Origin: a virus
Taxonomy: Duplodnaviria > Caudoviricetes
Strand: one strand, 5' to 3'
Virus record (IMG/VR): IMGVR_UViG_3300032053_000079
Location: 1-60,327 of that record
DNA: 60,327 bases
Shown: positions 1 through 60,327 of the stretch, piece by piece
How positions within the stretch are numbered: position 1 is the first letter of the stretch
How the letters are laid out: the number at the start of each line of letters is the position of its first letter
The notes under the pieces: model-generated
Databases searched by the model: none
What the model was told of the DNA's origin: nothing
What the model saw: the letters and a program-made list of their open reading frames with translations, nothing else
Made by a program: the position numbers and the translations under genes

Positions 1-125
1 TAATAAGTCTTTATGATAAGATTAAAGTTTATTATGACTATAATGCTACTCCTTCTACACTTAAATTTGTTGGACTTATTGAAAAAGTAAGTAATCAAAA
101 TGAAAATTTAAGAGTATCTGGTCGT
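1..125. repeat. Terminal direct repeat, left copy (circular assembly overlap)
   Basis: Bases 1-125 are identical to 60203-60327, and an ORF reads in frame across the junction. Confidence 0.97.
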
Positions 126-1304
126 TCTACAGGTTCTAGGGTAATGGGAATTACAGTTACTTATTCTACTACTAATTATACTCATGAGATTCTTTCTTAT
201 ATTTTAACAACTTATGCAAGTTATATTACTCAAACAAATATAGATACAACTGAGTCTACTGATGAAAGTATAACAGTAAATTGGTATCAAAAACCTTTTT
301 GGGAGTGTGTTTTAGAATTATGTAATCGAAGTGGTTATGATTGTTATATAGATAGTTCTTTTGATTTTAATTATTTTGTAAGTGGTTCTAGAGAAAATAC
401 AACAGATGCCGTAGTTCATGAATATAATTTAGTTGAAACTGGAGAATTTGCACCAGACTTATCTACAGTAAAAAATAGAGTAATTGTTTATGGTTCGGTA
501 GTCGAAGAACAACAGATTCTTTGGACAGAAGAAGATTCTAGTTCAATAGCTTCTTATGATGTAAAAGAATTGATAATTAATGATTCTAATATAATAACAG
601 TAGCACAAGCTCAAGCAAGAGCACTTTATGAATTAAGTATATCTAAAGACCCTCCAATCGTAGGAGAGGTTACTTCGATTGGATTACCTACAATTAGTCC
701 TGGAGAGAAAGTAAGAATTTCAGATCCTCTTAATGGATTAAATCCTGCTTTTTATACAATTCAGAAATTTACTCATAAATTTGATAACGACAATCCTCCT
801 ATGACAATACTTACAGTACAAAAAGAAATAAGTACAATTCCTAAAATACTTAAAAAGCGTATTACTTTTGAAACTCAAGCAATTGATAAGACTAATCCTA
901 ACGAAATGAGGTACTCTTGGTTCTTTGATTTTAATACAGATTCAGGAACACATGTTGGCAATAAAACAGAAATAGTTAATGGAGTTCTTAAATTAAAGTC
1001 TGGAGAATCAACTGGAGAATGGAATAGTGAAGTAAATGCCTTATCAGAAAATGTTACTTATTGTGAAATAAGAGCCAAAGGTTCTGGTCCTTATAGTCTT
1101 CTTTATTCTGCTACTAATACTGATGGAACTATTTATCAAGTAAGTACAGATAATGGAATTACTTATCAACCAGGAGGCACATCATCAATTCCTTTAAATA
1201 CTAAATATACATTATCTCCCCCAGGACAAAATCTTAAAATAAAAATAGTATTAAATTCAGCATCAAGTTTAATCGATAGTTGTTGCTTACTTTATAAAAC
1301 TTAA
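1..1304 (+). CDS. 3' part of tail hub/baseplate (Tal-like) protein; full ORF about 506 aa starting at 59986
   Basis: In frame with ATG 59986 across the circular junction. It follows TMP and Dit, and has segments typical of hub/tail-tip proteins (VKNRVIVYG, TISPGEKVRISD). Confidence 0.7.
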   Translation, partial: ISLYDKIKVYYDYNATPSTLKFVGLIEKVSNQNENLRVSGRSTGSRVMGITVTYSTTNYTHEILSYILTTYASYITQTNIDTTESTDESITVNWYQKPFWECVLELCNRSGYDCYIDSSFDFNYFVSGSRENTTDAVVHEYNLVETGEFAPDLSTVKNRVIVYGSVVEEQQILWTEEDSSSIASYDVKELIINDSNIITVAQAQARALYELSISKDPPIVGEVTSIGLPTISPGEKVRISDPLNGLNPAFYTIQKFTHKFDNDNPPMTILTVQKEISTIPKILKKRITFETQAIDKTNPNEMRYSWFFDFNTDSGTHVGNKTEIVNGVLKLKSGESTGEWNSEVNALSENVTYCEIRAKGSGPYSLLYSATNTDGTIYQVSTDNGITYQPGGTSSIPLNTKYTLSPPGQNLKIKIVLNSASSLIDSCCLLYKT

Positions 1305-1347
1305 ATTGTGTAAAAAACTATATAAACTAAAATATATAATAAATAAT

Positions 1348-1563
1348 ATGGTTAATGGAATCAACAATAGTCTTTGTATTGGATTAGAAGAATTTAAACA
1401 GATGAAACAGAAAGACCAAATAGTTTGTCTTTTTGAAAATCAAGTTAAAACTTTAGAATTAATTAAAGGATATAAATTTTATTATCGATTAACAGCAACC
1501 TTTGGCGGAATTCTATGTACTGGATTAGGATTTATTTTTTACTATACTTTCATTCTTAATTAA
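1348..1563 (+). CDS. Small protein with C-terminal TM helix (possible lysis accessory)
   Basis: ATG 1348 lies downstream of a TATA-like box; hydrophobic C-terminus; located after the tail genes. Confidence 0.5.
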   Translation: MVNGINNSLCIGLEEFKQMKQKDQIVCLFENQVKTLELIKGYKFYYRLTATFGGILCTGLGFIFYYTFILN

Positions 1564-1787
1564 TAACAAGTAGAATTATCATTTCTTGGTTCATCTACTC
1601 TACCGATACCATCTATGTATAATCTTCTATAATAATCGCAATTTCTTTGTAAACAAACAAACTCTCTTAGAACTATTCCTCTATGTGTATTGAATGAACA
1701 CATTGGCAAATATTCTCCGAACTCATCTTTAGGAAGATTAAATTTCATTACTTTGCTAGCTAGATTATCTTTTTTATGTCTTGGCAT
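1560..1787 (-). CDS. Small Cys/His-containing hypothetical protein
   Basis: 75-aa ORF opposite to its neighbours with a TATA-like region upstream. Confidence 0.5.
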   Translation of the reverse strand: MPRHKKDNLASKVMKFNLPKDEFGEYLPMCSFNTHRGIVLREFVCLQRNCDYYRRLYIDGIGRVDEPRNDNSTCY

Positions 1788-1888
1788 ACAATCTATAATA
1801 TATTATATTTTATATATTTTGTTACTTATAAATTGTGTAATATTAAATTATTAGAAACATTTAAAAGGATTAAAGTCTATGTTTTTAT

Positions 1889-2107
1889 ATGGTAGACAAA
1901 ACTGTAAACTATAAAGTTTCGATTGGTCTTTGGAAGTCTCTAAAGAACCTAGTTATCGTTGTAGGAATACCAGCACTAATCCTATTTGTTGATAATTGGA
2001 CTCAAATACTTCCAGAGGAATGGAGTTCTTATGCTGCACCCTTAATGGGTTTCTTAGCATATTTCGTTAAGAATTTCGTTGAAATTAAATATCTTAAAAA
2101 GAACTAA
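1889..2107 (+). CDS. Holin-like protein with two TM helices
   Basis: 72 aa, two hydrophobic helices, basic C-terminus, at the end of the late block. Confidence 0.55.
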   Translation: MVDKTVNYKVSIGLWKSLKNLVIVVGIPALILFVDNWTQILPEEWSSYAAPLMGFLAYFVKNFVEIKYLKKN

Positions 2108-2201
2108 ACTTTTGAAACTAACATGAAAATGTATTCTTATATTTGTATAGTTGAATATAATCATAGTAAAGCCAATAGGCAAACAAAAGGGAGGGAATGA
2201 A

Positions 2202-2879
2202 ATGGAAAAAGGAAATACATGGCTATTAGTTCTTTTGATTGCTTGTTTAGTAATTGGTTTAGGAACTCTAGGGGTTGCTTTTAATCAACCTGATCCTGCA
2301 AGTGCAAAAGATATAGCAAGTCAAATAGTTGTTCCTTCAGCTCCACCTGCACCAGAAATAGATATAGATGCTCTTGCAACTGCTGTAGCTTCAAAGATAC
2401 CAGCTCCTATAATTACAGAAACTGAATCTGTTACAAATACAGATTCTAGTAGTTCTGACAGACTTTGTGAACTTAAAAATAACTGTAAAGTTTGCTTTAA
2501 AAATTTTGAGGGTGAGGATTCTACATTAGCTCAGGATTATTTAAGTGAAACTAGAAGTGGAGTTGAATATAAAAGATTAAGACAAGCTGTAAAAGAGATT
2601 ACTGGACTAGGATATAATGACTATGAACTCTTTGAGGTTGGAGTAGATAATGATGGAGAACCAAAAGATTCATATAATTATGCAGTTACTTGCAAAGAAG
2701 GAGATAAAGGAAATTTCGAAACTCAATTACTTTACAGAATTGACTATCTTGAAAAAGATACTGATGAGGTAGATAATGAGATACTATATGTTTTAGTTAC
2801 TTCAACTGTTGAAGATAATGAAGATGTAAGTATTAAATCTGTTGAGAAAGTAGACAGAAAGTTCGAAATAAAGAAGTAA
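2202..2879 (+). CDS. Membrane-anchored acidic protein with Pro-rich linker
   Basis: SD GGGAGGG before ATG 2202; N-terminal TM (WLLVLLIACLVIGLG); followed by a T-rich terminator. Confidence 0.7.
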   Translation: MEKGNTWLLVLLIACLVIGLGTLGVAFNQPDPASAKDIASQIVVPSAPPAPEIDIDALATAVASKIPAPIITETESVTNTDSSSSDRLCELKNNCKVCFKNFEGEDSTLAQDYLSETRSGVEYKRLRQAVKEITGLGYNDYELFEVGVDNDGEPKDSYNYAVTCKEGDKGNFETQLLYRIDYLEKDTDEVDNEILYVLVTSTVEDNEDVSIKSVEKVDRKFEIKK

Positions 2880-2880
2880 A

Positions 2881-2913
2881 TAGTTTTTTTATTATTTTTT
2901 TTTAATATTTTTC
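2881..2913 (+). terminator. U-rich archaeal-type terminator at the end of the late block
   Basis: Several T-runs directly after the stop codon, where the two transcription blocks converge. Confidence 0.55.
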
Positions 2914-3017
2914 TAGAAAGGTAAGATAACTATGTTTTGGACATTTTAATTGTTACCTACCTATTTTATATAAGTTATATAGGTTTATATATTTTTCTAT
3001 TTAGTATAATCAAGTAT

Positions 3018-3154
3018 ATCAAGGACTAGGGACTATTTGTTAGAAGACCTAGCAACATTCTAACTGCCCCTAAAAAAGATTTGTGAAAAGAGAGAGTTTG
3101 CACTCACATTATTCTTTTAGTTTTCTAGTTTGCCGAAGCATTTTAGTCCTTGAT
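3018..3154 (-). ncRNA. Candidate structured RNA of unknown class
   Basis: 11-bp perfect closing stem (3018-3028/3144-3154), a C(UUCG)G tetraloop hairpin on the minus strand, a GTTAGAA/TTCTAAC hairpin and a GAG-UGCAAA-CUC T-loop-like hairpin. Confidence 0.55.
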
Positions 3155-3532
3155 TCATATTAATTCCTCTATTTCAATTACTGTAAAATCATTTTTACTA
3201 TCTATTTTAGAAAGATGCAAATCCCATATTTGTCTGTCATCTATATTTAATATTGGAAAAATGCTATCAATTAAGAATTTTTCTTTATTAGCTAAATCAG
3301 ATTTATATATGGTATTCTTTTTAGTAATCCAGTGTCCACTAACTGCAATTTGAACTTTTAACTTAGTTTCTTTATCAAATTTAAAATTTTTATCTGAAAC
3401 TATTTTTTGTATTCTTTCTCTTAAATCACGATATTCATTCTTTAATATTTTAACATTACCTCTATGCCAATAAGCTCCATCTATACTCGGTGTCTTTTCA
3501 AGTATTGTTATTATTAATGACTTTTTTTCCAT
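3155..3532 (-). CDS. rusA: RusA-family Holliday junction resolvase
   Basis: D-x-x-N-x-x-K...D...DD-x-Q-I pattern (SDLANKEKFLIDSIF...IDDRQI). Confidence 0.8.
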   Translation of the reverse strand: MEKKSLIITILEKTPSIDGAYWHRGNVKILKNEYRDLRERIQKIVSDKNFKFDKETKLKVQIAVSGHWITKKNTIYKSDLANKEKFLIDSIFPILNIDDRQIWDLHLSKIDSKNDFTVIEIEELI

Positions 3533-3533
3533 G

Positions 3534-3830
3534 TTATTTACTCCAAAACATAACTTTACCTACTTCATTAAAAGGTTCATTAAAATATTCTTCTTTTTCA
3601 GTAAAACCTAAATGTTTTGCTATTTCTCTCATAGTATTTGAAGGAGTAGGTATCTTAATAAATTTATACTTTTCTTTAAGTTGTTTAACTAATCTTGAAA
3701 AATCTCCTTTTCCTTTATTTTTAGATTCAATTGCAGAAATAAAAACTCCATCATCTACTTCAGTTAAATAACCATCAAAATTACTATCTAAATTAATTAC
3801 TTTAAATCCATCTTGAGTTAATGTTTTCAT
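3534..3830 (-). CDS. GNAT-fold-like protein
   Basis: KNKGKG resembles the acetyl-CoA-binding loop; ends with HLGF. Confidence 0.45.
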   Translation of the reverse strand: MKTLTQDGFKVINLDSNFDGYLTEVDDGVFISAIESKNKGKGDFSRLVKQLKEKYKFIKIPTPSNTMREIAKHLGFTEKEEYFNEPFNEVGKVMFWSK

Positions 3831-4108
3831 GTCATCACATCTTTTATCCATTCAGGTATTTTCCAATAGATTACTAATCTTTTTGTATATTTACATATAT
3901 CTCTTTTGTAATAAATAACAAGATTCTTTTTCCTCAATTCTTGACAACGGGGTGTAATCGTATTAATCGGTAATCCTAAGAATTTGCTTATCTCTAAATT
4001 TGAACATGGTTGTAAATGTTTAATTGCTTTGAGAACTAATTTTTGTCTTTCTCCTAGATTACATAATACTTCTTGAAATGCAATATAACTAGTTAATTGA
4101 TATGTCAT
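3827..4108 (-). CDS. Winged helix-turn-helix protein
   Basis: RQKLVL...SNLEISKFLGLPINTITPRCQEL wHTH pattern. Confidence 0.75.
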   Translation of the reverse strand: MTYQLTSYIAFQEVLCNLGERQKLVLKAIKHLQPCSNLEISKFLGLPINTITPRCQELRKKNLVIYYKRDICKYTKRLVIYWKIPEWIKDVMT

Positions 4109-4467
4109 TCTAAGTAGTCTAAATCATTTATACTCTTAATTTTTACGATTTCAATATTTGGATATTTTTTAATCTTTTCATTTAATTGTTCTATTGTTTC
4201 AGAAGAAAGTATCTCTAAATCTTTAAATTTTCCATCTTTCCATGCAAGAATATCCATTCTTATACCACATTTGAATATAGGTTCACACCAACAGTCATAT
4301 CCTAATTTTCTTAATCTAAGGAAAGTTTCAAATTTAAGTCTTATGTGATTTTCACTTTCAGAACCATAATAATTAAAAGAGTTCATACGACTTCCTGAAA
4401 GACTTTGGTATCTTAATTGGTTCAATACTCTTCTTTTCTCTCTTTCTTGATTTAATTTATTAACCAT
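4105..4467 (-). CDS. PD-(D/E)XK-type nuclease-like protein
   Basis: ESENH...EPIF...RMDIL...DLEI pattern. Confidence 0.55.
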   Translation of the reverse strand: MVNKLNQEREKRRVLNQLRYQSLSGSRMNSFNYYGSESENHIRLKFETFLRLRKLGYDCWCEPIFKCGIRMDILAWKDGKFKDLEILSSETIEQLNEKIKKYPNIEIVKIKSINDLDYLE

Positions 4468-4735
4468 GTCTATTACACCTACTACATAAATACATAACTT
4501 CTAATGGCTTAGAATAATCTTCATGATGTTTTTCTGTTGCCAATCTTTTTTTACACCATTCACAAATTTGTCCAATTGGAATTTTAATCTTGTTATTTGC
4601 TATATTTCTTGCTTTAGATTTTATTTGTTCTTCTGGATTTTTTTGAAAGTTCTCTACTATCCATTTTCTTAAATAAGATTCTATCTTACTATTTTCTTCG
4701 GTTGAATCTACTTCAATCTGTATTCGTTTTATCAT
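4460..4735 (-). CDS. Small HNH-like zinc-binding protein
   Basis: CxxC...HHEDYSKPLEVMYLCxxC. Confidence 0.65.
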   Translation of the reverse strand: MIKRIQIEVDSTEENSKIESYLRKWIVENFQKNPEEQIKSKARNIANNKIKIPIGQICEWCKKRLATEKHHEDYSKPLEVMYLCSRCNRHG

Positions 4736-4912
4736 TTTACCTTATAAATTTCAGTTTTTAATACTTGAATTAAATCTTCTTTATTTTTAATAAATACTTC
4801 ATAATCATTACAATCATAAGAGGTAGTTACTGAAGTTATATGGTGTTTCATACAAGTAAGTATACCTTCTTTGTTTCTATATGAATGCTGACAATTTAAA
4901 CAACTTATATTT

Positions 4913-5068
4913 TTATTCATGTTTAACTTCCTTTTCGTAAGATTCTAATGCTTTTTTTATTAATTCATCAGTATTACTAATTCCATTATGATGCAGAAAA
5001 CTTTGGATTTTTAACCAAGTAGACTCCTTGACTACAATACTTTTTGATTTTTCTTTAGTTTTTTCCAT
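4913..5068 (-). CDS. Ribbon-helix-helix protein (51 aa, below ORF-track cutoff)
   Basis: Translated by hand: MEKTKEKSKSIVVKESTWLKIQSFLHHNGISNTDELIKKALESYEKEVKHE. Confidence 0.6.
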   Translation of the reverse strand: MEKTKEKSKSIVVKESTWLKIQSFLHHNGISNTDELIKKALESYEKEVKHE

Positions 5069-5386
5069 TTTCTAACGTTCCTAATATTATTGATTTTATT
5101 TCCTTTTTCTCTTCTTTTGTATGTTTATAGTAAATTCTATATTTTCCTTTATCTTTATAAATTATAATAAAACAAGGACTTTTTAAAATTTTTTTAATTA
5201 TTTTTTCCATTATTTACCTCAATGAAATTTATTCCTTCTTGTTTACATATATCCATAAAACTATCATAAAGAGTAGTAAGTATTCTAAACTTCTCGTTTT
5301 TAGTAAAATCACTTAGACTATCAATTATTTCATTACATTTGTTTGTTAGTTCTTTATCAGACTTAATCTGTTTCAAATCTTCTATT

Positions 5387-5686
5387 TTATTGAATTTTTC
5401 CATTGTTAATTAGGTCTAAGTTTTGTCTTGATTCAATCCAACATTCTCGTTCTAAAAAGTTTAATACTTCCTGTAAATGTTTACAAATCTTACCATTTTT
5501 TAAGTTTTCTCTAGTCTGTGAATAAAAACTTCCATGAATGCAAGTACAACTTGAGTTCTTAAATAATGCTGTTCCATTTTCTATTATTATTCTTATATCA
5601 TGGGTATTTAATTTACTTCCAACTACCTGGAAATAGACTATTTTTTGGCATTCAAATGGTTGTAGTATCTCAAATTTTGTAATCAT
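5387..5686 (-). CDS. SWIM zinc-finger protein
   Basis: CxC...CKH motif (SCTC...KICKHL). Confidence 0.75.
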   Translation of the reverse strand: MITKFEILQPFECQKIVYFQVVGSKLNTHDIRIIIENGTALFKNSSCTCIHGSFYSQTRENLKNGKICKHLQEVLNFLERECWIESRQNLDLINNGKIQ

Positions 5687-5737
5687 GTTTTCTCCTATAT
5701 ATTTTATATAACTCAAATAAAAAAATAAAAAAATAAA

Positions 5738-6229
5738 TTAATCTTTGTAGTCTCTATAAACAATTTCTTCAAAGTGTTTAGCCAATTTGTCAATTACTTT
5801 AATTAAACTTCCACTATCTTTTATAAGTGCTTGTAAATTCTCGTAATCTGCTTTAACCATAAGTTCTGCAAGTTCTATTGCTCTTTGATTACAATTTTGT
5901 CTTACAATTCTTTTATCTTTTTCAAGCCAAACATTTGAATCAATAGTTTCTTTTAAAAAATCAGATGGTTTTACTTCATTAGCAGGTTTGATTTCAGGTT
6001 TACTTTCTACTTTTTCTAAGTCTACTATGTTATTATAAACTCCAGATTTTTTGAAAGTTACTTTGTAAGTTTCTCCAGCTTTTACTTCTTTAACTAATTC
6101 TGCATCAAAAGTGCTTCCAGTTAAACCATCAAAAGTCAAGACATATCTTACCCATGCACGACCATTAGTTTCTCCTGCCTTTTCTTCTTTTTCTAAAAGT
6201 TTTGATGTTTTTGATAATATTTCATTCAT
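5738..6229 (-). CDS. Putative single-stranded DNA-binding (OB-fold) protein
   Basis: Beta-rich N-terminal half (GRAWVRY...STFD...GVYNNI) plus helical C-terminus, like viral SSBs. Confidence 0.5.
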   Translation of the reverse strand: MNEILSKTSKLLEKEEKAGETNGRAWVRYVLTFDGLTGSTFDAELVKEVKAGETYKVTFKKSGVYNNIVDLEKVESKPEIKPANEVKPSDFLKETIDSNVWLEKDKRIVRQNCNQRAIELAELMVKADYENLQALIKDSGSLIKVIDKLAKHFEEIVYRDYKD

Positions 6230-6265
6230 TTTTGTACCCCCTTACATTTTTTGTATTCATATTAT

Positions 6266-6928
6266 TTATTTTTTAGGTCTTCCCCAAGTTTTAGTTTTTT
6301 TATGACAATCTTCACAAAGTGTTCTTCCATTATCTAGTGCAAATCTAAGTTCAGGAAAGAGTGAGAATGGTTTGATGTGGTCTGCATGGAGTGTTCCTCC
6401 CCTTTGTCCACAAAATCTGCATGTCCAGTTATCTCTTTTGAATACTGCCTCTCTCCAAAGTTTGTATTCCAATGAACCTCTAATCTTTTTATTTATAGGG
6501 TTTATTCCACCCTTCCAAAAATTATTCTTTTCTCCTTTTCTGGATTCAGACATTTTTCTCCTTGTTTCTATAGATAATTTTATTCCTTTTTTTGCTTTTG
6601 ATATATTTTTCTTTCCAATATCTGACATACTTTTATACTTTTTGCCTTTTTTAGCTAGACTCATTTTTAATCTAGTTTCTTTAGATATATGTTGAACTCC
6701 TTTTAATCCTTTATTCCAAGGGGGTTGTCCCTTTTTAAATCTAGTTTCTTTCCCTATACCAAGCTTTTCTCTTGCTTCATTTACTTTTTTCTTATGTTCT
6801 TTACTCAATTTTATTCCTTTCTTTGTTAAACTAATTTTTCTTTTATGTTCCTCTGATTTAGGTATTCCTAAATTAATCCTATTTCCTTTTTTGAAACTTC
6901 CTGAATTTGTTTGTATTTCTTCTCCCAT
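6266..6928 (-). CDS. NUMOD3-repeat HNH homing endonuclease
   Basis: Repeated SxETRxKMS motifs; C-terminal RDNWTCRFC...HADHIKPF...[10 protein letters not shown]. Confidence 0.9.
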
Positions 6929-7530
6929 ATTAATTATTTTCCTCCTTTCATTAAATTATTTAATATTTCTTTTATTTTTTTGTGGTTTTTTATTAATTTA
7001 TTATTATCACAAGCGATATAGAACTTTCCTTGTATTTTACAATTCATTCCGTGTTCATCTTCAGTTATATTCTCTATTTCAACATCTTCTATAAGACTTA
7101 CAAAATGTATCCCTTCTTTTGATAACAAAGGAAATTCTAAATAGGCATTTAAATATTCTTCTGGTTTCATACCTTTTATATTTTTCATTTCTTCAGTATC
7201 AAATTTATATTTTTCATTTTCTTTAATTTTTTTGTTAATAATCTTTCTATTTTTCTTTTTGATTTTCTTTTTGATTCCATTGCTTTAAAATATTCTTTAA
7301 TTATTAGAGTTTCCCATTTGTTTGATAATTCCCACATAACTAAAAAATGGCAAAATAATTTATCTATATCGTATCTGGATTTTTTAGGAAGATTCTCTAC
7401 CCATTTCTCAAAACTTTCATAATATAAATATGGAAAAGTATATTTATATTTCTTTATATAAAACTTTCCATTTTTATATTTAAGTTCTGAATTTACTCTA
7501 ATGATTTTCTTTTTATTTATAAACCACATT

Positions 7531-7767
7531 TTATTGCCACTCCTGAATTTGTTTATTTAAAATCTCAATCTGTTTTTTATCTACTTCCATTTCACTTAAT
7601 ATAGACTTTATTTGTGCTTGTTTCTGTCTAATAGGTAAATTTAACTCTATTTCTCTCTTTAATAATTCAACTTGTAAATTACCACCTTCCATTTTTAATT
7701 CCAAATTTTCTATCTGCATTTTTTTGTTCTCTACTTCTTTTTCAGTGAGTTTTATTTCTTCAGTCAT
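7531..7767 (-). CDS. Coiled-coil hypothetical protein
   Basis: SD GGAGG; heptad-like sequence. Confidence 0.55.
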   Translation of the reverse strand: MTEEIKLTEKEVENKKMQIENLELKMEGGNLQVELLKREIELNLPIRQKQAQIKSILSEMEVDKKQIEILNKQIQEWQ

Positions 7768-8154
7768 TTTAGTCCTCCTTCAATTATTTTTTCTAACCAA
7801 CTTCTAATTTTAGGTAAATCCTTGGCTTCAAAAGATTTTCCTCTAAATTCAACATGTATCATTCTTACTTCTTGATTATTAACTAATCTAGTCTGCAATC
7901 TATAAGAGTCCAATTCGTATTTTTGATTTTTGTAGTTAAAATATGTTTTTTCCATTTTTATAAATCTTTCATCTCCATTTTCTTCTGATAATTAAGTCCT
8001 GTTTCTAATTGATTTAGACAAATTTTACAGAGGAAATCTTTCTTATTAATAAAACCATCTCCAACTGGAATTTTAAATGTAAGTTCTTTTAACTGAGATA
8101 CCCTCCAGTAACTTTTACAATTCCTACACTTACCGATTGTTAAATTATCTGTTT

Positions 8155-8538
8155 TCATTTTATATCTTTAACTATACTTATGCCTCCATTACAATTCCAT
8201 CTCATAAACCAAAAATTATTTTCAAATGAAATAGTTACTATCTGTTTTTTGTTACCTAACTCTTTTGCTTTCTCAATTAATCCCTCTTCTATGCAATAAA
8301 TATCTTCTTGAGTGCTTTCGTCACTTGACTTAAAGTAAATCAAGTCAGCATCCCATAAGAGATTATCATTTCTTTCTACTGCTGTTATTAATCCAGTATG
8401 CTCACCTTTCGTAGCTCCAATTTTATTAATTAGAATAAAAGGACTTAGTATAGCAATAAAAGCTATAAAAAATAAAATTATTGAAATTGGTATAACTGTC
8501 CACTCTTCCCAGTTTCCATATTCATCTTTAATAGGCAT
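8155..8538 (-). CDS. Single-TM membrane protein
   Basis: Hydrophobic N-terminal helix followed by a soluble domain. Confidence 0.6.
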   Translation of the reverse strand: MPIKDEYGNWEEWTVIPISIILFFIAFIAILSPFILINKIGATKGEHTGLITAVERNDNLLWDADLIYFKSSDESTQEDIYCIEEGLIEKAKELGNKKQIVTISFENNFWFMRWNCNGGISIVKDIK

Positions 8539-8751
8539 TTTTAATCATCTCCACAGATTTTTTAGGTAAGACTATACAATCTTCTTTCATATTTATTACA
8601 ATAATTGGCAATCCAAATAAATTTTGTGAATTTATCCAACTAGGTAAAGCTTCTTGTAATTTTCTATAAGTTTCGGTATTTACTATAATCAAAGCTGGTT
8701 CATCTATATCTCTTATACTTTCTTGTATGTTATCTATTATTGTTTTTTTCA

Positions 8752-9240
8752 TTATATAGTTTCTTTATTTAGTTTTGGTCTTCCTCTCGGTTTTTTAATA
8801 TTAACAGGAACAGACTCGTCAGTCTGTCCTGTAAGGCTCACAGAGGTAGCTTCAATGCCTTTTACTTGATGTTGGTTATTGCTAACCTCACTTTCACCCA
8901 AGCTCTGCTTTAAACATGTGTCCTTAAAGTTTTGTGTGGGATTATTATCAACAAGAGGGTGATTATCCACAGGTAACGAAATCTTACTCTCAATATATGA
9001 CTTTGTATCGTCTTGGGAATTTATACCACCCTGATTTGTGTCTCCAGATAAGGAATTAGAGAGTGTTCCTACATCCTTTTTTTCCTCTTGTTGAACAAAA
9101 GTTGTTTCTATTTTTTCTTTTACTTCAGTAGGTTTTGTAAATTCTTTAACTTCTTTAGGTTTAAATAATTCTTCTAATTTAGTTATTCGGTTTTCAATAC
9201 TTTCAAATCTTCTTTCTATTTCTGAATCACGCATTTTCAA
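8752..9240 (-). CDS. Hypothetical protein with C-terminal AT-hook-like RGRP; central part overlaps a structured RNA candidate
   Basis: 162-aa ORF; KKPRGRPK tail; 8805-9071 is compositionally atypical. Confidence 0.5.
   Translation of the reverse strand: MKMRDSEIERRFESIENRITKLEELFKPKEVKEFTKPTEVKEKIETTFVQQEEKKDVGTLSNSLSGDTNQGGINSQDDTKSYIESKISLPVDNHPLVDNNPTQNFKDTCLKQSLGESEVSNNQHQVKGIEATSVSLTGQTDESVPVNIKKPRGRPKLNKETI
8805..9071 (-). ncRNA. Candidate structured RNA embedded in an ORF
   Basis: Closing stem AGGAACA/TGTTCCT, a GGTTA-GCAA-TAACC GNRA hairpin, ACAGAC/GTCTGT and CTTTAA/TTAAAG hairpins, raised GC. Confidence 0.45.
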
Positions 9241-9562
9241 CTCCCTTATATTTTTCTTCTGCCCACTTTTGCATTAATTCTACATTTTTTTGTATTTCTT
9301 CTATGGTATCACCATATATCTTAATACGATATTGCCATTGTCCTTTAGCATTTTTTGTTAATTCAAAGTTTGATTTCTGTTGAATTATAGGTATATCTTG
9401 GTTTATTTCTTCCATTATTTCTTCTCCTTAATATCTATTCTTATAAGGTCTATAACTTTATAAGCAGAGATTAAATAAACTTTATCATTTATTCCTATTT
9501 CAAAGTCTATTCTTTTTAGGTTTGGTTCACTTAATTTTTCTATTATACTATTTATTTCCATT

Positions 9563-10141
9563 TTATCGTTCTTCTTCAATTAAATCATTTATGTTTGAAT
9601 CTTTGTTTATGGAGATAAATCCCTGTTGTTCTAATGATTTTAGAGATTGGAGTGTTTGTCTTATACTTTGTACTTGATTTACTTTTATCTCCTTCTGTTG
9701 TGTCTCTAAACGTTCTAGTGAGTTATTTAAAGTACGAATTGTATCATTTTGAGTTTTTACTGCATTAGAGATTTCTCTCATATATTCCATTAGTTTTACA
9801 TCTGGTATCTCTTTTTTGATTAATTCAAGTTTATCTAGTATTTGTTGCCTTGTTTCTTTGATTATTTTAAGGTTTTCCCTGCCTTCGTTTATTAATTTAA
9901 GTAATGTATCTTTGTAAAGTAAAGCATAATCTTGGTCTGTTTGCATAAATTCACGATGTCTGATAATCTGAGTAGATTCTATTCTTTTTACCATAGTTGC
10001 AGTTATTGGTCTTTTTGTATGACTTTTATTCTCAGAATTAAGTTGAGAGGCAATTTCTGAATCTGAAAGCCCCATATTTCTTAATTCCATTATTCTTTCA
10101 AGAACTTTTTTAGTCCTCCATACTTGACTAGTTTGACTCAT
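9563..10141 (-). CDS. HTH plus coiled-coil protein, candidate terminase small subunit
   Basis: N-terminal HTH (LRNMGLSDSEIASQL), long helical middle, TerS-like size; no TerS candidate sits beside TerL. Confidence 0.4.
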   Translation of the reverse strand: MSQTSQVWRTKKVLERIMELRNMGLSDSEIASQLNSENKSHTKRPITATMVKRIESTQIIRHREFMQTDQDYALLYKDTLLKLINEGRENLKIIKETRQQILDKLELIKKEIPDVKLMEYMREISNAVKTQNDTIRTLNNSLERLETQQKEIKVNQVQSIRQTLQSLKSLEQQGFISINKDSNINDLIEEER

Positions 10142-10680
10142 TTTATTGCCTCCAAATCTTTTTCTTCAATCCATCTATGTTCACTTTCTCCATAACTATT
10201 ATCAAATTCAAACCAATAAGATTTATCTTTTTTATCATAATCTGTCACCATTCCTTTTACTTCTCCAAAAAATTCTGATTTCCAAATTGCATTATCACCA
10301 AATTTAAATTTTAGTTTAGATACCATTATATTTTTTATCCATTTTAATTATTTCCTCTTTCTCCAAACTCTCTTATTTTTAATTCATCATTAGTCATTAA
10401 ATCATTCTCTTCTATATTAAAGAAATATTTAATAAAATTAATTATTGCTTGTTTTCCTTCTTCTGAATAAGTTATAGTATTTCCTGTAATCTGTTCCCAT
10501 AATTTATCTTGTGGTGTTTTATCTAAATTATCTATCTCTTTTATCCAATTAATAGCCTCTTCTCTTAAAAAATATGTGCTTGTAATTATATTATTATTTA
10601 CCTTTCCTTTTTCAAATTCTTTTATTAAATATTTTAAAGTTTCATTTTTCACATTTTCCAAATCTTTTAAAGTTTTTAAT

Positions 10681-10974
10681 TTATAGTTTTCCATATCTTT
10701 CCTCACTTTTAATTATTTTTTTAGTATTAATTTTAGCATAGTATAATTTAATTCTAGCACCTAGATTTCTTATATATACTTTATTTCTAAGTCTATTTAG
10801 TATTTTATGTAATGCAGGTGAACCACCTTTATTTGAACCAATACCTGTAAGTATTTTAATATCTCCAAGTAAAAGACCTTGTGGATTTTCTTTTAGGACT
10901 TTGTAAACTAACTCATTTTGCTCTTTATGAGTAAGAATCATTAATTTAATTGGGAATTTCTCACGAGTTATCAT
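10681..10974 (-). CDS. Winged-HTH-like protein
   Basis: VYKVLKENPQGLLLGDI...LHKILNRL pattern. Confidence 0.5.
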   Translation of the reverse strand: MITREKFPIKLMILTHKEQNELVYKVLKENPQGLLLGDIKILTGIGSNKGGSPALHKILNRLRNKVYIRNLGARIKLYYAKINTKKIIKSEERYGKL

Positions 10975-11141
10975 TTGTTCTCCTTTTGTCTTTTTAAATA
11001 GAAATATTCTTTCAATTTTCTTCTATCACAAACTTCGGCTAAACCCATTAATAATTCTTTCCAAGGAACTCCACATAATTTTTTTAATTCCTCTAATTTA
11101 TCATTTTCATTTCCTTCAAAAGATTCATTAATTGTTTTCAT
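10971..11141 (-). CDS. Ribbon-helix-helix-like protein (56 aa, probably leaderless)
   Basis: Translated by hand: MKTINESFEGNENDKLEELKKLCGVPWKELLM...; TATA box about 25 nt upstream. Confidence 0.55.
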   Translation of the reverse strand: MKTINESFEGNENDKLEELKKLCGVPWKELLMGLAEVCDRRKLKEYFYLKRQKENK

Positions 11142-11238
11142 AGAAGTAAGTAAGTAAGTAAGTATATAAATATTGTTATATTGTAGTATATATATTTTTT
11201 ATATAGTTACCATTAATAAATTACACAATTTAAGATAA

Positions 11239-14200
11239 CTAACAAGTAACATTTGTAATCAAACCTTTATTTATACCTATAACACAATTTCCAATAGTTA
11301 AATTACCAGTAATAGTGCTTCCTGCATAATAATCTAATTTGCTTGTAAAAGGATTATAAGTTGTATAAAAATTAATATTTGTAGTGTTTCCAACAGTAAA
11401 ATTATTTGTTACTAAAGAATTTAAAATATTTGAAACTGAATAACTTGTATAATTAGTATTCCCAGTTGTGTTATAAACAAAAGAATAAATACCTGCTGGA
11501 AAGATGTTTGTAAATGGATTTGATTGATTTACTCCAGATTGATATAAATTACAAGTTAATTGACTTGGACAAGAACTTCCTGTAATTGTTGAGTATGTAG
11601 ATGCTGGAATTGTCCATCCACTACTTGAATTTAAAGATAAAATATAACTTGAATTTTTATCTATTGTATAAGAATAACTAATTGTTTGATTAAAATTATT
11701 AGATGAATCATTAGCCAAGAAAGAATAATTAAATATTCCTGCACTTAATCCTATCAATGTTTTATAATAAACATTTGAAAGATTAGACATTGTATAATTT
11801 ATATTATTAAAACTTAAAATAGCTGTATCAACTTTTACATTGTCTATCCAAGTTATATTAAAATTAACATCTGAATAATACATTATTGGAGATGATGGAT
11901 TTACTGATATATTTGAATAAGTTGGTGGAACTGATTCTGTTATAATTATATTTATGTTTGAATTTCCTATGTTATTATTTGTATCATTACAAAATACATT
12001 AATTAAAACTGAACCTGCTGAAAAGTCTATTGTCCAATTTGTTGAATAATTTTGAGTTGATGAATTTACTCCATTATTTAAATTATACCAACATACACTA
12101 GGATTTAAGTCACTAGATGTATAATTGATTGAAGTTGGTCTGCTTCCATAAGTATATGTTGTTCCATTAACTGGATAAGTTATATTAACTAATGGAAGAA
12201 CATTATCTATTGTAATTAAAGTTATTCCAGCACTACTTATTAAATTCGGAGTATAAAAAGCATTACTTGTACTATTCCCAGCAAACATACTAAAATCTGG
12301 TAAAAGATTTGTTGTACTTGTACTCATATTCCAAACATTCCCATTAGCAGATAAATTCTGCCAAGTAGTATAATTCCAATTTGCCCTTCCTTTTACATAA
12401 AGTTCTTTTACTTCATCAGAAGATAAGCTTCTGTTAAATATCATTATTTCGTCTATTGAGTTGTTTGCATACATAGATAATCCTGCACTAGAATAACTTT
12501 TAACTCCAATAAAAGCATTATTTGAAATAGATAAATTTGAGAATAAACCATTATTTGCGCCAGTACCCACAGAAAGAGTTTTTGAAACTCCATCTAAATA
12601 AATAGTATAATTAGTTCCATTTGCAGTAACAATTACCTGATGCCATTGATTATTAAATAATTCAGTTCTTGTTGCACTAGTATAACCAACTCTATTTCCA
12701 ACAGAACCATCATCTCTTGCAATTGTAATTAATTCATTTGTTAAAGTTCCTGTTACTCCATCTCCAATAAAAACTGCAAATAAATAAGTTCCTGAATAAT
12801 TACCAACACTAAATAAAGTTTGAGAAGTATCTGAACTAGATTTAACCCAGAAACCTAATGAACCCTGAGAATAATTTAAATTACTTGATGAAGATGTTAA
12901 ATTAACATACCCATTCACTCCATCAAAACTTCCCCCTCTAAAATAAACCCCATTTGTTGTAGTATTCGCCCTTCCTGTTGAATTCTGAGCAGTCCCATTA
13001 TTCCTTCCCATTGCATCTTTAACTTCTCCAGTAGTCCCATTCCAAGATGCTTCATCAAAATGATAATAACTAACTAAACCATTAGTCAAACTATTTGATT
13101 GATTATAAACAACAGCAGTATCTGTTCCTGAATTATTTCCTTTTTTATCTTTTGAGTTTCCATTGTCAAATCCCCACCAGGAAACAAGAGAAGCATCATC
13201 ATAATATGAAATATCTCTGCCTTGAGAATAGATATTTGCAATTTCGCTGCTAGACAGCGACTTATTCCATATCATTACTTCGTCGATGGAGCCGTTGAAA
13301 TAAGCTTTCTTTATGGCCTTTCCAATCGTTAAAGACCAGGTATTTGTAATATCACCAATAGAACTTAAATTAATTGCAGAATAATTTATTGCATCAACAT
13401 AAGTTTTTAATATATCTCCATTAAGGTCTATTGTTCCAACAAGATAATGCCAATTACTATCATTTATTGAAGGAGTTCCTGTTGTTGCACTCCAACCAGA
13501 ATTATTTCCTCCAGTATCTTCAACAAATGCATAAGGTTTACCATTAGCATCTAGAAATAAGCCAAATCCTTGTTTACCACTTCCAATCGAACCTCCTACA
13601 ATTTTATCAATAATATCTTTATTTGGTTGGAAACTTTTTACCCAGACACTGATTGTAACTTGATTAGTAATATTCAAACTACTTCCACTTCCCACATCAA
13701 CATAACTACTAGTATTAAACTCCGCCCAATGTGTCCCTAAATCATAATCCTTATATGCACTTCCCCCTACAGACGACCCACTACCAACTACACACGAACC
13801 TGCATCCCAAGCTCCTAATCTCGCACTTATATTGCTTCCAAAAAAAGCATTAAAAGATGTAGATAAATTAACCTGATTATATCCACTTGTTATATTTACT
13901 TGTTTTATTGTCTGAGTTCCTTGTGATTTAAATCTCTTGGATTGATTATTATAAATATCTGAAATCTGTGATGAATTTAATGCAGTGTTGAATATCATTA
14001 CTTCGTCGATGGAGCCGTTGAACTTATAACTTGTAGTTGTTCCAATACCAATTACAAAATTAGATGTTGATAAAGTTCCATTATCCATAGTAATATCTTT
14101 TGTTCCTGCATTTAATCCATTAACATACATAGTCATATTACCAGTTCTATTACCAATAACTATTACATTATACCATAAATTATTTGGACTTAATGCATAA

Positions 14201-15984
14201 TTTATATCTCTCATTCCTGATGCAGTTCCACTTCCCTTTATTCTAGCAGTTAAAATATTACCAATCTGAAATAACCAAAGCCCAGATGTTTCGCTATCAA
14301 CATAAGTTCCCATTATTCCCTCAAGGCTTGTAGAATTAGTTTTATACCAAACACTTAGACTAAAATCAGATGCTCCAATTAATGTATTTACAGTCTTTCC
14401 AGTATTTATATAATTAACAATACCTGTAAATTGATAGCATCCCCCATAAACACAAGTATTATTCCAGGTCGTATTAGTCAGCGTCCCATCATTATTATTC
14501 TTTGAATAATCATAAGTTACATTGTTTGCAGTATTTTCCTGAACATCAAAAGGATAATATGCAACTAAACCAAAATTATCATAGCCATATTGTGTTCCAT
14601 TTACAAATGTTCCATTGTTTGGTCCTATTGTATCCTGTGCAACAGAAATATTTGTATTATCAAATCTCCAGGCACTTACAAGTGAAGTATCTGTATAAGT
14701 TGTATCTTTTCTTCCTAGATTATATAATGAAGTTACTTCTGTTGAATTTAATGAACGATTGAGGATTAGGATGTTGTCGAGGGAGCCGTTGACAAACCAT
14801 GAATTAGCAGAAGTACTAAAATATAACTTTGTTCCAGTATATGCACCTACACCCTCTGTATTTCGATAATAACCAATAGGAACTCCGTTTCTATAAAATG
14901 TTTGATTAAAAATATCTCCAGAAACATTAGTAACTAAAGTATAATGATTCCAACTTCTAATTATACCTGCTCCAGTTATTGGGAATGCTCTTTGTGAACC
15001 TGTGCTATTAATGTGAGAACACTGAAAAATTGTTCCTGTATTAAAACCCATATAAAATTGACTTGATTGGTCTGAATAAAGAATCATCTGATAAGATGAA
15101 CTTGAACCATGATTTGTCCAAAAAGACACTGTAAATGATTCATTAAAATTAGTTACTTTATTGTTTATAGTAACATAACCGCTGCTTCCATCAAAACTTC
15201 CATAACTATTATCATCATCTTGAAAATAAGGCAATTGAGCCTCCCGAGTTGTATAATTAAATCCTCTCCAAGGAGAAGATGTGTCGCCGATTATGTCTAA
15301 GTGACTAAAATTAGCTTCTACAGTTACATTTGTTAAAATAGCTTCAGAAAAAGTAGTAAATGCAGAAATTATATAAGTACTATTGCTCCCTAGTTTTATT
15401 TCATCAACTAAATAAGGATTTTCTATTAATTCAATGCAATTACTTGTTTTACTATCTTTATCAATTACTAGTTTAACTTCTATTTGACTATCTACTTTAG
15501 ATTTAAATGAATCAGTCTTGCTTGATTTAATAGTTGTTGGAACTTTATAATTTTCATATTCTTTTTCTTTTTGTAATTCTTTTAATTTTTCATCAGTAAG
15601 ACAATAATCTATTCTTATATTTTGACCATCTAAATGAGTAAAACTTACATCATAATAAGAATCTATGCCTGTTTGAGAACTAACTATAAACTCTCCTGTT
15701 TTATATTCTTGCTGTCCGAAGTCTAAAGGTATTGTTATTTTATTAGAAATTGGTTTTTCTATATAATCCTTTAACTTAATCCAATTCGAACAATCAACAT
15801 ATCCTTTATTATCTAAAAGATTAGGATAACAACGATTTCCAGAACTAGAAAATCTAAGACATTCCATAACTATTCCTTTTTCTTGACAAAAATGAGTTTT
15901 ATCAGAAATTTGGTAACCAATTCCAGTTAGAATTATAATTAAAGAGATTATTCCCAAACCAATCCAAGCTTTTGAATCAACCAT
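11239..15984 (-). CDS. Large membrane-anchored protein with four LamG/concanavalin-like domains and Ig-like C-terminal modules (about 1581 aa)
   Basis: Likely start ATG 15984 (MVDSKAWIGLG, TM). Four NGS(I/L)D(E/N)-type LamG motifs, GLV(A/S)YYxFD motifs, many N-x-S/T sequons. Confidence 0.85.
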   Translation of the reverse strand: MVDSKAWIGLGIISLIIILTGIGYQISDKTHFCQEKGIVMECLRFSSSGNRCYPNLLDNKGYVDCSNWIKLKDYIEKPISNKITIPLDFGQQEYKTGEFIVSSQTGIDSYYDVSFTHLDGQNIRIDYCLTDEKLKELQKEKEYENYKVPTTIKSSKTDSFKSKVDSQIEVKLVIDKDSKTSNCIELIENPYLVDEIKLGSNSTYIISAFTTFSEAILTNVTVEANFSHLDIIGDTSSPWRGFNYTTREAQLPYFQDDDNSYGSFDGSSGYVTINNKVTNFNESFTVSFWTNHGSSSSYQMILYSDQSSQFYMGFNTGTIFQCSHINSTGSQRAFPITGAGIIRSWNHYTLVTNVSGDIFNQTFYRNGVPIGYYRNTEGVGAYTGTKLYFSTSANSWFVNGSLDNILILNRSLNSTEVTSLYNLGRKDTTYTDTSLVSAWRFDNTNISVAQDTIGPNNGTFVNGTQYGYDNFGLVAYYPFDVQENTANNVTYDYSKNNNDGTLTNTTWNNTCVYGGCYQFTGIVNYINTGKTVNTLIGASDFSLSVWYKTNSTSLEGIMGTYVDSETSGLWLFQIGNILTARIKGSGTASGMRDINYALSPNNLWYNVIVIGNRTGNMTMYVNGLNAGTKDITMDNGTLSTSNFVIGIGTTTSYKFNGSIDEVMIFNTALNSSQISDIYNNQSKRFKSQGTQTIKQVNITSGYNQVNLSTSFNAFFGSNISARLGAWDAGSCVVGSGSSVGGSAYKDYDLGTHWAEFNTSSYVDVGSGSSLNITNQVTISVWVKSFQPNKDIIDKIVGGSIGSGKQGFGLFLDANGKPYAFVEDTGGNNSGWSATTGTPSINDSNWHYLVGTIDLNGDILKTYVDAINYSAINLSSIGDITNTWSLTIGKAIKKAYFNGSIDEVMIWNKSLSSSEIANIYSQGRDISYYDDASLVSWWGFDNGNSKDKKGNNSGTDTAVVYNQSNSLTNGLVSYYHFDEASWNGTTGEVKDAMGRNNGTAQNSTGRANTTTNGVYFRGGSFDGVNGYVNLTSSSSNLNYSQGSLGFWVKSSSDTSQTLFSVGNYSGTYLFAVFIGDGVTGTLTNELITIARDDGSVGNRVGYTSATRTELFNNQWHQVIVTANGTNYTIYLDGVSKTLSVGTGANNGLFSNLSISNNAFIGVKSYSSAGLSMYANNSIDEIMIFNRSLSSDEVKELYVKGRANWNYTTWQNLSANGNVWNMSTSTTNLLPDFSMFAGNSTSNAFYTPNLISSAGITLITIDNVLPLVNITYPVNGTTYTYGSRPTSINYTSSDLNPSVCWYNLNNGVNSSTQNYSTNWTIDFSAGSVLINVFCNDTNNNIGNSNINIIITESVPPTYSNISVNPSSPIMYYSDVNFNITWIDNVKVDTAILSFNNINYTMSNLSNVYYKTLIGLSAGIFNYSFLANDSSNNFNQTISYSYTIDKNSSYILSLNSSSGWTIPASTYSTITGSSCPSQLTCNLYQSGVNQSNPFTNIFPAGIYSFVYNTTGNTNYTSYSVSNILNSLVTNNFTVGNTTNINFYTTYNPFTSKLDYYAGSTITGNLTIGNCVIGINKGLITNVTC
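13269..14022. repeat. Exact 31-bp direct repeat (13269-13299 and 13992-14022); partial third copy at 14776-14792
   Basis: ATATCATTACTTCGTCGATGGAGCCGTTGAA occurs twice; GTCGAGGGAGCCGTTGA occurs once. Confidence 0.95.
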
Positions 15985-16855
15985 AAATATATCCTGACTC
16001 TCGTAATTCCCACGAATTGTCAAAATTAGTATTAGAATCTGCAAAATTAACAGCTGTTGTTTGTCCTGTAGAATTATTTGTAAATTTCTTAATCTGCCAA
16101 ACTAGACTAGAATCTGCACTTCCAGGCACTGCCAAACCTACATAAATAACAAATCCATTAGAATCATAAGCAATTCTTTGAATATAAGTATCTAATAAAT
16201 TAGTTGAATTTACTGTTCCATCGACCGTAATTGTATTTCCTCCATCTTGAATATTAACTGCACTTGCACCGTTTGAATTATTAATTGTAACATCACCTAT
16301 GTCTGTTCCACTAACTAACTTAGTATTTATACTTGCTAAATTTCCCCCAGTTTCTAAAGCCAAAGTAGAAGTATTAAGATTTGTTCCTGCATTAGCAGTT
16401 ACAGTCCCAGTTATAGAAGGTAAAGTTGTTACAGTTCCTACATTTACTGCATCATCAGTAGTATTTAGATGTCTTATATCTAAATGAGTTGCACTAACAT
16501 TTGCATTTAAATTACTAGCAGTAGATTGTTTTACTTCAACAGAATCACTTACACTTGTTAGATCTCTAATATCTAAATTAGTAGCAGTTATTCCTTCACC
16601 ATCAAGTGTAACTTTTACATCGTTAGTTTGAGTTCCAGCAGAGATATTATTAATATCTACATCTTGAACTATTACATTTCCACTTAAAGTAATTTCAGTA
16701 TCTACAGGAAGTGGATTGCTTGAATTAATTACATTACCTGAATCATCTACTAAAATAATTCTTTTTGCTAAAGCTGTTAGAGAATCTTGGTTTGCTTCTT
16801 GTAAATCTAAATCTACAGTTGAACCGTCATTTCTCTTTATTAATCCTCGTGACAT
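15977..16855 (-). CDS. Probable virion fibre/decoration-type protein
   Basis: Thr/Asn/Val-rich repeats (LDIRxL twice) and C-terminal YDSNGFVIYVG...WQIKK domain; own BRE/TATA about 25 nt upstream. Confidence 0.5.
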   Translation of the reverse strand: MSRGLIKRNDGSTVDLDLQEANQDSLTALAKRIILVDDSGNVINSSNPLPVDTEITLSGNVIVQDVDINNISAGTQTNDVKVTLDGEGITATNLDIRDLTSVSDSVEVKQSTASNLNANVSATHLDIRHLNTTDDAVNVGTVTTLPSITGTVTANAGTNLNTSTLALETGGNLASINTKLVSGTDIGDVTINNSNGASAVNIQDGGNTITVDGTVNSTNLLDTYIQRIAYDSNGFVIYVGLAVPGSADSSLVWQIKKFTNNSTGQTTAVNFADSNTNFDNSWELRESGYIYG

Positions 16856-17626
16856 AGAATTATATAGAAATCAAACTTATTAAAACTTTTGTTTATCCTA
16901 AATAAGAAGGTTTTGGAGTATTTAAAGCAATAGATAAATTAGTCCTCACAAAATGGTTTATATCGTCTTGAATTTGTCCAAGTAAACCTAAACAATTCAA
17001 AGGACTTATATTTGAAAATTTGATTGATTCTCCTATTAATATATTTAAAAAAAGAATACGATTTGGTTCATCAAAGTATTTAAAGTTATCAAAAATCTTA
17101 GAATATTCTCTTTCTAATGATTTCCAAACTAATTGAGGTGTTTCTATTTTTTCTTTCTTAATTTCTTTTTTCTTTTTCATATTAAAACACATGCCTTTAT
17201 AATTTTATAATATTCTGGTTCTTTAAAATAATCAAATGTCTTAAATCTCAAAATATGAACAAGATAAAAAAATCCAATTATTGTATTAAATGTCGGTAGT
17301 TCTTGATATTTCTTTTTCAAATTTCTAATTCTCCAGTTTTTATTAATTTTATTTCTTTAAGATTTGGAATAATAATTTCAATTACTTTATCGTTAGGTTC
17401 TATATCAAAAGAATAATTATTATAATCTCTTGTTTTTATTTCTGTTCCTTTCATAGAGTAAGAAGTTGCCTTTAAATAAGAATCTTGAATATTTCTTAAC
17501 TTACTTTCTATCTGGTTCTTTTCTTTACTTAAAAAAGTCAATTCAAGTCCGTCTATTCTTAAAGTAAAAAAATAGTGTTTAATTTTAGGTTTATCTAATT
17601 CAATTAATTTTTCTCTTTCTTTATCT

Positions 17627-17914
17627 CTATTTAACCAACTCATTTTTTATTTCTGTTTTTCTTTGGCAATTTGGACAAGTTACAAAATTAGGATTAGCTC
17701 CTTTATAAATCCAAGAATAATTACATTTATCGCATTTTATTTTTGTTGGTTTAGTTAATTTAATATTAAGAACTCTTTTTATTGAATGTATTTTTGTATG
17801 GCAAGATGAACAAATATTTAAAATTATTTTATTCTCATAATCTATATGATGTTCTTGAAGTTTTTTTTCTTCCCCACAAAGTTGACATATCCCCATTTTA
17901 GTGGTAATTACCAC
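17627..17914 (-). CDS. HNH-like domain plus zinc ribbon
   Basis: CxxC...HHIDY...CxxCH, then CxxC...CxxC. Confidence 0.7.
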   Translation of the reverse strand: MVITTKMGICQLCGEEKKLQEHHIDYENKIILNICSSCHTKIHSIKRVLNIKLTKPTKIKCDKCNYSWIYKGANPNFVTCPNCQRKTEIKNELVK

Positions 17915-17974
17915 TACTATATAAATCTTTATAACTACTTTAAAATAATGAAAAAATAAAAATAAATTAACTAT

Positions 17975-18049
17975 TTAATCTTCATCAAGGACATCTTCAT
18001 CATCAAAATCCTCTAAGTCATCCTTATCTGTATCTTCTTGTTCTGACAT
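17975..18049 (-). CDS. 24-aa very acidic peptide
   Basis: SD GGAGGT, then MSEQEDTDKDDLEDFDDEDVLDED, then a T-rich terminator. Confidence 0.55.
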   Translation of the reverse strand: MSEQEDTDKDDLEDFDDEDVLDED

Positions 18050-18068
18050 TTTTATTACCTCCATTTAG

Positions 18069-18530
18069 TCACCAACAATAGTTTCTATAATAAATTTTGT
18101 AGTTTTTATAACTTTCTGTATCAATAAAATAACCACTTGTTGCTTCAATAGGAAATTCCTGTCCATTTATTTCAACTATTGTCCAAGTATGGTCAGGATA
18201 ATTTGTTTCTCCTAAGTATCTTCCTGCCTCGCATCTCGCCTTAAATCCTTTTTCTTTTAACTTTTTAACAAGGTTTTCACTAAATTGAGTGCAATCATAA
18301 ACATGAAGTTCATAAACCCTTTCATTTGCATTTTCTTCTAAAATAGGCATTAATTCTAATTGAATTTTATAAGTATCTGAAATAATGTAATCTGGTTCAA
18401 ATTTAATTGGTTCTTGATAAGTTTGGTTTAAATAAGTAAAAGAATATGAAGTAATTGGTTGAATATTTGAAATATATATTAGAAAACATAGTATTACAAT
18501 AGATAATAGTAAACAGATATTAGTTTTCAT
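18069..18530 (-). CDS. Membrane-anchored transglutaminase-like cysteine protease
   Basis: N-terminal TM; YDCTQFS (Cys), DHTW (His), IEAT (acidic) triad pattern. Confidence 0.7.
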   Translation of the reverse strand: MKTNICLLLSIVILCFLIYISNIQPITSYSFTYLNQTYQEPIKFEPDYIISDTYKIQLELMPILEENANERVYELHVYDCTQFSENLVKKLKEKGFKARCEAGRYLGETNYPDHTWTIVEINGQEFPIEATSGYFIDTESYKNYKIYYRNYCW

Positions 18531-18641
18531 TTTTTCTTTTTACAAGATTCGCAAATATAACTGAATTGTCCATTAGGAACATAATACTTATGACATTTTT
18601 TGCAAGGTCTTTTAAGAGTTGTTGAATGTGCTGACATTTTT

Positions 18642-19259
18642 TTATTCCACTTTTTTAGGAACGATATTTCCACTTTTTGATTTAAGTATCTCTTTATTAT
18701 CTCTTTTAGTATCACAATTTTCTATATAGTCTATTATATATTTCTTATAACTACTATCAAAACAGATAGTTTCATTCTTTTCTAAATTAAGAACAGAACT
18801 ACCAGATTCATCACCACAATAATTTAAAACATTCTTTTTAACAGTAGAACCATTTATAAAACTGTCAAAAGTAACTCTTTTATAAAAAATAACAGTTATC
18901 TTACTTGAAATGAATTTCTTGAAATTATCTGGGGTTCCTACTAAAACTAAAACATTATTATTATGATTAATTAGTCTAAGTGTATTTTCTATTTGTTTCT
19001 TTCTTTTCCTGTCATCTAAATCAAATAAACTCTGAAATTCGTCTATAAATATTATAGATTCTTTAATCTTTTCTAATTCCTCTATTGTATAAAATTTATT
19101 TGATTCTATGTTTGCTTTAAGTCCATAAGTAGATAAATTAAAATCAAACTCTTTTTTAAGTTCATTAATTAGATAATAAACTAAATTACTCTTAGCCTCA
19201 TTTACATCTCCAATTATTGATATTATTTTTGGATCCTTGAAATATTTTGTTATTTTCAT
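18642..19259 (-). CDS. P-loop ATPase
   Basis: Degenerate Walker A (IIGDVNEAKS) and Walker B (IIFIDE). Confidence 0.7.
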   Translation of the reverse strand: MKITKYFKDPKIISIIGDVNEAKSNLVYYLINELKKEFDFNLSTYGLKANIESNKFYTIEELEKIKESIIFIDEFQSLFDLDDRKRKKQIENTLRLINHNNNVLVLVGTPDNFKKFISSKITVIFYKRVTFDSFINGSTVKKNVLNYCGDESGSSVLNLEKNETICFDSSYKKYIIDYIENCDTKRDNKEILKSKSGNIVPKKVE

Positions 19260-19807
19260 ATTAAATTGTCCATATCTTCTTTAAAACATTGTTTAGCATA
19301 TTCCAAAAACTCGTCTGGATAGTAATCGTTTACATCTTGGTAAGTTGCATGAGCTGGAAAGCCCTCTTTGTTTTCTTTAAAAAACTCTTTAAGTAACTCG
19401 TCTTTATTACTACTTAGCCAATCTTCAAAATAATTTTCATCATAAGTTTTCATTTTTATCTTTCCTCATACCATTTGACTGCTCTATCTAATTCTTCTTC
19501 TTGTTTTTCTTCAGAAAGAGAATAAAACCATTTATAATATTTCTTCATTTCTCTGTCCATAAATTCGCTGAATGTTAATTTTTCTAAATTATCTGTCATA
19601 TTAAATCTTTCTTTGTAAGTTTATTTTTTAATAGTCTATCCCATCTATTTTCATAAAAAGAAGAACTATCAGAAGTTGGTGCATAATTTTTTAGAAACTC
19701 TAAGGCATTTTGTAAATCCTCTTTATTGAAATCTCCTTCTAAATCATCTAAAAATTCTTTTAATTCCTCTATTAACATATTTTCTGAATAATTGTAAGTT
19801 CCCATTT

Positions 19808-19951
19808 TTAATTAATTTCATCAACATCAATAATATTTAAAGAGTAACTACCATCTTTAATATACTGCTTTGCTTCTTTCAAAGCTTCTTCTTCTGATTT
19901 TGCTTCAATTCCTGAAATATCTAAATCAACACTTATAAAATATCTTTTCAT
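19808..19951 (-). CDS. Small protein (47 aa) whose start codon is the element insertion site
   Basis: Translated by hand: MKRYFISVDLDISGIEAKSEEEALKEAKQYIKDG...; lacks an adjacent SD, which instead lies at 21006-21011. Confidence 0.6.
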   Translation of the reverse strand: MKRYFISVDLDISGIEAKSEEEALKEAKQYIKDGSYSLNIIDVDEIN

Positions 19952-21001
19952 ATAAAATTAGGCAGGATACCCAAGACTTTAGGCTTGGGAGGAATGCCGT
20001 GCTTCAGATTGCATAGCTTCCTGCTTAACCTCCATAACTCTTCTTCCTTTATAATCTTTAAATTCCATAAAATTATAATACCTTTTATTAATCCACCTTG
20101 CTAAATCAATTATCTTAGGATCTCGCTTCTTTGTAGAATTTCTGTTAAATTGCATTATAAATGGTTTAACTTTCAAATCAATAAGTTTCTTAGTTCTATA
20201 CATATCCTCTTCAAATGTAGAGTTAAATCCAACCAATACATAAATCATAATATTCTGTGGTTTTATACCAACAGAAATTAATTTATTAATTCCATTAGTT
20301 ACTAACTCTTCATCTTTGATATTATCCCATGCAAAATAAAGTCTTTTTGTTTTAAATTGGTCATCTTTATAATCTACCTTTGAAAGCATTTGTGCTTTTT
20401 CTTCTGTAATTAATCTTAAATCTAAACCTTGATTAAAGCAAACTTTAATCTTATTATCTATAAAATGTTGTAACTTCTCTTTCCAATTAGGAGAAGCTAA
20501 AAAATTATTGTCTAAGAGTAAAACTTTCTTTTGTTTAATCCAAGATATATCAACATCTTTCATAATCCCTTCTTTTTCTCTAACTATACAAAACTCACAA
20601 TTTCTTATACATCCTCTTGAAGTAAATCCAATAGAATAATCTAATCCAAATTTCTCATAATCTGGTGTAATTTCTTCTATTTCTTTTGGAAGTTCAGCTT
20701 TAATATCATATCCAGAACCTCCCATAAATATCTTAGAGCCAAACCAAAAGTCTGCTTTAATAGTTGAGAGGTCTACAAAGAAAGTCTCGTGTCCTTTTTC
20801 TTCATAAAACTTTGCTAACTTCATTAAAGCTAAGTTAGGCAATTTTCCATCTACTTGAATTAATCCAATCTTAGCCATAGAAATCTCCTATTTTTAATTG
20901 ACCTTTCAGCTCTTCTGAACATTCTCTTTCAATCTGTTTGTTTTTGTTTATTTCCATAGTTGTTAAGATACCCCATCATTTATGATGTGGGAGTATGTCA
21001 T
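19948..21001 (-). mobile_element. Non-autonomous IS200/IS605-like element with radical SAM cargo
   Basis: Two GC-rich subterminal hairpins with TAAA loops and shared CTCCCA...TAAA...GGGTATC (20967-20996 and 19961-19998); ATGA at both boundaries; no tnpA or tnpB. Confidence 0.7.
19979..20878 (-). CDS. Radical SAM protein
   Basis: FTSRGCIRNCEFC (CxxxCxxC), LLDNN and QGLD motifs; N-terminal PNLALMK. Confidence 0.9.
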   Translation of the reverse strand: MAKIGLIQVDGKLPNLALMKLAKFYEEKGHETFFVDLSTIKADFWFGSKIFMGGSGYDIKAELPKEIEEITPDYEKFGLDYSIGFTSRGCIRNCEFCIVREKEGIMKDVDISWIKQKKVLLLDNNFLASPNWKEKLQHFIDNKIKVCFNQGLDLRLITEEKAQMLSKVDYKDDQFKTKRLYFAWDNIKDEELVTNGINKLISVGIKPQNIMIYVLVGFNSTFEEDMYRTKKLIDLKVKPFIMQFNRNSTKKRDPKIIDLARWINKRYYNFMEFKDYKGRRVMEVKQEAMQSEARHSSQA

Positions 21002-21748
21002 TTTTACCTCCGATTTTAATCGTTTTGTATGTCTCCTTTTAAATAAATATCTATCATTATATTAGCAATAGTATCTTTATAGTTTCCTTCAAGTGCATTA
21101 ATTAATTTTTTAAATTCAGATTCTTTTATCCAAAAAGTCTTTAAAATTAGGTTTTTGTGCTTATTTTTTTCCATTTTTAACTCCTTCAAAAAATAATCTA
21201 TCTGATTCACTTATATTTAATTCTGTATTATAAAGAGTTTTTAATATAAATTTTATATAATCCAGATATTCTCTAGCGGATTTAATACAATCGGCTTCAA
21301 AAGTTAAATTAATATCTACATTAAAATTTATCATTTTTTAAACTCTCCAACTGATTAGTATAAAAACTGATTACTTCAAAACTGACTGAATTATCAAAAG
21401 TCTTAATTATTTCAGTTAATCTTTTAATTCTTTCTTTGTTACTTAATTGTTTTTTCATATTGTAAATCTTCTATTTCTAAATTTTTTATATCTTGACTTA
21501 AATTCATAATTTTCTTTAAATCTAAATTAAGAGTTTTCATATATTGTTTAAATTCTTTTTCACTTTTCTTTTTTCCTTCAAGTTTAATACTTTGAGATAA
21601 CTCATAAAAAAGTAAACTAAGTTTATGATATTTTTCGCTTAAATACTTAAATTTATTGCTTGTTCTTATATAGGTTAAATGTGAGTCCATTTTTTAAATT
21701 TTATATTTATTTCTAAGAATTATATCAAATTTGACTATATCAAGTCTG

Positions 21749-21810
21749 AACCTCATCAGTACCGATTAAATCGGTAGACATAAAAAAATAAATTAAATTA
21801 TGTTTCGGTT
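21749..21810 (-). ncRNA. Hammerhead ribozyme, type II
   Basis: Minus strand reads AACC-GAA-ACAUAA...UUAUGU-C-UACCGA-UUUAA-UCGGUA-CUGAUGA-GGUU: full core, three stems, GUC cleavage triplet. Confidence 0.9.
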
Positions 21811-22152
21811 TTATTCTTCTTTTATACCTTTTTCTTGTTCTGTTGCCCAGTCTTCAAGATCCTTTAAAGTTGTTTCGTTAGTTAGATTAAATTCTATTTC
21901 TGTACCATCATTTGAATTAGTCCATAAAGCAACTACATTACTTTTAACCAATTCGCAATTTATAGGCATATAAAGACTAAAATTATATTCTTCAGACCAA
22001 ATATAAGTATACCCACTATTCTTATTTACTGCAACCTCACCATAAGAGTCTGTGTTTATACCTAATTCTTCAGCAATTCCCATTAAAAAAACTGCTTTCT
22101 TTCTTTCCCAGTCACACATATCATTAAATTTAAATTCCATTATTCTAAACAA
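21811..22152 (-). CDS. Hypothetical early protein directly upstream of the hammerhead
   Basis: 113-aa ORF whose stop codon abuts ribozyme stem II. Confidence 0.6.
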   Translation of the reverse strand: MFRIMEFKFNDMCDWERKKAVFLMGIAEELGINTDSYGEVAVNKNSGYTYIWSEEYNFSLYMPINCELVKSNVVALWTNSNDGTEIEFNLTNETTLKDLEDWATEQEKGIKEE

Positions 22153-22506
22153 GCCTTTTTAAATTGGTTTTCATTAAATAAAGGATTCTGTGTTTTAAAA
22201 TAGTTACTTAAATCATTTATAAGTACCATTTGCCCAATAAAACCATTAATATCTTTTTGACTTTTGCTTATTATCTTAGCTATACTATTAAAATGTTGTT
22301 TTGTTAAACCTGCCATTATCAAAGCTTTACCTCCTTACAAAAATTATAATCTTCAATATTTAAATAAGAAATATCAGATAAACAAATGATTTCATAACGA
22401 CTTATAAAATACTTAGAATCTCCTTTTAAAAGAGTATATCCATTACCATAACCTATATTAACTATATAACCTCTATTTCTCATAAGCTTTTTAAATAAAT
22501 TAATTT

Positions 22507-23046
22507 TCATTTTGCTTTTAACTCCCTTTTATTAATCCAGTCAGGAGTATTTTTAATTTTAGATTCATAAATAAGCATTTCTTTAATTTTAGGCATTAAA
22601 ACAATATAAGAAGGATTTTTATTTAAATATTCCTGGAATATAAGCAAATCTTCATAATAACCAGATATATTAAATATTTTTTGCATAACATCTTTTTTTA
22701 TAGCTCCTTCAGGAGTTTTATAACATTCTATATAAAAACTATGTATAAAATCCCCATCTTCAAAACTATAAGGATAGTCCTTAGAATAACAATCTTTTTT
22801 TAACTCACTACATAAAACAAATGTTCCAGATAATAGGTTTTTAATCTTTTTAAGTTTTGCATTTAAATCATATAAATTGTTATTATTCTCTAGATTATCT
22901 TTTAATATCTTAAAAATACACTCAGATCCTATAATTCTATTATCATTTAAGATATAAAGGTTTTTTATTTTTCTATTACATAAACCACAATTAGATTTAT
23001 TATAGTCATCTGTATATTTAACATCAATAAGTTTTAAATCATTCAT
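22507..23046 (-). CDS. Hypothetical protein with CxxC...GSEC zinc motif
   Basis: CGLC...IGSECI. Confidence 0.55.
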   Translation of the reverse strand: MNDLKLIDVKYTDDYNKSNCGLCNRKIKNLYILNDNRIIGSECIFKILKDNLENNNNLYDLNAKLKKIKNLLSGTFVLCSELKKDCYSKDYPYSFEDGDFIHSFYIECYKTPEGAIKKDVMQKIFNISGYYEDLLIFQEYLNKNPSYIVLMPKIKEMLIYESKIKNTPDWINKRELKAK

Positions 23047-23507
23047 TTTAAACCGCCATAAGCACTTAATTTAATTAAATAAGGATATTCTTTAATTAAT
23101 CCTTTTATTAAAGATTCCATTTCTAAGGTTTTAGGATCTTGCTTAAATTCCTTTTTAGTATCAAATTCTTTAAAGTGGCTATAATAAAGCTCCATTAAAC
23201 CACTAAAAGAAGCATTAAGCATATTAAGACTTATATTTCTATTAAAGAATAAAGATAATTTATTTAACATTTTAACCTCATTAAATCATTAATAAATAGA
23301 TTATTTAAATTAAGATTAGTTATTAAAGTATTACTAAAAGGTTTTAAGTATTGATAGAAAGTTTTAGTTATCATTTTTTAGATTTAAGTAATTTAATTAG
23401 ATCTTTTAAGTTAATATTTGAAGCAGTACTTAAAACTTTTACTAATTTATCATTTTTGTATATATATATTCCTTGCTTAGTACTCCAGAGCTCTATAGTT
23501 AATTTAT

Positions 23508-23957
23508 TCATTTTATTTTATCGTTAAGTTTAGTTAATTCCTCATAGATTTTAAGGATCTTATCGTTTATTTCTCTTTCTAAGTTAGTTATTCTAACTTC
23601 TATATCAGTTATCCAAGAGTCTATATGGCCCTTTATTTCATTAGTAAGTTCTTTTTTATTTGTATATACTTGTTCTTGTAAGTTATTTATTACTTCTTGT
23701 TTAAGGTCATTTAATTCTTTAGTTGCTGTAGAAATATCTAAATCTGAACGATTACTTAACGATTGCTTAACGTTCAGATTTTCTGAATTATTAAAGATTT
23801 GTTCTATTTCTTTTATATCTTTCTTAGGTTTTACCTTACCTTTTAGATAATTATGAACAGTAGCTTTACTTATTTCTATTGATTTAGCTATTTCTGAATA
23901 ACTAAAACCTTCTCCATATAGTTTTTCTATTTTATCTTGTTGTTCTTTATTTAGCAT
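23508..23957 (-). CDS. HTH plus coiled-coil regulator
   Basis: LYGEGFSYSEIAKSIEISKATVHNYL. Confidence 0.75.
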   Translation of the reverse strand: MLNKEQQDKIEKLYGEGFSYSEIAKSIEISKATVHNYLKGKVKPKKDIKEIEQIFNNSENLNVKQSLSNRSDLDISTATKELNDLKQEVINNLQEQVYTNKKELTNEIKGHIDSWITDIEVRITNLEREINDKILKIYEELTKLNDKIK

Positions 23958-24229
23958 ATTATTATTAATTATATGTTATTTATATAGTTTTCTATTTGTT
24001 TATTGATTTCTTTATGTTTATCTTTTAGTAATATGTCAGTAATAGCCTGATCTGTACTATCTTGTGATACTAAATAGTCATTAGTAATAAGACTATCTGC
24101 TAGTATTTCTTTATCTTGGTGCAGCTGTGCAAGTCCTAGACTACATAAGGATCTTACTAATAAATTATTACTGATTCCTACATTACTTATTAATGTAAGT
24201 TCTACATAATTTTTATATATTGTTATCAT

Positions 24230-24766
24230 TGTGTACCTTATTTTTATATAATTATTATAGTAATTATTAGTATATAAATCTTTCTATTGTATATAAGTAA
24301 TTATATGTATATAAAAATTCTATGTAATCTATATATAATAAGTATATAAAGATATGTATTGTCTATTATATAGTTATTATATAACACATATATTTATATA
24401 GTTATTATATGTATATTATAGAAAAATTATATACTTTCACGATCGGAAAAATAGGAATGGTGTATAGTGAGTTTCACTTTTTAGAATGTTAAATTTTTAA
24501 AAATCGATATTGGATTTCACTTTTTAGGATATAGTAATTTTAAAAAAGGAAAGTATATCGGTATCTATACAGATAGTCTTATGTAATATTGATTGTAGTA
24601 TTGTTGTATTATAATATCTTTTCTTATTACTATTTATTTATGATAAGTATTTCACTGATTGATATTAGTAGCATATTTTGATTTGAAAAATTAGGTTATA
24701 AATTTCTATAAAAAGTATATAGTAGAGTATAGTAATATTTATATAGTAGTGTTATATAATATTTAT
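24230..24766. promoter_or_regulatory. Divergent control region, candidate origin or packaging site
   Basis: Long non-coding stretch at the strand switch; nearly pure AT at 24240-24430; BRE/TATA on minus (24271-24284) and plus (about 24735-24745); repeats TTTCACTTTTTAG at 24472 and 24515. Confidence 0.6.
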
Positions 24767-25411
24767 ATGATACAAGATATGCCTAAATTAGAAAGTCCTT
24801 TCGTTAGAAAATTAAATAACAAAAATGAATATTTAGTCACACCAGAAATTACTAAAGGATGTGAGTGGGTTTTTGAAGGAAATGAAGATGAAGTTCTAGC
24901 AACTGAAAAGTTAGATGGAACTGATGTTAGTATTGTAATAGAAAATGGAATGATAAATTCTATCTGGAATAGGACTAATAGAATACCATTCTTTTGCAAA
25001 GGCAAAATGTTTATTGTTCAGGCTGTTATAGAAGCATTTGAAAGAGGGTATACAGAATTACCAGACGGACAATGGTTTGGGGAAGTTATTGGCGAGAAAT
25101 TAAATAAAAACCCATTAGAAATTAAAGGTCATGTTTGGATTCCTTTTAATACATATTGTAGAAATCATTTAGCTTATAAGTCTTGGCATAAATATCCTAA
25201 AACCTATGAAAACATAAAAAAGTGGTTTTTAGATGATATTAAAGAAGGTGGTATTTTTAGTTTGTTAATGAAGAAAAAAGGAATTGATAAAAAGCCAGAA
25301 GGAATAGTTTTTCATAATTTAAAAACAGGACAAATGGCTAAATTAAGAATAGATATGTTTGATGATTTTAAAGGTTACAGGCATAAAGAAAAGGAGAAAA
25401 ATGAAAATTAA
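24767..25411 (+). CDS. ATP-dependent RNA ligase-like nucleotidyltransferase
   Basis: Motif I TEKLDGT, motif III FGE, motif IV PEGIVF, motif V MAK; no OB domain. Confidence 0.75.
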   Translation: MIQDMPKLESPFVRKLNNKNEYLVTPEITKGCEWVFEGNEDEVLATEKLDGTDVSIVIENGMINSIWNRTNRIPFFCKGKMFIVQAVIEAFERGYTELPDGQWFGEVIGEKLNKNPLEIKGHVWIPFNTYCRNHLAYKSWHKYPKTYENIKKWFLDDIKEGGIFSLLMKKKGIDKKPEGIVFHNLKTGQMAKLRIDMFDDFKGYRHKEKEKNEN

Positions 25412-25649
25412 TTATATTTGGTTTTTAGTAACTGTTTTGACTTTAGTCTTTGTAATAGGAAAAGTCTTTGGTTATCTTAATTGGTCTTGGTGGTTAGTCT
25501 TTCTTCCATTAATTTTACTAGGAGTTTTTATATTACTTATTTTAATGTTTGTATTAATTGTTTTTGGAATAAGTTTATTAATGATCTTGATAGGAGGTAA
25601 AAATGTCATTTGCAGAAGCAACAGAAGTTTTAAAAGAAAAAGAAATTAG
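25401..25649 (+). CDS. Small membrane protein (WSWWLV type)
   Basis: Two hydrophobic helices separated by LNWSWWLVFLP. Confidence 0.65.
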   Translation: MKINYIWFLVTVLTLVFVIGKVFGYLNWSWWLVFLPLILLGVFILLILMFVLIVFGISLLMILIGGKNVICRSNRSFKRKRN

Positions 25650-25794
25650 CTTTTTAGACTTTATTAATTACTTAAAAGCACATAAGATTGAAATACTTGA
25701 AAAAGAAATCAAAGCTCAGAAAGTATCAGGTGCTATTTATGTTAACAAAAAATTCATAGGCAAGAAAGTAATAGTCTTAATAAATAACGAGTAA
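25603..25794 (+). CDS. DUF2080-like/AbrB-like small protein
   Basis: SGAIYVNKKFIGKKVIVLI resembles this archaeal family; SD GGAGGT. Confidence 0.55.
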   Translation: MSFAEATEVLKEKEISFLDFINYLKAHKIEILEKEIKAQKVSGAIYVNKKFIGKKVIVLINNE

Positions 25795-25801
25795 TTCTGA
25801 A

Positions 25802-26932
25802 ATGGAAATTAAAGAGTTATCTGAAATAAAACTATTTGAAATGTTTGCAGGATATGGTGGAGGAAGTTTTGCTTTGAAAAAAGCCAACATTCCTTTTGAA
25901 TTAGTTGGATATAGTGAGATTGATAAATTTGCTATCAAATGTTTTGAACAAAATCATAAAGGAAATAATTATGGAGATTGTAAACTAATTAATCCAAATG
26001 ACTTACCAGACTTTAATTTATTGACTGGAGGTTTTCCTTGTCAAGATGTATCTATTGCAGGTAATAGGAATTTATCAAAAGGAAGAACTAATTTATATAA
26101 AGAGATTATAAGAATTGCTGAAGTAAAAAAACCAAAATATATGTTATTAGAGAATGTTAAAGGATTGTTAAGTATGGGAAAAGAAAGGAAACTAGTCAAT
26201 ATAATTGTTTCTGACTTGCAAAGAATAGGTTATGGTGTTTGTTGGAAAGTATTAAATTCAAAAGATTATGGAATACCTCAAAATCGTGAAAGAGTATGGT
26301 TTGTTTGTAAATATGGTGGTTGGAAATTTGGAGAATTTTCATTTCCTAATAAAGAAGAGTTAAAACTTAAATTAGGAGATATACTAGAAGATAATGTAGA
26401 TAAAAAATATTACCTAACTGAAAAGACTATCAAAATGTTTTTGAAACATAGGGTTAGACAAATAGAAAAGAAAAATGGATTTTTCTTTTCTCCAAAAACT
26501 GTTGATTCTATTTCTAATTCACTTACAACTAAAGAGGGTAGTCGTGCAACAGATAATTTTATATTACAGAATAAATATTCTGAAAATCGGATTTTCAGAA
26601 TATCTCCTACAATTACTTCAACAGAAAGTAAAACAACATATTTAGTTCATTCATTATTTCCTAGAACTGGAAATCCTAAACAAGGTGGAACAGGACATTT
26701 ATATAAAGATGATGGAACTTCTTATTGTTTAGATACTGGAAATTGTTTAACTCAATTGCTTGACAATTTCCAGTTTCGTAGATTAACTCCTAAAGAATGT
26801 TTTAGGTTAATGGGTTTCTTAAATGATGAAATTGACTTAACAGGACTAAGTGATAATCAATTATATAAATTAGTAGGTAATGGTTGGGAAATAAATTTAG
26901 TAAGTAAAATATTTAAGGAGATGTTTAAATGA
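25802..26932 (+). CDS. dcm: DNA (cytosine-5) methyltransferase
   Basis: Motif I FAGYGG, IV GFPCQ, VI ENV, VIII QNRER, IX RRLTPKEC, X GNG. Confidence 0.95.
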   Translation: MEIKELSEIKLFEMFAGYGGGSFALKKANIPFELVGYSEIDKFAIKCFEQNHKGNNYGDCKLINPNDLPDFNLLTGGFPCQDVSIAGNRNLSKGRTNLYKEIIRIAEVKKPKYMLLENVKGLLSMGKERKLVNIIVSDLQRIGYGVCWKVLNSKDYGIPQNRERVWFVCKYGGWKFGEFSFPNKEELKLKLGDILEDNVDKKYYLTEKTIKMFLKHRVRQIEKKNGFFFSPKTVDSISNSLTTKEGSRATDNFILQNKYSENRIFRISPTITSTESKTTYLVHSLFPRTGNPKQGGTGHLYKDDGTSYCLDTGNCLTQLLDNFQFRRLTPKECFRLMGFLNDEIDLTGLSDNQLYKLVGNGWEINLVSKIFKEMFK

Positions 26933-27069
26933 AAAAGAAATGTCCTCATTGTAATAGTACCAAATTTAAAAAGAATTTAGATAATAATTCATGGGTCTGC
27001 TCTAGATGTGGTTATATTAATGATTTAAATAAATTACCTCAATTTGTAACATGGGAAAAGAAGAATTAG
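26929..27069 (+). CDS. Zinc-ribbon protein (46 aa)
   Basis: Translated by hand: MKKKCPHCNS...WVCSRCGY. Confidence 0.65.
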   Translation: MKKKCPHCNSTKFKKNLDNNSWVCSRCGYINDLNKLPQFVTWEKKN

Positions 27070-27184
27070 AAATACTTAAAAAAGAATATAAAAAGAACAC
27101 TGCTATATTATTTATTAACTTTAAAGAAAAATTAGATAAATTAACAAGTGAATTTATTTATGAATTAAATAAAATAAAAGATAG

Positions 27185-28630
27185 ATGAGAAAAAAATCTG
27201 ATATACTAAATGGTGGGAACGAAATTGCTTTTACAAATAGATGTATCTTTGATTTTGCTTTTTTCTGTGAAAGAGTACTAGGATACACAATTAAGCCATT
27301 TCATAAAGAATGGTGTGAATTACTTAGAAAACATAGTAGAATACAAATCTTTGCTCCGACCGGATTTGGCAAGACTTGGATTTTTGGAATTGGTTATCCG
27401 ATTTGGTTAAGTATATTCAAACCAGGTTCTGAATCAGTAATACTTTCTAAAGTAGTCAAAGGTCAATCTAGTACAATAGTAGAAGAAATAAAATTCAGGA
27501 TAGAAGATAATGAATACCTTACTGAACATCTTAAACCGATTGGAAACGATAAAACTACTTGGACTAAAGATAAAATTGTTTGTTCTAATAATTCAAAAAT
27601 TTATAATGTTCCTTACTCTATGAGTATAAGAGGTCGGCATCCTGACTACATTTTCGGTGATGAGGTATCTAGTTATATTGATAAGTCAGACCATTATCAA
27701 ATTTGGTTTAGAGATGTAGAATCTAGAGTAGATGACGCAAAGCATGGAAAAATTGCAGCAGTTACTACTCCAATAGATCCTGGAGACTTAGGAGTCTTGC
27801 TTTATAATAATCCAAAGTATGTAAGTAAAAAATATCCAGCAATCGTAAATTTTCAAAATAATGATTATACGACTGGTACTTCTATCTGGGAAGAAAGATT
27901 TTCTATTAGTAAATTAATGGATATTAGAGAAAGACAAGGATATGCTAACTTTGAAAGGAATTATATGGTAAATTCTGAAGCAGATGTAGAAGGTTCTATT
28001 TTTAAAACAAAGTATCTATTTGATTTACTTGATTCTACTAGAACATTTACTACAAAATTAACAGATGATAATTCGATAGTTATGATAGGAGCAGATTTTG
28101 CTTTATCTGACGGTCCTCATGCAGATTTTGATGCTTATGCAGTTGTAGAAAAATGTCCTAATGGTAAAATGGTTTTACTTCATTTAGAAAAAAATCATGG
28201 AACTTCGATTGAAGATAAACTAAAAAGACTATACGAACTAGGTAAAATGTATAATCCTTATTGTTTTATTGTAGATAAGTCAAATGTAGGCAACGATATT
28301 GCAATTAAATTAATTCAGGCAGGATATTCAGCAGAAGCCATACCATTTGGACCTAGTTCAAGAGGATTGGTTTTAGGTACTTTAAAGAGTGCAGTAGAAA
28401 ATAAATTATTAATTATACCATATTCAAAAGAATGTATTGAAGAACAATGGTTAATAAATGAACTATTCGAACAAATGATTGGATTCAAAGAAGATAAAAC
28501 AGAAAAGACAAGAATTACTACAATAATAAGTAGGAGTTTGCATGATGATTGTGCAATCGCTTTAGCTTTAGCAGTTAAAGGTGCAGTAGAACAAGATATA
28601 GGAGGAGGAGAAAAACTTCTTAGTGCCTAA
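27185..28630 (+). CDS. terL: Terminase large subunit
   Basis: Walker A APTGFGKT, Walker B YIFGDE, nuclease GADFA and HDD; upstream of portal. Confidence 0.93.
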   Translation: MRKKSDILNGGNEIAFTNRCIFDFAFFCERVLGYTIKPFHKEWCELLRKHSRIQIFAPTGFGKTWIFGIGYPIWLSIFKPGSESVILSKVVKGQSSTIVEEIKFRIEDNEYLTEHLKPIGNDKTTWTKDKIVCSNNSKIYNVPYSMSIRGRHPDYIFGDEVSSYIDKSDHYQIWFRDVESRVDDAKHGKIAAVTTPIDPGDLGVLLYNNPKYVSKKYPAIVNFQNNDYTTGTSIWEERFSISKLMDIRERQGYANFERNYMVNSEADVEGSIFKTKYLFDLLDSTRTFTTKLTDDNSIVMIGADFALSDGPHADFDAYAVVEKCPNGKMVLLHLEKNHGTSIEDKLKRLYELGKMYNPYCFIVDKSNVGNDIAIKLIQAGYSAEAIPFGPSSRGLVLGTLKSAVENKLLIIPYSKECIEEQWLINELFEQMIGFKEDKTEKTRITTIISRSLHDDCAIALALAVKGAVEQDIGGGEKLLSA

Positions 28631-28911
28631 TGTGTAAATTCAATCCTAAAAATGATGGTAGGTTTATTGATCCATGTATGAAAAAAGAAATAGAAAAATT
28701 GAATAAAAGAGGAATAGTAACTCTTGCTTGTTGTTGTGGACATGGCAAATATCCTAAAACTATTGTAGCAAAACATAACTTGAATGGTATACCTTATGAA
28801 AGAGGTATAAAAGAATATTTACCAAGAAAAAAGAAGTTTTACAAGAAAGATAAACAAGGATATTATTATATTCCAGAAGTCATGAAACAGAATAAGGTTT
28901 TGCTTTTTTAA
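28630..28911 (+). CDS. Hypothetical protein with CCCGH motif
   Basis: IDPCM...TLACCCGHGK. Confidence 0.6.
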   Translation: MCKFNPKNDGRFIDPCMKKEIEKLNKRGIVTLACCCGHGKYPKTIVAKHNLNGIPYERGIKEYLPRKKKFYKKDKQGYYYIPEVMKQNKVLLF

Positions 28912-29146
28912 AAGAGAATACAGTAGGATTCTTTTTTCTTGTTCTATCTTCCCAGCCAATCTTCTTTAGTATACTTTCATAATTAACTACACATTTTTCC
29001 ATTTGTTCTTTTTTAAGTTTAACAGATTCTTCGTCTTTCTTATTTTCTAATATCCATTTAGTCTGCCTTAGTTTTCTATCTATTATCCAACCAAATGATA
29101 TTTTAAGTGTATCTGCTTCTTCTTGTGTAAGAATAATATCGGTCAT
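28880..29146 (-). CDS. Hypothetical protein on the opposite strand within the packaging module
   Basis: 88-aa ORF with TATA-like sequence in the divergent gap 29147-29196. Confidence 0.5.
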   Translation of the reverse strand: MTDIILTQEEADTLKISFGWIIDRKLRQTKWILENKKDEESVKLKKEQMEKCVVNYESILKKIGWEDRTRKKNPTVFSFKKAKPYSVS

Positions 29147-29196
29147 AAAGTATTTAAAACAATAACATTTATATATTTATCTATATTATATTATTT

Positions 29197-29535
29197 ATGG
29201 CAAATGAAGATAAACCTATTCTAACTGCACAAAAAGTGCAAAAAAAAGAGCATAAAATAAAAGACTTCTTTATTAGACTAAGAAACTCTATTAGAAATAA
29301 AAAGAATGTTACTAAGAATAAAGTAATTAAGTCATTTAGTTTTTTAAAGAAAGATTCAATTAAACAATTAATTTTTCATAGTGTCTTTTATGGATTGATT
29401 ATTAACTACTCTTTCTGGATTATTTTTAAGTTACCATTTTATTGGTATGGATTTCCTGCTTATGGAATAGTACTTTATTTAATTAAATCAGAAATATTAC
29501 AAATTTGGAGAGACCTTTGGTTTAGAACAGAATGA
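29197..29535 (+). CDS. Membrane protein with basic N-terminus
   Basis: Two C-terminal hydrophobic helices. Confidence 0.6.
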   Translation: MANEDKPILTAQKVQKKEHKIKDFFIRLRNSIRNKKNVTKNKVIKSFSFLKKDSIKQLIFHSVFYGLIINYSFWIIFKLPFYWYGFPAYGIVLYLIKSEILQIWRDLWFRTE

Positions 29536-29641
29536 TAGAAATATGTGAAAATTCACTTGGAAGATTACTACAAGGATTAGTAGAAGGAATAACTTTAGCA
29601 TTAGTAATTTATATTACATGGAAAATCAAGAGGATTAAAAA

Positions 29642-31030
29642 ATGATAAAGTCACTTTCAGACGATTTTTTAAGAACAGGACATAATTTAGTTTACGGAAT
29701 TAGTGAAGGAAGAAAACGAAGTTCTATTTCTGCTAAGACTTCTAAAATTGCACAAAAGATACTTAGACGAGTAATACCTCAAGAATTAGAAAATGCTTAT
29801 TATGCTGACCCAATCACTTTTAATTCAGTAAATAAAAATGTTCAGATGATTATGTCAGCAGGTTATCGTTTTGATTTAGATGAATCTGATAGAAAAGATT
29901 TTATGAACTTTATTGAGGGACTTGGACAAATTGGAGAAGATTACACTTTTGATGAATTACTTGGTTATATTCTTTGGAGTCAGGTAGTTTTTGGTTATTC
30001 TTGGTTAGAGAATGTATATAATGAAGAAATGACAGATATACTAGACTTGACTAGAATAGACCCAAAACAAATGGATTATGCAAGAGATTCAAATGGAAAT
30101 GTTCTTTTAGACCCTAGTCAGAAACCAATAGGTTATACACAGACTATCGGAAATAGTATAAGTGTAGATGTTAGAAATTTAGGAGATGAAGTTCCAAAGG
30201 AGTACAAAGTATCTATTGATTTAAGTACTGGACAGATATTTTTATTACCTAACCGAATATCACTTTTTAAGTTGTATGTTGGTGCAAACGGATTTGATTC
30301 ATATGGATTAGTTGAACCTGCATATAAATCAATAGTAAGAAAATTAAATATAGAAGAAGCACAGACTAATTCAATATATGCAAGAGGAACTTATCCATTA
30401 GTAGATTATGTAGGAAATGAGAAAACTCCTGCTACTCCACAAAGACTTGAATCAGCTTTAGAGATTATGAAAAAGTTTAGACATGATAGATACTTTGCTT
30501 TGCCTTTTTATCATAGAATTGAACCAATTGAAGTAAGACAATCTGATATAGTAGACCAAACTCTTAAACATCTAAGAGAAAATCAATCAAGTGCGTTCGG
30601 TATGCCTTTAGCATTTGCTACTTCTGGAGGAGAGGCTACGAACAGATCAACATTGAATTCGCAGCAAAGATTACTTGAATATACACTTAATGATATTGTA
30701 ATAAAACTTACATCAAATTTATATAAATATGTTTTTACACCTCTTGCTAAGTTAAGAGGTTATAAAAGAGTTCCAAAAATTATTTGGAATAAAATAGGAA
30801 CAGAAGATTGGGATGAAAAGTCTGAGAGATTATTAAAATGGGTAGAATTAGGAGTTATACAATCAAGTGAAGTTAGAGAATTAATTGCAAAACAAGAAGG
30901 AATAGAATTAAAACCAATGCCTAAACTTACGGAAACTAAATCCGTTGAACCAAAACAAGAATTAAAAATTCCAAGTGAAATAAAAGAGGTGATTGAAAAT
31001 GCCAGAAGAAACAAAAAGTTTACAATCTGA
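29642..31030 (+). CDS. Portal protein
   Basis: 462 aa between TerL and protease; VFGYSWLE, YGLVEPA, AFGMP and NRST patterns. Confidence 0.85.
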   Translation: MIKSLSDDFLRTGHNLVYGISEGRKRSSISAKTSKIAQKILRRVIPQELENAYYADPITFNSVNKNVQMIMSAGYRFDLDESDRKDFMNFIEGLGQIGEDYTFDELLGYILWSQVVFGYSWLENVYNEEMTDILDLTRIDPKQMDYARDSNGNVLLDPSQKPIGYTQTIGNSISVDVRNLGDEVPKEYKVSIDLSTGQIFLLPNRISLFKLYVGANGFDSYGLVEPAYKSIVRKLNIEEAQTNSIYARGTYPLVDYVGNEKTPATPQRLESALEIMKKFRHDRYFALPFYHRIEPIEVRQSDIVDQTLKHLRENQSSAFGMPLAFATSGGEATNRSTLNSQQRLLEYTLNDIVIKLTSNLYKYVFTPLAKLRGYKRVPKIIWNKIGTEDWDEKSERLLKWVELGVIQSSEVRELIAKQEGIELKPMPKLTETKSVEPKQELKIPSEIKEVIENARRNKKFTI

Positions 31031-31436
31031 ATTTGAATATCCAATTAATCCAGAAGTAACAGAATCTCCTACTGATAAATTTCCAAGTGAACCTGATTGG
31101 ATTTATCCAAAAGATTTTGATATAAATGCAGAAGTAGAAAATATGGAAGATACACTTCTTAATAAATATCATGACTTAACTCATATTTATTTTCAAAAAA
31201 CATTAACTGGTGCTGAATTGAATTATTTAATAAACGAACTAATTATCTTACATTATAAAATTATAAAAGAATTTGAAAAAAGAAATTTAGTTCATTTTCA
31301 ACCAATTAATGAATTAGACTCTATTCATTTCTCGAATATAGAATATCAAAATTATATAAGTAATTTGAATAAAGAAATTACTGAAAATCCTAAAACAGAA
31401 GCAAATTTATCTTTTTCTAAGCCAACTATTGTTTAA
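30999..31436 (+). CDS. Hypothetical head-module protein
   Basis: SD GAGGTGA before ATG 30999; lies between portal and protease. Confidence 0.55.
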   Translation: MPEETKSLQSEFEYPINPEVTESPTDKFPSEPDWIYPKDFDINAEVENMEDTLLNKYHDLTHIYFQKTLTGAELNYLINELIILHYKIIKEFEKRNLVHFQPINELDSIHFSNIEYQNYISNLNKEITENPKTEANLSFSKPTIV

Positions 31437-31440
31437 TATA

Positions 31441-31481
31441 ATAACTTACACAAGTTATAAACAAATAGAAAGATTTATATC
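31441..31481 (+). promoter_or_regulatory. Pseudo-palindromic operator plus BRE/TATA promoter of the capsid operon
   Basis: ATAACTT-ACAC-AAGTTAT, then GAAAGATTTATA at 31468; ATG at 31503 implies a leaderless transcript. Confidence 0.65.
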
Positions 31482-31502
31482 TTTAATTTCTTATTTAGTT
31501 AT

Positions 31503-32498
31503 ATGATAAATCAAAAACTTAATATTGAATTACCTACTATTAGAAAAGATATAGTTCTTATGAGTCCAGGAATCTGGAATGGATTTGAATATTCTGCTAA
31601 TGATATAAAAAATGCCTTTGAAAAAACAGATTGGAAAAAGGCAAGTAATTTATTTTTAGACCATCCAGAGAATCCAAATAATGCAGCAGGTAGTTGGATT
31701 GGAAGAATAATTAATCAAAGATTCTCTGATGGACAAATCATGGGTGATTTAGAACTCTGGGATACTAATACTATTATTAAAACTGAAATGGCTAGAGCAC
31801 CTCTTGGTGTATCTCCTAGAGTAATAGGTGAAGAGAATGGAAATAAATTTAGTAATTTTACATTTGATAATTGGTCTGTTGTTTCAAAACAGGCAATAGA
31901 CCCAGCTTACATTAATCTTAATAAAACTCCATTAAAGTCAGAAACATTAATTCAAACAGAAAAAGAATTAGTAAAAGAAGAATTAAGTGAAGAAGTAAAA
32001 GAATATAATCGTGTTTCAGAAAAAATATTCAAAGAAGAAGAATTAACAGATGACGAAATGGAATACATGAAAAAGAAAATGAAGAAAAAAATGAAAGAAG
32101 AAAAATCAGATTCCCAAGAGGATAAACTGAAAGGAGGTAAAGAAGAAATGAGTGAAACTAATCAAGTTGAGATAGTTTCAGCAACTCAGAACGAGAAGAA
32201 AGAACTTTCTTTTGAAGAACTTTCAATTGAAGAGTTAAATGCAATTCTTGAAAAAGTGCAAACTGTTATTTCAAGCAAAACTCCAAAAGTTCAGGAAATG
32301 GCTAAACAAGATTTAGGATTAAAAGAAGAACTTGAAGCAATGAGAAAACAAGTTCAGGAACTTAATTCTAAATTAAATAAACCAGTTTCAAAAACTACAA
32401 GAGCAAATGCTAATGACATAAGAGCAACTTTAAACTCTCAGACACACTCTGATGGAGTTAGAGAAATGGCAAGTATTCTCGTAAATAACTATGGATAA
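31503..32498 (+). CDS. Prohead protease/scaffold protein
   Basis: LFLDH...WIG...GVSP protease-like N-domain, charged coiled-coil C-domain, directly before MCP. Confidence 0.75.
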   Translation: MINQKLNIELPTIRKDIVLMSPGIWNGFEYSANDIKNAFEKTDWKKASNLFLDHPENPNNAAGSWIGRIINQRFSDGQIMGDLELWDTNTIIKTEMARAPLGVSPRVIGEENGNKFSNFTFDNWSVVSKQAIDPAYINLNKTPLKSETLIQTEKELVKEELSEEVKEYNRVSEKIFKEEELTDDEMEYMKKKMKKKMKEEKSDSQEDKLKGGKEEMSETNQVEIVSATQNEKKELSFEELSIEELNAILEKVQTVISSKTPKVQEMAKQDLGLKEELEAMRKQVQELNSKLNKPVSKTTRANANDIRATLNSQTHSDGVREMASILVNNYG

Positions 32499-33636
32499 AA
32501 TGAAAGAATCTATACAAGAATTGAGTGGAGAAACTGAAACAAATGATGTCAGAGGTACAAGTTTAGGTACAATATATGGTAATCAGCCTGTTAAATTCTT
32601 ACAGGAAGTTATGGATGCTGCAAAAAAGCAATTTTTCTTTGCAAATTTTGTAGGAACATATACTCTAGAGCCTGGAACAAGGGCTATAGAAATTCCTAGA
32701 AGAACATTGTATGAAGGATATGCTGGTGCTACATGGAACACTGCAGGAGAACAAGCTGGTGCAGCTTCAGGTGTTGGTGCAGGTACAGGTCCTTATGCAA
32801 ATACAATAGCTGATATATCTTGGACTACTTTAGACAATAGTGCTAATGTTTTAGCTACACCTTTACCTGTTCAAATGGGTTATGCAATTAGACGTTATGA
32901 TATACGTTCTAATGCATTAAATCTTGCTCAATGGGCTAAAGATGAATTATCGTATGCTATCGGAGACAGAATTGATGTAGAAATAGGTCTTGCTTTCGGA
33001 AGTAATGATAAAACTACATTAGCTGCATCTGGAACTGCGGGTAAAATAGGATTATATGGAGGAGATGCAACTTCTGCTGCTACTTTAGCTGCAGGTGATA
33101 CATTGACTACTGATCTTATTGCTACTGCTGCAAGATACTTAAAAGCTAAACAGAACTGGTACAGAGCAAGTGGTTCAGGTCAATATGGTACATTTACTTA
33201 CGATTCAACTAAAGAGAAGAATTGTTGGCAAAATACACCAGATGATCCGTTCGTATTGTTTATTGGTCCTGCACAAGAGGAAGCTCTTAGAAAGGACAGT
33301 CAGTTCGTAAACGCTGCTGAATATGGTGATAACACTGTTGTTCAAAATGGTGAAATCGGACAATACTTAGGTATCAGAATTGTTGTAACAAGTAACGTAG
33401 AACAAACTGCTGCAAGTGGAACAGCTCCAGATAATACAGCTGCTACACCTGCATGTACAAGATGTATCTTAACAAAAGCAAAGAAATCTATTGCTCTAGT
33501 TTGGGGTCAATCACCTTCAATAGAGGTTTTTGAATACCAAAGTCAAGATCAAATTAGAATTGGACTTTACTGTGCATATAGCATAGTAGCTGTACATTCT
33601 GATGCTGTTGTCAGTATTGATGTCTCAGACGCATAA
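32491..33636 (+). CDS. Major capsid protein (HK97 fold)
   Basis: 381 aa; VQNGEIGQYLGIRIVVTSNV P-domain pattern; biased codons; followed by a terminator. Confidence 0.9.
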   Translation: MDKMKESIQELSGETETNDVRGTSLGTIYGNQPVKFLQEVMDAAKKQFFFANFVGTYTLEPGTRAIEIPRRTLYEGYAGATWNTAGEQAGAASGVGAGTGPYANTIADISWTTLDNSANVLATPLPVQMGYAIRRYDIRSNALNLAQWAKDELSYAIGDRIDVEIGLAFGSNDKTTLAASGTAGKIGLYGGDATSAATLAAGDTLTTDLIATAARYLKAKQNWYRASGSGQYGTFTYDSTKEKNCWQNTPDDPFVLFIGPAQEEALRKDSQFVNAAEYGDNTVVQNGEIGQYLGIRIVVTSNVEQTAASGTAPDNTAATPACTRCILTKAKKSIALVWGQSPSIEVFEYQSQDQIRIGLYCAYSIVAVHSDAVVSIDVSDA

Positions 33637-33699
33637 AAATATTTTATTTTTTTTTATCTTCAATTTTTTTTAATGAAGAATAGAAACAAAACAAACCAA

Positions 33700-33767
33700 T
33701 GGTAGAATTGGTGGTATTAGCCATACCTTAATCTGTGTTTTGTAATAAAGGCTAAATAATTCTACCA
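33700..33767 (+). promoter_or_regulatory. Extended stem-loop in the leader of the gene after MCP
   Basis: TGGTAGAATT/AATTCTACCA outer stem, TTAGCC/GGCTAA inner stem. Confidence 0.55.
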
Positions 33768-33819
33768 AAAAATACAATGAAAATCAAACTTAAAATAATG
33801 AAAGGAGGTAAAAAATAAA

Positions 33820-36084
33820 ATGGGAAATAAACGTTTCGGATGGCATTCAGGGACATTAACTTGTCAGGATGCCAAAATTAGAGGAGATTGCTATGTACAA
33901 GATGATATAGTATTCTCAGATGTTTCAGCTGGAACTTTAGGAGTTACTGGAGGAATTGATATGGGAGCGTCTACAAGTGCAATTGCCTTAGATATGGCAG
34001 ATGTAAAATGCAGTACTGCTGCAATAGATATTCAAGGAACAGGATTAACTGGAAGAGCAATTAGAATTGGTACTAAAACTACTGGTTTGAAAATCTCTAC
34101 AAGTACATTTGAAGCAGAGCCAGCAAATAACTATTTGTTTGGTTTGTTCAGTGTAGTTAGTTCTCCAGAAGCAACAGCATCAGATGAATTAAGAAGTGCT
34201 TGGATTAGAACAAGAGTTGATTCAGGAAGTACTATAGGAACAACGCCTGGTTGGGGCTATGGTGTCTGTGGAGCAGAAGTGCAACTTAAAATATATGGTG
34301 CAAATTTGTTTTCATGGCAACATTCAGCTTTATGGGCACAGTTAGAAACTCAAGGAACTACAAACTTCAAAAATTACACTTATTCACAATGTGTTTTAGC
34401 TAATGTAGGTTTAACAGGAACAACAACAATTGATGCAGGAGCAGTAGTAGCAGGAGTTACAATTAACTCAAATACAGCAACTGGTGTTACTGATACTGGA
34501 GGATTCTATGGTTTGTATATCACTGATAAATCTGCAACTAATAAGGATTTCCAAAGTGGAATTTTTATAGCAGATAGTGTATCAACAACTGGTATAAGTA
34601 TTGGACTTTGTACAACTGGTTTAAGTATTCCTGGAGCAACAACTACAGGTTTATCAGTTACAGATGCAACAACTGGAATGCTTTTGACTTTTGCAAATAG
34701 CAAAACTGAAGGTATTTCAATAACTACAGCATCAACAAAAACTTTAGGAACTGGTATGTCATTAAGTGGTTTAGGAACTTATACAAATGGTATTTTATTT
34801 GATGCTACTACATTTGGAACTGTAATGAATATTACAGGAGCTTCAACTCAGGCATTATATATTTCAGGAAATGCCACAGATGGTATCAAGATAGATAGTA
34901 GTTGCTCGGGAAGTGCATTGAATATCACTCCAGCAAGTGGTAAAACTATCGCAACAGGAATAACGATTGTTCAACAAAGCGGTGGAATATTGACTACAGC
35001 CATAACAGCAGGAGGATCAATAAATGTTACATTAGATGCACCAACAGCAAGTATTAATGGATTATATTCATTAATTAATGCAAGTGCATCTTCTACAGGA
35101 AATCTTGTAGCAGTTAGGGGTAAAGTAATAGTAACTGGAACAGGATCAAAAGTGTCTAAAACAGCACTTTGGGGAGGAATAGAATTATCTACAGTATATA
35201 CTGAAACTGGTTTAACTTGTGCAGTAAATGCACAGATTTCATCAAGTTCAGCACAGTGCCCAAACAGCATTGTACATATACAGTCATTGCCACTTAGTGG
35301 AGGTAATTTTGCAAACGTGCCTTATTTGTGTTTCAGTGAAGGAATAAATGCAGCACCAGCAGGAACAGGAAGCAATATCTTGTTTGAAGTTGGACATAAT
35401 GCAGCAACAACCACACCTACAATAGGAACTGGAAAGTTGTTCTTTGGTAATACATTGCAGATTGCAGTCAATCAGACAGCAGGAGTTAGAACAGCATTCT
35501 ATATACCTTTGTCAACTGCAGAAGCAAGTTACACAACAGCTTATCCAATAGTATCAAGCAAAGCAGCTGGAACTAATGTAAGCATTACAAACACAGCTTT
35601 GACTGTAGGAGACAATTACTCAGGAATTAGAGTAGCAGTTACTGAAGCAGCAGCAAATAATCAATATGGTATAGCAGCTTACTTTGATACAACAATTACT
35701 GGTGCACAGGCAAACCATGTTTATGGAATAGGTTCTTGGGTGAATTTTTCAACAGGATTTACACAAACAAGTGGACAAATGATATGTGCTCAGGATAATG
35801 GAGTGTATATGGGAGATAATACCTTAACAATAACTGGAGCTAAAGTAATCTTTGGTATGAGAATGGAATGTTATCTTGGCAACGTAGGCTCAGGAAAGCA
35901 CGGTGCAAGAGTATGCCCTTTCAGTATCAATTCGTGCAACTCAGGTATAACGGCTTTATTTGCTTGTGATGGTTCACATGACTTAGGAGTAGTTGGTGGA
36001 ACTGGAACAGATTTAAGCGAGATGGTACCTTTGTTAGTAGATAACTATGGCAATATCAGATATGTTAGGATATATGCCCCTTAG
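33820..36084 (+). CDS. Gly/Thr-rich beta-helix-like head fibre/decoration protein
   Basis: 754 aa, repetitive TTGISI-type rungs, no signal peptide, strong SD, directly after MCP. Confidence 0.6.
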   Translation: MGNKRFGWHSGTLTCQDAKIRGDCYVQDDIVFSDVSAGTLGVTGGIDMGASTSAIALDMADVKCSTAAIDIQGTGLTGRAIRIGTKTTGLKISTSTFEAEPANNYLFGLFSVVSSPEATASDELRSAWIRTRVDSGSTIGTTPGWGYGVCGAEVQLKIYGANLFSWQHSALWAQLETQGTTNFKNYTYSQCVLANVGLTGTTTIDAGAVVAGVTINSNTATGVTDTGGFYGLYITDKSATNKDFQSGIFIADSVSTTGISIGLCTTGLSIPGATTTGLSVTDATTGMLLTFANSKTEGISITTASTKTLGTGMSLSGLGTYTNGILFDATTFGTVMNITGASTQALYISGNATDGIKIDSSCSGSALNITPASGKTIATGITIVQQSGGILTTAITAGGSINVTLDAPTASINGLYSLINASASSTGNLVAVRGKVIVTGTGSKVSKTALWGGIELSTVYTETGLTCAVNAQISSSSAQCPNSIVHIQSLPLSGGNFANVPYLCFSEGINAAPAGTGSNILFEVGHNAATTTPTIGTGKLFFGNTLQIAVNQTAGVRTAFYIPLSTAEASYTTAYPIVSSKAAGTNVSITNTALTVGDNYSGIRVAVTEAAANNQYGIAAYFDTTITGAQANHVYGIGSWVNFSTGFTQTSGQMICAQDNGVYMGDNTLTITGAKVIFGMRMECYLGNVGSGKHGARVCPFSINSCNSGITALFACDGSHDLGVVGGTGTDLSEMVPLLVDNYGNIRYVRIYAP

Positions 36085-36211
36085 TTAAGTTGAAAACCAA
36101 AAACAAAATTTTTTATTTTTTTTCTTTTTCTTTATTTTTTTTTCTTAACGAAAGATTTATAAGTTGTGTATAATTAGTTATATTGAATAGATGTAAGGAG
36201 GTAATATTAAT

Positions 36212-36559
36212 TTGAGAAAAATAAAAATAAAGTCATGGAAATCAAAAAGTCCGATTTATGAAAATGGTAAAATTGTTGGTTCTGAAGATAAAGATGAAAC
36301 TCTTTTAGATGCTTTGAATGTACTAATTGCTAATAAAGATCCCAAAGAAATGTTAAGAGGACTTGACCATTTTAGAACAATGAATAGACTAAGTAAAGCA
36401 TTTGACAAAGCAGATAAATCTAAAGTTCTTGAACTTGAAGAAGTAGATTATAAATTTCTAAAAGATACTATTGAAAAAGATGCTCCTGCAATTTGGGGGA
36501 TGAATCTTTCAATTTCAGAAGCAATAGAAGATTTCCTTGAAGCAAAAGAAGATAAGTAA
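36212..36559 (+). CDS. Small helical protein, possible fibre chaperone (TTG start)
   Basis: SD GGAGGT; LELEEVDYKFLK pattern; follows the fibre gene. Confidence 0.5.
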   Translation: MRKIKIKSWKSKSPIYENGKIVGSEDKDETLLDALNVLIANKDPKEMLRGLDHFRTMNRLSKAFDKADKSKVLELEEVDYKFLKDTIEKDAPAIWGMNLSISEAIEDFLEAKEDK

Positions 36560-36640
36560 TTGATTTAATTTATTTTTTTTATTAATTGTGTAAGATAATA
36601 AATCAGAAAGATTTATATATTCTTATATATTATAAATACT

Positions 36641-37024
36641 ATGATACAAGACGAAGTTAATAAATTTTTTGCAAATAAGCCTAATCCTCCTACTAGAATG
36701 AGTTTAAATGGTAAAAAATTATCTGTTTCTAATTTGTCTAAAGAAGACCAAGAAAAAATAAAACAAAGATTAATTGAAAAAGACCCAATTCTACAAAAAG
36801 GACATGAAGGAATATTGCCTGGTATTTTAATAGATGGAAAACAAGTTACTAGAGAAAATATAAAAGATTTTGAAATTAAACCTAAGAAAGAAAAATTAGA
36901 GGAAAAAGTAGAACCTAAATCTTCGGGGGAAAAAGTAGTTGAACCTAAAAAAGTAGAACCAAATAAAGTTGAAGTTAAAAAAGAGGTTAAGAAAGTTGAA
37001 AAGAAAACAACTAAAAAGAAATAA
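36641..37024 (+). CDS. Lys/Glu-rich hypothetical protein
   Basis: Leaderless start after GAAAGATTTATA at 36606; KVEP repeats. Confidence 0.65.
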   Translation: MIQDEVNKFFANKPNPPTRMSLNGKKLSVSNLSKEDQEKIKQRLIEKDPILQKGHEGILPGILIDGKQVTRENIKDFEIKPKKEKLEEKVEPKSSGEKVVEPKKVEPNKVEVKKEVKKVEKKTTKKK

Positions 37025-37182
37025 TGGGTGCACAAAATTATCATAAAGCGGCAAAAGCAAAAGTGGTATTAAGTTTACCTGCTCTTTGTGATACTGAAAT
37101 TGGTGAAATTTATATTGATGCTACAAATAATCGCATATATGTCAGATTGATTTCTGGCTGGAAATATGCAGGATTGACATAA
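37024..37182 (+). CDS. 52-aa protein with fibre-type GEIYIDATNNRIYVR...W motif
   Basis: Translated by hand; coupled by TAATG overlaps on both sides. Confidence 0.65.
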   Translation: MGAQNYHKAAKAKVVLSLPALCDTEIGEIYIDATNNRIYVRLISGWKYAGLT

Positions 37183-37361
37183 TGACAGTTGTAAAAACAG
37201 CAAGTGCTTCGAGTGTTGGACAGACAAATTGGATTAGAATAAGTGGAACTATCCAAGAAGTATTAAACGCATTATCTTCTGAAAGTATGTCTGCATTAAA
37301 TGTTCCTTACTATACAGATAATGGTACTGATGCCGTTGCGGTGGTCTGCCGTCAGAGGTGA
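37182..37361 (+). CDS. 59-aa protein, paralog of 40632-40817
   Basis: MTVVKTASASSVGQTNWIRISGTIQEVLNALSSESMSALNVPYYTDNGTDAVAVVCRQR. Confidence 0.75.
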   Translation: MTVVKTASASSVGQTNWIRISGTIQEVLNALSSESMSALNVPYYTDNGTDAVAVVCRQR

Positions 37362-37365
37362 CTCT

Positions 37366-40300
37366 GTGGCAAATAAATATTTAATAGGATTTCTATTATT
37401 GGTTGTTTTATCTACATCTGCATATATTGTTTTTAATCAAAATGAATTAAAAATAAATGTATCGAAGACTTCTACTACTTTTTATGTAAATCAAACTGGA
37501 CTTTTTGAAACTTCTGGAGTAGAATATAATTCTATTTATAATGGAACTAAAAAATTAACAGTTTCTTCTGATAATATATTTGTAACCACTGAAATTAAAG
37601 ATAAAGATGTATTTATTTATAGAACTGCAAATTATTTAAATGGAATGATTGTTAAAGATACATATTATTTTCAAGGAAATAATGACAAAAAAGAGAACTT
37701 TCCAATAAAACATACTATTGAAATAATTAATGGAAAAGGATTAATTTATGAATATAAAGTAAATAAATTAGATTATTCAGGTTCTACTATTAAAAATCCA
37801 AAATCTCCTCAATCTTTTGGTAAAAATATGAAGGTTACTTTTCAAGATGGTTATTATTATTCTAATCTTGCTAAATTAACTTCTGGTGGAGAATTAAAAG
37901 TTAAGTATAAAATTAATTCAGATAATGAGATTTTTAATGTAAGACTTTTTGACCCAATTTGGATTGGATGGACTACACAAAATGAATGTTTTCCTGGTGA
38001 TATAACTACTTCTAATTCAAGCCAGATTATTCAATGTAATGTTTCATCTACTGAAGGAATAAGCCAAATTAAATTTAATTGGGATGGAACTAATTATTCA
38101 TTGTTTGATTCTTCTTTAGTTTTATTTTATAATTTTGATAATAGAAGTGCTTTAGGTGAAAACTCAACTCATGTTAAAGATTTAAGTATTTATGGGAATA
38201 ATGGGACTGTTTATGGAGGTTCAAATATTAGTTGGACACCTAATGGGAAATATAATGGTGCTTTTAATTTTAGTGGAAATAGAAGTTATATAAGAAATAC
38301 AGGAACTAATTTTTATTTTACAAATAATACAGATAAAACAATTTCTTTATGGTTTAATGCAAATAATAAAGGTTCTTCACAGGCATTTATAAGTTTTGGA
38401 AATACTGCACATGGGATTAATTTTTATCTTAATTCTGCTGGAACAGGAATAATTCAATATCAAAATTCTAGTGGAGGTACACAAACTTCGGTACTTAATT
38501 TTGGGACTTCTAACTATAATTATGGTTCTTGGTATAATTTTATTATTAGTTTTTCTAGTGGAACTAATTATACTTCGTATTTAAATGGTGTTCTTATGAC
38601 TAATGTAAATTTAACATCTCTTTATAATTATACAAATAGTCAAGTTACAGTTGGTGCATTTTCAGATGCAACATATTTTTTCAATGGAACAATAGACAAT
38701 TTAATGATTTTTAATAAAAGTTTATCTTCATTAGAAGTTTCTCAGTTATATAAGAGTTCTCTAACTAAATATAATTCACAAAACTGGACTTTTACAACTA
38801 ATCAAACTTTTAATTATTCAACTTCATTAATTAATACGACTAATCCAATAAAAAGCTGGAATTATTATTTATGTTCTTCTAATTTAAGTGGAAGTGAGAA
38901 TTGCACATCACAAAGAACAATTACTCAAACAATTCCTAATAAAAATGTTATAATTAATTTTACTACTTCAATAGGAAATATTAATAATAACTTTTATGGA
39001 ATAAATGATGAATATTTAGTTTTATCAAATTCTGATTATTCTATTTTAGATGCAGATTGTGATGGAACGAGAGATACTCCTATTGATTTTAATAAGAATT
39101 TAAATTTGTTTACTAATGCAAAAATGAATTATGTAAGAGTTTGGGCTTTTATGCACAAGATTTCATTATCTGAAGGAGATTATAATCAGACAGTTATAAA
39201 ATATTTAATGGATGAAGCACAACGAGTTAATAATCAAAATGGAAGATTAATGATTACTTTTAGAGGGGCAGATGTAATGCCAGACTGGTTACAAAATAGA
39301 ACTACTGGATATTGTAATTCAACAGGTTGGGGAACTTGTACATCAAATAATGACACAAAATGGGCAGAAATAGTAAATTATGTGTTAAATAATCTAACAA
39401 CAGTAATACCAGAAAATAGAATAGATGTTGAGATAATGAATGAACCCTATGGAAATAAATGGTTAAATAATCTAACAACAGATGATATAACAAAAGGAAT
39501 AGAATATGTAAAGATATATAATACAACTTATGATTATCTTAAAGCAAGACATCCAAATATTGCAATAGGAGGAGCTGGATTTTATCATTCTTATCCTGTA
39601 ATAACAAATACCTTTTTAAGTAATATGACAACAAAAATAGACTTTGTTGATATTCATCCATATACAGGAACTTCTTATATATCTTCAAATCAATTAATCT
39701 CTGATGTTAGTGTTTTATTAGGGAATTGTACTTTATATGGGGCTAATTGTTCAAGAATTGTTTTAGGAGAATGGAATATTGTAAATGGTTATAGTTTAGC
39801 AAGTAATTTATATGAAACAGAAATAGCTTATGCTTATTTATCTATATTAAACAATTATCCTAACAATATAACTTCTTCCTTTTTCGAATTTACAAAATGG
39901 GAAAGTTATACTACTTGTTCAGCATTATTTCCAGAATATCCTTATAACTATCCTATGTTTATAGAATTAGATAATTATATAGCACCAACTTACAACGTCA
40001 CCAAAAACTTCGCAACTTACTGTCCCTCGTCGTCAACAGTATATCAATCTTCAAGTGATGATTCAACAATAAAAACAGTAACTTGTAAAGATGGAAATAA
40101 ATATAATATAATTTTGATAAATACTGGGACAAATTCGATAAATGCGAGTGTTAATTTAAGTGGGAACTATCCTTATAGTTCTATTACCAATTTAGTAACT
40201 GGAACAATTTATAATCTTCATAGTAATGTAGATGTAGGCATTATGGATTCTTATAATATATTTTACTTAGGAAGTGGTGAATTAAATGTATCACTAGGTA

Positions 40301-40632
40301 GTAATATAAGTGCTGTAGAATTTAGACCAAGTAGAATGAATAGTCAAGACGTCTGGGCAGTAAATCAAACAAACACTAAAGGAATATTCAATATTTCAAA
40401 TACTGGATTCGGTACTGCAACTATTGGAATTAAACTTAATCAAACTCAATCTGGTTGGGGAATTGAATGTAATAATCAAACAAGCGGTTCTTGGATTAAT
40501 CTTACTACTAATTATCAGACTATTTATTCAAATTTGCTTGGAGAAAGTAGTTTTCAAGTATGGTGCAGGGCAGACTTAAATTATCCAACTAGTCAATTTA
40601 AAGGGAGGATATATTTTAATATAACAAGTTAA
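37366..40632 (+). CDS. Membrane-anchored protein with LamG domain and clan GH-A (GH39-like) glycoside hydrolase domain
   Basis: GTG 37366 after SD GAGGTGA; N-terminal TM; FNGTIDNLMIF; catalytic-like IMNEP, DIHPY and LGEWN. Confidence 0.75.
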   Translation: MANKYLIGFLLLVVLSTSAYIVFNQNELKINVSKTSTTFYVNQTGLFETSGVEYNSIYNGTKKLTVSSDNIFVTTEIKDKDVFIYRTANYLNGMIVKDTYYFQGNNDKKENFPIKHTIEIINGKGLIYEYKVNKLDYSGSTIKNPKSPQSFGKNMKVTFQDGYYYSNLAKLTSGGELKVKYKINSDNEIFNVRLFDPIWIGWTTQNECFPGDITTSNSSQIIQCNVSSTEGISQIKFNWDGTNYSLFDSSLVLFYNFDNRSALGENSTHVKDLSIYGNNGTVYGGSNISWTPNGKYNGAFNFSGNRSYIRNTGTNFYFTNNTDKTISLWFNANNKGSSQAFISFGNTAHGINFYLNSAGTGIIQYQNSSGGTQTSVLNFGTSNYNYGSWYNFIISFSSGTNYTSYLNGVLMTNVNLTSLYNYTNSQVTVGAFSDATYFFNGTIDNLMIFNKSLSSLEVSQLYKSSLTKYNSQNWTFTTNQTFNYSTSLINTTNPIKSWNYYLCSSNLSGSENCTSQRTITQTIPNKNVIINFTTSIGNINNNFYGINDEYLVLSNSDYSILDADCDGTRDTPIDFNKNLNLFTNAKMNYVRVWAFMHKISLSEGDYNQTVIKYLMDEAQRVNNQNGRLMITFRGADVMPDWLQNRTTGYCNSTGWGTCTSNNDTKWAEIVNYVLNNLTTVIPENRIDVEIMNEPYGNKWLNNLTTDDITKGIEYVKIYNTTYDYLKARHPNIAIGGAGFYHSYPVITNTFLSNMTTKIDFVDIHPYTGTSYISSNQLISDVSVLLGNCTLYGANCSRIVLGEWNIVNGYSLASNLYETEIAYAYLSILNNYPNNITSSFFEFTKWESYTTCSALFPEYPYNYPMFIELDNYIAPTYNVTKNFATYCPSSSTVYQSSSDDSTIKTVTCKDGNKYNIILINTGTNSINASVNLSGNYPYSSITNLVTGTIYNLHSNVDVGIMDSYNIFYLGSGELNVSLGSNISAVEFRPSRMNSQDVWAVNQTNTKGIFNISNTGFGTATIGIKLNQTQSGWGIECNNQTSGSWINLTTNYQTIYSNLLGESSFQVWCRADLNYPTSQFKGRIYFNITS

Positions 40633-40817
40633 TGGTAGAACAATATGAAGAATTTATAGGATATATGCCAGAAGGTAGTAGTGTAATGGAAAAGATTAGA
40701 GGAACAATTCAAGAAGTTTTAAATAGATTAAGTACATTAAGTATTCATGCTGAACAAGTTAGATTTTACTCAGATGATGGAACAAATGCAGAATGTATGT
40801 TCTGCAGGAGGAAATAA
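40632..40817 (+). CDS. 61-aa protein, paralog of 37182-37361
   Basis: Shares I-x-GTIQEVLN-x-LS...Y-x-D-x-GT-x-A...CR. Confidence 0.75.
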   Translation: MVEQYEEFIGYMPEGSSVMEKIRGTIQEVLNRLSTLSIHAEQVRFYSDDGTNAECMFCRRK

Positions 40818-42565
40818 TGGATAAATTAAAAATAGGTATGATTATAGTAAGTGTCTTTTTATTTGTGTCTTTAGTCACTGCAATAGAATTTATTCCTCAA
40901 GGAAATGCTAATTTTAAAAATATTTTTAACATTACCAATGTTCCTTTTATTAATTCAATCAATTTTACGGCTTTTTATAACTCTTTTATTTCAAGTAATT
41001 CTACTCTTAATTCTAAGATAGATACAGTTAATTCTACATTAAATACAAAGATTAATAATGTAAATTCTACTTTGCAAACTAATATAGATACTGCAAATTC
41101 TCGTATTACTTCTGTTAATAGTTCACTTAATTCTATAAATACAACTCTTGATACTAAAATAAATAATGTAAATCTAACTTTAGATAATAAAATTAATGCA
41201 AATAATTTATCTACTTATAACTGGGTAGATACTATTTTCTTGAAAATTGCTGATATGTTTACTAAAGCAAATATTGTTTCAATGATTTCAGGCAATAGAA
41301 CCGAGTCAGAATCAAACACTAATTCTGTTATTTCTGGTAATGCTTCTTCTTTAAGAACTGACATAAATAATAATTATACTCAATCTATTTCTGTTTCTTC
41401 TGGTATGATTAGTGGAAATAGAACTGAAATCGAGACCAATACAAATAATGCAATTACTGGTAATGCTAGTTCTTTAAGAACAGATATAAACAACAATATT
41501 ACTCAAGTAAATACAAATATACAAAATAACTGGACAGATTTAGAAACAAGAAAAATTAATGTATCAAACGAAGGAAATTTGAATGTTAATAAAAGTAATT
41601 ATTGGGATAATATGAATACAATTAATTCTACTCAAATAGAGAATAATGGTGGAATTTTGAATATTTTAGAATCTTGGCTTACTACATTCATTAACTCTTT
41701 TGGTTTTATAACAACTTGGCTAATTCCAGATACAACAAATGGTTATCTGTTTAATGATTCAACTAAGATTTATTTTAATGATACTAAATTAGCAACAATT
41801 TATTACAATGCAACTCAAAGTTTAGCTATAGTTGGAACAATAGACGGAGGAACATTATCAGATACTCAACATCAAGATGGAAAATATGATGGAAATACAT
41901 TTAATTTTTCAGAAGTTTCTGCAACACCTGGATTAGATTTAAGAATTAACTTTACTGGAATAGATAGTTTTAATCAAGGGGTAATGAGATATAAAACAGC
42001 AAGTGGATTATCTGGTGCTTATCCAATTATTCAAATGTGGAATTATAATACAGGTGCTTGGGAAGATTATCCGCCAGTAGCTCAAAGTTTAAATTTTGCT
42101 ACAATTACTCAGCCAGTTTTTGATAGTTCAGACCATGTAAGTGGTGGAGTAGCACAAATGAGAATATACAAAGCTACAAAAGGGAATACTGGAAATAAAT
42201 ATTATATTGATTGGATTGCAATATCTAAAGGATTTGGAACTCCAAGTGGAGAAGAGGTAGACCCTTATTCTTATCATAAAGATGAAAACATAAATGCAAT
42301 AGGATATAATATTACTACTGATTATTTAAAAGGAAATATGGATTGGACTAATCTTACTAATTATCCAGTTAGTTGTCCAGATGGAACATATTTAACTCAA
42401 TTAGATGATTCAGTTACTTGTACTACTGTTCATGGAAATATAACAGTTTCTTATCTAAATGTAACAAGTAATATTACTATGGTAAATAATGGAACTATTT
42501 GTTTAGATTCTCTTTGTAATCACTTTATTTATGAAAATTCAACTGGTGCTGTTATTATAGAATGA
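40817..42565 (+). CDS. Secreted coiled-coil stalk glycoprotein
   Basis: Signal peptide from ATG 40817; NST-rich heptads; two copies of MISGNRTE...GNASSLRTDINNN. Confidence 0.75.
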   Translation: MDKLKIGMIIVSVFLFVSLVTAIEFIPQGNANFKNIFNITNVPFINSINFTAFYNSFISSNSTLNSKIDTVNSTLNTKINNVNSTLQTNIDTANSRITSVNSSLNSINTTLDTKINNVNLTLDNKINANNLSTYNWVDTIFLKIADMFTKANIVSMISGNRTESESNTNSVISGNASSLRTDINNNYTQSISVSSGMISGNRTEIETNTNNAITGNASSLRTDINNNITQVNTNIQNNWTDLETRKINVSNEGNLNVNKSNYWDNMNTINSTQIENNGGILNILESWLTTFINSFGFITTWLIPDTTNGYLFNDSTKIYFNDTKLATIYYNATQSLAIVGTIDGGTLSDTQHQDGKYDGNTFNFSEVSATPGLDLRINFTGIDSFNQGVMRYKTASGLSGAYPIIQMWNYNTGAWEDYPPVAQSLNFATITQPVFDSSDHVSGGVAQMRIYKATKGNTGNKYYIDWIAISKGFGTPSGEEVDPYSYHKDENINAIGYNITTDYLKGNMDWTNLTNYPVSCPDGTYLTQLDDSVTCTTVHGNITVSYLNVTSNITMVNNGTICLDSLCNHFIYENSTGAVIIE

Positions 42566-42568
42566 AAT

Positions 42569-42721
42569 ATGAAATACTTAAAAAAACAAATATTAATATT
42601 ATTTATCTTTTTCCTATCATTGCTTATTAGTCTTGGATTTGTTAGTGTTGTTGAATGTGGTAATATTCCTACAAATGGTTGTATTGTTTCTAGTTCGCTT
42701 TTAGGAGGGTATTATGAATAA
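42569..42721 (+). pseudogene. Signal peptide plus short Cys motif, probable truncated adhesin 5' end
   Basis: MKYLKKQILILFIFFLSLLISLGFVSVVECGNIPTNGCIVSS..., ending over the next start codon. Confidence 0.45.
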
Positions 42722-45700
42722 ATTATATTTTATGCTTGTTATAATGGGAATTATGTTGCTTAGTTTAGCAATGGTTAGTGCAGGAACAGCTATCGACGCT
42801 ATTAAAACTTTTGATTCTGTAGTTCCAAAAATATTAAATGCAACACAATTTAATTCTTCTCAAAATTGGTTTGGTGGAGTTGGATCTAACAATACTTTAA
42901 GGCAAACTTATGATATGAGCAATAATATAGCTTGGGGTTTGATGTGGAGATACAATCACAATCTTACAACAGAACTAGGTTATCCTGATCCCTATTATAA
43001 TAATTTAACAATTAAAAGATATGCTCTATCGATGGGAAAATACCTCGCTGATGTTTATGATCTTAACGACAGTTATCCTTATTCATGGAATGAAGGTTTT
43101 GTTATTAATGCTTTTATTCTCGCTGATTATGCTAATTTTTATCAGGAAGCAAATTCATCAATTCCAAATTTAACAATAGCAGGAGATATAGATTCAACAT
43201 GGACTAATTCAAGTTCAAATCATGTTTATTATGCTAATCCTGAAAGATGGGTAAATCAAACTTCATCAGGTGTAGGTTGGATTGCAGGTAATTCATCAAC
43301 AATATCTTCTCATTTTGTAATTCAAGGACAGCAAGGAAATAATTATTTTGATCTTGATAATAATTCTCTTTTAGATATGGATTTGAGTGTTTGTGTTACT
43401 TATAATGATTCTCATGGCGGAGTTACACCTGCAAAACTTCAAGCTCTAAAACTTGATGGAACAACTTATTATGATGTTATTCTGTTTGCTGACGCTAATA
43501 ATTCACAGATAAAAACTACTTGCGGAACATTCAATCATACAATTACTAAAATGACAAATCATGGAACTACTGATGAGAGAATAACTACTCGATGGACTGG
43601 AAATTTAAATTATGATACACGCAATACAATTTATATTTATAATGCAAGTATTTCAACTCCTGCAACACAGAATTATCCTCGTGGAGCCGACTATCAACTT
43701 GATATGAAACAATATGCTTTAAGAGTTATGAATACATCAGGATCTAATTTTATTGCATTATGGGACGCTGATACTAATTACTGGATAGCAAATCAAAAAT
43801 CAGCAGCTCTTGCTGCTTTAATGTCATGGAATAAAATATTTAAAGACGCATATCAATTCAACGTAACAACTTTTGATAATTCTTCTCTTAATGGAATGTA
43901 TAATGTCACAGCTTATGTAGAAACAGAATATAACACATGGATTATTCACCCTGACGGAATTCCTAAAGAATGGAATGAAGAAATGACTAATAGATTATTT
44001 GGTGGTTACGATTCTAATTATCTTGTAGCTTCAACTGCATACTGGTCTTTGATTCATAATTATTCTTCAAATTCAACATTCAAAGCACAAATATGCTCTG
44101 ATTTAAACAGAACTATGAATAATTTTCAATACTTAATTCTTCCAACTCAAGCTAGTGGATTTCAACAAATAGGATTAGGATCAAGAGTTACTGACGGACA
44201 AAACACATTAATTGGAACTTATAATTCTACATCAGGCAATTTCACATCAGAAGTTCTGCCTTATGGATTATTTTCAATAGTCTATGCTGCAAAATGTGGA
44301 TCAGGATCTCAAAAGCTTAATTATTTCTTAAATAATAATTGGAGTGCAATAGATGATTCTTGGCACAGCGTCGGATATGCAGGACAGACTGAAGGTTGGC
44401 TTATTCATGCTTATAAATTTTGGGATTCTCAAAATGTTAGCTCTGCACCTATGCCTAATCAAGATGGAGTTTCACATTTATTAAACTTGAATAATACAGG
44501 ACTGACTTTTGTAGAGAGAGGAAAATATCTTGCATGGATTTCATACGGTGGAGCTTCACCTTCAGGCGGAATAATATCAGACATACTTAATAAAAATACT
44601 TGGACACATCTATTTTCAGGGAGATCTGTCAATAAAGTAGGTTATGGAATTGGAAAATTAATCAATAATGAAGATCTTATAATTAATGAAACATTTTTCA
44701 CACAATTTGGTGATAAAGAAGCAGATATTGATTCAGCAACTGTTTATCATGCTTATGTTGCCCTAGAAGAAAGATGGATTAATGGATCTAATTTTGAAGA
44801 ACCAAACACAACAAATTCATATATGTATTTAGTTTTTGATAATGCTAATATTTGGGACGCTGATTCAAACAATCAAAGTGATTATGATTTTAATGTAACT
44901 ATCGTCTATAATGATACTTCAAAAGTCCAACAATTAGATATTCTCTATGCAAATGATACTGATTCAACAGGATATTATAGAAATATATCCGCTTTTGCAA
45001 ACCTGAATGATTCACAGATAAAAACAGTTTCTTTTATCTTAAATACCTCTTATAATTTATCTTTCAAAGAACATGGAGCAGGATTAGGATTTAGAAGATA
45101 TGACATGAGATTTGGTGGTGGCGGAGTTGATGGAGATCACTTTATTCAAATTTATAATCTTTCAGTTTCTATGATAGGAAATTCAACTTTATACAAAGAT
45201 ACAGGAGCAACAGAACCTGATTATAATAATGTTTTTGCAGGAGTTACAACAACATCAGAAATTCTTTCAGACACTTATCCATATAAAATAAGATATTCAG
45301 GAAATTTCACAAAAGACACTTCTTCAGGAAATGGAAATAACAATAAAATCCACATATCCGACGACACTTTCATAACAGAATATACTTTCTATGATAATTA
45401 CATAGAGGTTAATCAAACAACTAGTATACCTTCTTTATTAGAATTGTACCCAATATCAATAGCAACAATAGGAACGGATCAGATTAAAGGTGTAGAAGCA
45501 AGAGGAAGTAATAAACTTGATGGTAGTACAATAATTCCTCTTAACTTTATAATGGATTATTCAGATGGCTATAATAATGCATCTTGGGGAATGGTAGATA
45601 AATTTAACTCGTCTGGAAATAGTTATAATTATATTATACAAACAAGTGATACGGGGGGTTTTTTAGAAGTTTTTGGAGATAGTTTTCTTATTAATAATAC

Positions 45701-46316
45701 TGAAGGTTTAGATAATAAAAATGTACCAATTTTTAATCTCACCTCAGCACTCCTAACCAACGGAACATCTTTATGTAATGGTTCAACAGGACTAATGACA
45801 GGAAATGTAAATATAACTTTAAATCCTAATGAATTTTGTTATGTCTTAGATAATTTTAATTTAACCGAAGGAATAAATAGACAATATAGCCCAATCTGGT
45901 TTAGTTCAAGTTCAAGTACAAGTAGAATTATTTCAAATAATCTAACAAATGCAGTAACTATAACAACTTATATTAATCATTCATTACCTAATAGAATATA
46001 TACATATAATGAAAGTCTTATAGAATATCATTCTTTTGGAAATGAGAGTTTTAATAATGATTCAGGACTTATTGAAATAAATTTAACTATTTATCCAGGA
46101 AACAATACTATCAATTTTGACTGTATTGAACCTTTTAATAACATAAATATCTTAGAAAATCTGTCTACTTGTGTAAATAAGTCTTACTCAATCACAAATT
46201 TATATATTTCAAATAACTCAATTTTTACAATAAATGAGGCAAATTTGACAGTGGATAGAATAGAAAAAATATCTGGAAAACTGATTAAAAATACTGGTAG
46301 GTTAATAATCATATAG
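42714..46316 (+). CDS. Large secreted glycoprotein, possibly carbohydrate-active
   Basis: Signal peptide ending VSA; many sequons; internal repeat (ERW(V/I)N...N(N/D)SQIKT). Confidence 0.7.
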   Translation: MNKLYFMLVIMGIMLLSLAMVSAGTAIDAIKTFDSVVPKILNATQFNSSQNWFGGVGSNNTLRQTYDMSNNIAWGLMWRYNHNLTTELGYPDPYYNNLTIKRYALSMGKYLADVYDLNDSYPYSWNEGFVINAFILADYANFYQEANSSIPNLTIAGDIDSTWTNSSSNHVYYANPERWVNQTSSGVGWIAGNSSTISSHFVIQGQQGNNYFDLDNNSLLDMDLSVCVTYNDSHGGVTPAKLQALKLDGTTYYDVILFADANNSQIKTTCGTFNHTITKMTNHGTTDERITTRWTGNLNYDTRNTIYIYNASISTPATQNYPRGADYQLDMKQYALRVMNTSGSNFIALWDADTNYWIANQKSAALAALMSWNKIFKDAYQFNVTTFDNSSLNGMYNVTAYVETEYNTWIIHPDGIPKEWNEEMTNRLFGGYDSNYLVASTAYWSLIHNYSSNSTFKAQICSDLNRTMNNFQYLILPTQASGFQQIGLGSRVTDGQNTLIGTYNSTSGNFTSEVLPYGLFSIVYAAKCGSGSQKLNYFLNNNWSAIDDSWHSVGYAGQTEGWLIHAYKFWDSQNVSSAPMPNQDGVSHLLNLNNTGLTFVERGKYLAWISYGGASPSGGIISDILNKNTWTHLFSGRSVNKVGYGIGKLINNEDLIINETFFTQFGDKEADIDSATVYHAYVALEERWINGSNFEEPNTTNSYMYLVFDNANIWDADSNNQSDYDFNVTIVYNDTSKVQQLDILYANDTDSTGYYRNISAFANLNDSQIKTVSFILNTSYNLSFKEHGAGLGFRRYDMRFGGGGVDGDHFIQIYNLSVSMIGNSTLYKDTGATEPDYNNVFAGVTTTSEILSDTYPYKIRYSGNFTKDTSSGNGNNNKIHISDDTFITEYTFYDNYIEVNQTTSIPSLLELYPISIATIGTDQIKGVEARGSNKLDGSTIIPLNFIMDYSDGYNNASWGMVDKFNSSGNSYNYIIQTSDTGGFLEVFGDSFLINNTEGLDNKNVPIFNLTSALLTNGTSLCNGSTGLMTGNVNITLNPNEFCYVLDNFNLTEGINRQYSPIWFSSSSSTSRIISNNLTNAVTITTYINHSLPNRIYTYNESLIEYHSFGNESFNNDSGLIEINLTIYPGNNTINFDCIEPFNNINILENLSTCVNKSYSITNLYISNNSIFTINEANLTVDRIEKISGKLIKNTGRLIII

Positions 46317-46350
46317 AAAAATATATAAAATAGATTAAACTATAAATACT

Positions 46351-46701
46351 ATGGAAAACAAGAATTGGATTGGAATTAGTGTAGTTTCTTTATTGGTAAT
46401 ACTTTCTTCTATTGGTTATGTTATTACAGACCATACATTTTATTGTCAAGAGAAAGGAATTGTTATAGAATGTTTAAGATTTTCAAGTTCTGGATTGAGG
46501 TGTTATCCAAGTTTAACAAGTAATACTGGTTATAAAGATTGTAATGATTGGACTAAACTAAAAACCGAAGATATAAATAAATTACTTAAAACAGAACCGA
46601 TTATAGAACCAGAACCAATTCCGACTTATTCAGGAAATGCAAGGCAATATTGCTGTGGAAAATCTTGTATTAAATTTAATGGTAACACTGATTGTGAATA
46701 G
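46351..46701 (+). CDS. Small membrane-anchored Cys-rich protein, paralog of the N-terminus of 11239-15984
   Basis: CQEKGIV(I/M)ECLRFSSSG(L/N)RCYP shared by both. Confidence 0.8.
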   Translation: MENKNWIGISVVSLLVILSSIGYVITDHTFYCQEKGIVIECLRFSSSGLRCYPSLTSNTGYKDCNDWTKLKTEDINKLLKTEPIIEPEPIPTYSGNARQYCCGKSCIKFNGNTDCE

Positions 46702-46713
46702 GGGGTAAATAAA

Positions 46714-47619
46714 ATAGGACTACAAACTGCAAATTTTAGAGGAACGAATTGTTCGGGAGTAGATGGTACTAGTAATAGAACTCTAACATTAGCAAATACA
46801 TTAGAAACTGATGATGATAGTTTTTTAGTAGTAGTAAATGGACTTGTTTTAATTCCAACTGCCGATTTTACAGTAGACCATAATGCTTCTGCTTCTGTTA
46901 TTACTTTTTTAAATCCTCTTTTTAATGACCAATATATTTTAGTTCAGTATGGAGAAGGATTTGTTCAAACTACTTCTGGTTATTGTTCTGGTGATGATGT
47001 AAGAGTAATGACAAATATAACTACAACTGATGTTTCTAGTGCAGATATGACTAATCTTATCGCACAAAGTACGATTCAAGTAAACCAAGATATAAATGTA
47101 ACAGTTCATAGAGAATTTGTTAGTTATATAGACCAGACTAGGAATAATTACATAAACGGTACAAATACAGAATTTTATGTAAGAAACTGGAATGGTTATC
47201 ACTTAGCCGATTCAAATAATGATGGTTCGGTTACCACTTCAGATGTAATATTTTATCAAGTAACAAGTGCAGGTGTAGAAACACAATTAACAGTAAGTAG
47301 TATAGATGATGAAAATTGTAAAATAACTTTAAGTTCTGCACCAAGTCCAGGAAATAGGTACTATATAGATTATGCTTATTCAGTAGTTGAAGAAGATACT
47401 CCAGACCCTAGAGTAAAATTAGCTACTATTTTTCTAACTGCTGCTTATTGTTATGCTAAATTAAATATCGGTTGTGCTCCTAATGTTTCGTTTGGTTCTG
47501 TTAGAGTTACAAAAGATATGGATTCTTTTAATCATTATTATCAAAGATACTTAGATGTTATCAGTCAAATTAACTCTTTGGAGGAAGTTCACTCTAAATT
47601 GAGTGATAATACTTTCTAA
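46714..47619 (+). CDS. Head-tail adaptor-like protein; probable ATA start
   Basis: Frame is open 98 codons upstream of ATG 47008; GGGGGT SD before ATA 46714; YCSGDDVR and VKLATIFLTAAY adaptor-like motifs. Confidence 0.6.
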   Translation: MGLQTANFRGTNCSGVDGTSNRTLTLANTLETDDDSFLVVVNGLVLIPTADFTVDHNASASVITFLNPLFNDQYILVQYGEGFVQTTSGYCSGDDVRVMTNITTTDVSSADMTNLIAQSTIQVNQDINVTVHREFVSYIDQTRNNYINGTNTEFYVRNWNGYHLADSNNDGSVTTSDVIFYQVTSAGVETQLTVSSIDDENCKITLSSAPSPGNRYYIDYAYSVVEEDTPDPRVKLATIFLTAAYCYAKLNIGCAPNVSFGSVRVTKDMDSFNHYYQRYLDVISQINSLEEVHSKLSDNTF

Positions 47620-48263
47620 TGAAAGTTTTTGTTGCTTTACCTGTTTTTAATTTGATAAATCCGAAAGTCAAAGACAATCAAAATGGATTTTTACATTCTA
47701 AACATACTGTTCTCTTTAATCAAGTAGTGGGTGCTAGTCCAGAACATGCAAGGTCAATTATGATTAATAAGTTCTTACAGACAGATTGTGAATACTATTT
47801 TACAATAGATACAGATATTTATTATCTAGGAGACTATTTAGATGTTATAGATAGACTAATTTCTTTAGATAAAGATATAGTAGGTGGACTTTATGTATAT
47901 AAAAAATCTCCTTGTTTGCCAGTTTTTAGACCAATTGATTTACAAGAAATATACGAACGAGATGGTAAATTTCCTGATAAATATGACTGGATAATACCAA
48001 ATGATGTCTTTGAGGTAAAATGGCTTGGAAACGGCTTTAAAATGGTTAAAAGAGAGGTTATAGAACGAATTAGAGAGAAGATTATATGTCCTAACTTACC
48101 TATGATTCATAAAGGAGAATACATTAGTGAGGATTATGCAATGGACTTCCGTGCAAGAGAATTAGGATATAAAATATTTGTTGATCCTACTATTAAACTC
48201 GGACATGAAGGATTACACATTTTTACTAGAGAAGATTTTATAAATAATGATAATCTTATTTAA
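47619..48263 (+). CDS. Glycosyltransferase (GT-A fold)
   Basis: IDTD (DxD), GNGFKMV, SEDY and VDPTIKLGH. Confidence 0.85.
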   Translation: MKVFVALPVFNLINPKVKDNQNGFLHSKHTVLFNQVVGASPEHARSIMINKFLQTDCEYYFTIDTDIYYLGDYLDVIDRLISLDKDIVGGLYVYKKSPCLPVFRPIDLQEIYERDGKFPDKYDWIIPNDVFEVKWLGNGFKMVKREVIERIREKIICPNLPMIHKGEYISEDYAMDFRARELGYKIFVDPTIKLGHEGLHIFTREDFINNDNLI

Positions 48264-48265
48264 CT

Positions 48266-48619
48266 ATGGCAAAAATATGTTTACCAATTTTTTCAAAGGA
48301 AATAGATGGACTTTCTGAAACAGTAACTGTTAGAAGTGTTACAAAAACATATTCAGATTATGGAGATGCTACTGAAACAAATTCAGACGAGACAGGAGTA
48401 AAAGCAGTAGTAAATGATTTAAGTCCTGAAGAAGTAAAAGACAAAGAAGGTATTATGTTAGGATTCGATAAAAGATTTTTCTTTAAAGGAACTCAAACAG
48501 GACTTTCTAATGGCAATAAAGTAATTTATGATTCAAAAACTTATGAAATAGTTAAAGTAAATAAAAGTTCAGTTGGTGGAACTACATATGTAATAGAAGT
48601 CTATGGTAAAATAGTATAG
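48266..48619 (+). CDS. Head-closure (stopper)-like protein
   Basis: 117-aa beta-rich protein; YSDYGD, KVIYDSKTYEI; position in the neck module. Confidence 0.65.
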   Translation: MAKICLPIFSKEIDGLSETVTVRSVTKTYSDYGDATETNSDETGVKAVVNDLSPEEVKDKEGIMLGFDKRFFFKGTQTGLSNGNKVIYDSKTYEIVKVNKSSVGGTTYVIEVYGKIV

Positions 48620-48626
48620 AGGTAAT

Positions 48627-48821
48627 ATGAGTAAAACAAAAGTCAAATTTGGTCGTAGGATAAATATTTATATTTCAATTGATACAATTGGAATGTTAGA
48701 TACACTTACTGGCAATCGTTCAAGATTCTTAGAGGATTTTATTATAGATTCTTATAGAAAAAAGACAAAAAGAATTGAGAAAAATCTAAAAAAGAAAGGT
48801 TTATTAAGGACTAATTCTTAG
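48627..48821 (+). CDS. Ribbon-helix-helix protein
   Basis: RINIYISID...NRSRFLE. Confidence 0.65.
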   Translation: MSKTKVKFGRRINIYISIDTIGMLDTLTGNRSRFLEDFIIDSYRKKTKRIEKNLKKKGLLRTNS

Positions 48822-48923
48822 AAATATTGGACTGGCTTTCTTTGTAATCCCAATAGCAGTCCATTTTTTATGATATACCAAATAACGACCAGCTATTATA
48901 ATTGAGTAAATATCTTCTTACTT

Positions 48924-48996
48924 GCTAGTATGGTGTTCAATGGTAGCATAATTCTTTTGTAATGAGTGGGTTCCAGTCCAATTCTGGATACCAACT
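48924..48996 (+). tRNA. tRNA-Thr(TGT), degenerate/possible pseudo-tRNA
   Basis: T arm TCCAG/CTGGA; anticodon loop TT-TGT-AA; two acceptor-stem mismatches; T loop TCCAATT. Confidence 0.55.
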
Positions 48997-48999
48997 TAT

Positions 49000-49071
49000 G
49001 TTCCTGAAGTCTAAGTGGTTTGATGTCTGACTGTTAATCAGAAGGACTTGGTTCGACTCCAAGCAGGAACG
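49000..49071 (+). tRNA. trnN: tRNA-Asn(GTT)
   Basis: Acceptor GTTCCTG/CAGGAAC, anticodon arm TCTGA-CTGTTAA-TCAGA, T arm CTTGG-TTCGACT-CCAAG; no CCA; followed by T7. Confidence 0.92.
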
Positions 49072-49169
49072 TTTTTTTAATTTGGAAAGATTTATAAATA
49101 ACATTCTTCTAATTTATTTAGGATTACAAGAATAAAATATGGAATATAAATTACTATCAACTAAAAAAG

Positions 49170-49620
49170 AGTCAGAACAGTTAAGCACTGTGTCTCTTAG
49201 GAGGTTTCTAATTAATTATTTAGTAATTGAACTGTTCTGAGGTTTGGTGTTCAGTAGGGCAAATAGTTTAGAGAACTTAAAGAAGTGACACTATGACGCA
49301 TAAACATTTATCTTGAACCTAGGGGAATTAGTACTTTACCCTGAAAATAAAGCGAGTAACATGACACAGATAAGAATAATTAATTACTGGCAGACTATGA
49401 GTAACACACTGATAAAGACTATAACTCTGGATAAACTAACTGGGTAATACTCTTAACCGATAGGTTTATAAATGATTAGTTGTCATGCCGTTGAGACTCA
49501 CCTATGATTATGGCAGATAGGAGAAGACATTACTTATAAGTCTGATAAATAATAAAATAAAAAATCAAAAAATTAAGTATAGTCTATATGTCTTAAATAA
49601 AAAAAGTTCCATAGGAAATG
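49170..49620 (+). ncRNA. Candidate large structured RNA downstream of the tRNAs
   Basis: About 450 nt without a long ORF; own BRE/TATA at 49085; 11-bp stem 49172-49182/49230-49240 and several long-range complements. Confidence 0.55.
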
Positions 49621-49628
49621 ATTGTGTT

Positions 49629-49937
49629 ATGGTAAAAAAATGTCTATGTTGTCAAAGTATTGTAGAAGAATTAATAGATAGAAAATGTAAATATTGTCTT
49701 AATAGTTTTATCTGCCAATCTTGTGGCAAACTTACATTAAACACTGAAGAATCAAAACATCCATTGAATTGCAACTCTTGTTCTAGTAAAATAGATTTTA
49801 ATAATCGTTTAGGAAAAGAATGTCTTTTTAATCGTTATTTATATAGTGGTGGAAAAGAGATAATAGAAAGAGATACAAATAGACTAGTTCAAGTCATTAA
49901 AAAAGGAAATAGAGAAGAAATTACTACATTCAAATAA
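49629..49937 (+). CDS. Multi-CxxC zinc-finger protein
   Basis: Four CxxC pairs. Confidence 0.65.
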   Translation: MVKKCLCCQSIVEELIDRKCKYCLNSFICQSCGKLTLNTEESKHPLNCNSCSSKIDFNNRLGKECLFNRYLYSGGKEIIERDTNRLVQVIKKGNREEITTFK

Positions 49938-50036
49938 GTTGTGTAAATTATAAATAAACATAAAAGTTTATATACTTCTATCCTTTTTTAATTCTGTAAT
50001 CCTGTGGATTATAAATAAATTGCTGTGCAATAAAAA

Positions 50037-50495
50037 ATGAGTATATCTAAAAGTACCTACGAAACTGATATTTGGAAATTAATTTATGATAGGGTAAAGG
50101 CTCAAGTTACTAGTGTTACATTAACAGATTCTTCAACTCAAACTATTCAAATATATACTACTTCTTTTCCAGATAAACAAATTGATTCGGAATCAGATTA
50201 TCCTGTCTTAATTGTTGATCCATTAGAATTAAAATGGACAGATTTTACATTAACTAAAAAACAAGTAGAAGGGTCTTTTACTATAGACATTTATACAACT
50301 AAATCAGAATCTGCTGATAGATTTAGACAAGTGATTATAGACTCTATTGAGACTTATAGACCTACTTTAAAAGGATTAGGAATGGATTTTGTAAATTTAA
50401 GTTCTACTAATAGCGATGAAGCAATGCGTGGTGGTTTCAAAGTTCATTTGAGAAGTTGTATATTTAGTTTTAATTGGAGGTTTACAAAAACTTAA
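50037..50495 (+). CDS. Tail terminator-like protein
   Basis: YPVLIV...FTIDIYT pattern; size and position. Confidence 0.6.
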   Translation: MSISKSTYETDIWKLIYDRVKAQVTSVTLTDSSTQTIQIYTTSFPDKQIDSESDYPVLIVDPLELKWTDFTLTKKQVEGSFTIDIYTTKSESADRFRQVIIDSIETYRPTLKGLGMDFVNLSSTNSDEAMRGGFKVHLRSCIFSFNWRFTKT

Positions 50496-50984
50496 ATGGG
50501 AATAATCTATAAAAAATATTCAAATAGAAAAGATGGAAGATTTAGAGAGAACCTTGATTTTTTTAATGTTCTAAAAATTTTTAGAAAAGAAAAAATTATT
50601 GCATTACGTAAGAAATATAAATCTTATTGGTATATTATAATGCTACCCACCAATCTTCCAATAAGAGAATTATGTATTCTAGATATGAGAACAAGAAAGA
50701 AAACAGATTTTCAATCTCTTTGTGAGGATGATTATCATGCTCATGATTGGATTACATTACCAATAAATGAAAAATATCTTAAATGTAAAGGAGGAAAAAT
50801 GTGTCTTTCTTTTAGATTATTATCAGATAAAGAATGGGAAGTTTCTCAAATCACTTCTTCTAAAGAATATTCTAAAAAAATATCAAAATTGTTGGATATG
50901 AAAGGACATAATGAATGTAATCGTATTAAAGATTATTTTAATATTAAAAATTCAATTAAATTATCTAAAGGATTTATAAAATGA
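50496..50984 (+). CDS. Hypothetical protein
   Basis: 162-aa ORF with no recognised motif. Confidence 0.5.
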   Translation: MGIIYKKYSNRKDGRFRENLDFFNVLKIFRKEKIIALRKKYKSYWYIIMLPTNLPIRELCILDMRTRKKTDFQSLCEDDYHAHDWITLPINEKYLKCKGGKMCLSFRLLSDKEWEVSQITSSKEYSKKISKLLDMKGHNECNRIKDYFNIKNSIKLSKGFIK

Positions 50985-51484
50985 TGCAAGTAAGAGTAAC
51001 TAATCTGAAAGAAGTTCAAAAATTTTTGAACAAATTGCCAAAAGAGTTGCAAACAGAAGTAAGAGACATTGGAATACCTAAAGTAACAAAGGAATTACAA
51101 AAGTTAATTAAATTTCATTATACAATGGCAGGATATGGAACTGGTATACTTTCAACAGGTGCTGGATTAAGAAGTATTGAATTCAAGAAAACAGATAGAG
51201 GATCAGTTATTAATATTAATTCTGCTTATTTGGCGGGAATAGAAAAAGGATTGTTTGACTCACACTGGGTTTCTATGGATACAATTGAAGCACATAGAGC
51301 ACATCCAGGAAGCACAGTAGGAATGAAAGCACCAGAAGGATATGTCTTTTCAAGACCACCTATTTGGTGGCAATATAAGGGTCCTTTTGTTGAACCTGCT
51401 ATGATTAAATTTAGAGAAATATTACCAAATAGACTAAACTCAATGATAAAAAAAGCAATAAATAATGCAAGAGGAAAAAGATAA
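50981..51484 (+). CDS. HK97 gp10-like tail completion protein
   Basis: TGAGLRSI...YLAGIEKG...PFVEPA. Confidence 0.65.
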   Translation: MMQVRVTNLKEVQKFLNKLPKELQTEVRDIGIPKVTKELQKLIKFHYTMAGYGTGILSTGAGLRSIEFKKTDRGSVININSAYLAGIEKGLFDSHWVSMDTIEAHRAHPGSTVGMKAPEGYVFSRPPIWWQYKGPFVEPAMIKFREILPNRLNSMIKKAINNARGKR

Positions 51485-51735
51485 AATGAAAATACAAGAA
51501 GAAAAAAGCAAGAAAAAGTTTAAGGGTAAAAGGTTATTGGAATGCGGTTTTCCTTTTTATACTCCTAATTTTTATATTGAATTTTCTTTAGGAGAACTTA
51601 AAAGATTTGTTTCTTTATCGGAAGAAATATTTTCTAAAGAAATAGATAGAAATTTATTATTAATACCTACTAAAGAAAAATATAGAAAAAAAATAGTTAT
51701 GATTAAGATAATTAAAAATATAGGAGGTGGCGAAC

Positions 51736-51879
51736 ATTCCAGCAAAATTAGAGGAAATCCATAAATCTATTGTAGGAAGTTTAAGAGGAAAGATAAATCC
51801 AAGAACTAAAAAAACATATACAGAAGATGACTTTTGGAAAATAGCAAATGCTGTATATTCTAGATTAAAGGAGAAGTGA
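51736..51879 (+). CDS. ChaB-like small basic protein; probable ATT start
   Basis: GGAGGTG SD 6 nt before ATT; (M)PAKLEEIHKSIVGSLRGKINPRTKKTYTEDDFWKIANAVY. Confidence 0.55.
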   Translation: MPAKLEEIHKSIVGSLRGKINPRTKKTYTEDDFWKIANAVYSRLKEK

Positions 51880-51916
51880 TGAAAGAATCTAAATGGAATA
51901 AATTTAAGGATAAATA

Positions 51917-52546
51917 ATGACTATTCTACTTAATCTCGGTAGTGGAAAATATCCTCTTAAAGGATTTACAAATATAGACATTTGGGAAATGCCAAATGTA
52001 GACTTAGTCTGTGACATTCTTGAATTACCTTATGAAGATAATTCTGTTGATGAAATAAATTGTGGACACTGCATAGAACATTTAACTATGGAAAATGCTA
52101 GACTAGGACTTAAAGAATGGATTAGAGTGCTAAAAAATGGTGGAACTATTGGAATAGTAGTGCCAGAAAAAGATTTAACTCCAAAAAATATGATAGATGG
52201 ATTAGATATGCCTGAAAATCCATATAGCAAACATTTATCTTACTGGAATCTTGAAATGTTAAAAAATGAAGTAAAAAATGCTGGTTTTGAAGATATAGAA
52301 GAAATTAATATAGATACTTATCCTTATCTCGTTGCTAGACCTAAATGGCAAGTCGGAGTTACTGCAAGAAAAGGAGGTAAAATTACTAATATGAAAAAAG
52401 AAAAATCTAAGAGGCAAGAAGTAGAAATAAAAACAGAAATACCAAAGTTTAATCCAAGAGAAGAATCTTGGTGTAAACATGAAAAAAAGGTTGTTTACAA
52501 TCCAACTAAGAAACTGCATTGCCCTCGTTGTGGAGGTTTATTGTAA
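51917..52546 (+). CDS. SAM-dependent methyltransferase (type 11-like) with in-frame C-terminal zinc finger
   Basis: LNLGSG, LPYEDNSVD, HCIEH, RVLKNGG; internal SD plus ATG 52391 before a CKH...CPRC segment. Confidence 0.85.
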   Translation: MTILLNLGSGKYPLKGFTNIDIWEMPNVDLVCDILELPYEDNSVDEINCGHCIEHLTMENARLGLKEWIRVLKNGGTIGIVVPEKDLTPKNMIDGLDMPENPYSKHLSYWNLEMLKNEVKNAGFEDIEEINIDTYPYLVARPKWQVGVTARKGGKITNMKKEKSKRQEVEIKTEIPKFNPREESWCKHEKKVVYNPTKKLHCPRCGGLL

Positions 52547-53280
52547 TGGCAAATCCACGAATTTTATTGGGAGTTCCTACTTATGAAGGAAAAGAATATA
52601 TCTTAGAAAGATTCATAGATAGAATAAAAAATCTAACTTATGATAACTATGATATACTAATTGTAGATAATTCAAAAGACGATGATTACTTTAATAAAAT
52701 AAAAAGTTTAGGAGTTCCTGTAATTAAGTCTAAGTGGGATGAAAGGTCTAAGATTAGATTAACTAATGCACAAAATTTACTTAGACAAAAAGTTTTAGAT
52801 GAAGGTTATGACTATTTATTTAATTTAGAACAAGACTTAATTCCACCCGTTGATATAATTGAAAAATTATTATTTCATAAAAAAGAAGTAATAAGTGGAT
52901 GGTATTATATCACTTCAATTCCAAGACCATGTCTTAGTCAAACATGGCAATTAGTAGATATGCAATTTGCTTCAAGACCTGTATTAATGACTGAAATGGC
53001 TAAAGAAAGACTAATGAAATGTTTTCTTGGAAGTTTTGGATGTAGTTTAATATCTCGTTCTGTTTTAGAGAAGATTAAATTTAGAGTATACAAAACATTT
53101 AGCCAACATGCAGATACATGGTTTTACTTTGATTGTGATAAATTAAAGATACCAGTTTATGCAGATACCGACTTGTTAATACCTCACTTTCAGGATTTCA
53201 AATGGGAAGAGATAGTTAGTAATGATAAATCAATAGAATTAGAAATGATGAAACTAAAATTGGAGGAAGGATTAGATTAA
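52546..53280 (+). CDS. Glycosyltransferase family 2-like
   Basis: ILLGVPTY, IVDNS, LEQD, FGCSLI and HAD. Confidence 0.85.
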   Translation: MANPRILLGVPTYEGKEYILERFIDRIKNLTYDNYDILIVDNSKDDDYFNKIKSLGVPVIKSKWDERSKIRLTNAQNLLRQKVLDEGYDYLFNLEQDLIPPVDIIEKLLFHKKEVISGWYYITSIPRPCLSQTWQLVDMQFASRPVLMTEMAKERLMKCFLGSFGCSLISRSVLEKIKFRVYKTFSQHADTWFYFDCDKLKIPVYADTDLLIPHFQDFKWEEIVSNDKSIELEMMKLKLEEGLD

Positions 53281-53332
53281 TACTTTTATGTCGTAAGACA
53301 TTCAAGACAATTAAATTTACAAGGAGGTTAAA

Positions 53333-53893
53333 ATGACAGCACCAGACTCATGGACAGAAGTAGCTTTAATCAATTTGAACGATGGAACTACAGATATGTC
53401 TATTAATGCAATAACTGAAACAATAGACATCTCTCAAGGTGATAAACCAGTAGATCATATTGCTACACTTAGTGGTGGCAGACTTAGAAAAATAAGTCCT
53501 GAAGAAGACACAGAAATTACATTTGAAGGTTATCCAATTGCTATTGGAGACAAAGATGCAACAAGCCAAGATGGACTAGATTTGTTCTTTCATGGAGGAA
53601 CAGATACAGTAGCACCATTTAGTGTAAGTTCTAGTTTGACAAGAACTGTTTTCACTGTAACAATTATGTGGACAGATGGAACAGCAACAAGTGCAACAAA
53701 TTCAATCACTTCAGGAAATTATGCACTTAGATATAATTTCGCAAATTGTGATATGACAAGTTGCAAACCTAGTTTCACAGATGGAATATTGAAAGCAACT
53801 TATACATTCAAATGTGCACCTAGAAATAAGACAGGAACTAGTAACATAACTGTAGAAAGTACAGATGGAACAGTAAGTATGGCTACAATTTAA
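53333..53893 (+). CDS. Major tail tube protein
   Basis: 186 aa Thr/Ser-rich beta protein with strong SD, upstream of chaperones and TMP. Confidence 0.7.
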   Translation: MTAPDSWTEVALINLNDGTTDMSINAITETIDISQGDKPVDHIATLSGGRLRKISPEEDTEITFEGYPIAIGDKDATSQDGLDLFFHGGTDTVAPFSVSSSLTRTVFTVTIMWTDGTATSATNSITSGNYALRYNFANCDMTSCKPSFTDGILKATYTFKCAPRNKTGTSNITVESTDGTVSMATI

Positions 53894-53927
53894 ATTTTAT
53901 TCGATTGAATAGAATACTGAATAGAAA

Positions 53928-54251
53928 ATGGATAAAATTGAAGAATTAAAACAAAGGCTTAACTCAATATCTTTAGGAATAAGTAGAGTTCCAGCTGAAA
54001 CAAAGACAGAATTTATTTACCTAGCTAATGCTAAATTTTCTGGTGACTATGGCATGACTCTCAAGTTCATACTAGAACAAGCATTAGAATACCAAATGTT
54101 TAAAAAAATACAAGATGAAATGAATAGTAAATTAGACTATCTTATAAGTAAATTAGATAATGTTCCTAAACAGGAAGAACAGAAACCTACAAAAGAAATA
54201 AAACTTTTGGATGGTAGACGAATAGAAGTTAAAAGGGAGGTGCAAAAATGA
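53928..54251 (+). CDS. Hypothetical protein (RHH-like N-terminus, coiled coil)
   Basis: ORF between tail tube and chaperone. Confidence 0.5.
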   Translation: MDKIEELKQRLNSISLGISRVPAETKTEFIYLANAKFSGDYGMTLKFILEQALEYQMFKKIQDEMNSKLDYLISKLDNVPKQEEQKPTKEIKLLDGRRIEVKREVQK

Positions 54252-54580
54252 GTTCGAGATTAGCTAAATTTTTAGGAAAGCCACTAGAATTTGAAATAGA
54301 AGGAGAAAAGTTTACAGTTCATCCACTTAAAGCAAAACATTTAAGTCTTTTTATGAATGAAAATATGAATGAAGAACAAAAGATGAAAGTAGCAAAGGAT
54401 ATAGTAAGATTATCTTTACTTCCAACAGAATCAGATATAACAGACGAAGAAGTAAGTGAGTTACCAGTAAATATATTCAATAAAATATTAGAAAAAGCAA
54501 TGGAGGTAAATGGTTTTGCAGAAGATGAACGAACTAGAAAAGTTAAAGAACAGATTTCTCTCAAACAAAAGAACGCCTAA
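54248..54580 (+). CDS. Tail assembly chaperone
   Basis: FEIEGEKFTVHPL...ITDEEVSELP; canonical position. Confidence 0.7.
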   Translation: MSSRLAKFLGKPLEFEIEGEKFTVHPLKAKHLSLFMNENMNEEQKMKVAKDIVRLSLLPTESDITDEEVSELPVNIFNKILEKAMEVNGFAEDERTRKVKEQISLKQKNA

Positions 54581-54749
54581 AGAGAAAGACCAATTTGCAA
54601 GACTATGTCAAATAATGACACTTTGTGGAGGATATGAAAAATTCCTTGAAACTCCGATACCTACACTTAGAGAATTAAGTAACTATTGTGATTATATGGA
54701 AGAAAAGGAAAATGAAAGACTACAAGCAATGTTTGGTAAAAAGAAATAA
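54510..54749 (+). CDS. Second tail chaperone ORF (gpT-like), overlapping the first
   Basis: Overlaps 54248-54580 by 71 nt and abuts TMP; YEKFLETPIP. Confidence 0.55.
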   Translation: MVLQKMNELEKLKNRFLSNKRTPKEKDQFARLCQIMTLCGGYEKFLETPIPTLRELSNYCDYMEEKENERLQAMFGKKK

Positions 54750-56098
54750 TGGCAGTTGAAACAATAACAATTATAACTGAAATGATAGACCGAGCTAGTG
54801 GTAAACTTCAAAAAGTCCAAGAAGTTACACAACAATTTAATCATTCTGCCAGAACTATGACACAGACTACTCAAAAGTTAAATGCAGAGACTAATAAATT
54901 AGAAACTATTACAAAAAAGACTACTAAAGGATTAAAGACATTTCAATTTGAATTTTTATCAGTAATGTTTTTAGGAATGGCAATAAATAGAGTATTTAGC
55001 CAATATGTTAAAAATGCTTTAGAAATGACTGGAATTACAGAACTTTTTAATGAAACACTTAGTTTAATGGTATTCTCTGCTTTAGAACCATTTTTAGAAA
55101 TATTTTATGGATTAATTGATGCATTTCTTAACTTACCTGAACCTGTACAAAAAGCAATTGGTTGGTTTATTATAATTGCTACAGTTCTTTCTGGAGTTGC
55201 TATGTGGTTTGCTATTCTTAAATTAGGATTAGGTGGACTTGCTCAGGCAATAAGTGGACCTATGATGGGTGCCATTGGAGGTTTAATTGGTGCTGTAGGA
55301 TTAGCTGGAATTATAGCAATTATTGCTGTTATTTTAGTAATTTTGGTTGGAATGTATAATGCTTGGAAAACTAATTTTATGGGTATGAAAGAAGTTATTT
55401 CTAATATGGTGGAAGGAATTAAACAAATGTTTGGAGGAATGTTTGATGTATTAAAAGGATTAGTTCAGTTTTTTTATGCACTTTTTACAGGAGATACACA
55501 AAAAGCAAAACAAGCAATATCTCTTATCTGGCAAGGACTTAAAAATTTTATAGTAGGTTTACTTCAAGCACTTGCTAATTTTATAGTAGCCGTTGGAATT
55601 GGAATAATCAATGTCTTTGTAAATGTAGTAAAGACGGTTTGGAATTTATTTGTAGATTTCGGAGGTAAAATGTTTCAATGGGGTCTTGATTTTGTAATGA
55701 ATATAATAAATGGTATTTTATCAACTGGAAGAGGAATTATAAATACCATACTTAGTTTATTTCCTGCATGGATGAGAAACATGATAGAATCTTCTGGAAC
55801 TATAACAATTAATATTATTCAAAGTATAACTGAGGTAGTTAGTAGAGTTACAAAAAGACAACATGGTGGTTCTGTTTTAGGTGGTAATCCTTATATCGTA
55901 GGTGAAGCAGGACCTGAATTATTTGTTCCAAGTGGTGGTGGAAATATAGTTCCTAATAATCAACTTGGTGGAAGTGGACAAATTGTATTTTCACCGATTT
56001 ATAACATAAATGTAGCAGATAGACATGAGTTCGAAATATTAATAAAGAATAATAACAATAGATTAGTGGAGGATCTTAGACGTCTTGTAAACGATTAG
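54749..56098 (+). CDS. Tape measure protein
   Basis: Helical and amphipathic with periodic W/F; C-terminal RQHGG...YIVGEAGPELFVP motif. Confidence 0.88.
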   Translation: MAVETITIITEMIDRASGKLQKVQEVTQQFNHSARTMTQTTQKLNAETNKLETITKKTTKGLKTFQFEFLSVMFLGMAINRVFSQYVKNALEMTGITELFNETLSLMVFSALEPFLEIFYGLIDAFLNLPEPVQKAIGWFIIIATVLSGVAMWFAILKLGLGGLAQAISGPMMGAIGGLIGAVGLAGIIAIIAVILVILVGMYNAWKTNFMGMKEVISNMVEGIKQMFGGMFDVLKGLVQFFYALFTGDTQKAKQAISLIWQGLKNFIVGLLQALANFIVAVGIGIINVFVNVVKTVWNLFVDFGGKMFQWGLDFVMNIINGILSTGRGIINTILSLFPAWMRNMIESSGTITINIIQSITEVVSRVTKRQHGGSVLGGNPYIVGEAGPELFVPSGGGNIVPNNQLGGSGQIVFSPIYNINVADRHEFEILIKNNNNRLVEDLRRLVND

Positions 56099-56099
56099 A

Positions 56100-56531
56100 A
56101 TGGCACCATCAGAACTTACTTTAACAAAAAATAGTATAAATGTAACAATTTATGCAAGAAGAATCGAAGATGGATTTAAGAATAAACTTACTACAATTAC
56201 TCCAGCAGTAGGCAGACAAAGTCAATCAGCAGGACCTAAAGATACTAAAGTAGTAGACTTACTTAGATTAACTCGTTCATTTAGAATAGATGGATATGTA
56301 GTAAGTAATACAGACAAAGCAAGTTTAATTAGTCTTATTGAAGGTGCTGGAACAAATGGGGGTCCTATAACTTTATCTTTTTCAGAAGGTGGAGATGCAA
56401 CTAGTTTTGAAGTTTTTGTAGAAGATTGTATTTTTGTATATGAATCTCAAGATGAACCAACAAGTCCTCCAGATGATTTAGCTAAACACTCTGTAAACAT
56501 AACTTTAATAAAAGGTGTTCAAATTGGCTAA
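56100..56531 (+). CDS. Distal tail (Dit-like) protein
   Basis: 143-aa beta-rich protein directly after TMP. Confidence 0.55.
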   Translation: MAPSELTLTKNSINVTIYARRIEDGFKNKLTTITPAVGRQSQSAGPKDTKVVDLLRLTRSFRIDGYVVSNTDKASLISLIEGAGTNGGPITLSFSEGGDATSFEVFVEDCIFVYESQDEPTSPPDDLAKHSVNITLIKGVQIG

Positions 56532-59500
56532 TGGTAAATAAAAAAGTAATTATTGGAATTGGAACAGGAATAGTTACATTAACAAGTCTTTTCTTATTTT
56601 TATCTTCATTAGGTTTTCAAATTATAGACATTACTGGAAATCTTGTTTGTGCTGGTAATTTAACTAATCCTTGTATCTCTGAATTTCAAGTTAAAAATCC
56701 TACAAAATATAATATAGATATTTATAATCCTAATCAAACGAAATTAGATTTTATTCCAGAAGTAAAAGACTATGTTTTATTTTACAAAGACGGAACTTGC
56801 AAAAATACAACTAAAATCTGCCAATGTACTCTAAAAGATAAAACTAAATTAGGATATAATGGATGGAGATGTATAGATTTTACAAATGCTACTAAAAAAT
56901 CAAAAACAACTGCTTATAATTTCAGATTTCCTGCATATTCTACAATTAACTTTAGATTAGTTGGTTTTAAGAATAATCCAAATCAAGACATTAAATGGAC
57001 TTTTGAAACTTCAAATTCTACTTTAGATCCTTGGTGGTATTCTATTTCTGGAACTCCAAATATTTCAACAACTTCTTTAACTATGGAATTAGGAAGTCAA
57101 GTAAATATTACTGCTAATTTAACAGGTTATTCTGGAACTGTTTGTGTAGATATTGACCATCCAAGTTATGGAATTAATTATTCTTGTGGAACTCCTTCTG
57201 CTAATTTTTTATTTAATATAACTTATTTTAGAAATAATCAATTTAATGATAGTTCTACTATAAAAAATATTTCCTTTGGTAATTGTTATCAAGAATCAGC
57301 AAATAGTTCATCAGGTTGTGGAGATTTAGATACAGGAACTTATAGTGTTTCAAATAATGGAGCATCTCAAACTCTTATGCAAACCTATTTTAATATAAAT
57401 TATTCTAAACCAGTTAATGCTAATAATATCTATTCAGAATGGATTGTAAAACATGGAGATTTATCTGAATATCCAATTACTATTCTTCCTTCTTGTTGGA
57501 ATTATAATTCAAATAAATTAATTTTAAGAATAGTTTCGGAAAACAATATAACTGCCCCTTATTCTAAAAGTTATCCACAATGTTATAATGGAAGTTGGAA
57601 TACTATTGGTTCTACATCAGTTACTAGTGCTTGTTGTTTTAGTCAGTCTGGAAATGAATATCCTTACTTTTTATATGATGGTAACTGGAGTTCTTATGCT
57701 TTAGGTTCTAGATATGGAACTTGGTTAAATTCAACTAGTAGTCCTTCAATGCAGTATGTTTACGAAGAAGCAATGAATTGGAAATATGATTATGTTTTTT
57801 ATATAAAACAACATCAATATGATGAAATAGTTAATGCTTCTATTAATATTTCTGGATATATTTCTAATGGAACTTATCCAACTAATGTAAAACTTTATAT
57901 AAATAATACTTTAAGTAATAATCTTGGATTAATTTATTCTGGGAATATTATTCTAAATACATTAAATGATAGTTCTACAATTAAAAATATTTCTTTTGAC
58001 CAAGCTGAAACAAACATTGTTTATTTAAAAATTCCAAAAAATGCTAATATACTCAATTCTAATATTAATCTTAGTGGTTTTAAAAATTACGATTATTGTT
58101 ATCAAGAAAGTTCTAATAAATCTTCTTCTTATGACACAACTTTTTGTAGTTTTAATTATACTGGAACATATACTTGTTCTGGAACTTGGGATAATACTGG
58201 GTATGGATATACTTGTGATAAAACTTATGATGAAAATTGGGATACTTTAGGAATGGCTGGGGGAATGGGTGTAGTAACAGGGAATGTATATATAAATTAT
58301 TCTAAACCATTAAATATTAATAATGGAAGTTTATGGCGGGTTAAAGATGGATGTTCAATTCAAAATCTAACAATTCCATCTTCTTGTTTGGATTATAATG
58401 CCAATAAAGTTTCATTTATGGCAGAATCACATTATTCTGGAACTCCAAGTCCAAGATGGACTAAATGGTATTGTTTAAATAGTTCTGGTTGGGGATTATT
58501 AAAAGAATGTAGTGGACAACCATATTATGTTACTCCTCAAGCAATATATGAAGAAGCAATGATTTGGAATGTCTCATTTTATCCACTAAATTCTTCATTG
58601 GAAGTTGGAACTATTGATGGAACAAAAGAATGGAACTATACAGGAAATTTTAATGTAACAAATAATAAAACTTCTAATTTTAATACTTCTATTATGACTT
58701 ATCTTTCTTCCTGTACTCAAGATTCTGATGGATATTGTAATATGCCTTTATATTTTATAAGTTTATCTGCTGGGATTATCCAAGTTTCAGATATTCAAAT
58801 TAATTATACATCTAATCTAAATCCTGTTTATTTAAACACTAATTTAATGAGTTCGTTTTTAGGCAATTCTACTAATTTTGCCAATATTCCAATTAAATTT
58901 GAATCTACTCAAAATGGAACATTACAAATAGATGATATTAGATTAGATTATCGTGGAGGAAATGACACTATTGAAATTAAAGTTCATAATTCTACTTATA
59001 CTCAAAATGAAACAATTAATATTACTGTATTTTATTCAGATTGGGATTACTCTTTTCCTTATAGAGTAAATTATTTAGAGTTTATACCAAAAAGTTCTAA
59101 TAGTAAAAATGTAACTCCTTATGGACAAACAAGTCTTACTCCTATTTTTAATATTACTATGACTAATTATGGTGGTAGAAATGCTAATTTATCAATTTAT
59201 TTAAATGAATCTATGTCTTGTGTTAATTTAAGTGCAAGTACTCAAGGTAATGTTAATAATATTTTTTATTCAGATTATTCTTGTTATCAAGAGACTGCAA
59301 ATGTTTCTACTATATGCGGAGGATTAAACAATGGAAGTTATTCCCCCCAATCCAATTATTTATACATAAATTATTCAAAACCTTCTTATGCTTTAAATTC
59401 AAGTCTATGGCAAGTTAAATATGGGGGGACTTATTATTCGGGATCAGGGGCAATTTTATATTTTACAAATTTAACTATAGATAATAGTTGTTTTAGTCAA

Positions 59501-59977
59501 CCTAATTTACAATTTAGGTTTTATACTCTTAAATTTAATTGTGGTTCAAGTTCATATCCTCAATGTTATAATGGAACTAATTGGGTAACTATAGGAAATG
59601 TAAGTAATGGAGGTGCTTGTAGAACAGGTGCAACACAAACATCAGTATCTAATTATTATGATGGAAACTGGAATACAGGAGTCTTGTATAATACCGATGA
59701 AAGAGACCCACTTGGATACGTTCAGGGACAGAGTGATTATGATACTGGAACTGTTTATGAAGAAGCAATGATTTGGGATATAAGTTCAATAAATTCTTGG
59801 AAACTAAATAATACTTGGCAAGATATATTTACAAATAAATCATATCTTTCTAATCAAGGTATATGGTTTTTTGCAGATTATTCTTGTAATTTTTCATATT
59901 TTAAATTATTCAATCCAGACATATATTTAAAAAATTGTTGCTATGGATGTGATGTTTGTAGTAATGATTTAATTTAG
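56531..59977 (+). CDS. Large membrane-anchored Cys-rich glycoprotein with three internal repeats
   Basis: N-terminal TM; three copies of CYQE...INYSKP...W-x-VK...SC...YEEAM-x-W. Confidence 0.8.
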   Translation: MVNKKVIIGIGTGIVTLTSLFLFLSSLGFQIIDITGNLVCAGNLTNPCISEFQVKNPTKYNIDIYNPNQTKLDFIPEVKDYVLFYKDGTCKNTTKICQCTLKDKTKLGYNGWRCIDFTNATKKSKTTAYNFRFPAYSTINFRLVGFKNNPNQDIKWTFETSNSTLDPWWYSISGTPNISTTSLTMELGSQVNITANLTGYSGTVCVDIDHPSYGINYSCGTPSANFLFNITYFRNNQFNDSSTIKNISFGNCYQESANSSSGCGDLDTGTYSVSNNGASQTLMQTYFNINYSKPVNANNIYSEWIVKHGDLSEYPITILPSCWNYNSNKLILRIVSENNITAPYSKSYPQCYNGSWNTIGSTSVTSACCFSQSGNEYPYFLYDGNWSSYALGSRYGTWLNSTSSPSMQYVYEEAMNWKYDYVFYIKQHQYDEIVNASINISGYISNGTYPTNVKLYINNTLSNNLGLIYSGNIILNTLNDSSTIKNISFDQAETNIVYLKIPKNANILNSNINLSGFKNYDYCYQESSNKSSSYDTTFCSFNYTGTYTCSGTWDNTGYGYTCDKTYDENWDTLGMAGGMGVVTGNVYINYSKPLNINNGSLWRVKDGCSIQNLTIPSSCLDYNANKVSFMAESHYSGTPSPRWTKWYCLNSSGWGLLKECSGQPYYVTPQAIYEEAMIWNVSFYPLNSSLEVGTIDGTKEWNYTGNFNVTNNKTSNFNTSIMTYLSSCTQDSDGYCNMPLYFISLSAGIIQVSDIQINYTSNLNPVYLNTNLMSSFLGNSTNFANIPIKFESTQNGTLQIDDIRLDYRGGNDTIEIKVHNSTYTQNETINITVFYSDWDYSFPYRVNYLEFIPKSSNSKNVTPYGQTSLTPIFNITMTNYGGRNANLSIYLNESMSCVNLSASTQGNVNNIFYSDYSCYQETANVSTICGGLNNGSYSPQSNYLYINYSKPSYALNSSLWQVKYGGTYYSGSGAILYFTNLTIDNSCFSQPNLQFRFYTLKFNCGSSSYPQCYNGTNWVTIGNVSNGGACRTGATQTSVSNYYDGNWNTGVLYNTDERDPLGYVQGQSDYDTGTVYEEAMIWDISSINSWKLNNTWQDIFTNKSYLSNQGIWFFADYSCNFSYFKLFNPDIYLKNCCYGCDVCSNDLI

Positions 59978-59985
59978 GAGTAACT

Positions 59986-60327
59986 ATGCCATCTGTAAAA
60001 AACATAAAAAAGGTTCCAACCTGGATTTGGGTGCCTCCTATATCAAGTCCTAACGCAACTATTTTACTCGAAGATTCAACTACAGGAACTACTTATGATA
60101 TTACAGATAGAATAGTAAGTGGTGAATATACAGACGGAGTTACTGAAACTATCGGAAACTTTAATTTTACAATAGATAATTCAGACCAGTATTATATTGG
60201 AATAATAAGTCTTTATGATAAGATTAAAGTTTATTATGACTATAATGCTACTCCTTCTACACTTAAATTTGTTGGACTTATTGAAAAAGTAAGTAATCAA
60301 AATGAAAATTTAAGAGTATCTGGTCGT
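59986..60327 (+). CDS. 5' part of the tail hub protein (continues into 1-1304)
   Basis: SD AGGAG, ATG 59986 (MPSVKNIKKVPTWIWVPP...); open to the window end. Confidence 0.8.
   Translation, partial: MPSVKNIKKVPTWIWVPPISSPNATILLEDSTTGTTYDITDRIVSGEYTDGVTETIGNFNFTIDNSDQYYIGIISLYDKIKVYYDYNATPSTLKFVGLIEKVSNQNENLRVSGR
60203..60327. repeat. Terminal direct repeat, right copy
   Basis: Identical to 1-125. Confidence 0.97.

Follow-up and report, generated by a model that had tools for sequence, protein, structure and literature searches.

Giant proteins with predicted export signals and an excess of N-glycosylation sequons in a tailed virus, probably of an archaeon

Genome organization and structural genes

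The window analysed here (60,327 nt, the whole of IMGVR_UViG_3300032053_000079) represents a complete tailed-virus genome with terminal repeats and a GC content of 27%; a 125-bp direct terminal repeat at the window end gives a unit genome of 60,202 bp. Profile searches identified genes for TerL, portal, HK97-type major capsid protein (MCP), connector, tube, and tape measure, a siphovirus-like set of head and tail genes. Five giant proteins, here termed G1 to G5 (Table 1), together occupy 16,812 nt (27.9% of the unit genome). An earlier note on this DNA had assigned over a quarter of the genome to these five proteins; that share, and all of the coordinates and sizes it gave, proved correct. G2 to G4 are placed between MCP-adjacent genes and the connector genes, and G5 is flanked by a 143-aa ORF, which follows the tape measure gene, and a hub-like tail protein, matching the order already described (one giant between Dit and hub, three between head fibre and neck). 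The labels "Dit" and "head fibre" hold by position but not by profile: the 143-aa ORF had no match in the profile searches, and no profile matched the putative head fibre. The stop codon of the 143-aa ORF overlaps the start codon of G5. The hub-like protein matched phrog_400 ("tail protein", E 6.6e-12) and a YQBQ-like Pfam family (E 9.6e-6; 25.6 bits, under the cut-off of 27); as read from the repeat and the reading frame, its ORF crosses the terminal repeat and resumes near the window start.

Table 1. Features discussed in the text and their positions in the 60,327-nt window.
Feature	Position	Strand	Basis or remarks
G1, 1581 aa	11239..15984	-	Putative signal anchor and Cys-rich module, four Laminin_G_3, C-terminal beta domains
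p292, N/S/T-rich fibre-like protein, 292 aa	15977..16855	-	No signal; sequon z 0.6
G2, 1088 aa	37366..40632	+	Putative signal anchor, own N-module, Laminin_G_3, GH39-like region, C-terminal beta domains
G3, 582 aa	40817..42565	+	Putative signal peptide (..VTA↓IE), sequon repeats, globular C-terminal part
G4, 1200 aa	42714..46316	+	Putative classical signal peptide (..VSA↓GT), C-terminal "stalk" (~990-1090)
p116, free-standing signal anchor and Cys-rich module	46351..46701	+	62% identical to G1 residues 1-72
Second glycosyltransferase, putative, 214 aa	47619..48263	+	phrog_1574; directly after giant block
tRNA-Thr(UGU), probable	48924..48996	+	Rfam RF00005, 28.6 bits (gathering score 29)
tRNA-Asn(GUU)	49000..49071	+	Rfam RF00005, 56.4 bits
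SAM-dependent methyltransferase	51917..52546	+	Pfam Methyltransf_11, E 1.8e-8
Family-2 glycosyltransferase (GT2)	52519..53280	+	Glycos_transf_2, E 4.3e-8, 33.7 bits (cut-off 23.3)
Tape measure protein, 449 aa, four hydrophobic segments	54749..56098	+	PHROG phrog_58, E 6.3e-20
143-aa protein at the Dit position	56100..56531	+	Position; homologues upstream of giant in relatives
G5, 1148 aa, putative signal-anchor giant	56531..59977	+	Signal, sequons, conserved slot
Hub-like tail protein, ~506 aa	59986..60327, continuing at 3-1304	+	YQBQ-like, phrog_400

The structural operon also includes the genes for a GT2, a methyltransferase, and a probable second glycosyltransferase. The methyltransferase and GT2 genes overlap each other (51917..53280), are located between the neck and tail-tube genes, and have homologues beside the tube gene in the related contigs L002 and L015. 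The 214-aa product encoded directly after the giant block is probably the second glycosyltransferase; its 55%-identical homologue in L015 matches Glycos_transf_2 (E 3.6e-4), and an "IDTD" motif is readable. Rfam identified two tRNA genes in tandem (48924..49071); no tRNA was found by ARAGORN on the window.

Laminin_G_3 (PF13385, cut-off 27.6) was identified in G1 (229.4 bits in four stretches) and, as a lectin domain, in G2 (63.2 bits); no match above this cut-off was found in G3, G4, or G5. G2 has its own N-module (a TM segment followed by ..KINVSKTSTTFYV) and a region (~520-900) that is probably a GH39-like glycanase of clan GH-A; this putative assignment draws on a Pfam GH39 match (E 4.7e-5; 22.8 bits, under the cut-off of 26), language-model neighbours that all belong to clan GH-A (scores 0.90-0.94), and readable "MNEP" and "GEWN" motifs (cf. 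the acid/base NEP and nucleophile Glu motifs). G3 contains 11-residue repeats with one sequon each, with a 33-nt tandem repeat at 40996-41101, and G3-like proteins are present in relatives. G4 has few full-length relatives, and few relatives were found for its N-terminal 650 aa; its stalk recurs in about 70 proteins that combine a signal peptide, a functional domain, and a membrane anchor at the C-terminus. Such an anchor is missing from G4, which is adjoined by p116. G2 to G4 are missing from the close relative L054 and, by this distribution, are accessory. The stop codon of p292 overlaps the start codon of G1; a p292-related gene directly follows the hub gene in L002.

Export signals and sequon excess

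All five giants start with Lys/Arg residues followed by a hydrophobic stretch of 17-24 residues, which bears out, in 5/5 cases, the earlier claim of a signal peptide or TM anchor in every giant. Judged by eye, the N-termini of G3 and G4 read like cleavable signal peptides and those of G1, G2, and G5 like signal anchors; small residues at -3/-1, also assigned by eye, are found in G3 (VTA↓I), G4 (VSA↓G), and an ORF of the relative L020 (VSG↓Q). In L020, the gene is split into a 209-aa anchor-module ORF and a subsequent 1236-aa ORF (sequon z 9.4), which has its own putative classical signal peptide; the distal part thus seems to need export by itself. Among the G4 relatives P0063, P0069, and P0137, the signal peptides differ and the residues directly behind the predicted cleavage site (..IDAIKT.D) are conserved. 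G5 starts with MVNKK and 24 hydrophobic residues, and a charged tip and hydrophobic segment are present in 57 of 60 G5 homologues; in 38 members of the family, the net charge drops from +3.3 ahead of the hydrophobic segment to -2.1 behind it, with 37 members conforming to the positive-inside rule. The anchors of these 38 proteins are weakly hydrophobic and rich in Gly, Ala, Ser, and Thr (KD19 2.26, G/A/S/T fraction 0.35), as compared to the permanent C-terminal anchors of 70 G4-homologue signal-peptide proteins (KD19 2.90, G/A/S/T 0.21); this is a SAR-type composition, for which there is no calibrated threshold in archaea.

The giants hold 701 of the 1546 Asn codons of the virus and are rich in Asn (12.5% vs. 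6.7%) and Thr (9.9% vs. 6.3%), the two amino acids served by its tRNA-Asn and probable tRNA-Thr genes. Their N-x-S/T sequons number 76 (G1), 48 (G2), 31 (G3), 62 (G4), and 59 (G5), as compared to 41.5, 29.0, 18.4, 25.9, and 28.1 expected from 500 shuffles of each protein (z of 6.6, 4.2, 3.5, 8.7, and 7.0, respectively). The dense sequons described earlier thus stand out against shuffled sequences, and an account by composition only fails, each giant having 1.6-2.4 times the number expected from its own composition. No excess was observed in the giants for the reversed motif [ST]-x-N (z -0.9 to 1.6) or for D/Q/K-x-S/T control motifs (z -1.9 to 2.2), nor was there a sequon excess in the other proteins of the virus (z -1.9 to 0.6), including the 754-aa MCP-adjacent protein (z 0.1) and p292, or in Tal, the tail spike, and the tape measure of phage SPP1 (z -1.1 to 1.5). 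By sequon density, the giants are the top five ORFs (4.3-5.3 per 100 aa), followed by a 57-aa ORF (3.5) and p292 (3.1). The same contrast was found across 28 related viral contigs (Mann-Whitney p 6e-18): z was at least 3 in 27 of the 38 proteins whose N-terminus has a hydrophobic segment (1254 sequons vs. 549 expected) and in three of the 143 that have none (436 vs. 394). The giants therefore look like exported proteins exposed to an N-glycosylation that acts outside the membrane, unlike the other structural proteins of this virus, which would be unusual for a tailed virus; we regard actual export and glycosylation of the giants as quite probable. The earlier note had also described Cys pairs in the giants, which is borne out in part: G5 (36 Cys, with C40 and C48 invariant in its family) is the only Cys-rich giant, and the Cys content of the giants is 1.4%, vs. 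1.5% elsewhere in the virus.

Alternatively, the giants could be ordinary cytoplasmic fibres, with hydrophobic N-termini that are buried or insert into the target membrane, and with sequons that reflect glycosylation by a viral transferase or a beta-rich bias. Giant adhesins are glycosylated at N-x-S/T in the cytoplasm by HMW1C-type enzymes, and phage transferases glycosylate virions. One or two glycosyltransferases are encoded in the structural operon here, and tail proteins such as tape measures contain TM segments (PMC4641393). This alternative nevertheless appears improbable, given the putative classical cleavable-type signals with small -3/-1 residues in G3, G4, and the split L020 ORF; moreover, the signal-less 754-aa and 292-aa fibre-like proteins show no excess despite a similar composition, and SPP1 Tal and tail spike show neither signal nor excess. 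Known cytoplasmic N-glycosyltransferases are of the GT41 type, whereas the viral transferases are GT2-like. The composition of the giants (low Lys and Glu, high Asn, Ser, and Thr) and their common domains also match those of proteins with a signal peptide and C-terminal anchor, which argues against cytoplasmic fibres.

The tail-tip slot occupied by G5

Fifteen contigs were found through the hub gene (hub identity 31-61%), and in all 15 a giant lies directly upstream of the hub (sequon z 5.5-9.6); 14 of these giants show a hydrophobic segment at the N-terminus, the fifteenth being cut by the contig end. Start and stop codons of the slot genes abut or overlap in this virus and its relatives. Across 16 viruses, the N-modules of the G5 family (residues 1-170) share 39-55% identity, with N-A-T at 119-121 conserved, whereas the distal parts are shuffled. 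Beyond its N-module, G5 contains three repeats of the Cys-rich "CYQE..YEEAM" type and beta-sandwich domains, and its last ~55 aa are conserved. The G5 family thus shows the build of a receptor-binding protein, i.e., a conserved N-module and variable C-terminal modules within the tail module, which has a conserved hub and offers no second large protein of variable sequence. The earlier note had proposed that the virus remodels the surface of the infected cell; this is possible, but the fixed slot and the build of G5 appear at least as suggestive of a fibre on the virion. In a fold search, the G5 N-module resembled none of the known baseplate or fibre adaptors above noise level (best Z 4.1), and whole-protein Foldseek of G5 gave no match at E ≤ 1e-3. 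Two unrelated N-modules (hhalign probability 0.3%) fill the same Dit-hub slot, and a G5-type N-module also heads head-side giants in L015, L009, and L012; this interchange between slots seems more in keeping with a general-purpose membrane anchor than with a domain dedicated to docking on the tail.

If the giants were exported and glycosylated but never became part of virions, they would stay on or around the infected cell (in the membrane or S-layer) and remodel its surface. They might, for example, mask or cut the virus's own receptor, which could exclude superinfection or help virions to leave the debris; they might also weaken the envelope or matrix ahead of lysis, or alter adhesion to partner cells. 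The export and sequon evidence applies equally to this explanation, which is also favoured by the interchange of unrelated N-modules between the tail slot and head-side slots, by free-standing anchor modules (p116 beside the anchor-less G4, the 209-aa ORF in L020), by the occurrence of the G4 stalk in proteins with the layout expected of cell-surface proteins, and by the probable glycanase in G2. Exported proteins are encoded in phage late operons, as exemplified by lom and bor of lambda. An adhesion role has also been proposed for LamG proteins of DPANN/CPR viruses (PMC11310336). However, the placement between Dit position and hub in 15/15 contigs, with abutting or overlapping codons, is unlike that of accessory surface-conversion genes; the tail module would be left without another large variable receptor binder, the hub being conserved; and late co-expression with virion genes suits superinfection exclusion poorly. 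We therefore treat a role confined to the cell surface as possible, though well short of an even chance.

Recent capture of host genes for surface proteins, without any function in the virus, is a very improbable origin of the giants, even though G4 has few full-length relatives, L054 lacks G2 to G4, and the domains are common to proteins with a signal peptide and C-terminal anchor. All five giants are intact ORFs of 582-1581 aa that retain their signals and sequon excess, and the N-modules of the G5 family are virus-specific, its slot remaining fixed although hubs have diverged to 31% identity. Sporadic occurrence, which the earlier note had linked to such captures, is thus seen in part for G2 to G4 (absent in L054) but not for G5, whose slot is kept in every hub-seeded relative.

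The suggestion that virions depart in a membrane or vesicle coat bearing the giants as spikes is not borne out and strikes us as extremely improbable. Several candidate membrane-anchored glycoproteins among virion genes are the only observation in its favour; the genes from TerL to tape measure make up the usual complement of a tailed virus lacking an envelope, the genome shows no recognisable matrix, fusion, or budding gene, and G3 and G4 appear to be cleaved and soluble. We know of no enveloped tailed virus.

Proposed export route, related systems, and host

We propose that the giants enter the host Sec pathway by way of a signal peptide in G3 and G4 and of a signal anchor with N-in/C-out topology in G1, G2, and G5, and would be heavily N-glycosylated outside the membrane by a host oligosaccharyltransferase (AglB/STT3 type); the glycosyltransferase(s) and methyltransferase encoded by the virus may modify the glycan. 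The modules that would face outward are LamG lectin, GH39-like glycanase, coiled-coil, and beta-sandwich modules, and the giants may therefore bind or cut surface glycans. G5, as a fixed part of a tail-tip cassette (tape measure, Dit-position protein, giant, hub), would be a host-recognition fibre whose maturation takes place outside the cell membrane, to which its weakly hydrophobic, small-residue-rich anchor would tether it; as the composition of the anchor suggests, it would be freed upon lysis or de-energising in the manner of a SAR endolysin, and only then join the tail tip. G1 to G4 would be accessory members of the same export class. The N-terminal signals, the sequon excess, the fixed slot, and the domain make-up are observed; the whole chain, from Sec export and host N-glycosylation to a tail-tip fibre joined after export, is the reading we favour, though a tentative one that falls slightly short of an even chance, and the same is true of its step in which G5 joins virions after export. 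In its general form, i.e., that the tail fibre of this virus group is Sec-exported, N-glycosylated outside by the host with a virally tuned glycan, and joined to the tail tip at or after lysis, the proposal is rather unlikely. If true, it would represent an extracellular step in head-tail virion assembly and the first N-glycosylated tail fibre made via the secretory route. A tail-tip slot for an exported giant is hard to reconcile with tails built wholly inside the cell, and no path is known along which a protein, once exported, could be added to a tail built in the cytoplasm.

Sec export and the release of a SAR anchor upon de-energising are established for phage endolysins (PMC6116005), and Sec-exported or SAR endolysins of tailed phages include fOg44 Lys44 and P1 Lyz (PMC6116005; PMC7143992). 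Like the giants as proposed here, these are late tailed-virus proteins that enter host Sec by a signal peptide or weakly hydrophobic anchor at the N-terminus; the anchors of the G5 family are similar. SAR endolysins wait outside the membrane and are freed upon de-energising at lysis, whereas for G5 such release is proposed from sequence; furthermore, SAR endolysins are small lytic enzymes of the lysis cassette, whereas the giants are lectin, adhesin, or glycanase proteins of 580-1580 aa whose surplus of sequons implies N-glycosylation, and one of them has a fixed place among the tail-tip genes. Phage SPP1 (NC_004166) shares the order of tube, chaperones, tape measure, small distal protein, and hub-like protein, but has nothing between Dit and Tal, where this virus group always has a signal-bearing giant; its large tail proteins, unlike the giants, have neither an N-terminal signal nor a sequon excess.

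Lom and Bor of lambda are exported "moron" surface proteins of the late operon, encoded by small, sporadic lysogenic-conversion genes, and the tail proteins PblA and PblB of Streptococcus mitis SM1 also act as adhesins on the cell surface, which they reach via lysis and without a known signal peptide. These systems are similar to the present one in having surface proteins encoded among tail genes or tail proteins that reach the cell surface; unlike G5, for which glycosylation is predicted, they are not known to be N-glycosylated or fixed between Dit and hub. HRPV VP4-type spikes are N-glycosylated and have a signal peptide. Such a spike, which has been named for archaeal pleomorphic viruses (PMC13437554), is likewise a receptor-binding protein of an archaeal virus made through host export and N-glycosylation; however, HRPV are budding membrane vesicles with the spike remaining in the virion membrane, whereas the virus described here has an HK97-type head-tail gene set. 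Concanavalin/LamG proteins and glycosyltransferases encoded by viruses of CPR/DPANN, which are ultrasmall symbionts, have been described with a proposed adhesion role (PMC11310336). The symbiont-adhesion part of what the earlier note called an undescribed system is thus already published in general form; the main text of that paper does not use the term "signal peptide", and its passages on these proteins contain nothing on sequon enrichment, conservation of a tail slot, or a giant modular build.

The host is probably an archaeon, as suggested by gene matches: the GenBank virus matches of the MCP and G1 were to archaeal viruses only. For a DPANN host, which the earlier note had suggested, support is modest and comes from TerL relatives and a fragment in a Woesearchaeota MAG. 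This MAG carries a fragment of the G5 N-module and an STT3 gene (55.6 bits, cut-off 24.5). Hub and surface-domain searches in its phylum gave weak matches only, and three proviruses of the phylum have TerL and portal alone in common with the virus, their large proteins being without the signal and sequon signature. Among the cellular genomes searched, the best TerL relatives belong to the same phylum (seven of 401 genomes at E ≤ 4e-25), as compared to a best match of 9e-18 among 401 genomes of the Planctomycetota control; three of these seven matches are located on contigs of 97-665 kb.

Sequon excess and N-terminal segments of the giant proteins

Five giant ORFs (G1 to G5), described in an earlier note as exported glycoproteins occupying over a quarter of the genome, were confirmed at their positions and account for 27.9% of the genome. 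The dense N-x-S/T sequons claimed for them also held up, each giant being in excess over 500 shuffles of its own sequence (z from 3.5 to 8.7); observed and expected counts were 76 and 41.5 for G1, 48 and 29.0 for G2, 31 and 18.4 for G3, 62 and 25.9 for G4, and 59 and 28.1 for G5. Neither control motif, i.e., the reversed sequon or D/Q/K-x-S/T, was in excess over shuffles in the giants. No sequon excess was found in the capsid protein (0 observed, 2.8 expected), portal, terminase, tape measure, or hub-like tail protein (hub), nor in two signal-less fibre-like proteins of 754 aa (z = 0.1) and 292 aa (z = 0.6; N/S/T-rich), and the Tal, tail spike, and tape measure proteins of phage SPP1, used as an outside control, gave z values from −1.1 to 1.5. 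The excess in the giants is real and specific. These proteins are also low in Lys (3.9% vs. 10.1% elsewhere) and Glu (2.7% vs. 7.5%) and high in Asn, Ser, and Thr; the Cys pairs attributed to all five were found in G5 only, with an overall Cys content of 1.4% in the giants and 1.5% elsewhere.

Features of the virus genome and of related contigs discussed in the text
Feature	Position	Strand	Length	Remark
Terminal direct repeat	1–125 and 60203–60327		125 bases	
Structural arm	24749 to end, continuing into 1–2879			
Small-gene arm	3155–24229	−		RusA, HNH/NUMOD3 endonuclease, radical-SAM protein, DNA-binding proteins
Hub ORF	59986–60327 then 3–1304		~506 aa	Spans terminal repeat
Region 3′ of hub	1306–2879			
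HNH/NUMOD3 endonuclease	6266–6928			
G1	11239–15984	−	1581 aa	
G1 start (similar to p116)	15769–15984			
p292	15977–16855	−	292 aa	
754-aa protein	33820–36084		754 aa	After capsid gene
G2	37366–40632	+	1088 aa	
G3	40817–42565	+	582 aa	
G4	42714–46316	+	1200 aa	
p116	46351–46701			Directly after G4
214-aa protein	47619–48263		214 aa	After giant block
Tandem tRNAs	48924–49071	+		
Methyltransferase and GT2	51917–53280			Between neck and tube genes
Dit-position protein	56100–56531		143 aa	
G5	56531–59977	+	1148 aa	
Broken G5-type gene	L016:9228–12657			
Split tail-slot gene	L020:5475–9811			
hp30	L094:17367–18914	−	515 aa	Altiarchaeum virus BK059162
Hub-profile matches (L090–L092)	G313:C2, ~321.6–325.7 kb			

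The excess is linked to N-terminal hydrophobic segments across related viruses. Among plus-strand ORFs on 28 non-redundant related viral contigs, counting those that reach 200 aa and whose N-terminus is complete, the 38 with such a segment carried 1254 sequons vs. 549 expected (median z = 5.65; z of at least 3 in 27), and the 143 without it carried 436 vs. 394 expected (median z = 0.02; z of at least 3 in three); the two groups differed at p = 6e-18 (Mann-Whitney). An N-terminal signal combined with sequon excess over shuffles represents a cheap flag for extracellular viral proteins and for archaeal hosts in metagenomes.

Each giant begins with Lys/Arg followed by a hydrophobic stretch of 17 to 24 residues; by eye, the N-termini of G3 (..VTA↓IE) and G4 (..VSA↓GT) look like cleavable signal peptides and those of G1, G2, and G5 like signal anchors. 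The segment is kept in 57 of the 60 G5 homologues, all metagenomic, from a large protein collection. Net charge in the G5 family is +3.3 ahead of the segment and −2.1 in the 15 residues behind it, and 37 of 38 members obey the positive-inside rule, indicating an N-in/C-out orientation. Two observations argue that these N-termini are true export signals: the tail-slot gene of the related contig L020 is split into a 209-aa ORF with the anchor and N-module and a separate 1236-aa ORF that has its own classical signal peptide (sequon z = 9.4), and the signal peptides of G4's three full-length relatives diverge, with the first residues past the predicted cleavage site conserved. An export-linked sequon excess fits a host in which proteins are generally N-glycosylated on the outer side of the membrane, as archaea do as a rule. 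Based on these sequence features, we consider Sec export of the giants and their N-glycosylation outside the cell membrane probable.

The giant in the tail-tip slot

The sequence of 60,327 bases represents a complete virus record. Its terminal direct repeat gives a unit genome of 60,202 bp (GC ~27%) and falls within the hub gene, which therefore appears as two open-ended pieces in the linear record. The structural arm encodes, in order, an RNA ligase, a C5 DNA methylase, the large terminase (TerL), the portal, and an HK97-type major capsid protein (MCP); a head-closure protein, a neck/tail-completion protein, a methyltransferase, and a family-2 glycosyltransferase; and a tube-position protein, a chaperone, a 449-aa tape measure, the 143-aa protein in the Dit position, G5, and the hub. 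This gene set is siphovirus-like and contains no hint of an envelope, which makes the enveloped particle proposed in the earlier note highly improbable; export and glycosylation stand from that interpretation, and remodelling of the infected cell surface is possible. A conserved tail-tip slot, which had been missed, makes a secreted, glycosylated tail fibre a live reading.

To avoid selection on G5, the conservation search was seeded with the hub, yielding 15 contigs (seven new; hub identity 31 to 61%). Every one of the 15 has a giant (849 to 1750 aa; z from 5.5 to 9.6) immediately ahead of the hub, its end reaching the hub start, stopping just short of it, or overlapping it. One giant is truncated by the contig end, and a 189-aa HNH-like ORF interrupts those of three near-identical contigs. 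Fourteen of these giants show an N-terminal hydrophobic segment, and wherever the contig extends far enough, a tape measure and a 143-aa-protein homologue are found upstream. SPP1, in contrast, has nothing between Dit and Tal; a giant in the Dit-hub slot is thus a fixed feature of this virus group.

The G5-type gene is broken in four relatives (L016–L019), of which the three complete ones are near-identical; the interrupting 189-aa basic ORF looks, by eye, like an HNH/NUMOD-type homing endonuclease, and the interruption may represent an intron-like insertion. BLAST homologues of the HNH/NUMOD3 endonuclease encoded in the small-gene arm are located elsewhere in relatives' tail modules (e.g., between tape measure and Dit in L002 and upstream in L016).

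We favour a role as receptor-binding fibre for the tail-slot giant because it is the sole large variable protein of the tail module, combines a conserved N-module with shuffled distal domains, and has codons that abut or overlap those of its neighbours. Assembly of head-tail viruses is held to be entirely cytoplasmic, and one would not expect their fibres to take a secretory and N-glycosylation route. A tail made inside the cell and a fibre outside it pose a topology problem, for which the SAR principle of phage endolysins is the best bridge available. Compared with 70 permanent anchors from related proteins, those of the G5 family are less hydrophobic (KD19 2.26 vs. 2.90) and have more small residues (G/A/S/T fraction 0.35 vs. 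0.21). Phage endolysins of the signal-anchor-release (SAR) type are exported by Sec, tethered by a weakly hydrophobic segment, and released when the membrane is de-energised (PMC6116005). By the same principle, the tail-slot giant would be exported by Sec and held outside by its weakly hydrophobic anchor, would be released upon membrane de-energising at lysis, and might then, purely by inference, join the tail. We put forward this whole chain, from export to joining the tail after release, only tentatively, at slightly less than an even chance. In the main alternative, the giants stay out of virions altogether and alter the surface of the infected cell by masking or cutting receptors, by loosening the envelope, or by adhesion. 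The interchangeability of unrelated N-modules, the free-standing anchor modules, and the common stalk domain (described below) agree with such a cell-surface role, but the invariance of the tail slot speaks against it, and we regard it as possible but somewhat less likely than the fibre reading. If the fibre reading is true, tail fibres matured outside the cell would represent a new assembly step and would place a glycan shield on a tailed virion; if the surface reading is true, tailed viruses of (probably) archaea would spend a quarter of their genome re-dressing the infected cell.

Several known systems are comparable. Surface proteins are encoded among tail genes in lambda (Lom and Bor) and SM1 (Pbl proteins); unlike the slot giant of the group described here, these occur sporadically or carry no signals. 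The spikes of pleomorphic archaeal viruses are glycosylated, but these viruses bud. The Sec/SAR endolysins are likewise late proteins of tailed viruses that use host export; they differ in being small lysis enzymes. LamG proteins and glycosyltransferases have been described in CPR/DPANN viruses, with a role in adhesion proposed (Wu et al. 2024, PMC11310336), in a paper whose main text does not use the term "signal peptide", and a census of viral membrane proteins gives a frequency of <5% for signal peptides (PMC4641393). Our literature search returned no account of tailed viruses whose tail-module proteins combine export signals with a sequon excess. The finding is akin to exported phage late proteins and to archaeal viral glycoproteins. 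Throughout a group of related viruses, a core tail-tip slot is occupied by a giant that bears an export signal and is enriched in sequons; the virus studied here adds up to four more such giants, one or two glycosyltransferases of its own, and tRNAs for Asn and, probably, Thr.

Domain architecture, accessory giants, and glycan enzymes

The N-terminal modules of the giants are of three kinds (G5, G2, and G1 type). The G5-type module consists of a transmembrane segment followed by ~130 aa in which Cys40 and Cys48 are invariant and an N-A-T is conserved; no relationship between it and the G2-type module was detected by hhalign. Depending on the virus, either of these two modules occupies the Dit-hub slot, and the G5-type module also starts giants in head-side neighbourhoods (L015, L009, L012). 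The G1-type module is also found free-standing, in p116. The signal anchor and Cys-rich module of p116 are 62% identical to the start of G1 over 71 aa, and p116 might serve as a separate membrane dock beside G4, which itself has no C-terminal membrane anchor.

Distal domains are diverse. Laminin_G_3 lectin domains are present in G1 (four) and G2 (one). Residues ~520–900 of G2 resemble glycanases of clan GH-A; Pfam GH39 matches below its cut-off (E = 4.7e-5), the top language-model neighbours are all of GH39/GH5 type (scores 0.90 to 0.94), and NEP and GEW motifs are readable. G3 contains 11-residue repeats with one sequon each. The C-terminal stalk of G4 recurs in ~70 proteins in which a signal peptide, a functional domain (beta-helix/NosD, LamG, or deacetylase), the stalk, and a C-terminal membrane anchor follow one another, as would be expected for proteins of the cell surface. 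G5 strings together beta-sandwich domains and three Cys-rich repeats. Its whole-protein AlphaFold model (mean pLDDT 60) gave nothing at E ≤ 1e-3 with Foldseek against PDB, and the model of its N-module (mean pLDDT 65; core ~80–90) gave nothing at this threshold against BFVD and only noise in VIA wide (best Z = 4.1). Searches of PDB sequences with G2 and G4 (phmmer) returned nothing useful, NCBIfam added nothing firm, a search for near-length homologues of G4 found only G4 itself, and the Atlas neighbours of whole G4 (score 0.80) were uninformative.

Conservation of gene position, which held for the tail slot, did not extend to the head-side block. In L054, whose capsid protein is 52% identical, the capsid-adjacent genes adjoin the connector genes with no giant between them; L015 has one giant in this slot, and L057 and L059 have a G3-like protein after a homologue of a 203-aa protein. 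Given this variation, G2 to G4 are accessory cargo. All three are intact, so that decay of captured genes, mentioned in the earlier note, is very improbable as an account of the giants. G1 and its upstream partner p292 lie on the opposite strand; in L002, the stretch just after the hub encodes a homologue of the p292 C-terminus and, next to it, a signal-bearing protein whose C-terminal motif is G1-like.

The methyltransferase (SAM) and GT2 glycosyltransferase genes overlap, and their homologues adjoin the tube gene in two relatives; we presume that this pair may be analogous to the Agl pathway enzymes, which build the lipid-linked N-glycan on the cytoplasmic side. The 214-aa protein is probably a second glycosyltransferase, as its 55%-identical homologue matches Glycos_transf_2 (E = 3.6e-4); in L056–L059, this gene sits between portal and scaffold. 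Fibres that stay in the cytoplasm and are glycosylated there by viral enzymes are an unlikely alternative to export. Rfam identified tandem tRNAs, tRNA-Asn(GUU) scoring 56.4 bits and a probable tRNA-Thr(UGU) scoring 28.6 bits, just under the gathering score of 29; ARAGORN found neither. The sequon type with the strongest enrichment, N-x-T, is defined by Asn and Thr, and 701 of the 1546 Asn codons counted fall in the giants.

The 754-aa protein is encoded by the most GC-rich stretch of the genome (0.366 vs. ~0.27), and its N-terminal motif (..G.HSG..) is also present in far shorter proteins at the same place in L054, L058, and L059 (206 to 330 aa), a pattern that matches a capsid-bound decoration whose outer part varies. 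The region 3′ of the hub encodes three small proteins (85, 54, and 72 aa) with one hydrophobic segment apiece and a sequon-free 242-aa protein that has an N-terminal anchor and a Pro-rich linker; no family match was found for these proteins, which may form a lysis cassette.

Host assignment

An archaeal host is likely, and a DPANN host is plausible only. Among GenBank viruses, the capsid protein and G1 match archaeal viruses only. A scan of viral contigs with G5 as a single protein gave no match, matches requiring an alignment (A1) that was too diverse for the genome collection, where a smaller one (A2) was used. This search found two contigs: a 3-kb contig with a fragment of the G5 N-module in a "Candidatus Woesearchaeota" MAG with an STT3 gene, and a 17-kb contig (L020) in a Planctomycetaceae MAG. 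L020 is plainly a viral fragment and, given its viral gene content, probably mis-binned. The MCP was not found in either MAG.

In 401 genomes of the phylum of the Woesearchaeota MAG, TerL had nine matches, including seven full-length ones (E ≤ 4e-25), three of them on contigs of 97 to 665 kb; 401 Planctomycetota genomes, searched as a control, gave 32 matches (best 9e-18). The three DPANN proviruses on the 97- to 665-kb contigs have only TerL and portal in common with the virus studied here and lack the signal/sequon signature, so that the signature belongs to this virus group rather than to all viruses seen in the phylum. The DPANN assignment is weakened by these proviruses and by weak matches in the same phylum for the hub alignment (3 of 401 genomes; best 3e-9), the G5 repeat domain (4 of 201), the protein P0098 with its signal peptide and C-terminal anchor (25 of 301; best 2e-7, partial), and tRNA DNA (4 of 201; short matches only). 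No RNA run containing this virus was listed in a sequencing-run index, where the only full match was a sediment metagenome, which may be its source.

L094, an Altiarchaeum virus, is the sole GenBank match of the capsid protein and encodes hp30, which has a classical signal peptide, a Cys/Asn-rich start, and a sequon z of only 1.5; the LamG "structural protein" of the Altiarchaeum virus has no signal (z = 0.2). The C-terminal ~75 residues of the hub profile match three times (E from 2e-6 to 2e-4) within one 8189-aa open frame in a genome from the phylum of the Woesearchaeota MAG, which hints that the hub tip may share a domain with a giant cellular protein.

Follow-up and report, generated by a model that had tools for sequence, protein, structure and literature searches.

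Can the radical SAM gene of a tailed virus, lying between two hairpins directly at the start of another gene, be the cargo of a transposon, and what would such an insertion do to the operon? To our knowledge, IS200/IS605 elements are regarded as minimal, consisting of a transposase and an RNA-guided nuclease only. The window analysed here, a stretch of 60,327 nt, is a complete 60-kb virus genome. The segment at 19948-21001 (minus strand), which the original prediction described as a cassette, has an ATGA and an imperfect hairpin at each border, the hairpins being related to each other, and the SD, the ATGA, the hairpins, a 28-aa ORF, the radical SAM gene and a 47-aa gene were all located on that strand where it had placed them. 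The segment is, with high probability, a non-autonomous IS200/IS605 element with ISC-type ends, which would have arisen from an autonomous 'tnpA + cargo' element by near-total deletion of tnpA and would be mobilised in trans. Its features are as follows.

19952..21001, plus strand: whole element by the IS608 convention, 1050 nt, the plus strand being taken as the TnpA-active 'top' strand
21002..21011, minus strand: flank with the SD GGAGGT (21011-21006) and AAAA spacer, from the sequence
21001-20998, minus strand: ATGA at the SD-side border, from the sequence
20941..21005, minus strand: conserved end module, comprising the hairpin and the ATGGAAA(T/C)AAACAAA start after it, from cross-locus comparison
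20967..20997, minus strand: hairpin originally called 'left', the TnpA-sense right-end (RE) palindrome, from sequence, folding, covariation and hairpin model R1 (67.8 bits)
20963..21001, minus strand: leader mini-ORF, beginning at the element's terminal ATG and running through the hairpin (MTYSHIINDGVS)
20871..20957, minus strand: 28-aa ORF, its stop overlapping the radical SAM start
19979..20878, minus strand: radical SAM cargo ORF, 299 aa, with CxxxCxxC at residues 90-97
19945..20042, minus strand: conserved end module, common to elements with other cargo and encoding the last ~15 radical SAM residues (KQEAMQSEARHSSQA)
19961..19998, minus strand: hairpin originally called 'right', the TnpA-sense left-end (LE) imperfect palindrome (R1, 75.3 bits)
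19948..19951, minus strand: ATGA target/transposon-adjacent motif, TCAT on the plus strand (TTCAT, 19947-19951)
19808..19951, minus strand: 47-aa downstream (target) gene without its own SD, in frame with the radical SAM gene and 27 nt past its stop

On the plus strand, the element extends from just past the target TCAT (19948-19951) to its own terminal TCAT (20998-21001), and comparison with other loci showed that the likeness ends at about 19945-19948 and 21003-21008. With ATGA at both borders, one copy is expected to be the target's and the other the element's, so the usual duplication is absent; as far as the sequence tells, either copy could have been the target's. The two end hairpins repeat one motif in direct and not inverted orientation, and terminal inverted repeats are absent. 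In the hairpin at 19961..19998, a 5x5 internal loop lies between the basal stem (4 bp) and the apical stem, which ends in a TAAA loop, and a 9-nt linker separates the hairpin from the ATGA at 19951-19948. The TAA in its loop is the radical SAM stop codon, as had been noticed from the sequence. Both ends were correctly recognised as real, but their names were swapped by the IS608 convention, in which the predicted active strand is opposite to the genes.

The SD-side flank may carry the trace of a former gene start. Sequence inspection showed that removing one ATGA together with the interior brings the SD to normal spacing ahead of the 47-aa ORF, which bore out the claim that excision would restore a gene start. 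No SD-like motif was found upstream of this ORF by the same inspection, in agreement with the claim that it lacks its own, and profile comparison assigned the gene to no family. The ATGA at 19948..19951 doubles as its start codon and first base. The GGAGGT that now drives the element's terminal ATG presumably served the 47-aa gene as ribosome-binding site before the insertion.

The hairpins were assessed both by folding and by comparison with relatives. Their folding energies were unremarkable (Z-scores -1.5 to -2.4; 5-17 of 200 shuffles folded equally well) and the genome contains 627 ATGA sites, both of which would suit a chance placement of two GC-richer patches and two ATGA tetranucleotides around a gene. 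However, the combined motif appeared in 0 of 100 shuffles, and dozens of homologous ends showed covariation. In a 30-row hairpin alignment (the window plus 24 other loci), 5 of the 8 apical pairs were changed on both sides, and the covariation score was 0.44, reached by 0 of 500 shuffles and compared with at most 0.09 for slid partners; the rows had been pre-filtered for at least three apical pairs, which inflates the percentage paired and not the compensatory changes. Hairpins of either type are found again in low-GC viral contigs, where their stems show compensatory changes, and the two end hairpins are the sole such motifs in the whole 60-kb genome. Judged by the covariation of their relatives, the hairpins are more than chance, and the probability of a chance arrangement is negligible. 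A first, too loose pattern scan returned at least 112 matches in high-GC contigs; most of these had no stem and were discarded as chance. ATGA or GTGA followed the stem in 63 of 63 ends (62 ATGA, 1 GTGA), as the pattern itself required A/GTGA, and the 9-nt linker was present in 57 of these 63 pattern-kept ends. ATGA was absent at three other cellular ends (L155, L160, L165). At the guide position GATA was invariant, which is only suggestive, and pairing of guide to cleavage site was not derivable from IS608 rules.

The same ends flank Y1 transposase genes. Y1_Tnp genes were found between them in L123, L124, L125, L126, L133, L137, L144, L158 and L172, which supports the expectation of the original prediction that tnpA elements share these ends. 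These TnpA proteins retain the invariant HUH histidines and the RYIxEQ tyrosine, score 130 bits against the NCBIfam IS200/IS605 transposase (cut-off 55), and have their best PDB matches in the Sulfolobus, IS608 and ISDra2 TnpA structures (2vhg, 2a6m, 2xm3). Close relatives make up 11 of the 46 viral tnpA loci, and the end hairpin lies downstream on the same strand in 10 of these 11, the eleventh being cut by its contig end. Among the 35 distant viral tnpA loci, just 2 gave weak hairpin matches, on the opposite strand.

In cellular genomes, the end-specific pattern was found at 47 loci. The gene directly upstream of the end was IscB (RRXRR+HNH) in L148, L159, L171, L177 and L183 of Ktedonobacteraceae, HEARO RNA was present in L148, L177 and L183, and Methanosarcina carried HEARO-only mini-elements. 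Several genomes (Ktedonobacteraceae, Methanosarcina) contained multiple copies, in which the shared sequence ends at ATGA and is followed by unrelated flanks. The ends are IS200/IS605-type subterminal hairpins, as originally proposed. These results bear on the possibility that the hairpins are RNA-level regulators of a phage moron (a terminator, RNase site or translational operator) unrelated to transposition. A U-rich run after the 'right' hairpin, ORFs traversing both hairpins and the precise positions of stop and start codons are consistent with that role. We nevertheless consider it highly improbable, as hairpin, linker and ATGA also end multi-copy IscB/HEARO transposons of bacteria and archaea, the hairpin is specifically tied to one Y1 transposase clade, and a search of 19000-22000 (E ≤ 10) assigned the hairpins to no Rfam family.

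The virus itself lacks the transposase. A domain search of the complete genome gave no Y1_Tnp match (E ≤ 1), no RRXRR match (PF14239) and no above-threshold TnpB domain, confirming the 'transposase-less' description, and because no Y1_Tnp match was obtained we classed the element as non-autonomous. The 28-aa ORF was present as described, and its identity can now be supplied as a 3' remnant of tnpA: it agrees with the C-terminal end of the L124 TnpA at 14 of 15 residues, and the 44-nt relic (20881-20924) is 91% identical to L124 and 86-89% to L123 and L172. The presence of this 44-nt tnpA 3' end points to a deletion derivative that would be able to move only in trans. Among the relatives, L125 consists of tnpA followed by a radical SAM gene, L123 has a 46-aa Arc-like RHH gene ahead of tnpA, and L172 is a cargo-less tnpA element.

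The 299-aa cargo matched phrog_9298 over residues 3-283 (E 1.7e-67), and its match to Pfam Radical_SAM was weak and under the cut-off (14.8 vs 29.5 bits). The CxxxCxxC motif was invariant in 7 radical SAM homologs. The AF2 model (pLDDT 76.9) retrieved MiaB and MtaB by Foldseek (E ~1e-6, TM 0.55-0.58), with MiaB, MtaB, RimO and MgmA ranging from E 1e-6 to 2e-4. The modelled fold looks like a Rossmann-like domain at the N-terminus joined to a radical SAM barrel, an arrangement known from MiaB/RimO/MtaB and from class B methylases, and the cargo has both marks of the radical SAM superfamily, the CxxxCxxC motif and the partial TIM-barrel fold. It is 59% identical to the radical SAM gene downstream of tnpA in L125. 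The homologous protein core stops near residue 276-283, and the C-terminal tail, which had been suspected to be appended, is encoded by the conserved transposon end. The hairpin model search detected no such ends at the radical SAM homolog loci L003-L010, indicating that this gene is not always carried on an element.

Comparison of viral contigs revealed that the same ends enclose different genes: N6_N4, Dam, C5 and other DNA methylases, PAPS-reductase-like and RNA-ligase-like genes, radical SAM genes and unknowns, in line with the varied cargo that a shuttle family was expected to carry. For the module at 19945..20042, identity was 92% across 111 nt with L145, which carries a C5 methylase, 91% across 89 nt with L151, which carries an N6_N4 methylase, and 58/58 nt with L031. 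The module at 20941..21005 was 94% identical over 66 nt to L031 and 78-88% identical to 12 other loci.

The position at gene starts was also shared by the family. At 14 of 20 viral ends and 23 of 43 cellular ends, the ATG of the end is the start of an ORF with 40 codons or more; for the 627 ATGA sites of the window as a whole, the share is 25.5% (binomial p 4e-5 for viral and 8e-5 for cellular ends). At the opposite ends, 20 of 23 lie outside any long in-frame ORF, and at 14 of 23 the upstream ORF ends at most 40 nt away or overlaps the ATGA. A leader of 12-14 codons ends 1-8 nt ahead of the first gene's ATG at 16 of 23 such ends, whereas an SD-like 4-mer lies upstream of just 9 of 23; in the window the leader stops 5 nt ahead of the next ATG. 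The conserved leader ORF and cargo ORFs that run into the end suggest translational coupling. In the window this coupling may be weak, because the radical SAM stop lies 27 nt ahead of the target ATG and does not overlap it as in many relatives.

No empty-site allele or excision joint of this copy was found among viral relatives, GenBank phages or metagenome contigs, so the empty site anticipated by the original prediction did not materialise. The 205-aa neighbour gave no viral relatives, and blastn of 7 kb around the site gave no match among GenBank phages. The related virus G001 (terminase 46% identical) gave no match to the 47-aa or 64-aa neighbours, an empty answer of little weight. The 69-aa neighbour led to L194 and L195 at 79-87% identity, which have that gene alone in common with the window and lack the hairpin. 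Among 12 related viruses, one carries an element at its terminase start; its contig ends before the other end of the element, so this falls short of an exact empty site. The contigs of four sediment metagenomes lacked the joint 19951->21002, which is uninformative either way as contigs drop rare variants. The joints seen in contigs, 20001->20962 and 20000->20881 (short sides 22-24 nt), probably derive from other elements, e.g. cargo-less tnpA elements like L172. In the four metagenomes, contig depth summed across both ends was 10-60x the virus's own depth in the richest run, and the element is single-copy in the window virus. Assemblies break inside both hairpins, and the other flanks show (T)TCAT plus the linker.

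These observations leave two other accounts of the locus to be weighed. The element may have inserted once, lost its tnpA and become a fixed relic, an immobile domesticated cargo gene whose hairpins are leftovers or mRNA structures. The reduction of tnpA to 44 nt, the lack of a transposase in the virus and the failure to find an empty site or excision joint fit this account. On the other hand, both ends are intact and near-identical (58/58 nt; 94% over 66 nt) to those of a virus whose terminase is just 46% identical, a similarity unexpected of decaying leftovers, and autonomous members of this superfamily are far fewer than non-autonomous ones, according to the available portions of PMC4810608 and PMC10055086. 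We therefore regard a fixed relic as rather unlikely. We judge it unlikely, and slightly more so, that cargoes turn over and spread chiefly because co-infecting viruses recombine homologously at the conserved end modules, and not by per-cassette transposition. Elements with unrelated cargo have end modules of 60-110 nt in common at 91-100% identity, the start ATGGAAACAAACAAA is common to different methylase genes, and two like ends stand in tandem in L054, as such exchange would produce. However, exchange among existing cassettes cannot yield elements at unrelated genome positions beside unrelated genes, and the single terminase-start element in 1 of 12 related viruses and the tight tnpA linkage also argue against it.

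Transposition in trans, the preferred reading, would proceed on the plus strand. IS608 is cleaved ~19 nt away from the LE helix on its 5' side and 10 nt away from the RE helix on its 3' side (available text of PMC3201880 and PMC5934647). Inspection of the window's plus strand placed the target motif 18 nt from the foot of the LE apical helix, and 6 nt followed by TCAT after the foot of the RE helix, giving a predicted cut 10 nt from that foot. This geometry matches the IS608 rule and agrees with the TTCAT TAM and the RE-to-LE reading of iscB in IscB elements, as far as those are covered in the text available, from which we infer that the plus strand is the active one. While this strand is single-stranded, both subterminal hairpins would be bound by a Y1 HUH transposase that comes from a co-resident element, whether of the host or of another virus. 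At each end the enzyme would cut directly past TCAT, at a distance of 18 nt on the 5' side of the LE helix and of 10 nt on the 3' side of the RE helix. The element would be excised as a single-stranded circle and re-inserted 3' of another T(T)CAT. Because ATGA reads TCAT on the opposite strand and the element itself also ends in TCAT, an insertion at a start codon would orient the cargo in the direction of the target gene and keep the target ATG. The ATG that the element brings along would then follow the ribosome-binding site of the target, with a coupled translation chain running from the leader mini-ORF through the tnpA relic and the radical SAM gene to the target gene.

A broader view is that these elements form distinct Y1-transposon 'plug-in cassettes' in viruses of small-genome archaea and bacteria, with ISC-type ends minus the nuclease, tnpA plus one enzyme (mostly for DNA modification), and translational splicing into operons at ATGA. 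The target ribosome-binding site would drive the leader through the hairpin, the cargo would re-initiate, and the cargo stop would overlap or precede the restored target start. We hold this view tentatively, with doubt slightly outweighing belief. If true, it would mean integron-like transfer of promoter-less genes between virus genomes without harm, and a general vehicle for anti-restriction genes. Ordinary enzyme genes here lie between IS200/IS605-type ends in virus genomes, at gene starts where the operon should stay intact. Neither such cargo nor the start-codon placement turned up in our searches of open-access texts. If the cassettes are mobile, they would provide a concrete, testable route by which 'moron' and anti-restriction genes hop between unrelated viruses, a reason for the ATGA/TTCAT target being favoured in the IscB lineage, and a compact natural design for promoter-less gene insertion at a start codon.

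Integron gene cassettes are comparable in being promoter-less single genes with imperfect hairpins that are recognised single-stranded, and in being expressed from outside signals. They differ in their tyrosine integrase, their other sites and their fixed platform, and homology is not implied.

The nearest known systems are transposons. For ISC transposons, the portions of Kapitonov, Makarova and Koonin 2016 (PMC4810608) available describe hairpins recognised by Y1, N|ATGA as the target, and empty sites. The statement that ATGA is an IscB/HEARO target was thus correct, and the motif also occurs in the IscB/HEARO loci found here. The ATGA-target subgroup of ISC (IscB/HEARO) has the same end hairpin, fixed 9-nt linker and ATGA as the window, and ISC as described in that text shares with the window type Y1-recognised subterminal hairpins, no inverted repeats, a last ORF running into the end and mostly non-autonomous members. 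In contrast to ISC, the window element and the viral tnpA elements lack iscB and HEARO/omega RNA, their slot holds tnpA and/or non-nuclease cargo, and they live in virus genomes. The viral tnpA loci L123-L126 gave no Rfam match to HEARO/omega RNA in a search in which IscB loci scored 95-140 bits. The omegaRNA-like feature proposed for the 'right' end likewise did not hold, as Rfam detected no omega-RNA/HEARO there and IscB elements carry that RNA at the other end (available text of PMC10055086).

The TnpA of IS608/ISDra2 is homologous to that of the relatives, and the cleavage-site spacing (~18-19 and 10 nt) is as in the window. Unlike these elements, as far as the sources consulted describe them, the window element targets TCAT/TTCAT instead of TTAC/TTGAT, and this is the same tetranucleotide as both end motifs; it also has no tnpB, and all its genes are antisense to the predicted active strand. 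ISGst5-type IscB elements have the TAM TTCAT, the reverse complement of ATGAA, and iscB reads from RE to LE (Meers et al. 2023 preprint, PMC10055086, available text). Their co-directional bias behind upstream genes may be likened to the window, although that text concerns nuclease-assisted retention and the window has no nuclease; the words 'start codon' do not occur in its available portion. Arc(RHH)-bearing IS605 elements (bioRxiv 10.64898/2026.09.24.754181, available portion) may be compared with the Arc-like RHH gene of L123. Finally, PATE/REP-type protein-less derivatives are, in the available part of PMC4810608, deletion derivatives moved in trans, as the window element would be, whereas the window element retains a full-length enzyme gene as cargo.

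The window virus, a complete 60,327-bp IMG/VR record that has direct terminal repeats, encodes terminase, portal, major head and tape-measure proteins and is therefore a tailed virus. The cassette site lies within a long leftward-running block of small genes, with a G+C content of approximately 20-30% nearby. The original prediction had placed a transposase-less, IS200/IS605-like cassette with a radical SAM gene here, bounded exactly by two ATGA copies. Sequence reading of the minus strand agreed with these borders and confirmed the observation as a whole, giving the following features (the last by IS608-like geometry):

21011-21006, minus: SD GGAGGT, followed by AAAA
21001-20998, minus: upstream ATGA
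20997-20967, minus: first hairpin ("left" in the original prediction), imperfect, 31 nt
20957-20871, minus: 28-aa ORF
20878-19979, minus: radical SAM ORF, 299 aa, CxxxCxxC motif
19998-19961, minus: second hairpin ("right"), followed by 9 nt
19951-19948, minus: downstream ATGA, start of a 47-aa ORF without SD
19952-21001, plus (predicted active): element proper

The TAA in the loop of the second hairpin is the stop codon of the 299-aa ORF. Both hairpins are direct copies of one design (conserved CAT-C-TCCCA, variable stem, TAAA loop, stem complement, GGGTATC) and are the only two of this kind in the window genome; the folding-energy z values of the hairpins in 19948-21001 were unremarkable (-1.5 to -2.4). 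Elsewhere, the virus has its own 376-aa DNA methyltransferase without flanking hairpins (25802-26932, plus; phrog_116, E 2.5e-79), adjoined by a sub-threshold TnpB-type zinc-ribbon match (26935-27024, 15.4 bits). An HNH endonuclease gene lies at 6266-6928 (minus; E to 1e-16 for several PHROGs), and 17627-17914 (minus) encodes a zinc-ribbon protein of 95 aa whose HHIDxxN..CH motif is HNH-like; a similar small HNH gene adjoins the element of L031, another viral locus. A 1601-aa ORF (11239-16044, minus) matched a virion structural protein family only in part, and several ORFs of more than 1000 aa, including 37300-40632, 42714-46316 and 56531-59977, had no PHROG match.

According to PMC3201880, IS608 inserts 3' of TTAC and is cut on the same strand at both ends, after TTAC at the left end (LE), 19 nt 5' of the helix, and after TCAA at the right end (RE), 10 nt 3' of the helix. 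PMC10055086 describes an IscB element whose TAM TTCAT adjoins LE and whose omega RNA comes from RE, with the guide outside the element. On the plus strand of the window, 18 nt separate TTCAT (19947-19951) from the downstream helix of the second hairpin, and 6 nt separate the helix of the first hairpin from the TCAT (20998-21001) after it; the predicted cut after this TCAT would lie 10 nt from the helix foot. Because the 18-nt and 10-nt spacings and TTCAT resemble this geometry, plus is most likely the TnpA-active strand. By the same spacing, the hairpin names of the original prediction appear swapped, its right being LE and its left RE. An invariant GATA occupies the IS608-guide position in both ends and both cleavage motifs are TCAT; these features are internally consistent and only suggestive of guide pairing.

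Viral contigs were found in which these ends enclose an IS200-type tnpA (Y1 HUH transposase gene) followed by cargo:

L123: Arc-like RHH, tnpA, N6_N4 methylase, three small ORFs
L124: tnpA and split methylase
L125: tnpA and radical SAM gene
L126, L133, L137, L144, L158, L172, L203, L204: further examples

The 46-aa Arc-like ribbon-helix-helix gene of L123 (3386-3526, plus) lies between the end hairpin and tnpA, and matches the Arc repressors that were recently described for IS605 elements. The HUH histidines and the RYIxEQ tyrosine were kept in 9/9 aligned TnpA proteins; TnpA scored 130 bits against the NCBIfam IS200/IS605 model (cut-off 55), and its best PDB matches were the Sulfolobus, IS608 and ISDra2 transposases. 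A profile-search census of viral tnpA yielded 46 loci, 11 close (55-100% identity) and 35 distant. An end hairpin lay downstream of tnpA on the same strand in 10 of the 11 close relatives (including L204, a weak partial model hit checked by reading the sequence), the eleventh being interrupted by the contig end; only 2/35 distant loci gave weak hits, both on the opposite strand. Neither iscB nor tnpB adjoined tnpA at any of the 11 close loci.

The window element derives from a "tnpA + radical SAM" element by deletion of tnpA, because a domain search of the genome gave no match to Y1_Tnp or RRXRR (and only a sub-threshold zinc-ribbon match for TnpB), positions 20924-20881 share 91% identity across 44 nt with the 3' end of the L124 tnpA, and the radical SAM proteins of the window and of L125 (after tnpA) share 59% identity. 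The C-terminal residues of TnpA recur in the 28-aa ORF at 14/15 positions. Conservation of the end modules was far above that of all else. They matched those of L031 at 58/58 nt and at 94% over 66 nt, in a virus with a methylase cargo and a terminase only 46% identical to that of the window virus; an end module was also 92% identical to L145 (C5 methylase cargo, 111 nt) and 91% to L151 (N6_N4 methylase cargo, 89 nt). The conserved end encodes the final ~15 residues of the radical SAM ORF and homolog alignments stop near residue 276-283; the tail that had been proposed as appended is therefore real. Such tails are general beyond the window cargo: ORFs of cargo and IscB alike commonly stop in the hairpin loop or directly past the stem, or take their stop codon from the TGA of ATGA.

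The 299-aa cargo matched phrog_9298 "radical SAM domain protein" (E 1.7e-67), with homologs at 23-37% identity in viruses of Bacteroides, Clostridium and Methanomassiliicoccales. Its AF2 model (pLDDT 76.9) resembled MiaB, MtaB, RimO and class B radical SAM methylases (TM 0.5-0.58). DNA methylases predominate among the cargo of sibling cassettes, so this protein may reasonably be guessed to modify nucleic acids.

Contigs from four sediment metagenomes were mapped to window 19000-22000. Summed depths, which pool many organisms and are no measure of the window copy's movement, were 790, 529, 198 and 663 in the four runs over 19909-20009 and 147, 26, 17 and 84 over 20919-21019, against flank depths of ~12 for the likely source run and 0-5 for the other three. 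Contigs of the source run stop within both hairpins, a 53-nt unitig in one run covers exactly 19948-20000, and loose contig ends carry other flanks with (T)TCAT and the linker. These results show that the ends are highly repeated in these metagenomes; the window copy itself is only putatively mobile. Apart from the corrections made here, the interpretation as an IS200/IS605-like, transposase-less cassette was supported.

At the LE side, the ATG of ATGA opened an ORF of 40 codons or more in 14/20 viral and 23/43 cellular ends, an excess over the 25.5% rate of the window (160/627 ATGA sites; binomial p 4e-5 and 8e-5, respectively). At the other end, 20/23 ATGA copies lay outside any long in-frame ORF, and in 14/23 an upstream ORF finished no more than 40 nt away or on the TGA of that ATGA. 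A leader ORF of 12-14 codons starts at the terminal ATG of the element and runs through the hairpin; its stop lies 1-8 nt before the ATG of the first gene in 16/23 ends, the window included. These positions fit a coupled translation chain, which would be driven by the captured ribosome-binding site. In L131/L243 (IMGVR_UViG_3300031227_002748), the end of an element coincides exactly with the start codon of a terminase large-subunit gene; none of 11 related terminase genes (53-86% identity) had the hairpin upstream, and some begin with an unoccupied ATGA. This comparison supports insertion, although it is not an exact empty site, the contig ending before the element's other end.

The first scan of viral contigs used a loose pattern, and GC-rich DNA gave mostly chance matches. 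Low-GC viral contigs held many true copies of both hairpin types, whose stems differ yet stay complementary. In a 30-end alignment, 5/8 apical pairs had changed on both sides, and its covariation score was reached by 0/500 shuffles; rows had passed a filter of 3 or more apical pairs, a choice that bears on the percentage paired and leaves the compensatory changes untouched. A covariance model from this alignment found partners for many single hits, giving left-right pairs 300-2300 nt apart. One contig, L054 (IMGVR_UViG_3300028581_002462; minus strand, ~1360-2045 and 841-891), has two "left"-type ends 617 nt apart, with a different methylase gene after each; the second end begins at an ATGA whose TGA is the stop of the first methylase, and a truncated other-type end lies downstream of the second. 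Such an arrangement resembles tandem or nested insertions. The contig also has a tnpA-bearing copy (L124/L197).

A "right"-hairpin-specific pattern identified 20 loci in viruses and 47 in cellular genomes, the latter including Ktedonobacteraceae, Methanosarcina, Woesearchaeota, Nanoarchaeota, Paceibacterota and Bacteroidota. Many copies within single genomes shared sequence as far as ATGA and diverged beyond. Cassettes with these ends, some near-identical to that of the window, lie on contigs (L151, L153, L149, L155, L164, L187, L161, L172) binned as Woesearchaeota, Nanoarchaeota, archaeon GW2011_AR20 and Paceibacterota, which hints at a small-genome (DPANN or CPR) host for the window virus, though these contigs may be viral themselves. 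On the chromosome of Ktedonosporobacter rubrisoli (L156), an ISC-type end hairpin is directly preceded by a group II intron reverse transcriptase/maturase with HNH; this may be one mobile element within another.

In Ktedonobacteraceae (L148, L159, L171, L177, L183), IscB (RRXRR+HNH) ends in or directly before the hairpin, with HEARO RNA upstream in L148, L177 and L183. Methanosarcina has mini-elements of HEARO plus hairpin; in MAGs (L146, L157, L168) these are multi-copy and omega-RNA-only, with HEARO RNA (95-120 bits) 200-450 nt from the end hairpin and no iscB ORF between. According to Kapitonov, Makarova and Koonin 2016 (PMC4810608), ISC transposons have subterminal hairpins recognised by Y1, targets GT|GG, GT|GA and N|ATGA, and empty sites in Microcystis and Halomonas. 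The IscB/HEARO loci with this hairpin and the N|ATGA target thus bear out the original prediction's statement that ATGA is an IscB/HEARO target. The open-access literature searched described no viral IS200/IS605 or ISC element whose cargo is a methylase or radical SAM gene, and made no statement on start-codon siting of ATGA-target elements; the phrase "start codon" had 0 occurrences in PMC4810608, PMC10055086, PMC13565253 and the Arc preprint (bioRxiv 10.64898/2026.09.24.754181). The cassette is a cargo-bearing, nuclease-less form of a known kind of transposon, and the form itself is new.

Follow-up and report, generated by a model that had tools for sequence, protein, structure and literature searches.

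This locus raises the question of whether a short AU-rich gap between two minus-strand genes of a virus encodes a self-cleaving RNA and, if it does, what cleavage would do to the transcript that carries it. The window is the whole stretch of DNA analyzed, a virus contig of 60,327 bp with about 28% GC. A preliminary description had placed a complete type II hammerhead ribozyme at 21749-21810, within what it called the early operon of an archaeal virus. Judged from sequence and predicted pairing, we conclude that minus-strand 21810-21749 is a complete type II hammerhead. We give a probability of roughly 0.8 to the prediction that the element is a functional self-cleaving ribozyme.

Sequence and predicted structure

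On the minus strand, 5' to 3', the ribozyme starts AACC GAA ACAUAA UUUAAUUUAUUUUU UUAUGU C and continues, after the predicted cut, with UACCGAU UUA AUCGGUA CUGAUGA GGUU. The parts are as follows.

21749..21810, minus strand: type II hammerhead ribozyme, complete, 62 nt (from sequence, RF02276, covariance model R1 and descriptor)
21810-21807, minus strand: stem II 3'-side strand AACC (11.4-11.1), which pairs with GGUU
21806-21804, minus strand: core G12 A13 A14, aligned to the core by RF02276 and R1
21778..21803, minus strand: stem-loop III, ACAUAA (21803-21798) with UUAUGU (21783-21778)
21797-21784, minus strand: loop III, 14 nt, U-rich (from sequence)
21777, minus strand: C17, with predicted self-cleavage 3' of this base (from the hammerhead consensus position)
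21776-21760, minus strand: stem-loop I, UACCGAU-UUA-AUCGGUA (from sequence and fold)
21759-21753, minus strand: core C3 U4 G5 A6 U7 G8 A9, CUGAUGA (from sequence, RF02276 and R1)
21752-21749, minus strand: stem II 5'-side strand GGUU (10.1-10.4; from sequence and fold)

The order of these parts is that of the type II topology, 11.x-GAA-III-H17-I-CUGANGA-10.x, with stems I and III looped and stem II open. Stem II is a helix of 4 bp without a loop. Stem III has 6 bp, including A15.1-U16.1 and C15.2-G16.2. All invariant core bases are present, and standard pairs occupy 17 of the 17 stem positions. The pairs beside the core are standard in all three stems (G21752-C21807 at 10.1-11.1, U21776-A21760 at 1.1-2.1 and A21803-U21778 at 15.1-16.1), and such pairs are the basis on which hammerhead hits were accepted in PMC3088659. 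C17 lies in the context GUC and is a base other than G, as is required at position 17.

Thus, the core, the stems and the GUC of the preliminary description were each found on the minus strand at the coordinates it gave, and its cleavage site between 21777 and 21776 agrees with the position of C17 in the hammerhead consensus. Its stem I (UACCGA/UCGGUA) is present but can be extended to 7 bp, with U21770-A21766 as the last pair and a loop of 3 nt.

Chance expectation and family score

A descriptor search of both strands of the 60,327-bp record returned one site, 21749-21810. Strict matches (stem I ≥6, stem II ≥4 and stem III ≥6) did not occur in 400 dinucleotide-preserving shuffles of the genome (0 matches). 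Mid-level matches (I ≥4, II ≥3, III ≥4) occurred at 0.01 per shuffled genome and relaxed matches (I ≥3, II ≥2, III ≥3) at 0.13.

It had been proposed to check the element against hammerhead models. RF02276 aligns to it end to end, but with 27.0 bits the match stays below the gathering score of 37; the E value, for a search of 251 nt, is 0.0011. In a search of the whole window with Rfam (gathering score; E ≤1), tRNA matches were the only ones returned; the ribozyme was absent, as was any other ribozyme class. We applied RF02276 to 20 viral loci with the same architecture (between L032 and L147) and obtained 21 hits, scoring 25.6-39.3 bits. Four of the 21 reach 37 bits and 17 fall below. A score of 27.0 bits is typical of this short-loop subclass and is therefore not evidence against the ribozyme. 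The RF02276 threshold misses most of the short-loop viral members, and standard annotation would overlook them.

The tRNA matches lie on the plus strand. One, at 49000-49071, scores 56.4 bits and has the anticodon loop CUGUUAA, with GUU as the anticodon by eye. A tRNA-like match at 48924-48996, with 28.6 bits, narrowly misses the cut-off of 29. Contrary to Rfam, ARAGORN found 0 tRNA genes in the window.

Viral hammerheads of the same architecture

We scanned IMG/VR with the bare core pattern CCGAAAC...GUC...CUGAUGAGG, which places no requirement on stems, and recovered at least 147 matches from at least 132 loci. Among the matches listed, stems I and III have at least 4 bp in 126 of 147, stem II has 3 or 4 bp in 113 of these 126, and 115 unique elements remain after removal of duplicates. 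Given that 126 of the 147 matches listed also have stems, we infer that such elements are abundant, real structures in phage DNA. At least 37 viral hammerheads share the architecture of the window's element, with a 17-nt stem-loop I (7 bp and 3 nt) and an open stem II of 4 bp.

A covariance model, R1, was built from 37 aligned elements of this subclass, excluding the window. Eleven of 48 selected elements were left out of the model on account of a longer stem-loop I, misalignment by MAFFT or, in L092, a very long stem III. R1 scores the ribozyme at 50.8 bits (E about 1.5e-14, from a rough calibration); the runner-up within the window scores 14.6 bits. The match of the core to R1 is partly by construction, because the search pattern that fixed the core of the model was derived from the core of the window's element; what is independent is the length of the helices, the spacing and the preferences within stem I. 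In the 37-row alignment (A3), 97.9% of cells are paired, but the rows had been chosen for pairing and this value is therefore not independent support. The AACC/GGUU stem II is common to the window and six other viral contigs among the matches listed. These six elements, which were absent from the training of R1, score 23.6-58.2 bits with it, five of the six at 44 or more. Dozens of viral copies have the short-loop architecture, in which no pseudoknot is obvious, and it is therefore probably active as such.

In some contigs the core pattern is repeated. A single 67.6-kb IMG/VR contig (L037-L039) has eight core-pattern matches within 4.7 kb on one strand, and arrays of three to eight matches, on a single strand and between short ORFs, occur in this contig and in L058-L060, L030 and L062. 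A scan of metagenomes with the stem I and core pattern of the window's element found just four copies, which are GC-rich and of the L040 type.

The second match of R1 within the window is at 2733-2771 on the plus strand (14.6 bits, E 0.029), inside the ORF at 2202-2879. It reads UAC-AGAA...C-UAUCUU-GAAA-AAGAUA-CUGAUGA-GGUA, with a hammerhead-like stem I, core and stem II and without a stem III. This match is probably due to chance.

Predicted fold and tertiary contact

The minimum-energy fold of the isolated 62 nt is the hammerhead structure, at -9.8 kcal/mol, with a z-score relative to shuffled sequences of only -1.14. The GC content of the ribozyme is 0.27, whereas among the 115 viral elements in the matches listed the lowest value is 0.38 and the median 0.65. 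The median fold energy of these listed viral elements is about -21.7 kcal/mol, a value slightly biased by a few rows with 2-nt loops that gave invalid energies. Among the matches listed, the ribozyme is the most AU-rich and least stable of the 116 elements compared. In the minimum-energy fold of a 160-nt context, stem I is retained and stems II and III are replaced. There, CUGA of the core pairs with a UCAG located 3' of stem II, which would sequester part of the core.

We looked for a pseudoknot of at least 4 bp that would join loop I to the sequence directly following stem II, a contact present in most, not all, type II members. None is evident in the ribozyme, where loop I is 3 nt long, or 5 nt with its last pair open. 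By eye, UUAA could pair with UUGA, with one wobble, 6 nt past stem II; in AT-rich sequence such a pairing cannot be told apart from chance. A loop I of 3 nt probably offers too little space for this pseudoknot, here and in the whole subclass. About 40% of all hammerheads use a pseudoknot, and the contact of loop I with the 3' tail was found critical for fast cleavage; removal of the tertiary contact lowers the rate 20- to more than 100-fold (PMC3088659).

The hexamer CAUCAG, the complement of CUGAUG in the core, occurs within 30 nt past stem II in 6 of 115 viral elements among the matches listed, whereas shuffled tails gave 0.6 on average and 4 at most. Carriers include L040, L069, L083, L104, L110 and L126, and the hexamer is often within CAUCAGAAAC. 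In such tails CAUCAG may pair with the core in an alternative fold and thereby mask it. The tail in the window has UCAG alone and not the full CAUCAG. The trimer CAG is found close to stem II (at 8 nt or less) in the window and in 56 of 115 viral copies among the matches listed, versus 13 in shuffles. Since most of this excess comes from a different subclass and its AGCC pseudoknot strand, it was not counted as support.

Genomic placement

The features around the ribozyme are as follows.

21811-22140, minus strand: upstream ORF, 109 aa from ATG (113 aa from a TTG at 22152)
21691..21748, minus strand: spacer of 58 nt between the ribozyme and the next start codon, with UCAG, repeats and a -10-like box
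21439-21690, minus strand: downstream ORF, 83 aa, which would be on the 5'-OH product
19979-20878, minus strand: gene for a protein with a radical SAM domain (phrog_9298, E 1.7e-67), located about 0.9 kb 3' of the ribozyme

Two minus-strand ORFs are separated by a gap of 120 nt, of which the ribozyme takes up the first 62; it lies on the strand of both flanking genes. The site is one of few non-coding gaps in the record. As the preliminary description had noted, the element starts right after a stop codon: the TAA at 21813-21811 abuts the first base of the ribozyme. The next ATG is 60 nt past CUGAUGAGG. Neither flanking ORF (21811-22140 or 21439-21690) has a Pfam, PHROG or NCBIfam match.

This placement, after a stop, before the next gene and on the coding strand, is the same as that of the viral hammerheads recovered from IMG/VR. 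Among the matches listed, 92 of the 112 viral elements with enough flanking sequence follow, by no more than 14 nt, the stop of an ORF with 50 or more codons, and an ORF starts within 150 nt downstream in 111 of 113 (median 27, range 2-101).

The UCAG of the spacer is complementary to CUGA of the core. Also present in the spacer are two direct TTGATATA repeats on the minus strand, 21743-21736 and 21728-21721, 15 nt apart. The second continues directly into an extended -10-like box, TGATATAAT, and the ATG at 21690 follows 28 nt later. The TTGATATA octamer is not enriched genome-wide (11 observed, 10.0 expected), and the TGATATAAT box is absent from the list returned by a scan over 21000-24800.

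Other genes were noted in the surrounding region. Homologues of the radical SAM protein, with 31-59% identity, occur in nine viral loci. The first gene of the plus-strand module, 24767-25411, is RNA ligase-like, with a marginal PF09414 score (28.6 versus 27 bits) and a match to phrog_14301, 'RNA ligase' (E 8e-14); it is conserved, with about 48% identity, in the related records L016 and L018. The minus-strand gene at 11239-15984 encodes 1581 aa with four Laminin_G_3 (concanavalin-like) domains and also matches a PHROG virion structural protein family. Given a protein of this kind on the supposed early strand, not all minus-strand genes need be early. The 'early operon' of the preliminary description is a reading from gene order alone.

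Related loci

The hammerhead is absent from the whole records of four TerL relatives (65-78% identity) and from L152. These five related records are fragments, 9-55% complete, and their early regions are not syntenic with the window. No hammerhead was found beside the homologues of the upstream gene (seven viral loci) or upstream of the single homologue found of the downstream gene (L152, 67% identity), and no credible one was found at eight loci with homologues of the radical SAM gene. Weak descriptor hits in three contigs (L009, L013 and L015) were judged to be due to chance.

The region 20900-22600 is present, whole or in small part, in two DNA runs from sediment metagenomes. A search for RNA runs holding this region found none.

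Two contigs with homologues of the upstream gene have TATATTTG-type motifs before the next gene (L001, 3330-3350; L002, 3320-3335). We take these to resemble the -7 promoter boxes of Bacteroidota.

Virus and host

The record belongs to an uncultured tailed dsDNA virus, and its genes include those for a large terminase, a Mu-like portal, an N4-gp56-type capsid protein and a tape measure protein. Also encoded are RusA, HNH-NUMOD3, a C5 methylase and a sigma-70 region-4-like HTH protein, and Shine-Dalgarno-like motifs precede 35 of 75 ORFs. Searches with tblastn using TerL and the major capsid protein gave distant matches only, including Bacteroides phages at 24% identity, and matches at this distance do not settle the host. 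A 15-kb portion compared by megablast with 50,697 phage records had no match. Prophage relatives of TerL were sought twice in GTDB representative genomes, first with the single protein and then with an alignment of five sequences, and none was found, and a protein atlas search with TerL returned viral clusters only.

The preliminary description had regarded this virus as archaeal. No archaeal hallmark was found. The sole archaeal hint is a weak, partial match of the capsid protein to that of an Altiarchaeum virus (39% identity over 22%). We consider a bacterial host more likely. We regard as improbable the alternative of a virus of a low-GC, non-halophilic sediment archaeon, with the ribozyme processing an archaeal viral early transcript. 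If it were true, canonical-core type II hammerheads would extend to tailed archaeal viruses beyond those of haloarchaea, and this AU-rich, pseudoknot-free copy would mark a lower limit of helix stability for working natural hammerheads.

Predicted processing of the transcript

Gene order suggests that the minus-strand gene run 3155-24229 would be read as long transcripts, and transcription would then pass the gap between the ORFs at 21811-22140 and 21439-21690. Stem-loops III and I would form first, and GGUU would then close stem II with AACC. The core (CUGAUGA, GAA and C17) is predicted to catalyze an internal transesterification 3' of C21777. The upstream RNA, with the stop codon of its last gene just before the ribozyme, would end in the stem III hairpin and a 2',3'-cyclic phosphate. 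The downstream RNA would carry a 5'-OH, with the 7-bp hairpin of stem I first and the next start codon 85 nt further on.

Bacterial 5'-monophosphate-dependent RNases act poorly on such ends. Given these product ends (5'-OH and hairpins), the two halves of the transcript could differ in stability and translation, and the likely consequence of cleavage would be their uncoupling in both respects. If the TGATATAAT box is a promoter, cleavage might, more speculatively, also set read-through RNA apart from the transcript that this promoter gives for the gene. An uncoupling role has been proposed, and is unproven, for phage hammerheads (PMC3088659; PMC6765202), and hammerheads arranged in tandem in prophages cut polycistronic RNA, both in vitro and in E. 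coli (PMC3088659).

Processing of a polycistronic mRNA, as the preliminary description suggested, is the best reading of an element that shares its strand with the genes on either side and lies in the 120 nt between them. The ribozyme most likely cuts a long messenger RNA in two.

Alternative explanations

The low stability of the fold could indicate a true hammerhead descendant that is slow or decaying, with poor cleavage at physiological Mg2+ and little effect on expression. AU-rich drift in a 28% GC genome would have made stems II and III marginal, and the tertiary contact would have been lost. Such decay is consistent with the lowest GC and weakest fold energy of the 116 elements compared among the matches listed, with the other pairings favored in context, and with the lack of a pseudoknot partner for the 3-nt loop I, given the 20- to more than 100-fold rate loss reported on removal of the tertiary contact (PMC3088659). 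That the element occurs as a single copy, without a conserved counterpart, fits as well. However, intact core bases, core-adjacent pairs and stem pairs (17 of 17) are unexpected for a relic in an AT-rich spacer, and the 3-nt-loop architecture recurs in dozens of viral copies, including the L037-L039 contig with its eight matches. We therefore consider decay unlikely, and prefer a working ribozyme.

Still less probable is a chance look-alike, an AT-rich spacer that fits the hammerhead descriptor and has no ribozyme function. Very many windows were scanned at the first stage, so that rare random matches surface, and AU and GU pairs are cheap in a stretch with 27% GC; the Rfam score is under threshold, and related records and flanking-gene homologues offer no comparative support. 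Against this stand the shuffled genomes (0 of 400 with a strict match, 0.01 mid-level matches per genome) and the distance between 50.8 bits for the element and 14.6 bits for the runner-up with R1. The location also argues against chance: the element is on the coding strand in a rare non-coding gap and a stop codon abuts it, as in 92 of 112 viral hammerheads among the matches listed. The preliminary description had called loop III terminator-like, and one could suppose that the stem III hairpin and U-rich tract act as a terminator or attenuator, the likeness to a hammerhead being secondary. There is a U run at 21790-21782 with a hairpin nearby, and the promoter-like TGATATAAT box lies downstream. 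Yet this run falls within the hairpin, in the loop and the 3' strand of a weak AU stem that has one G-C pair, rather than beyond it, and a terminator scan found 0 sites in 21000-24800. The intact CUGAUGA/GAA core and stems I and II would be left unexplained, and we consider a terminator very improbable. The preferred reading is thus that of a functional hammerhead.

Comparison with known systems

The ribozyme belongs to a known and common kind, the hammerheads of clan CL00010, and phage intergenic hammerheads have already been described. Type II hammerheads are very common in bacteria, where they often flank prophage genes, and one is present in the early polycistronic transcript of the haloarchaeal viruses HF1 and HF2 (PMC3088659). 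The view that such ribozymes are little described is thus not supported, as hammerheads of phages and of the HF1/HF2 early transcript were published in 2011 (PMC3088659). Among the papers listed by a literature search on hammerheads in archaeal viruses, none looked relevant by title or abstract opening.

Relative to RF02276 as described in PMC3088659, the window's element has the same circular permutation, an identical core and a stem II that is likewise open and short. Its placement between co-oriented phage genes is also the same, the flanking genes varying by phage. It differs in its score (27.0 bits, with a cut-off of 37), in having no evident consensus pseudoknot between loop I and the 3' tail, in occurring as a single copy rather than a tandem array, and in being far more AU-rich than any of 115 viral copies among the matches listed.

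The likeness is closer to the viral short-loop subclass, with which the element shares helix lengths, the 17-nt stem-loop I and a position close after a stop codon. Stem I differs from that of L040 (UACCGAU-UGU-GUCGGUA) at one base outside the loop. Members of the subclass mostly close loop I with G-C and then U.G (33 and 24 of 37), whereas the window has A-U and then U-A (2 and 3 of 37). In the window, stem III is rich in AU and has a loop of 14 nt, and the next start is 60 nt away, as compared with a median of 27 in the viral elements among the matches listed.

The ribozyme thus adds an unusually AU-rich, well-formed example to the large and functionally unexplained set of phage intergenic hammerheads. 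For the annotation of this virus it provides a probable site of RNA processing, and it is a possible test case for the minimum helix stability of a natural hammerhead.

The hammerhead of HF1 and HF2 (HHphage; PMC3088659) resembles the window's element in that it closely precedes a gene, within the early polycistronic region of a tailed virus genome, and a mapped 5' end is within 3 nt of its cleavage site. HHphage has a core insertion, a very high need for Mg2+ and a haloarchaeal host, whereas the core in the window is canonical.
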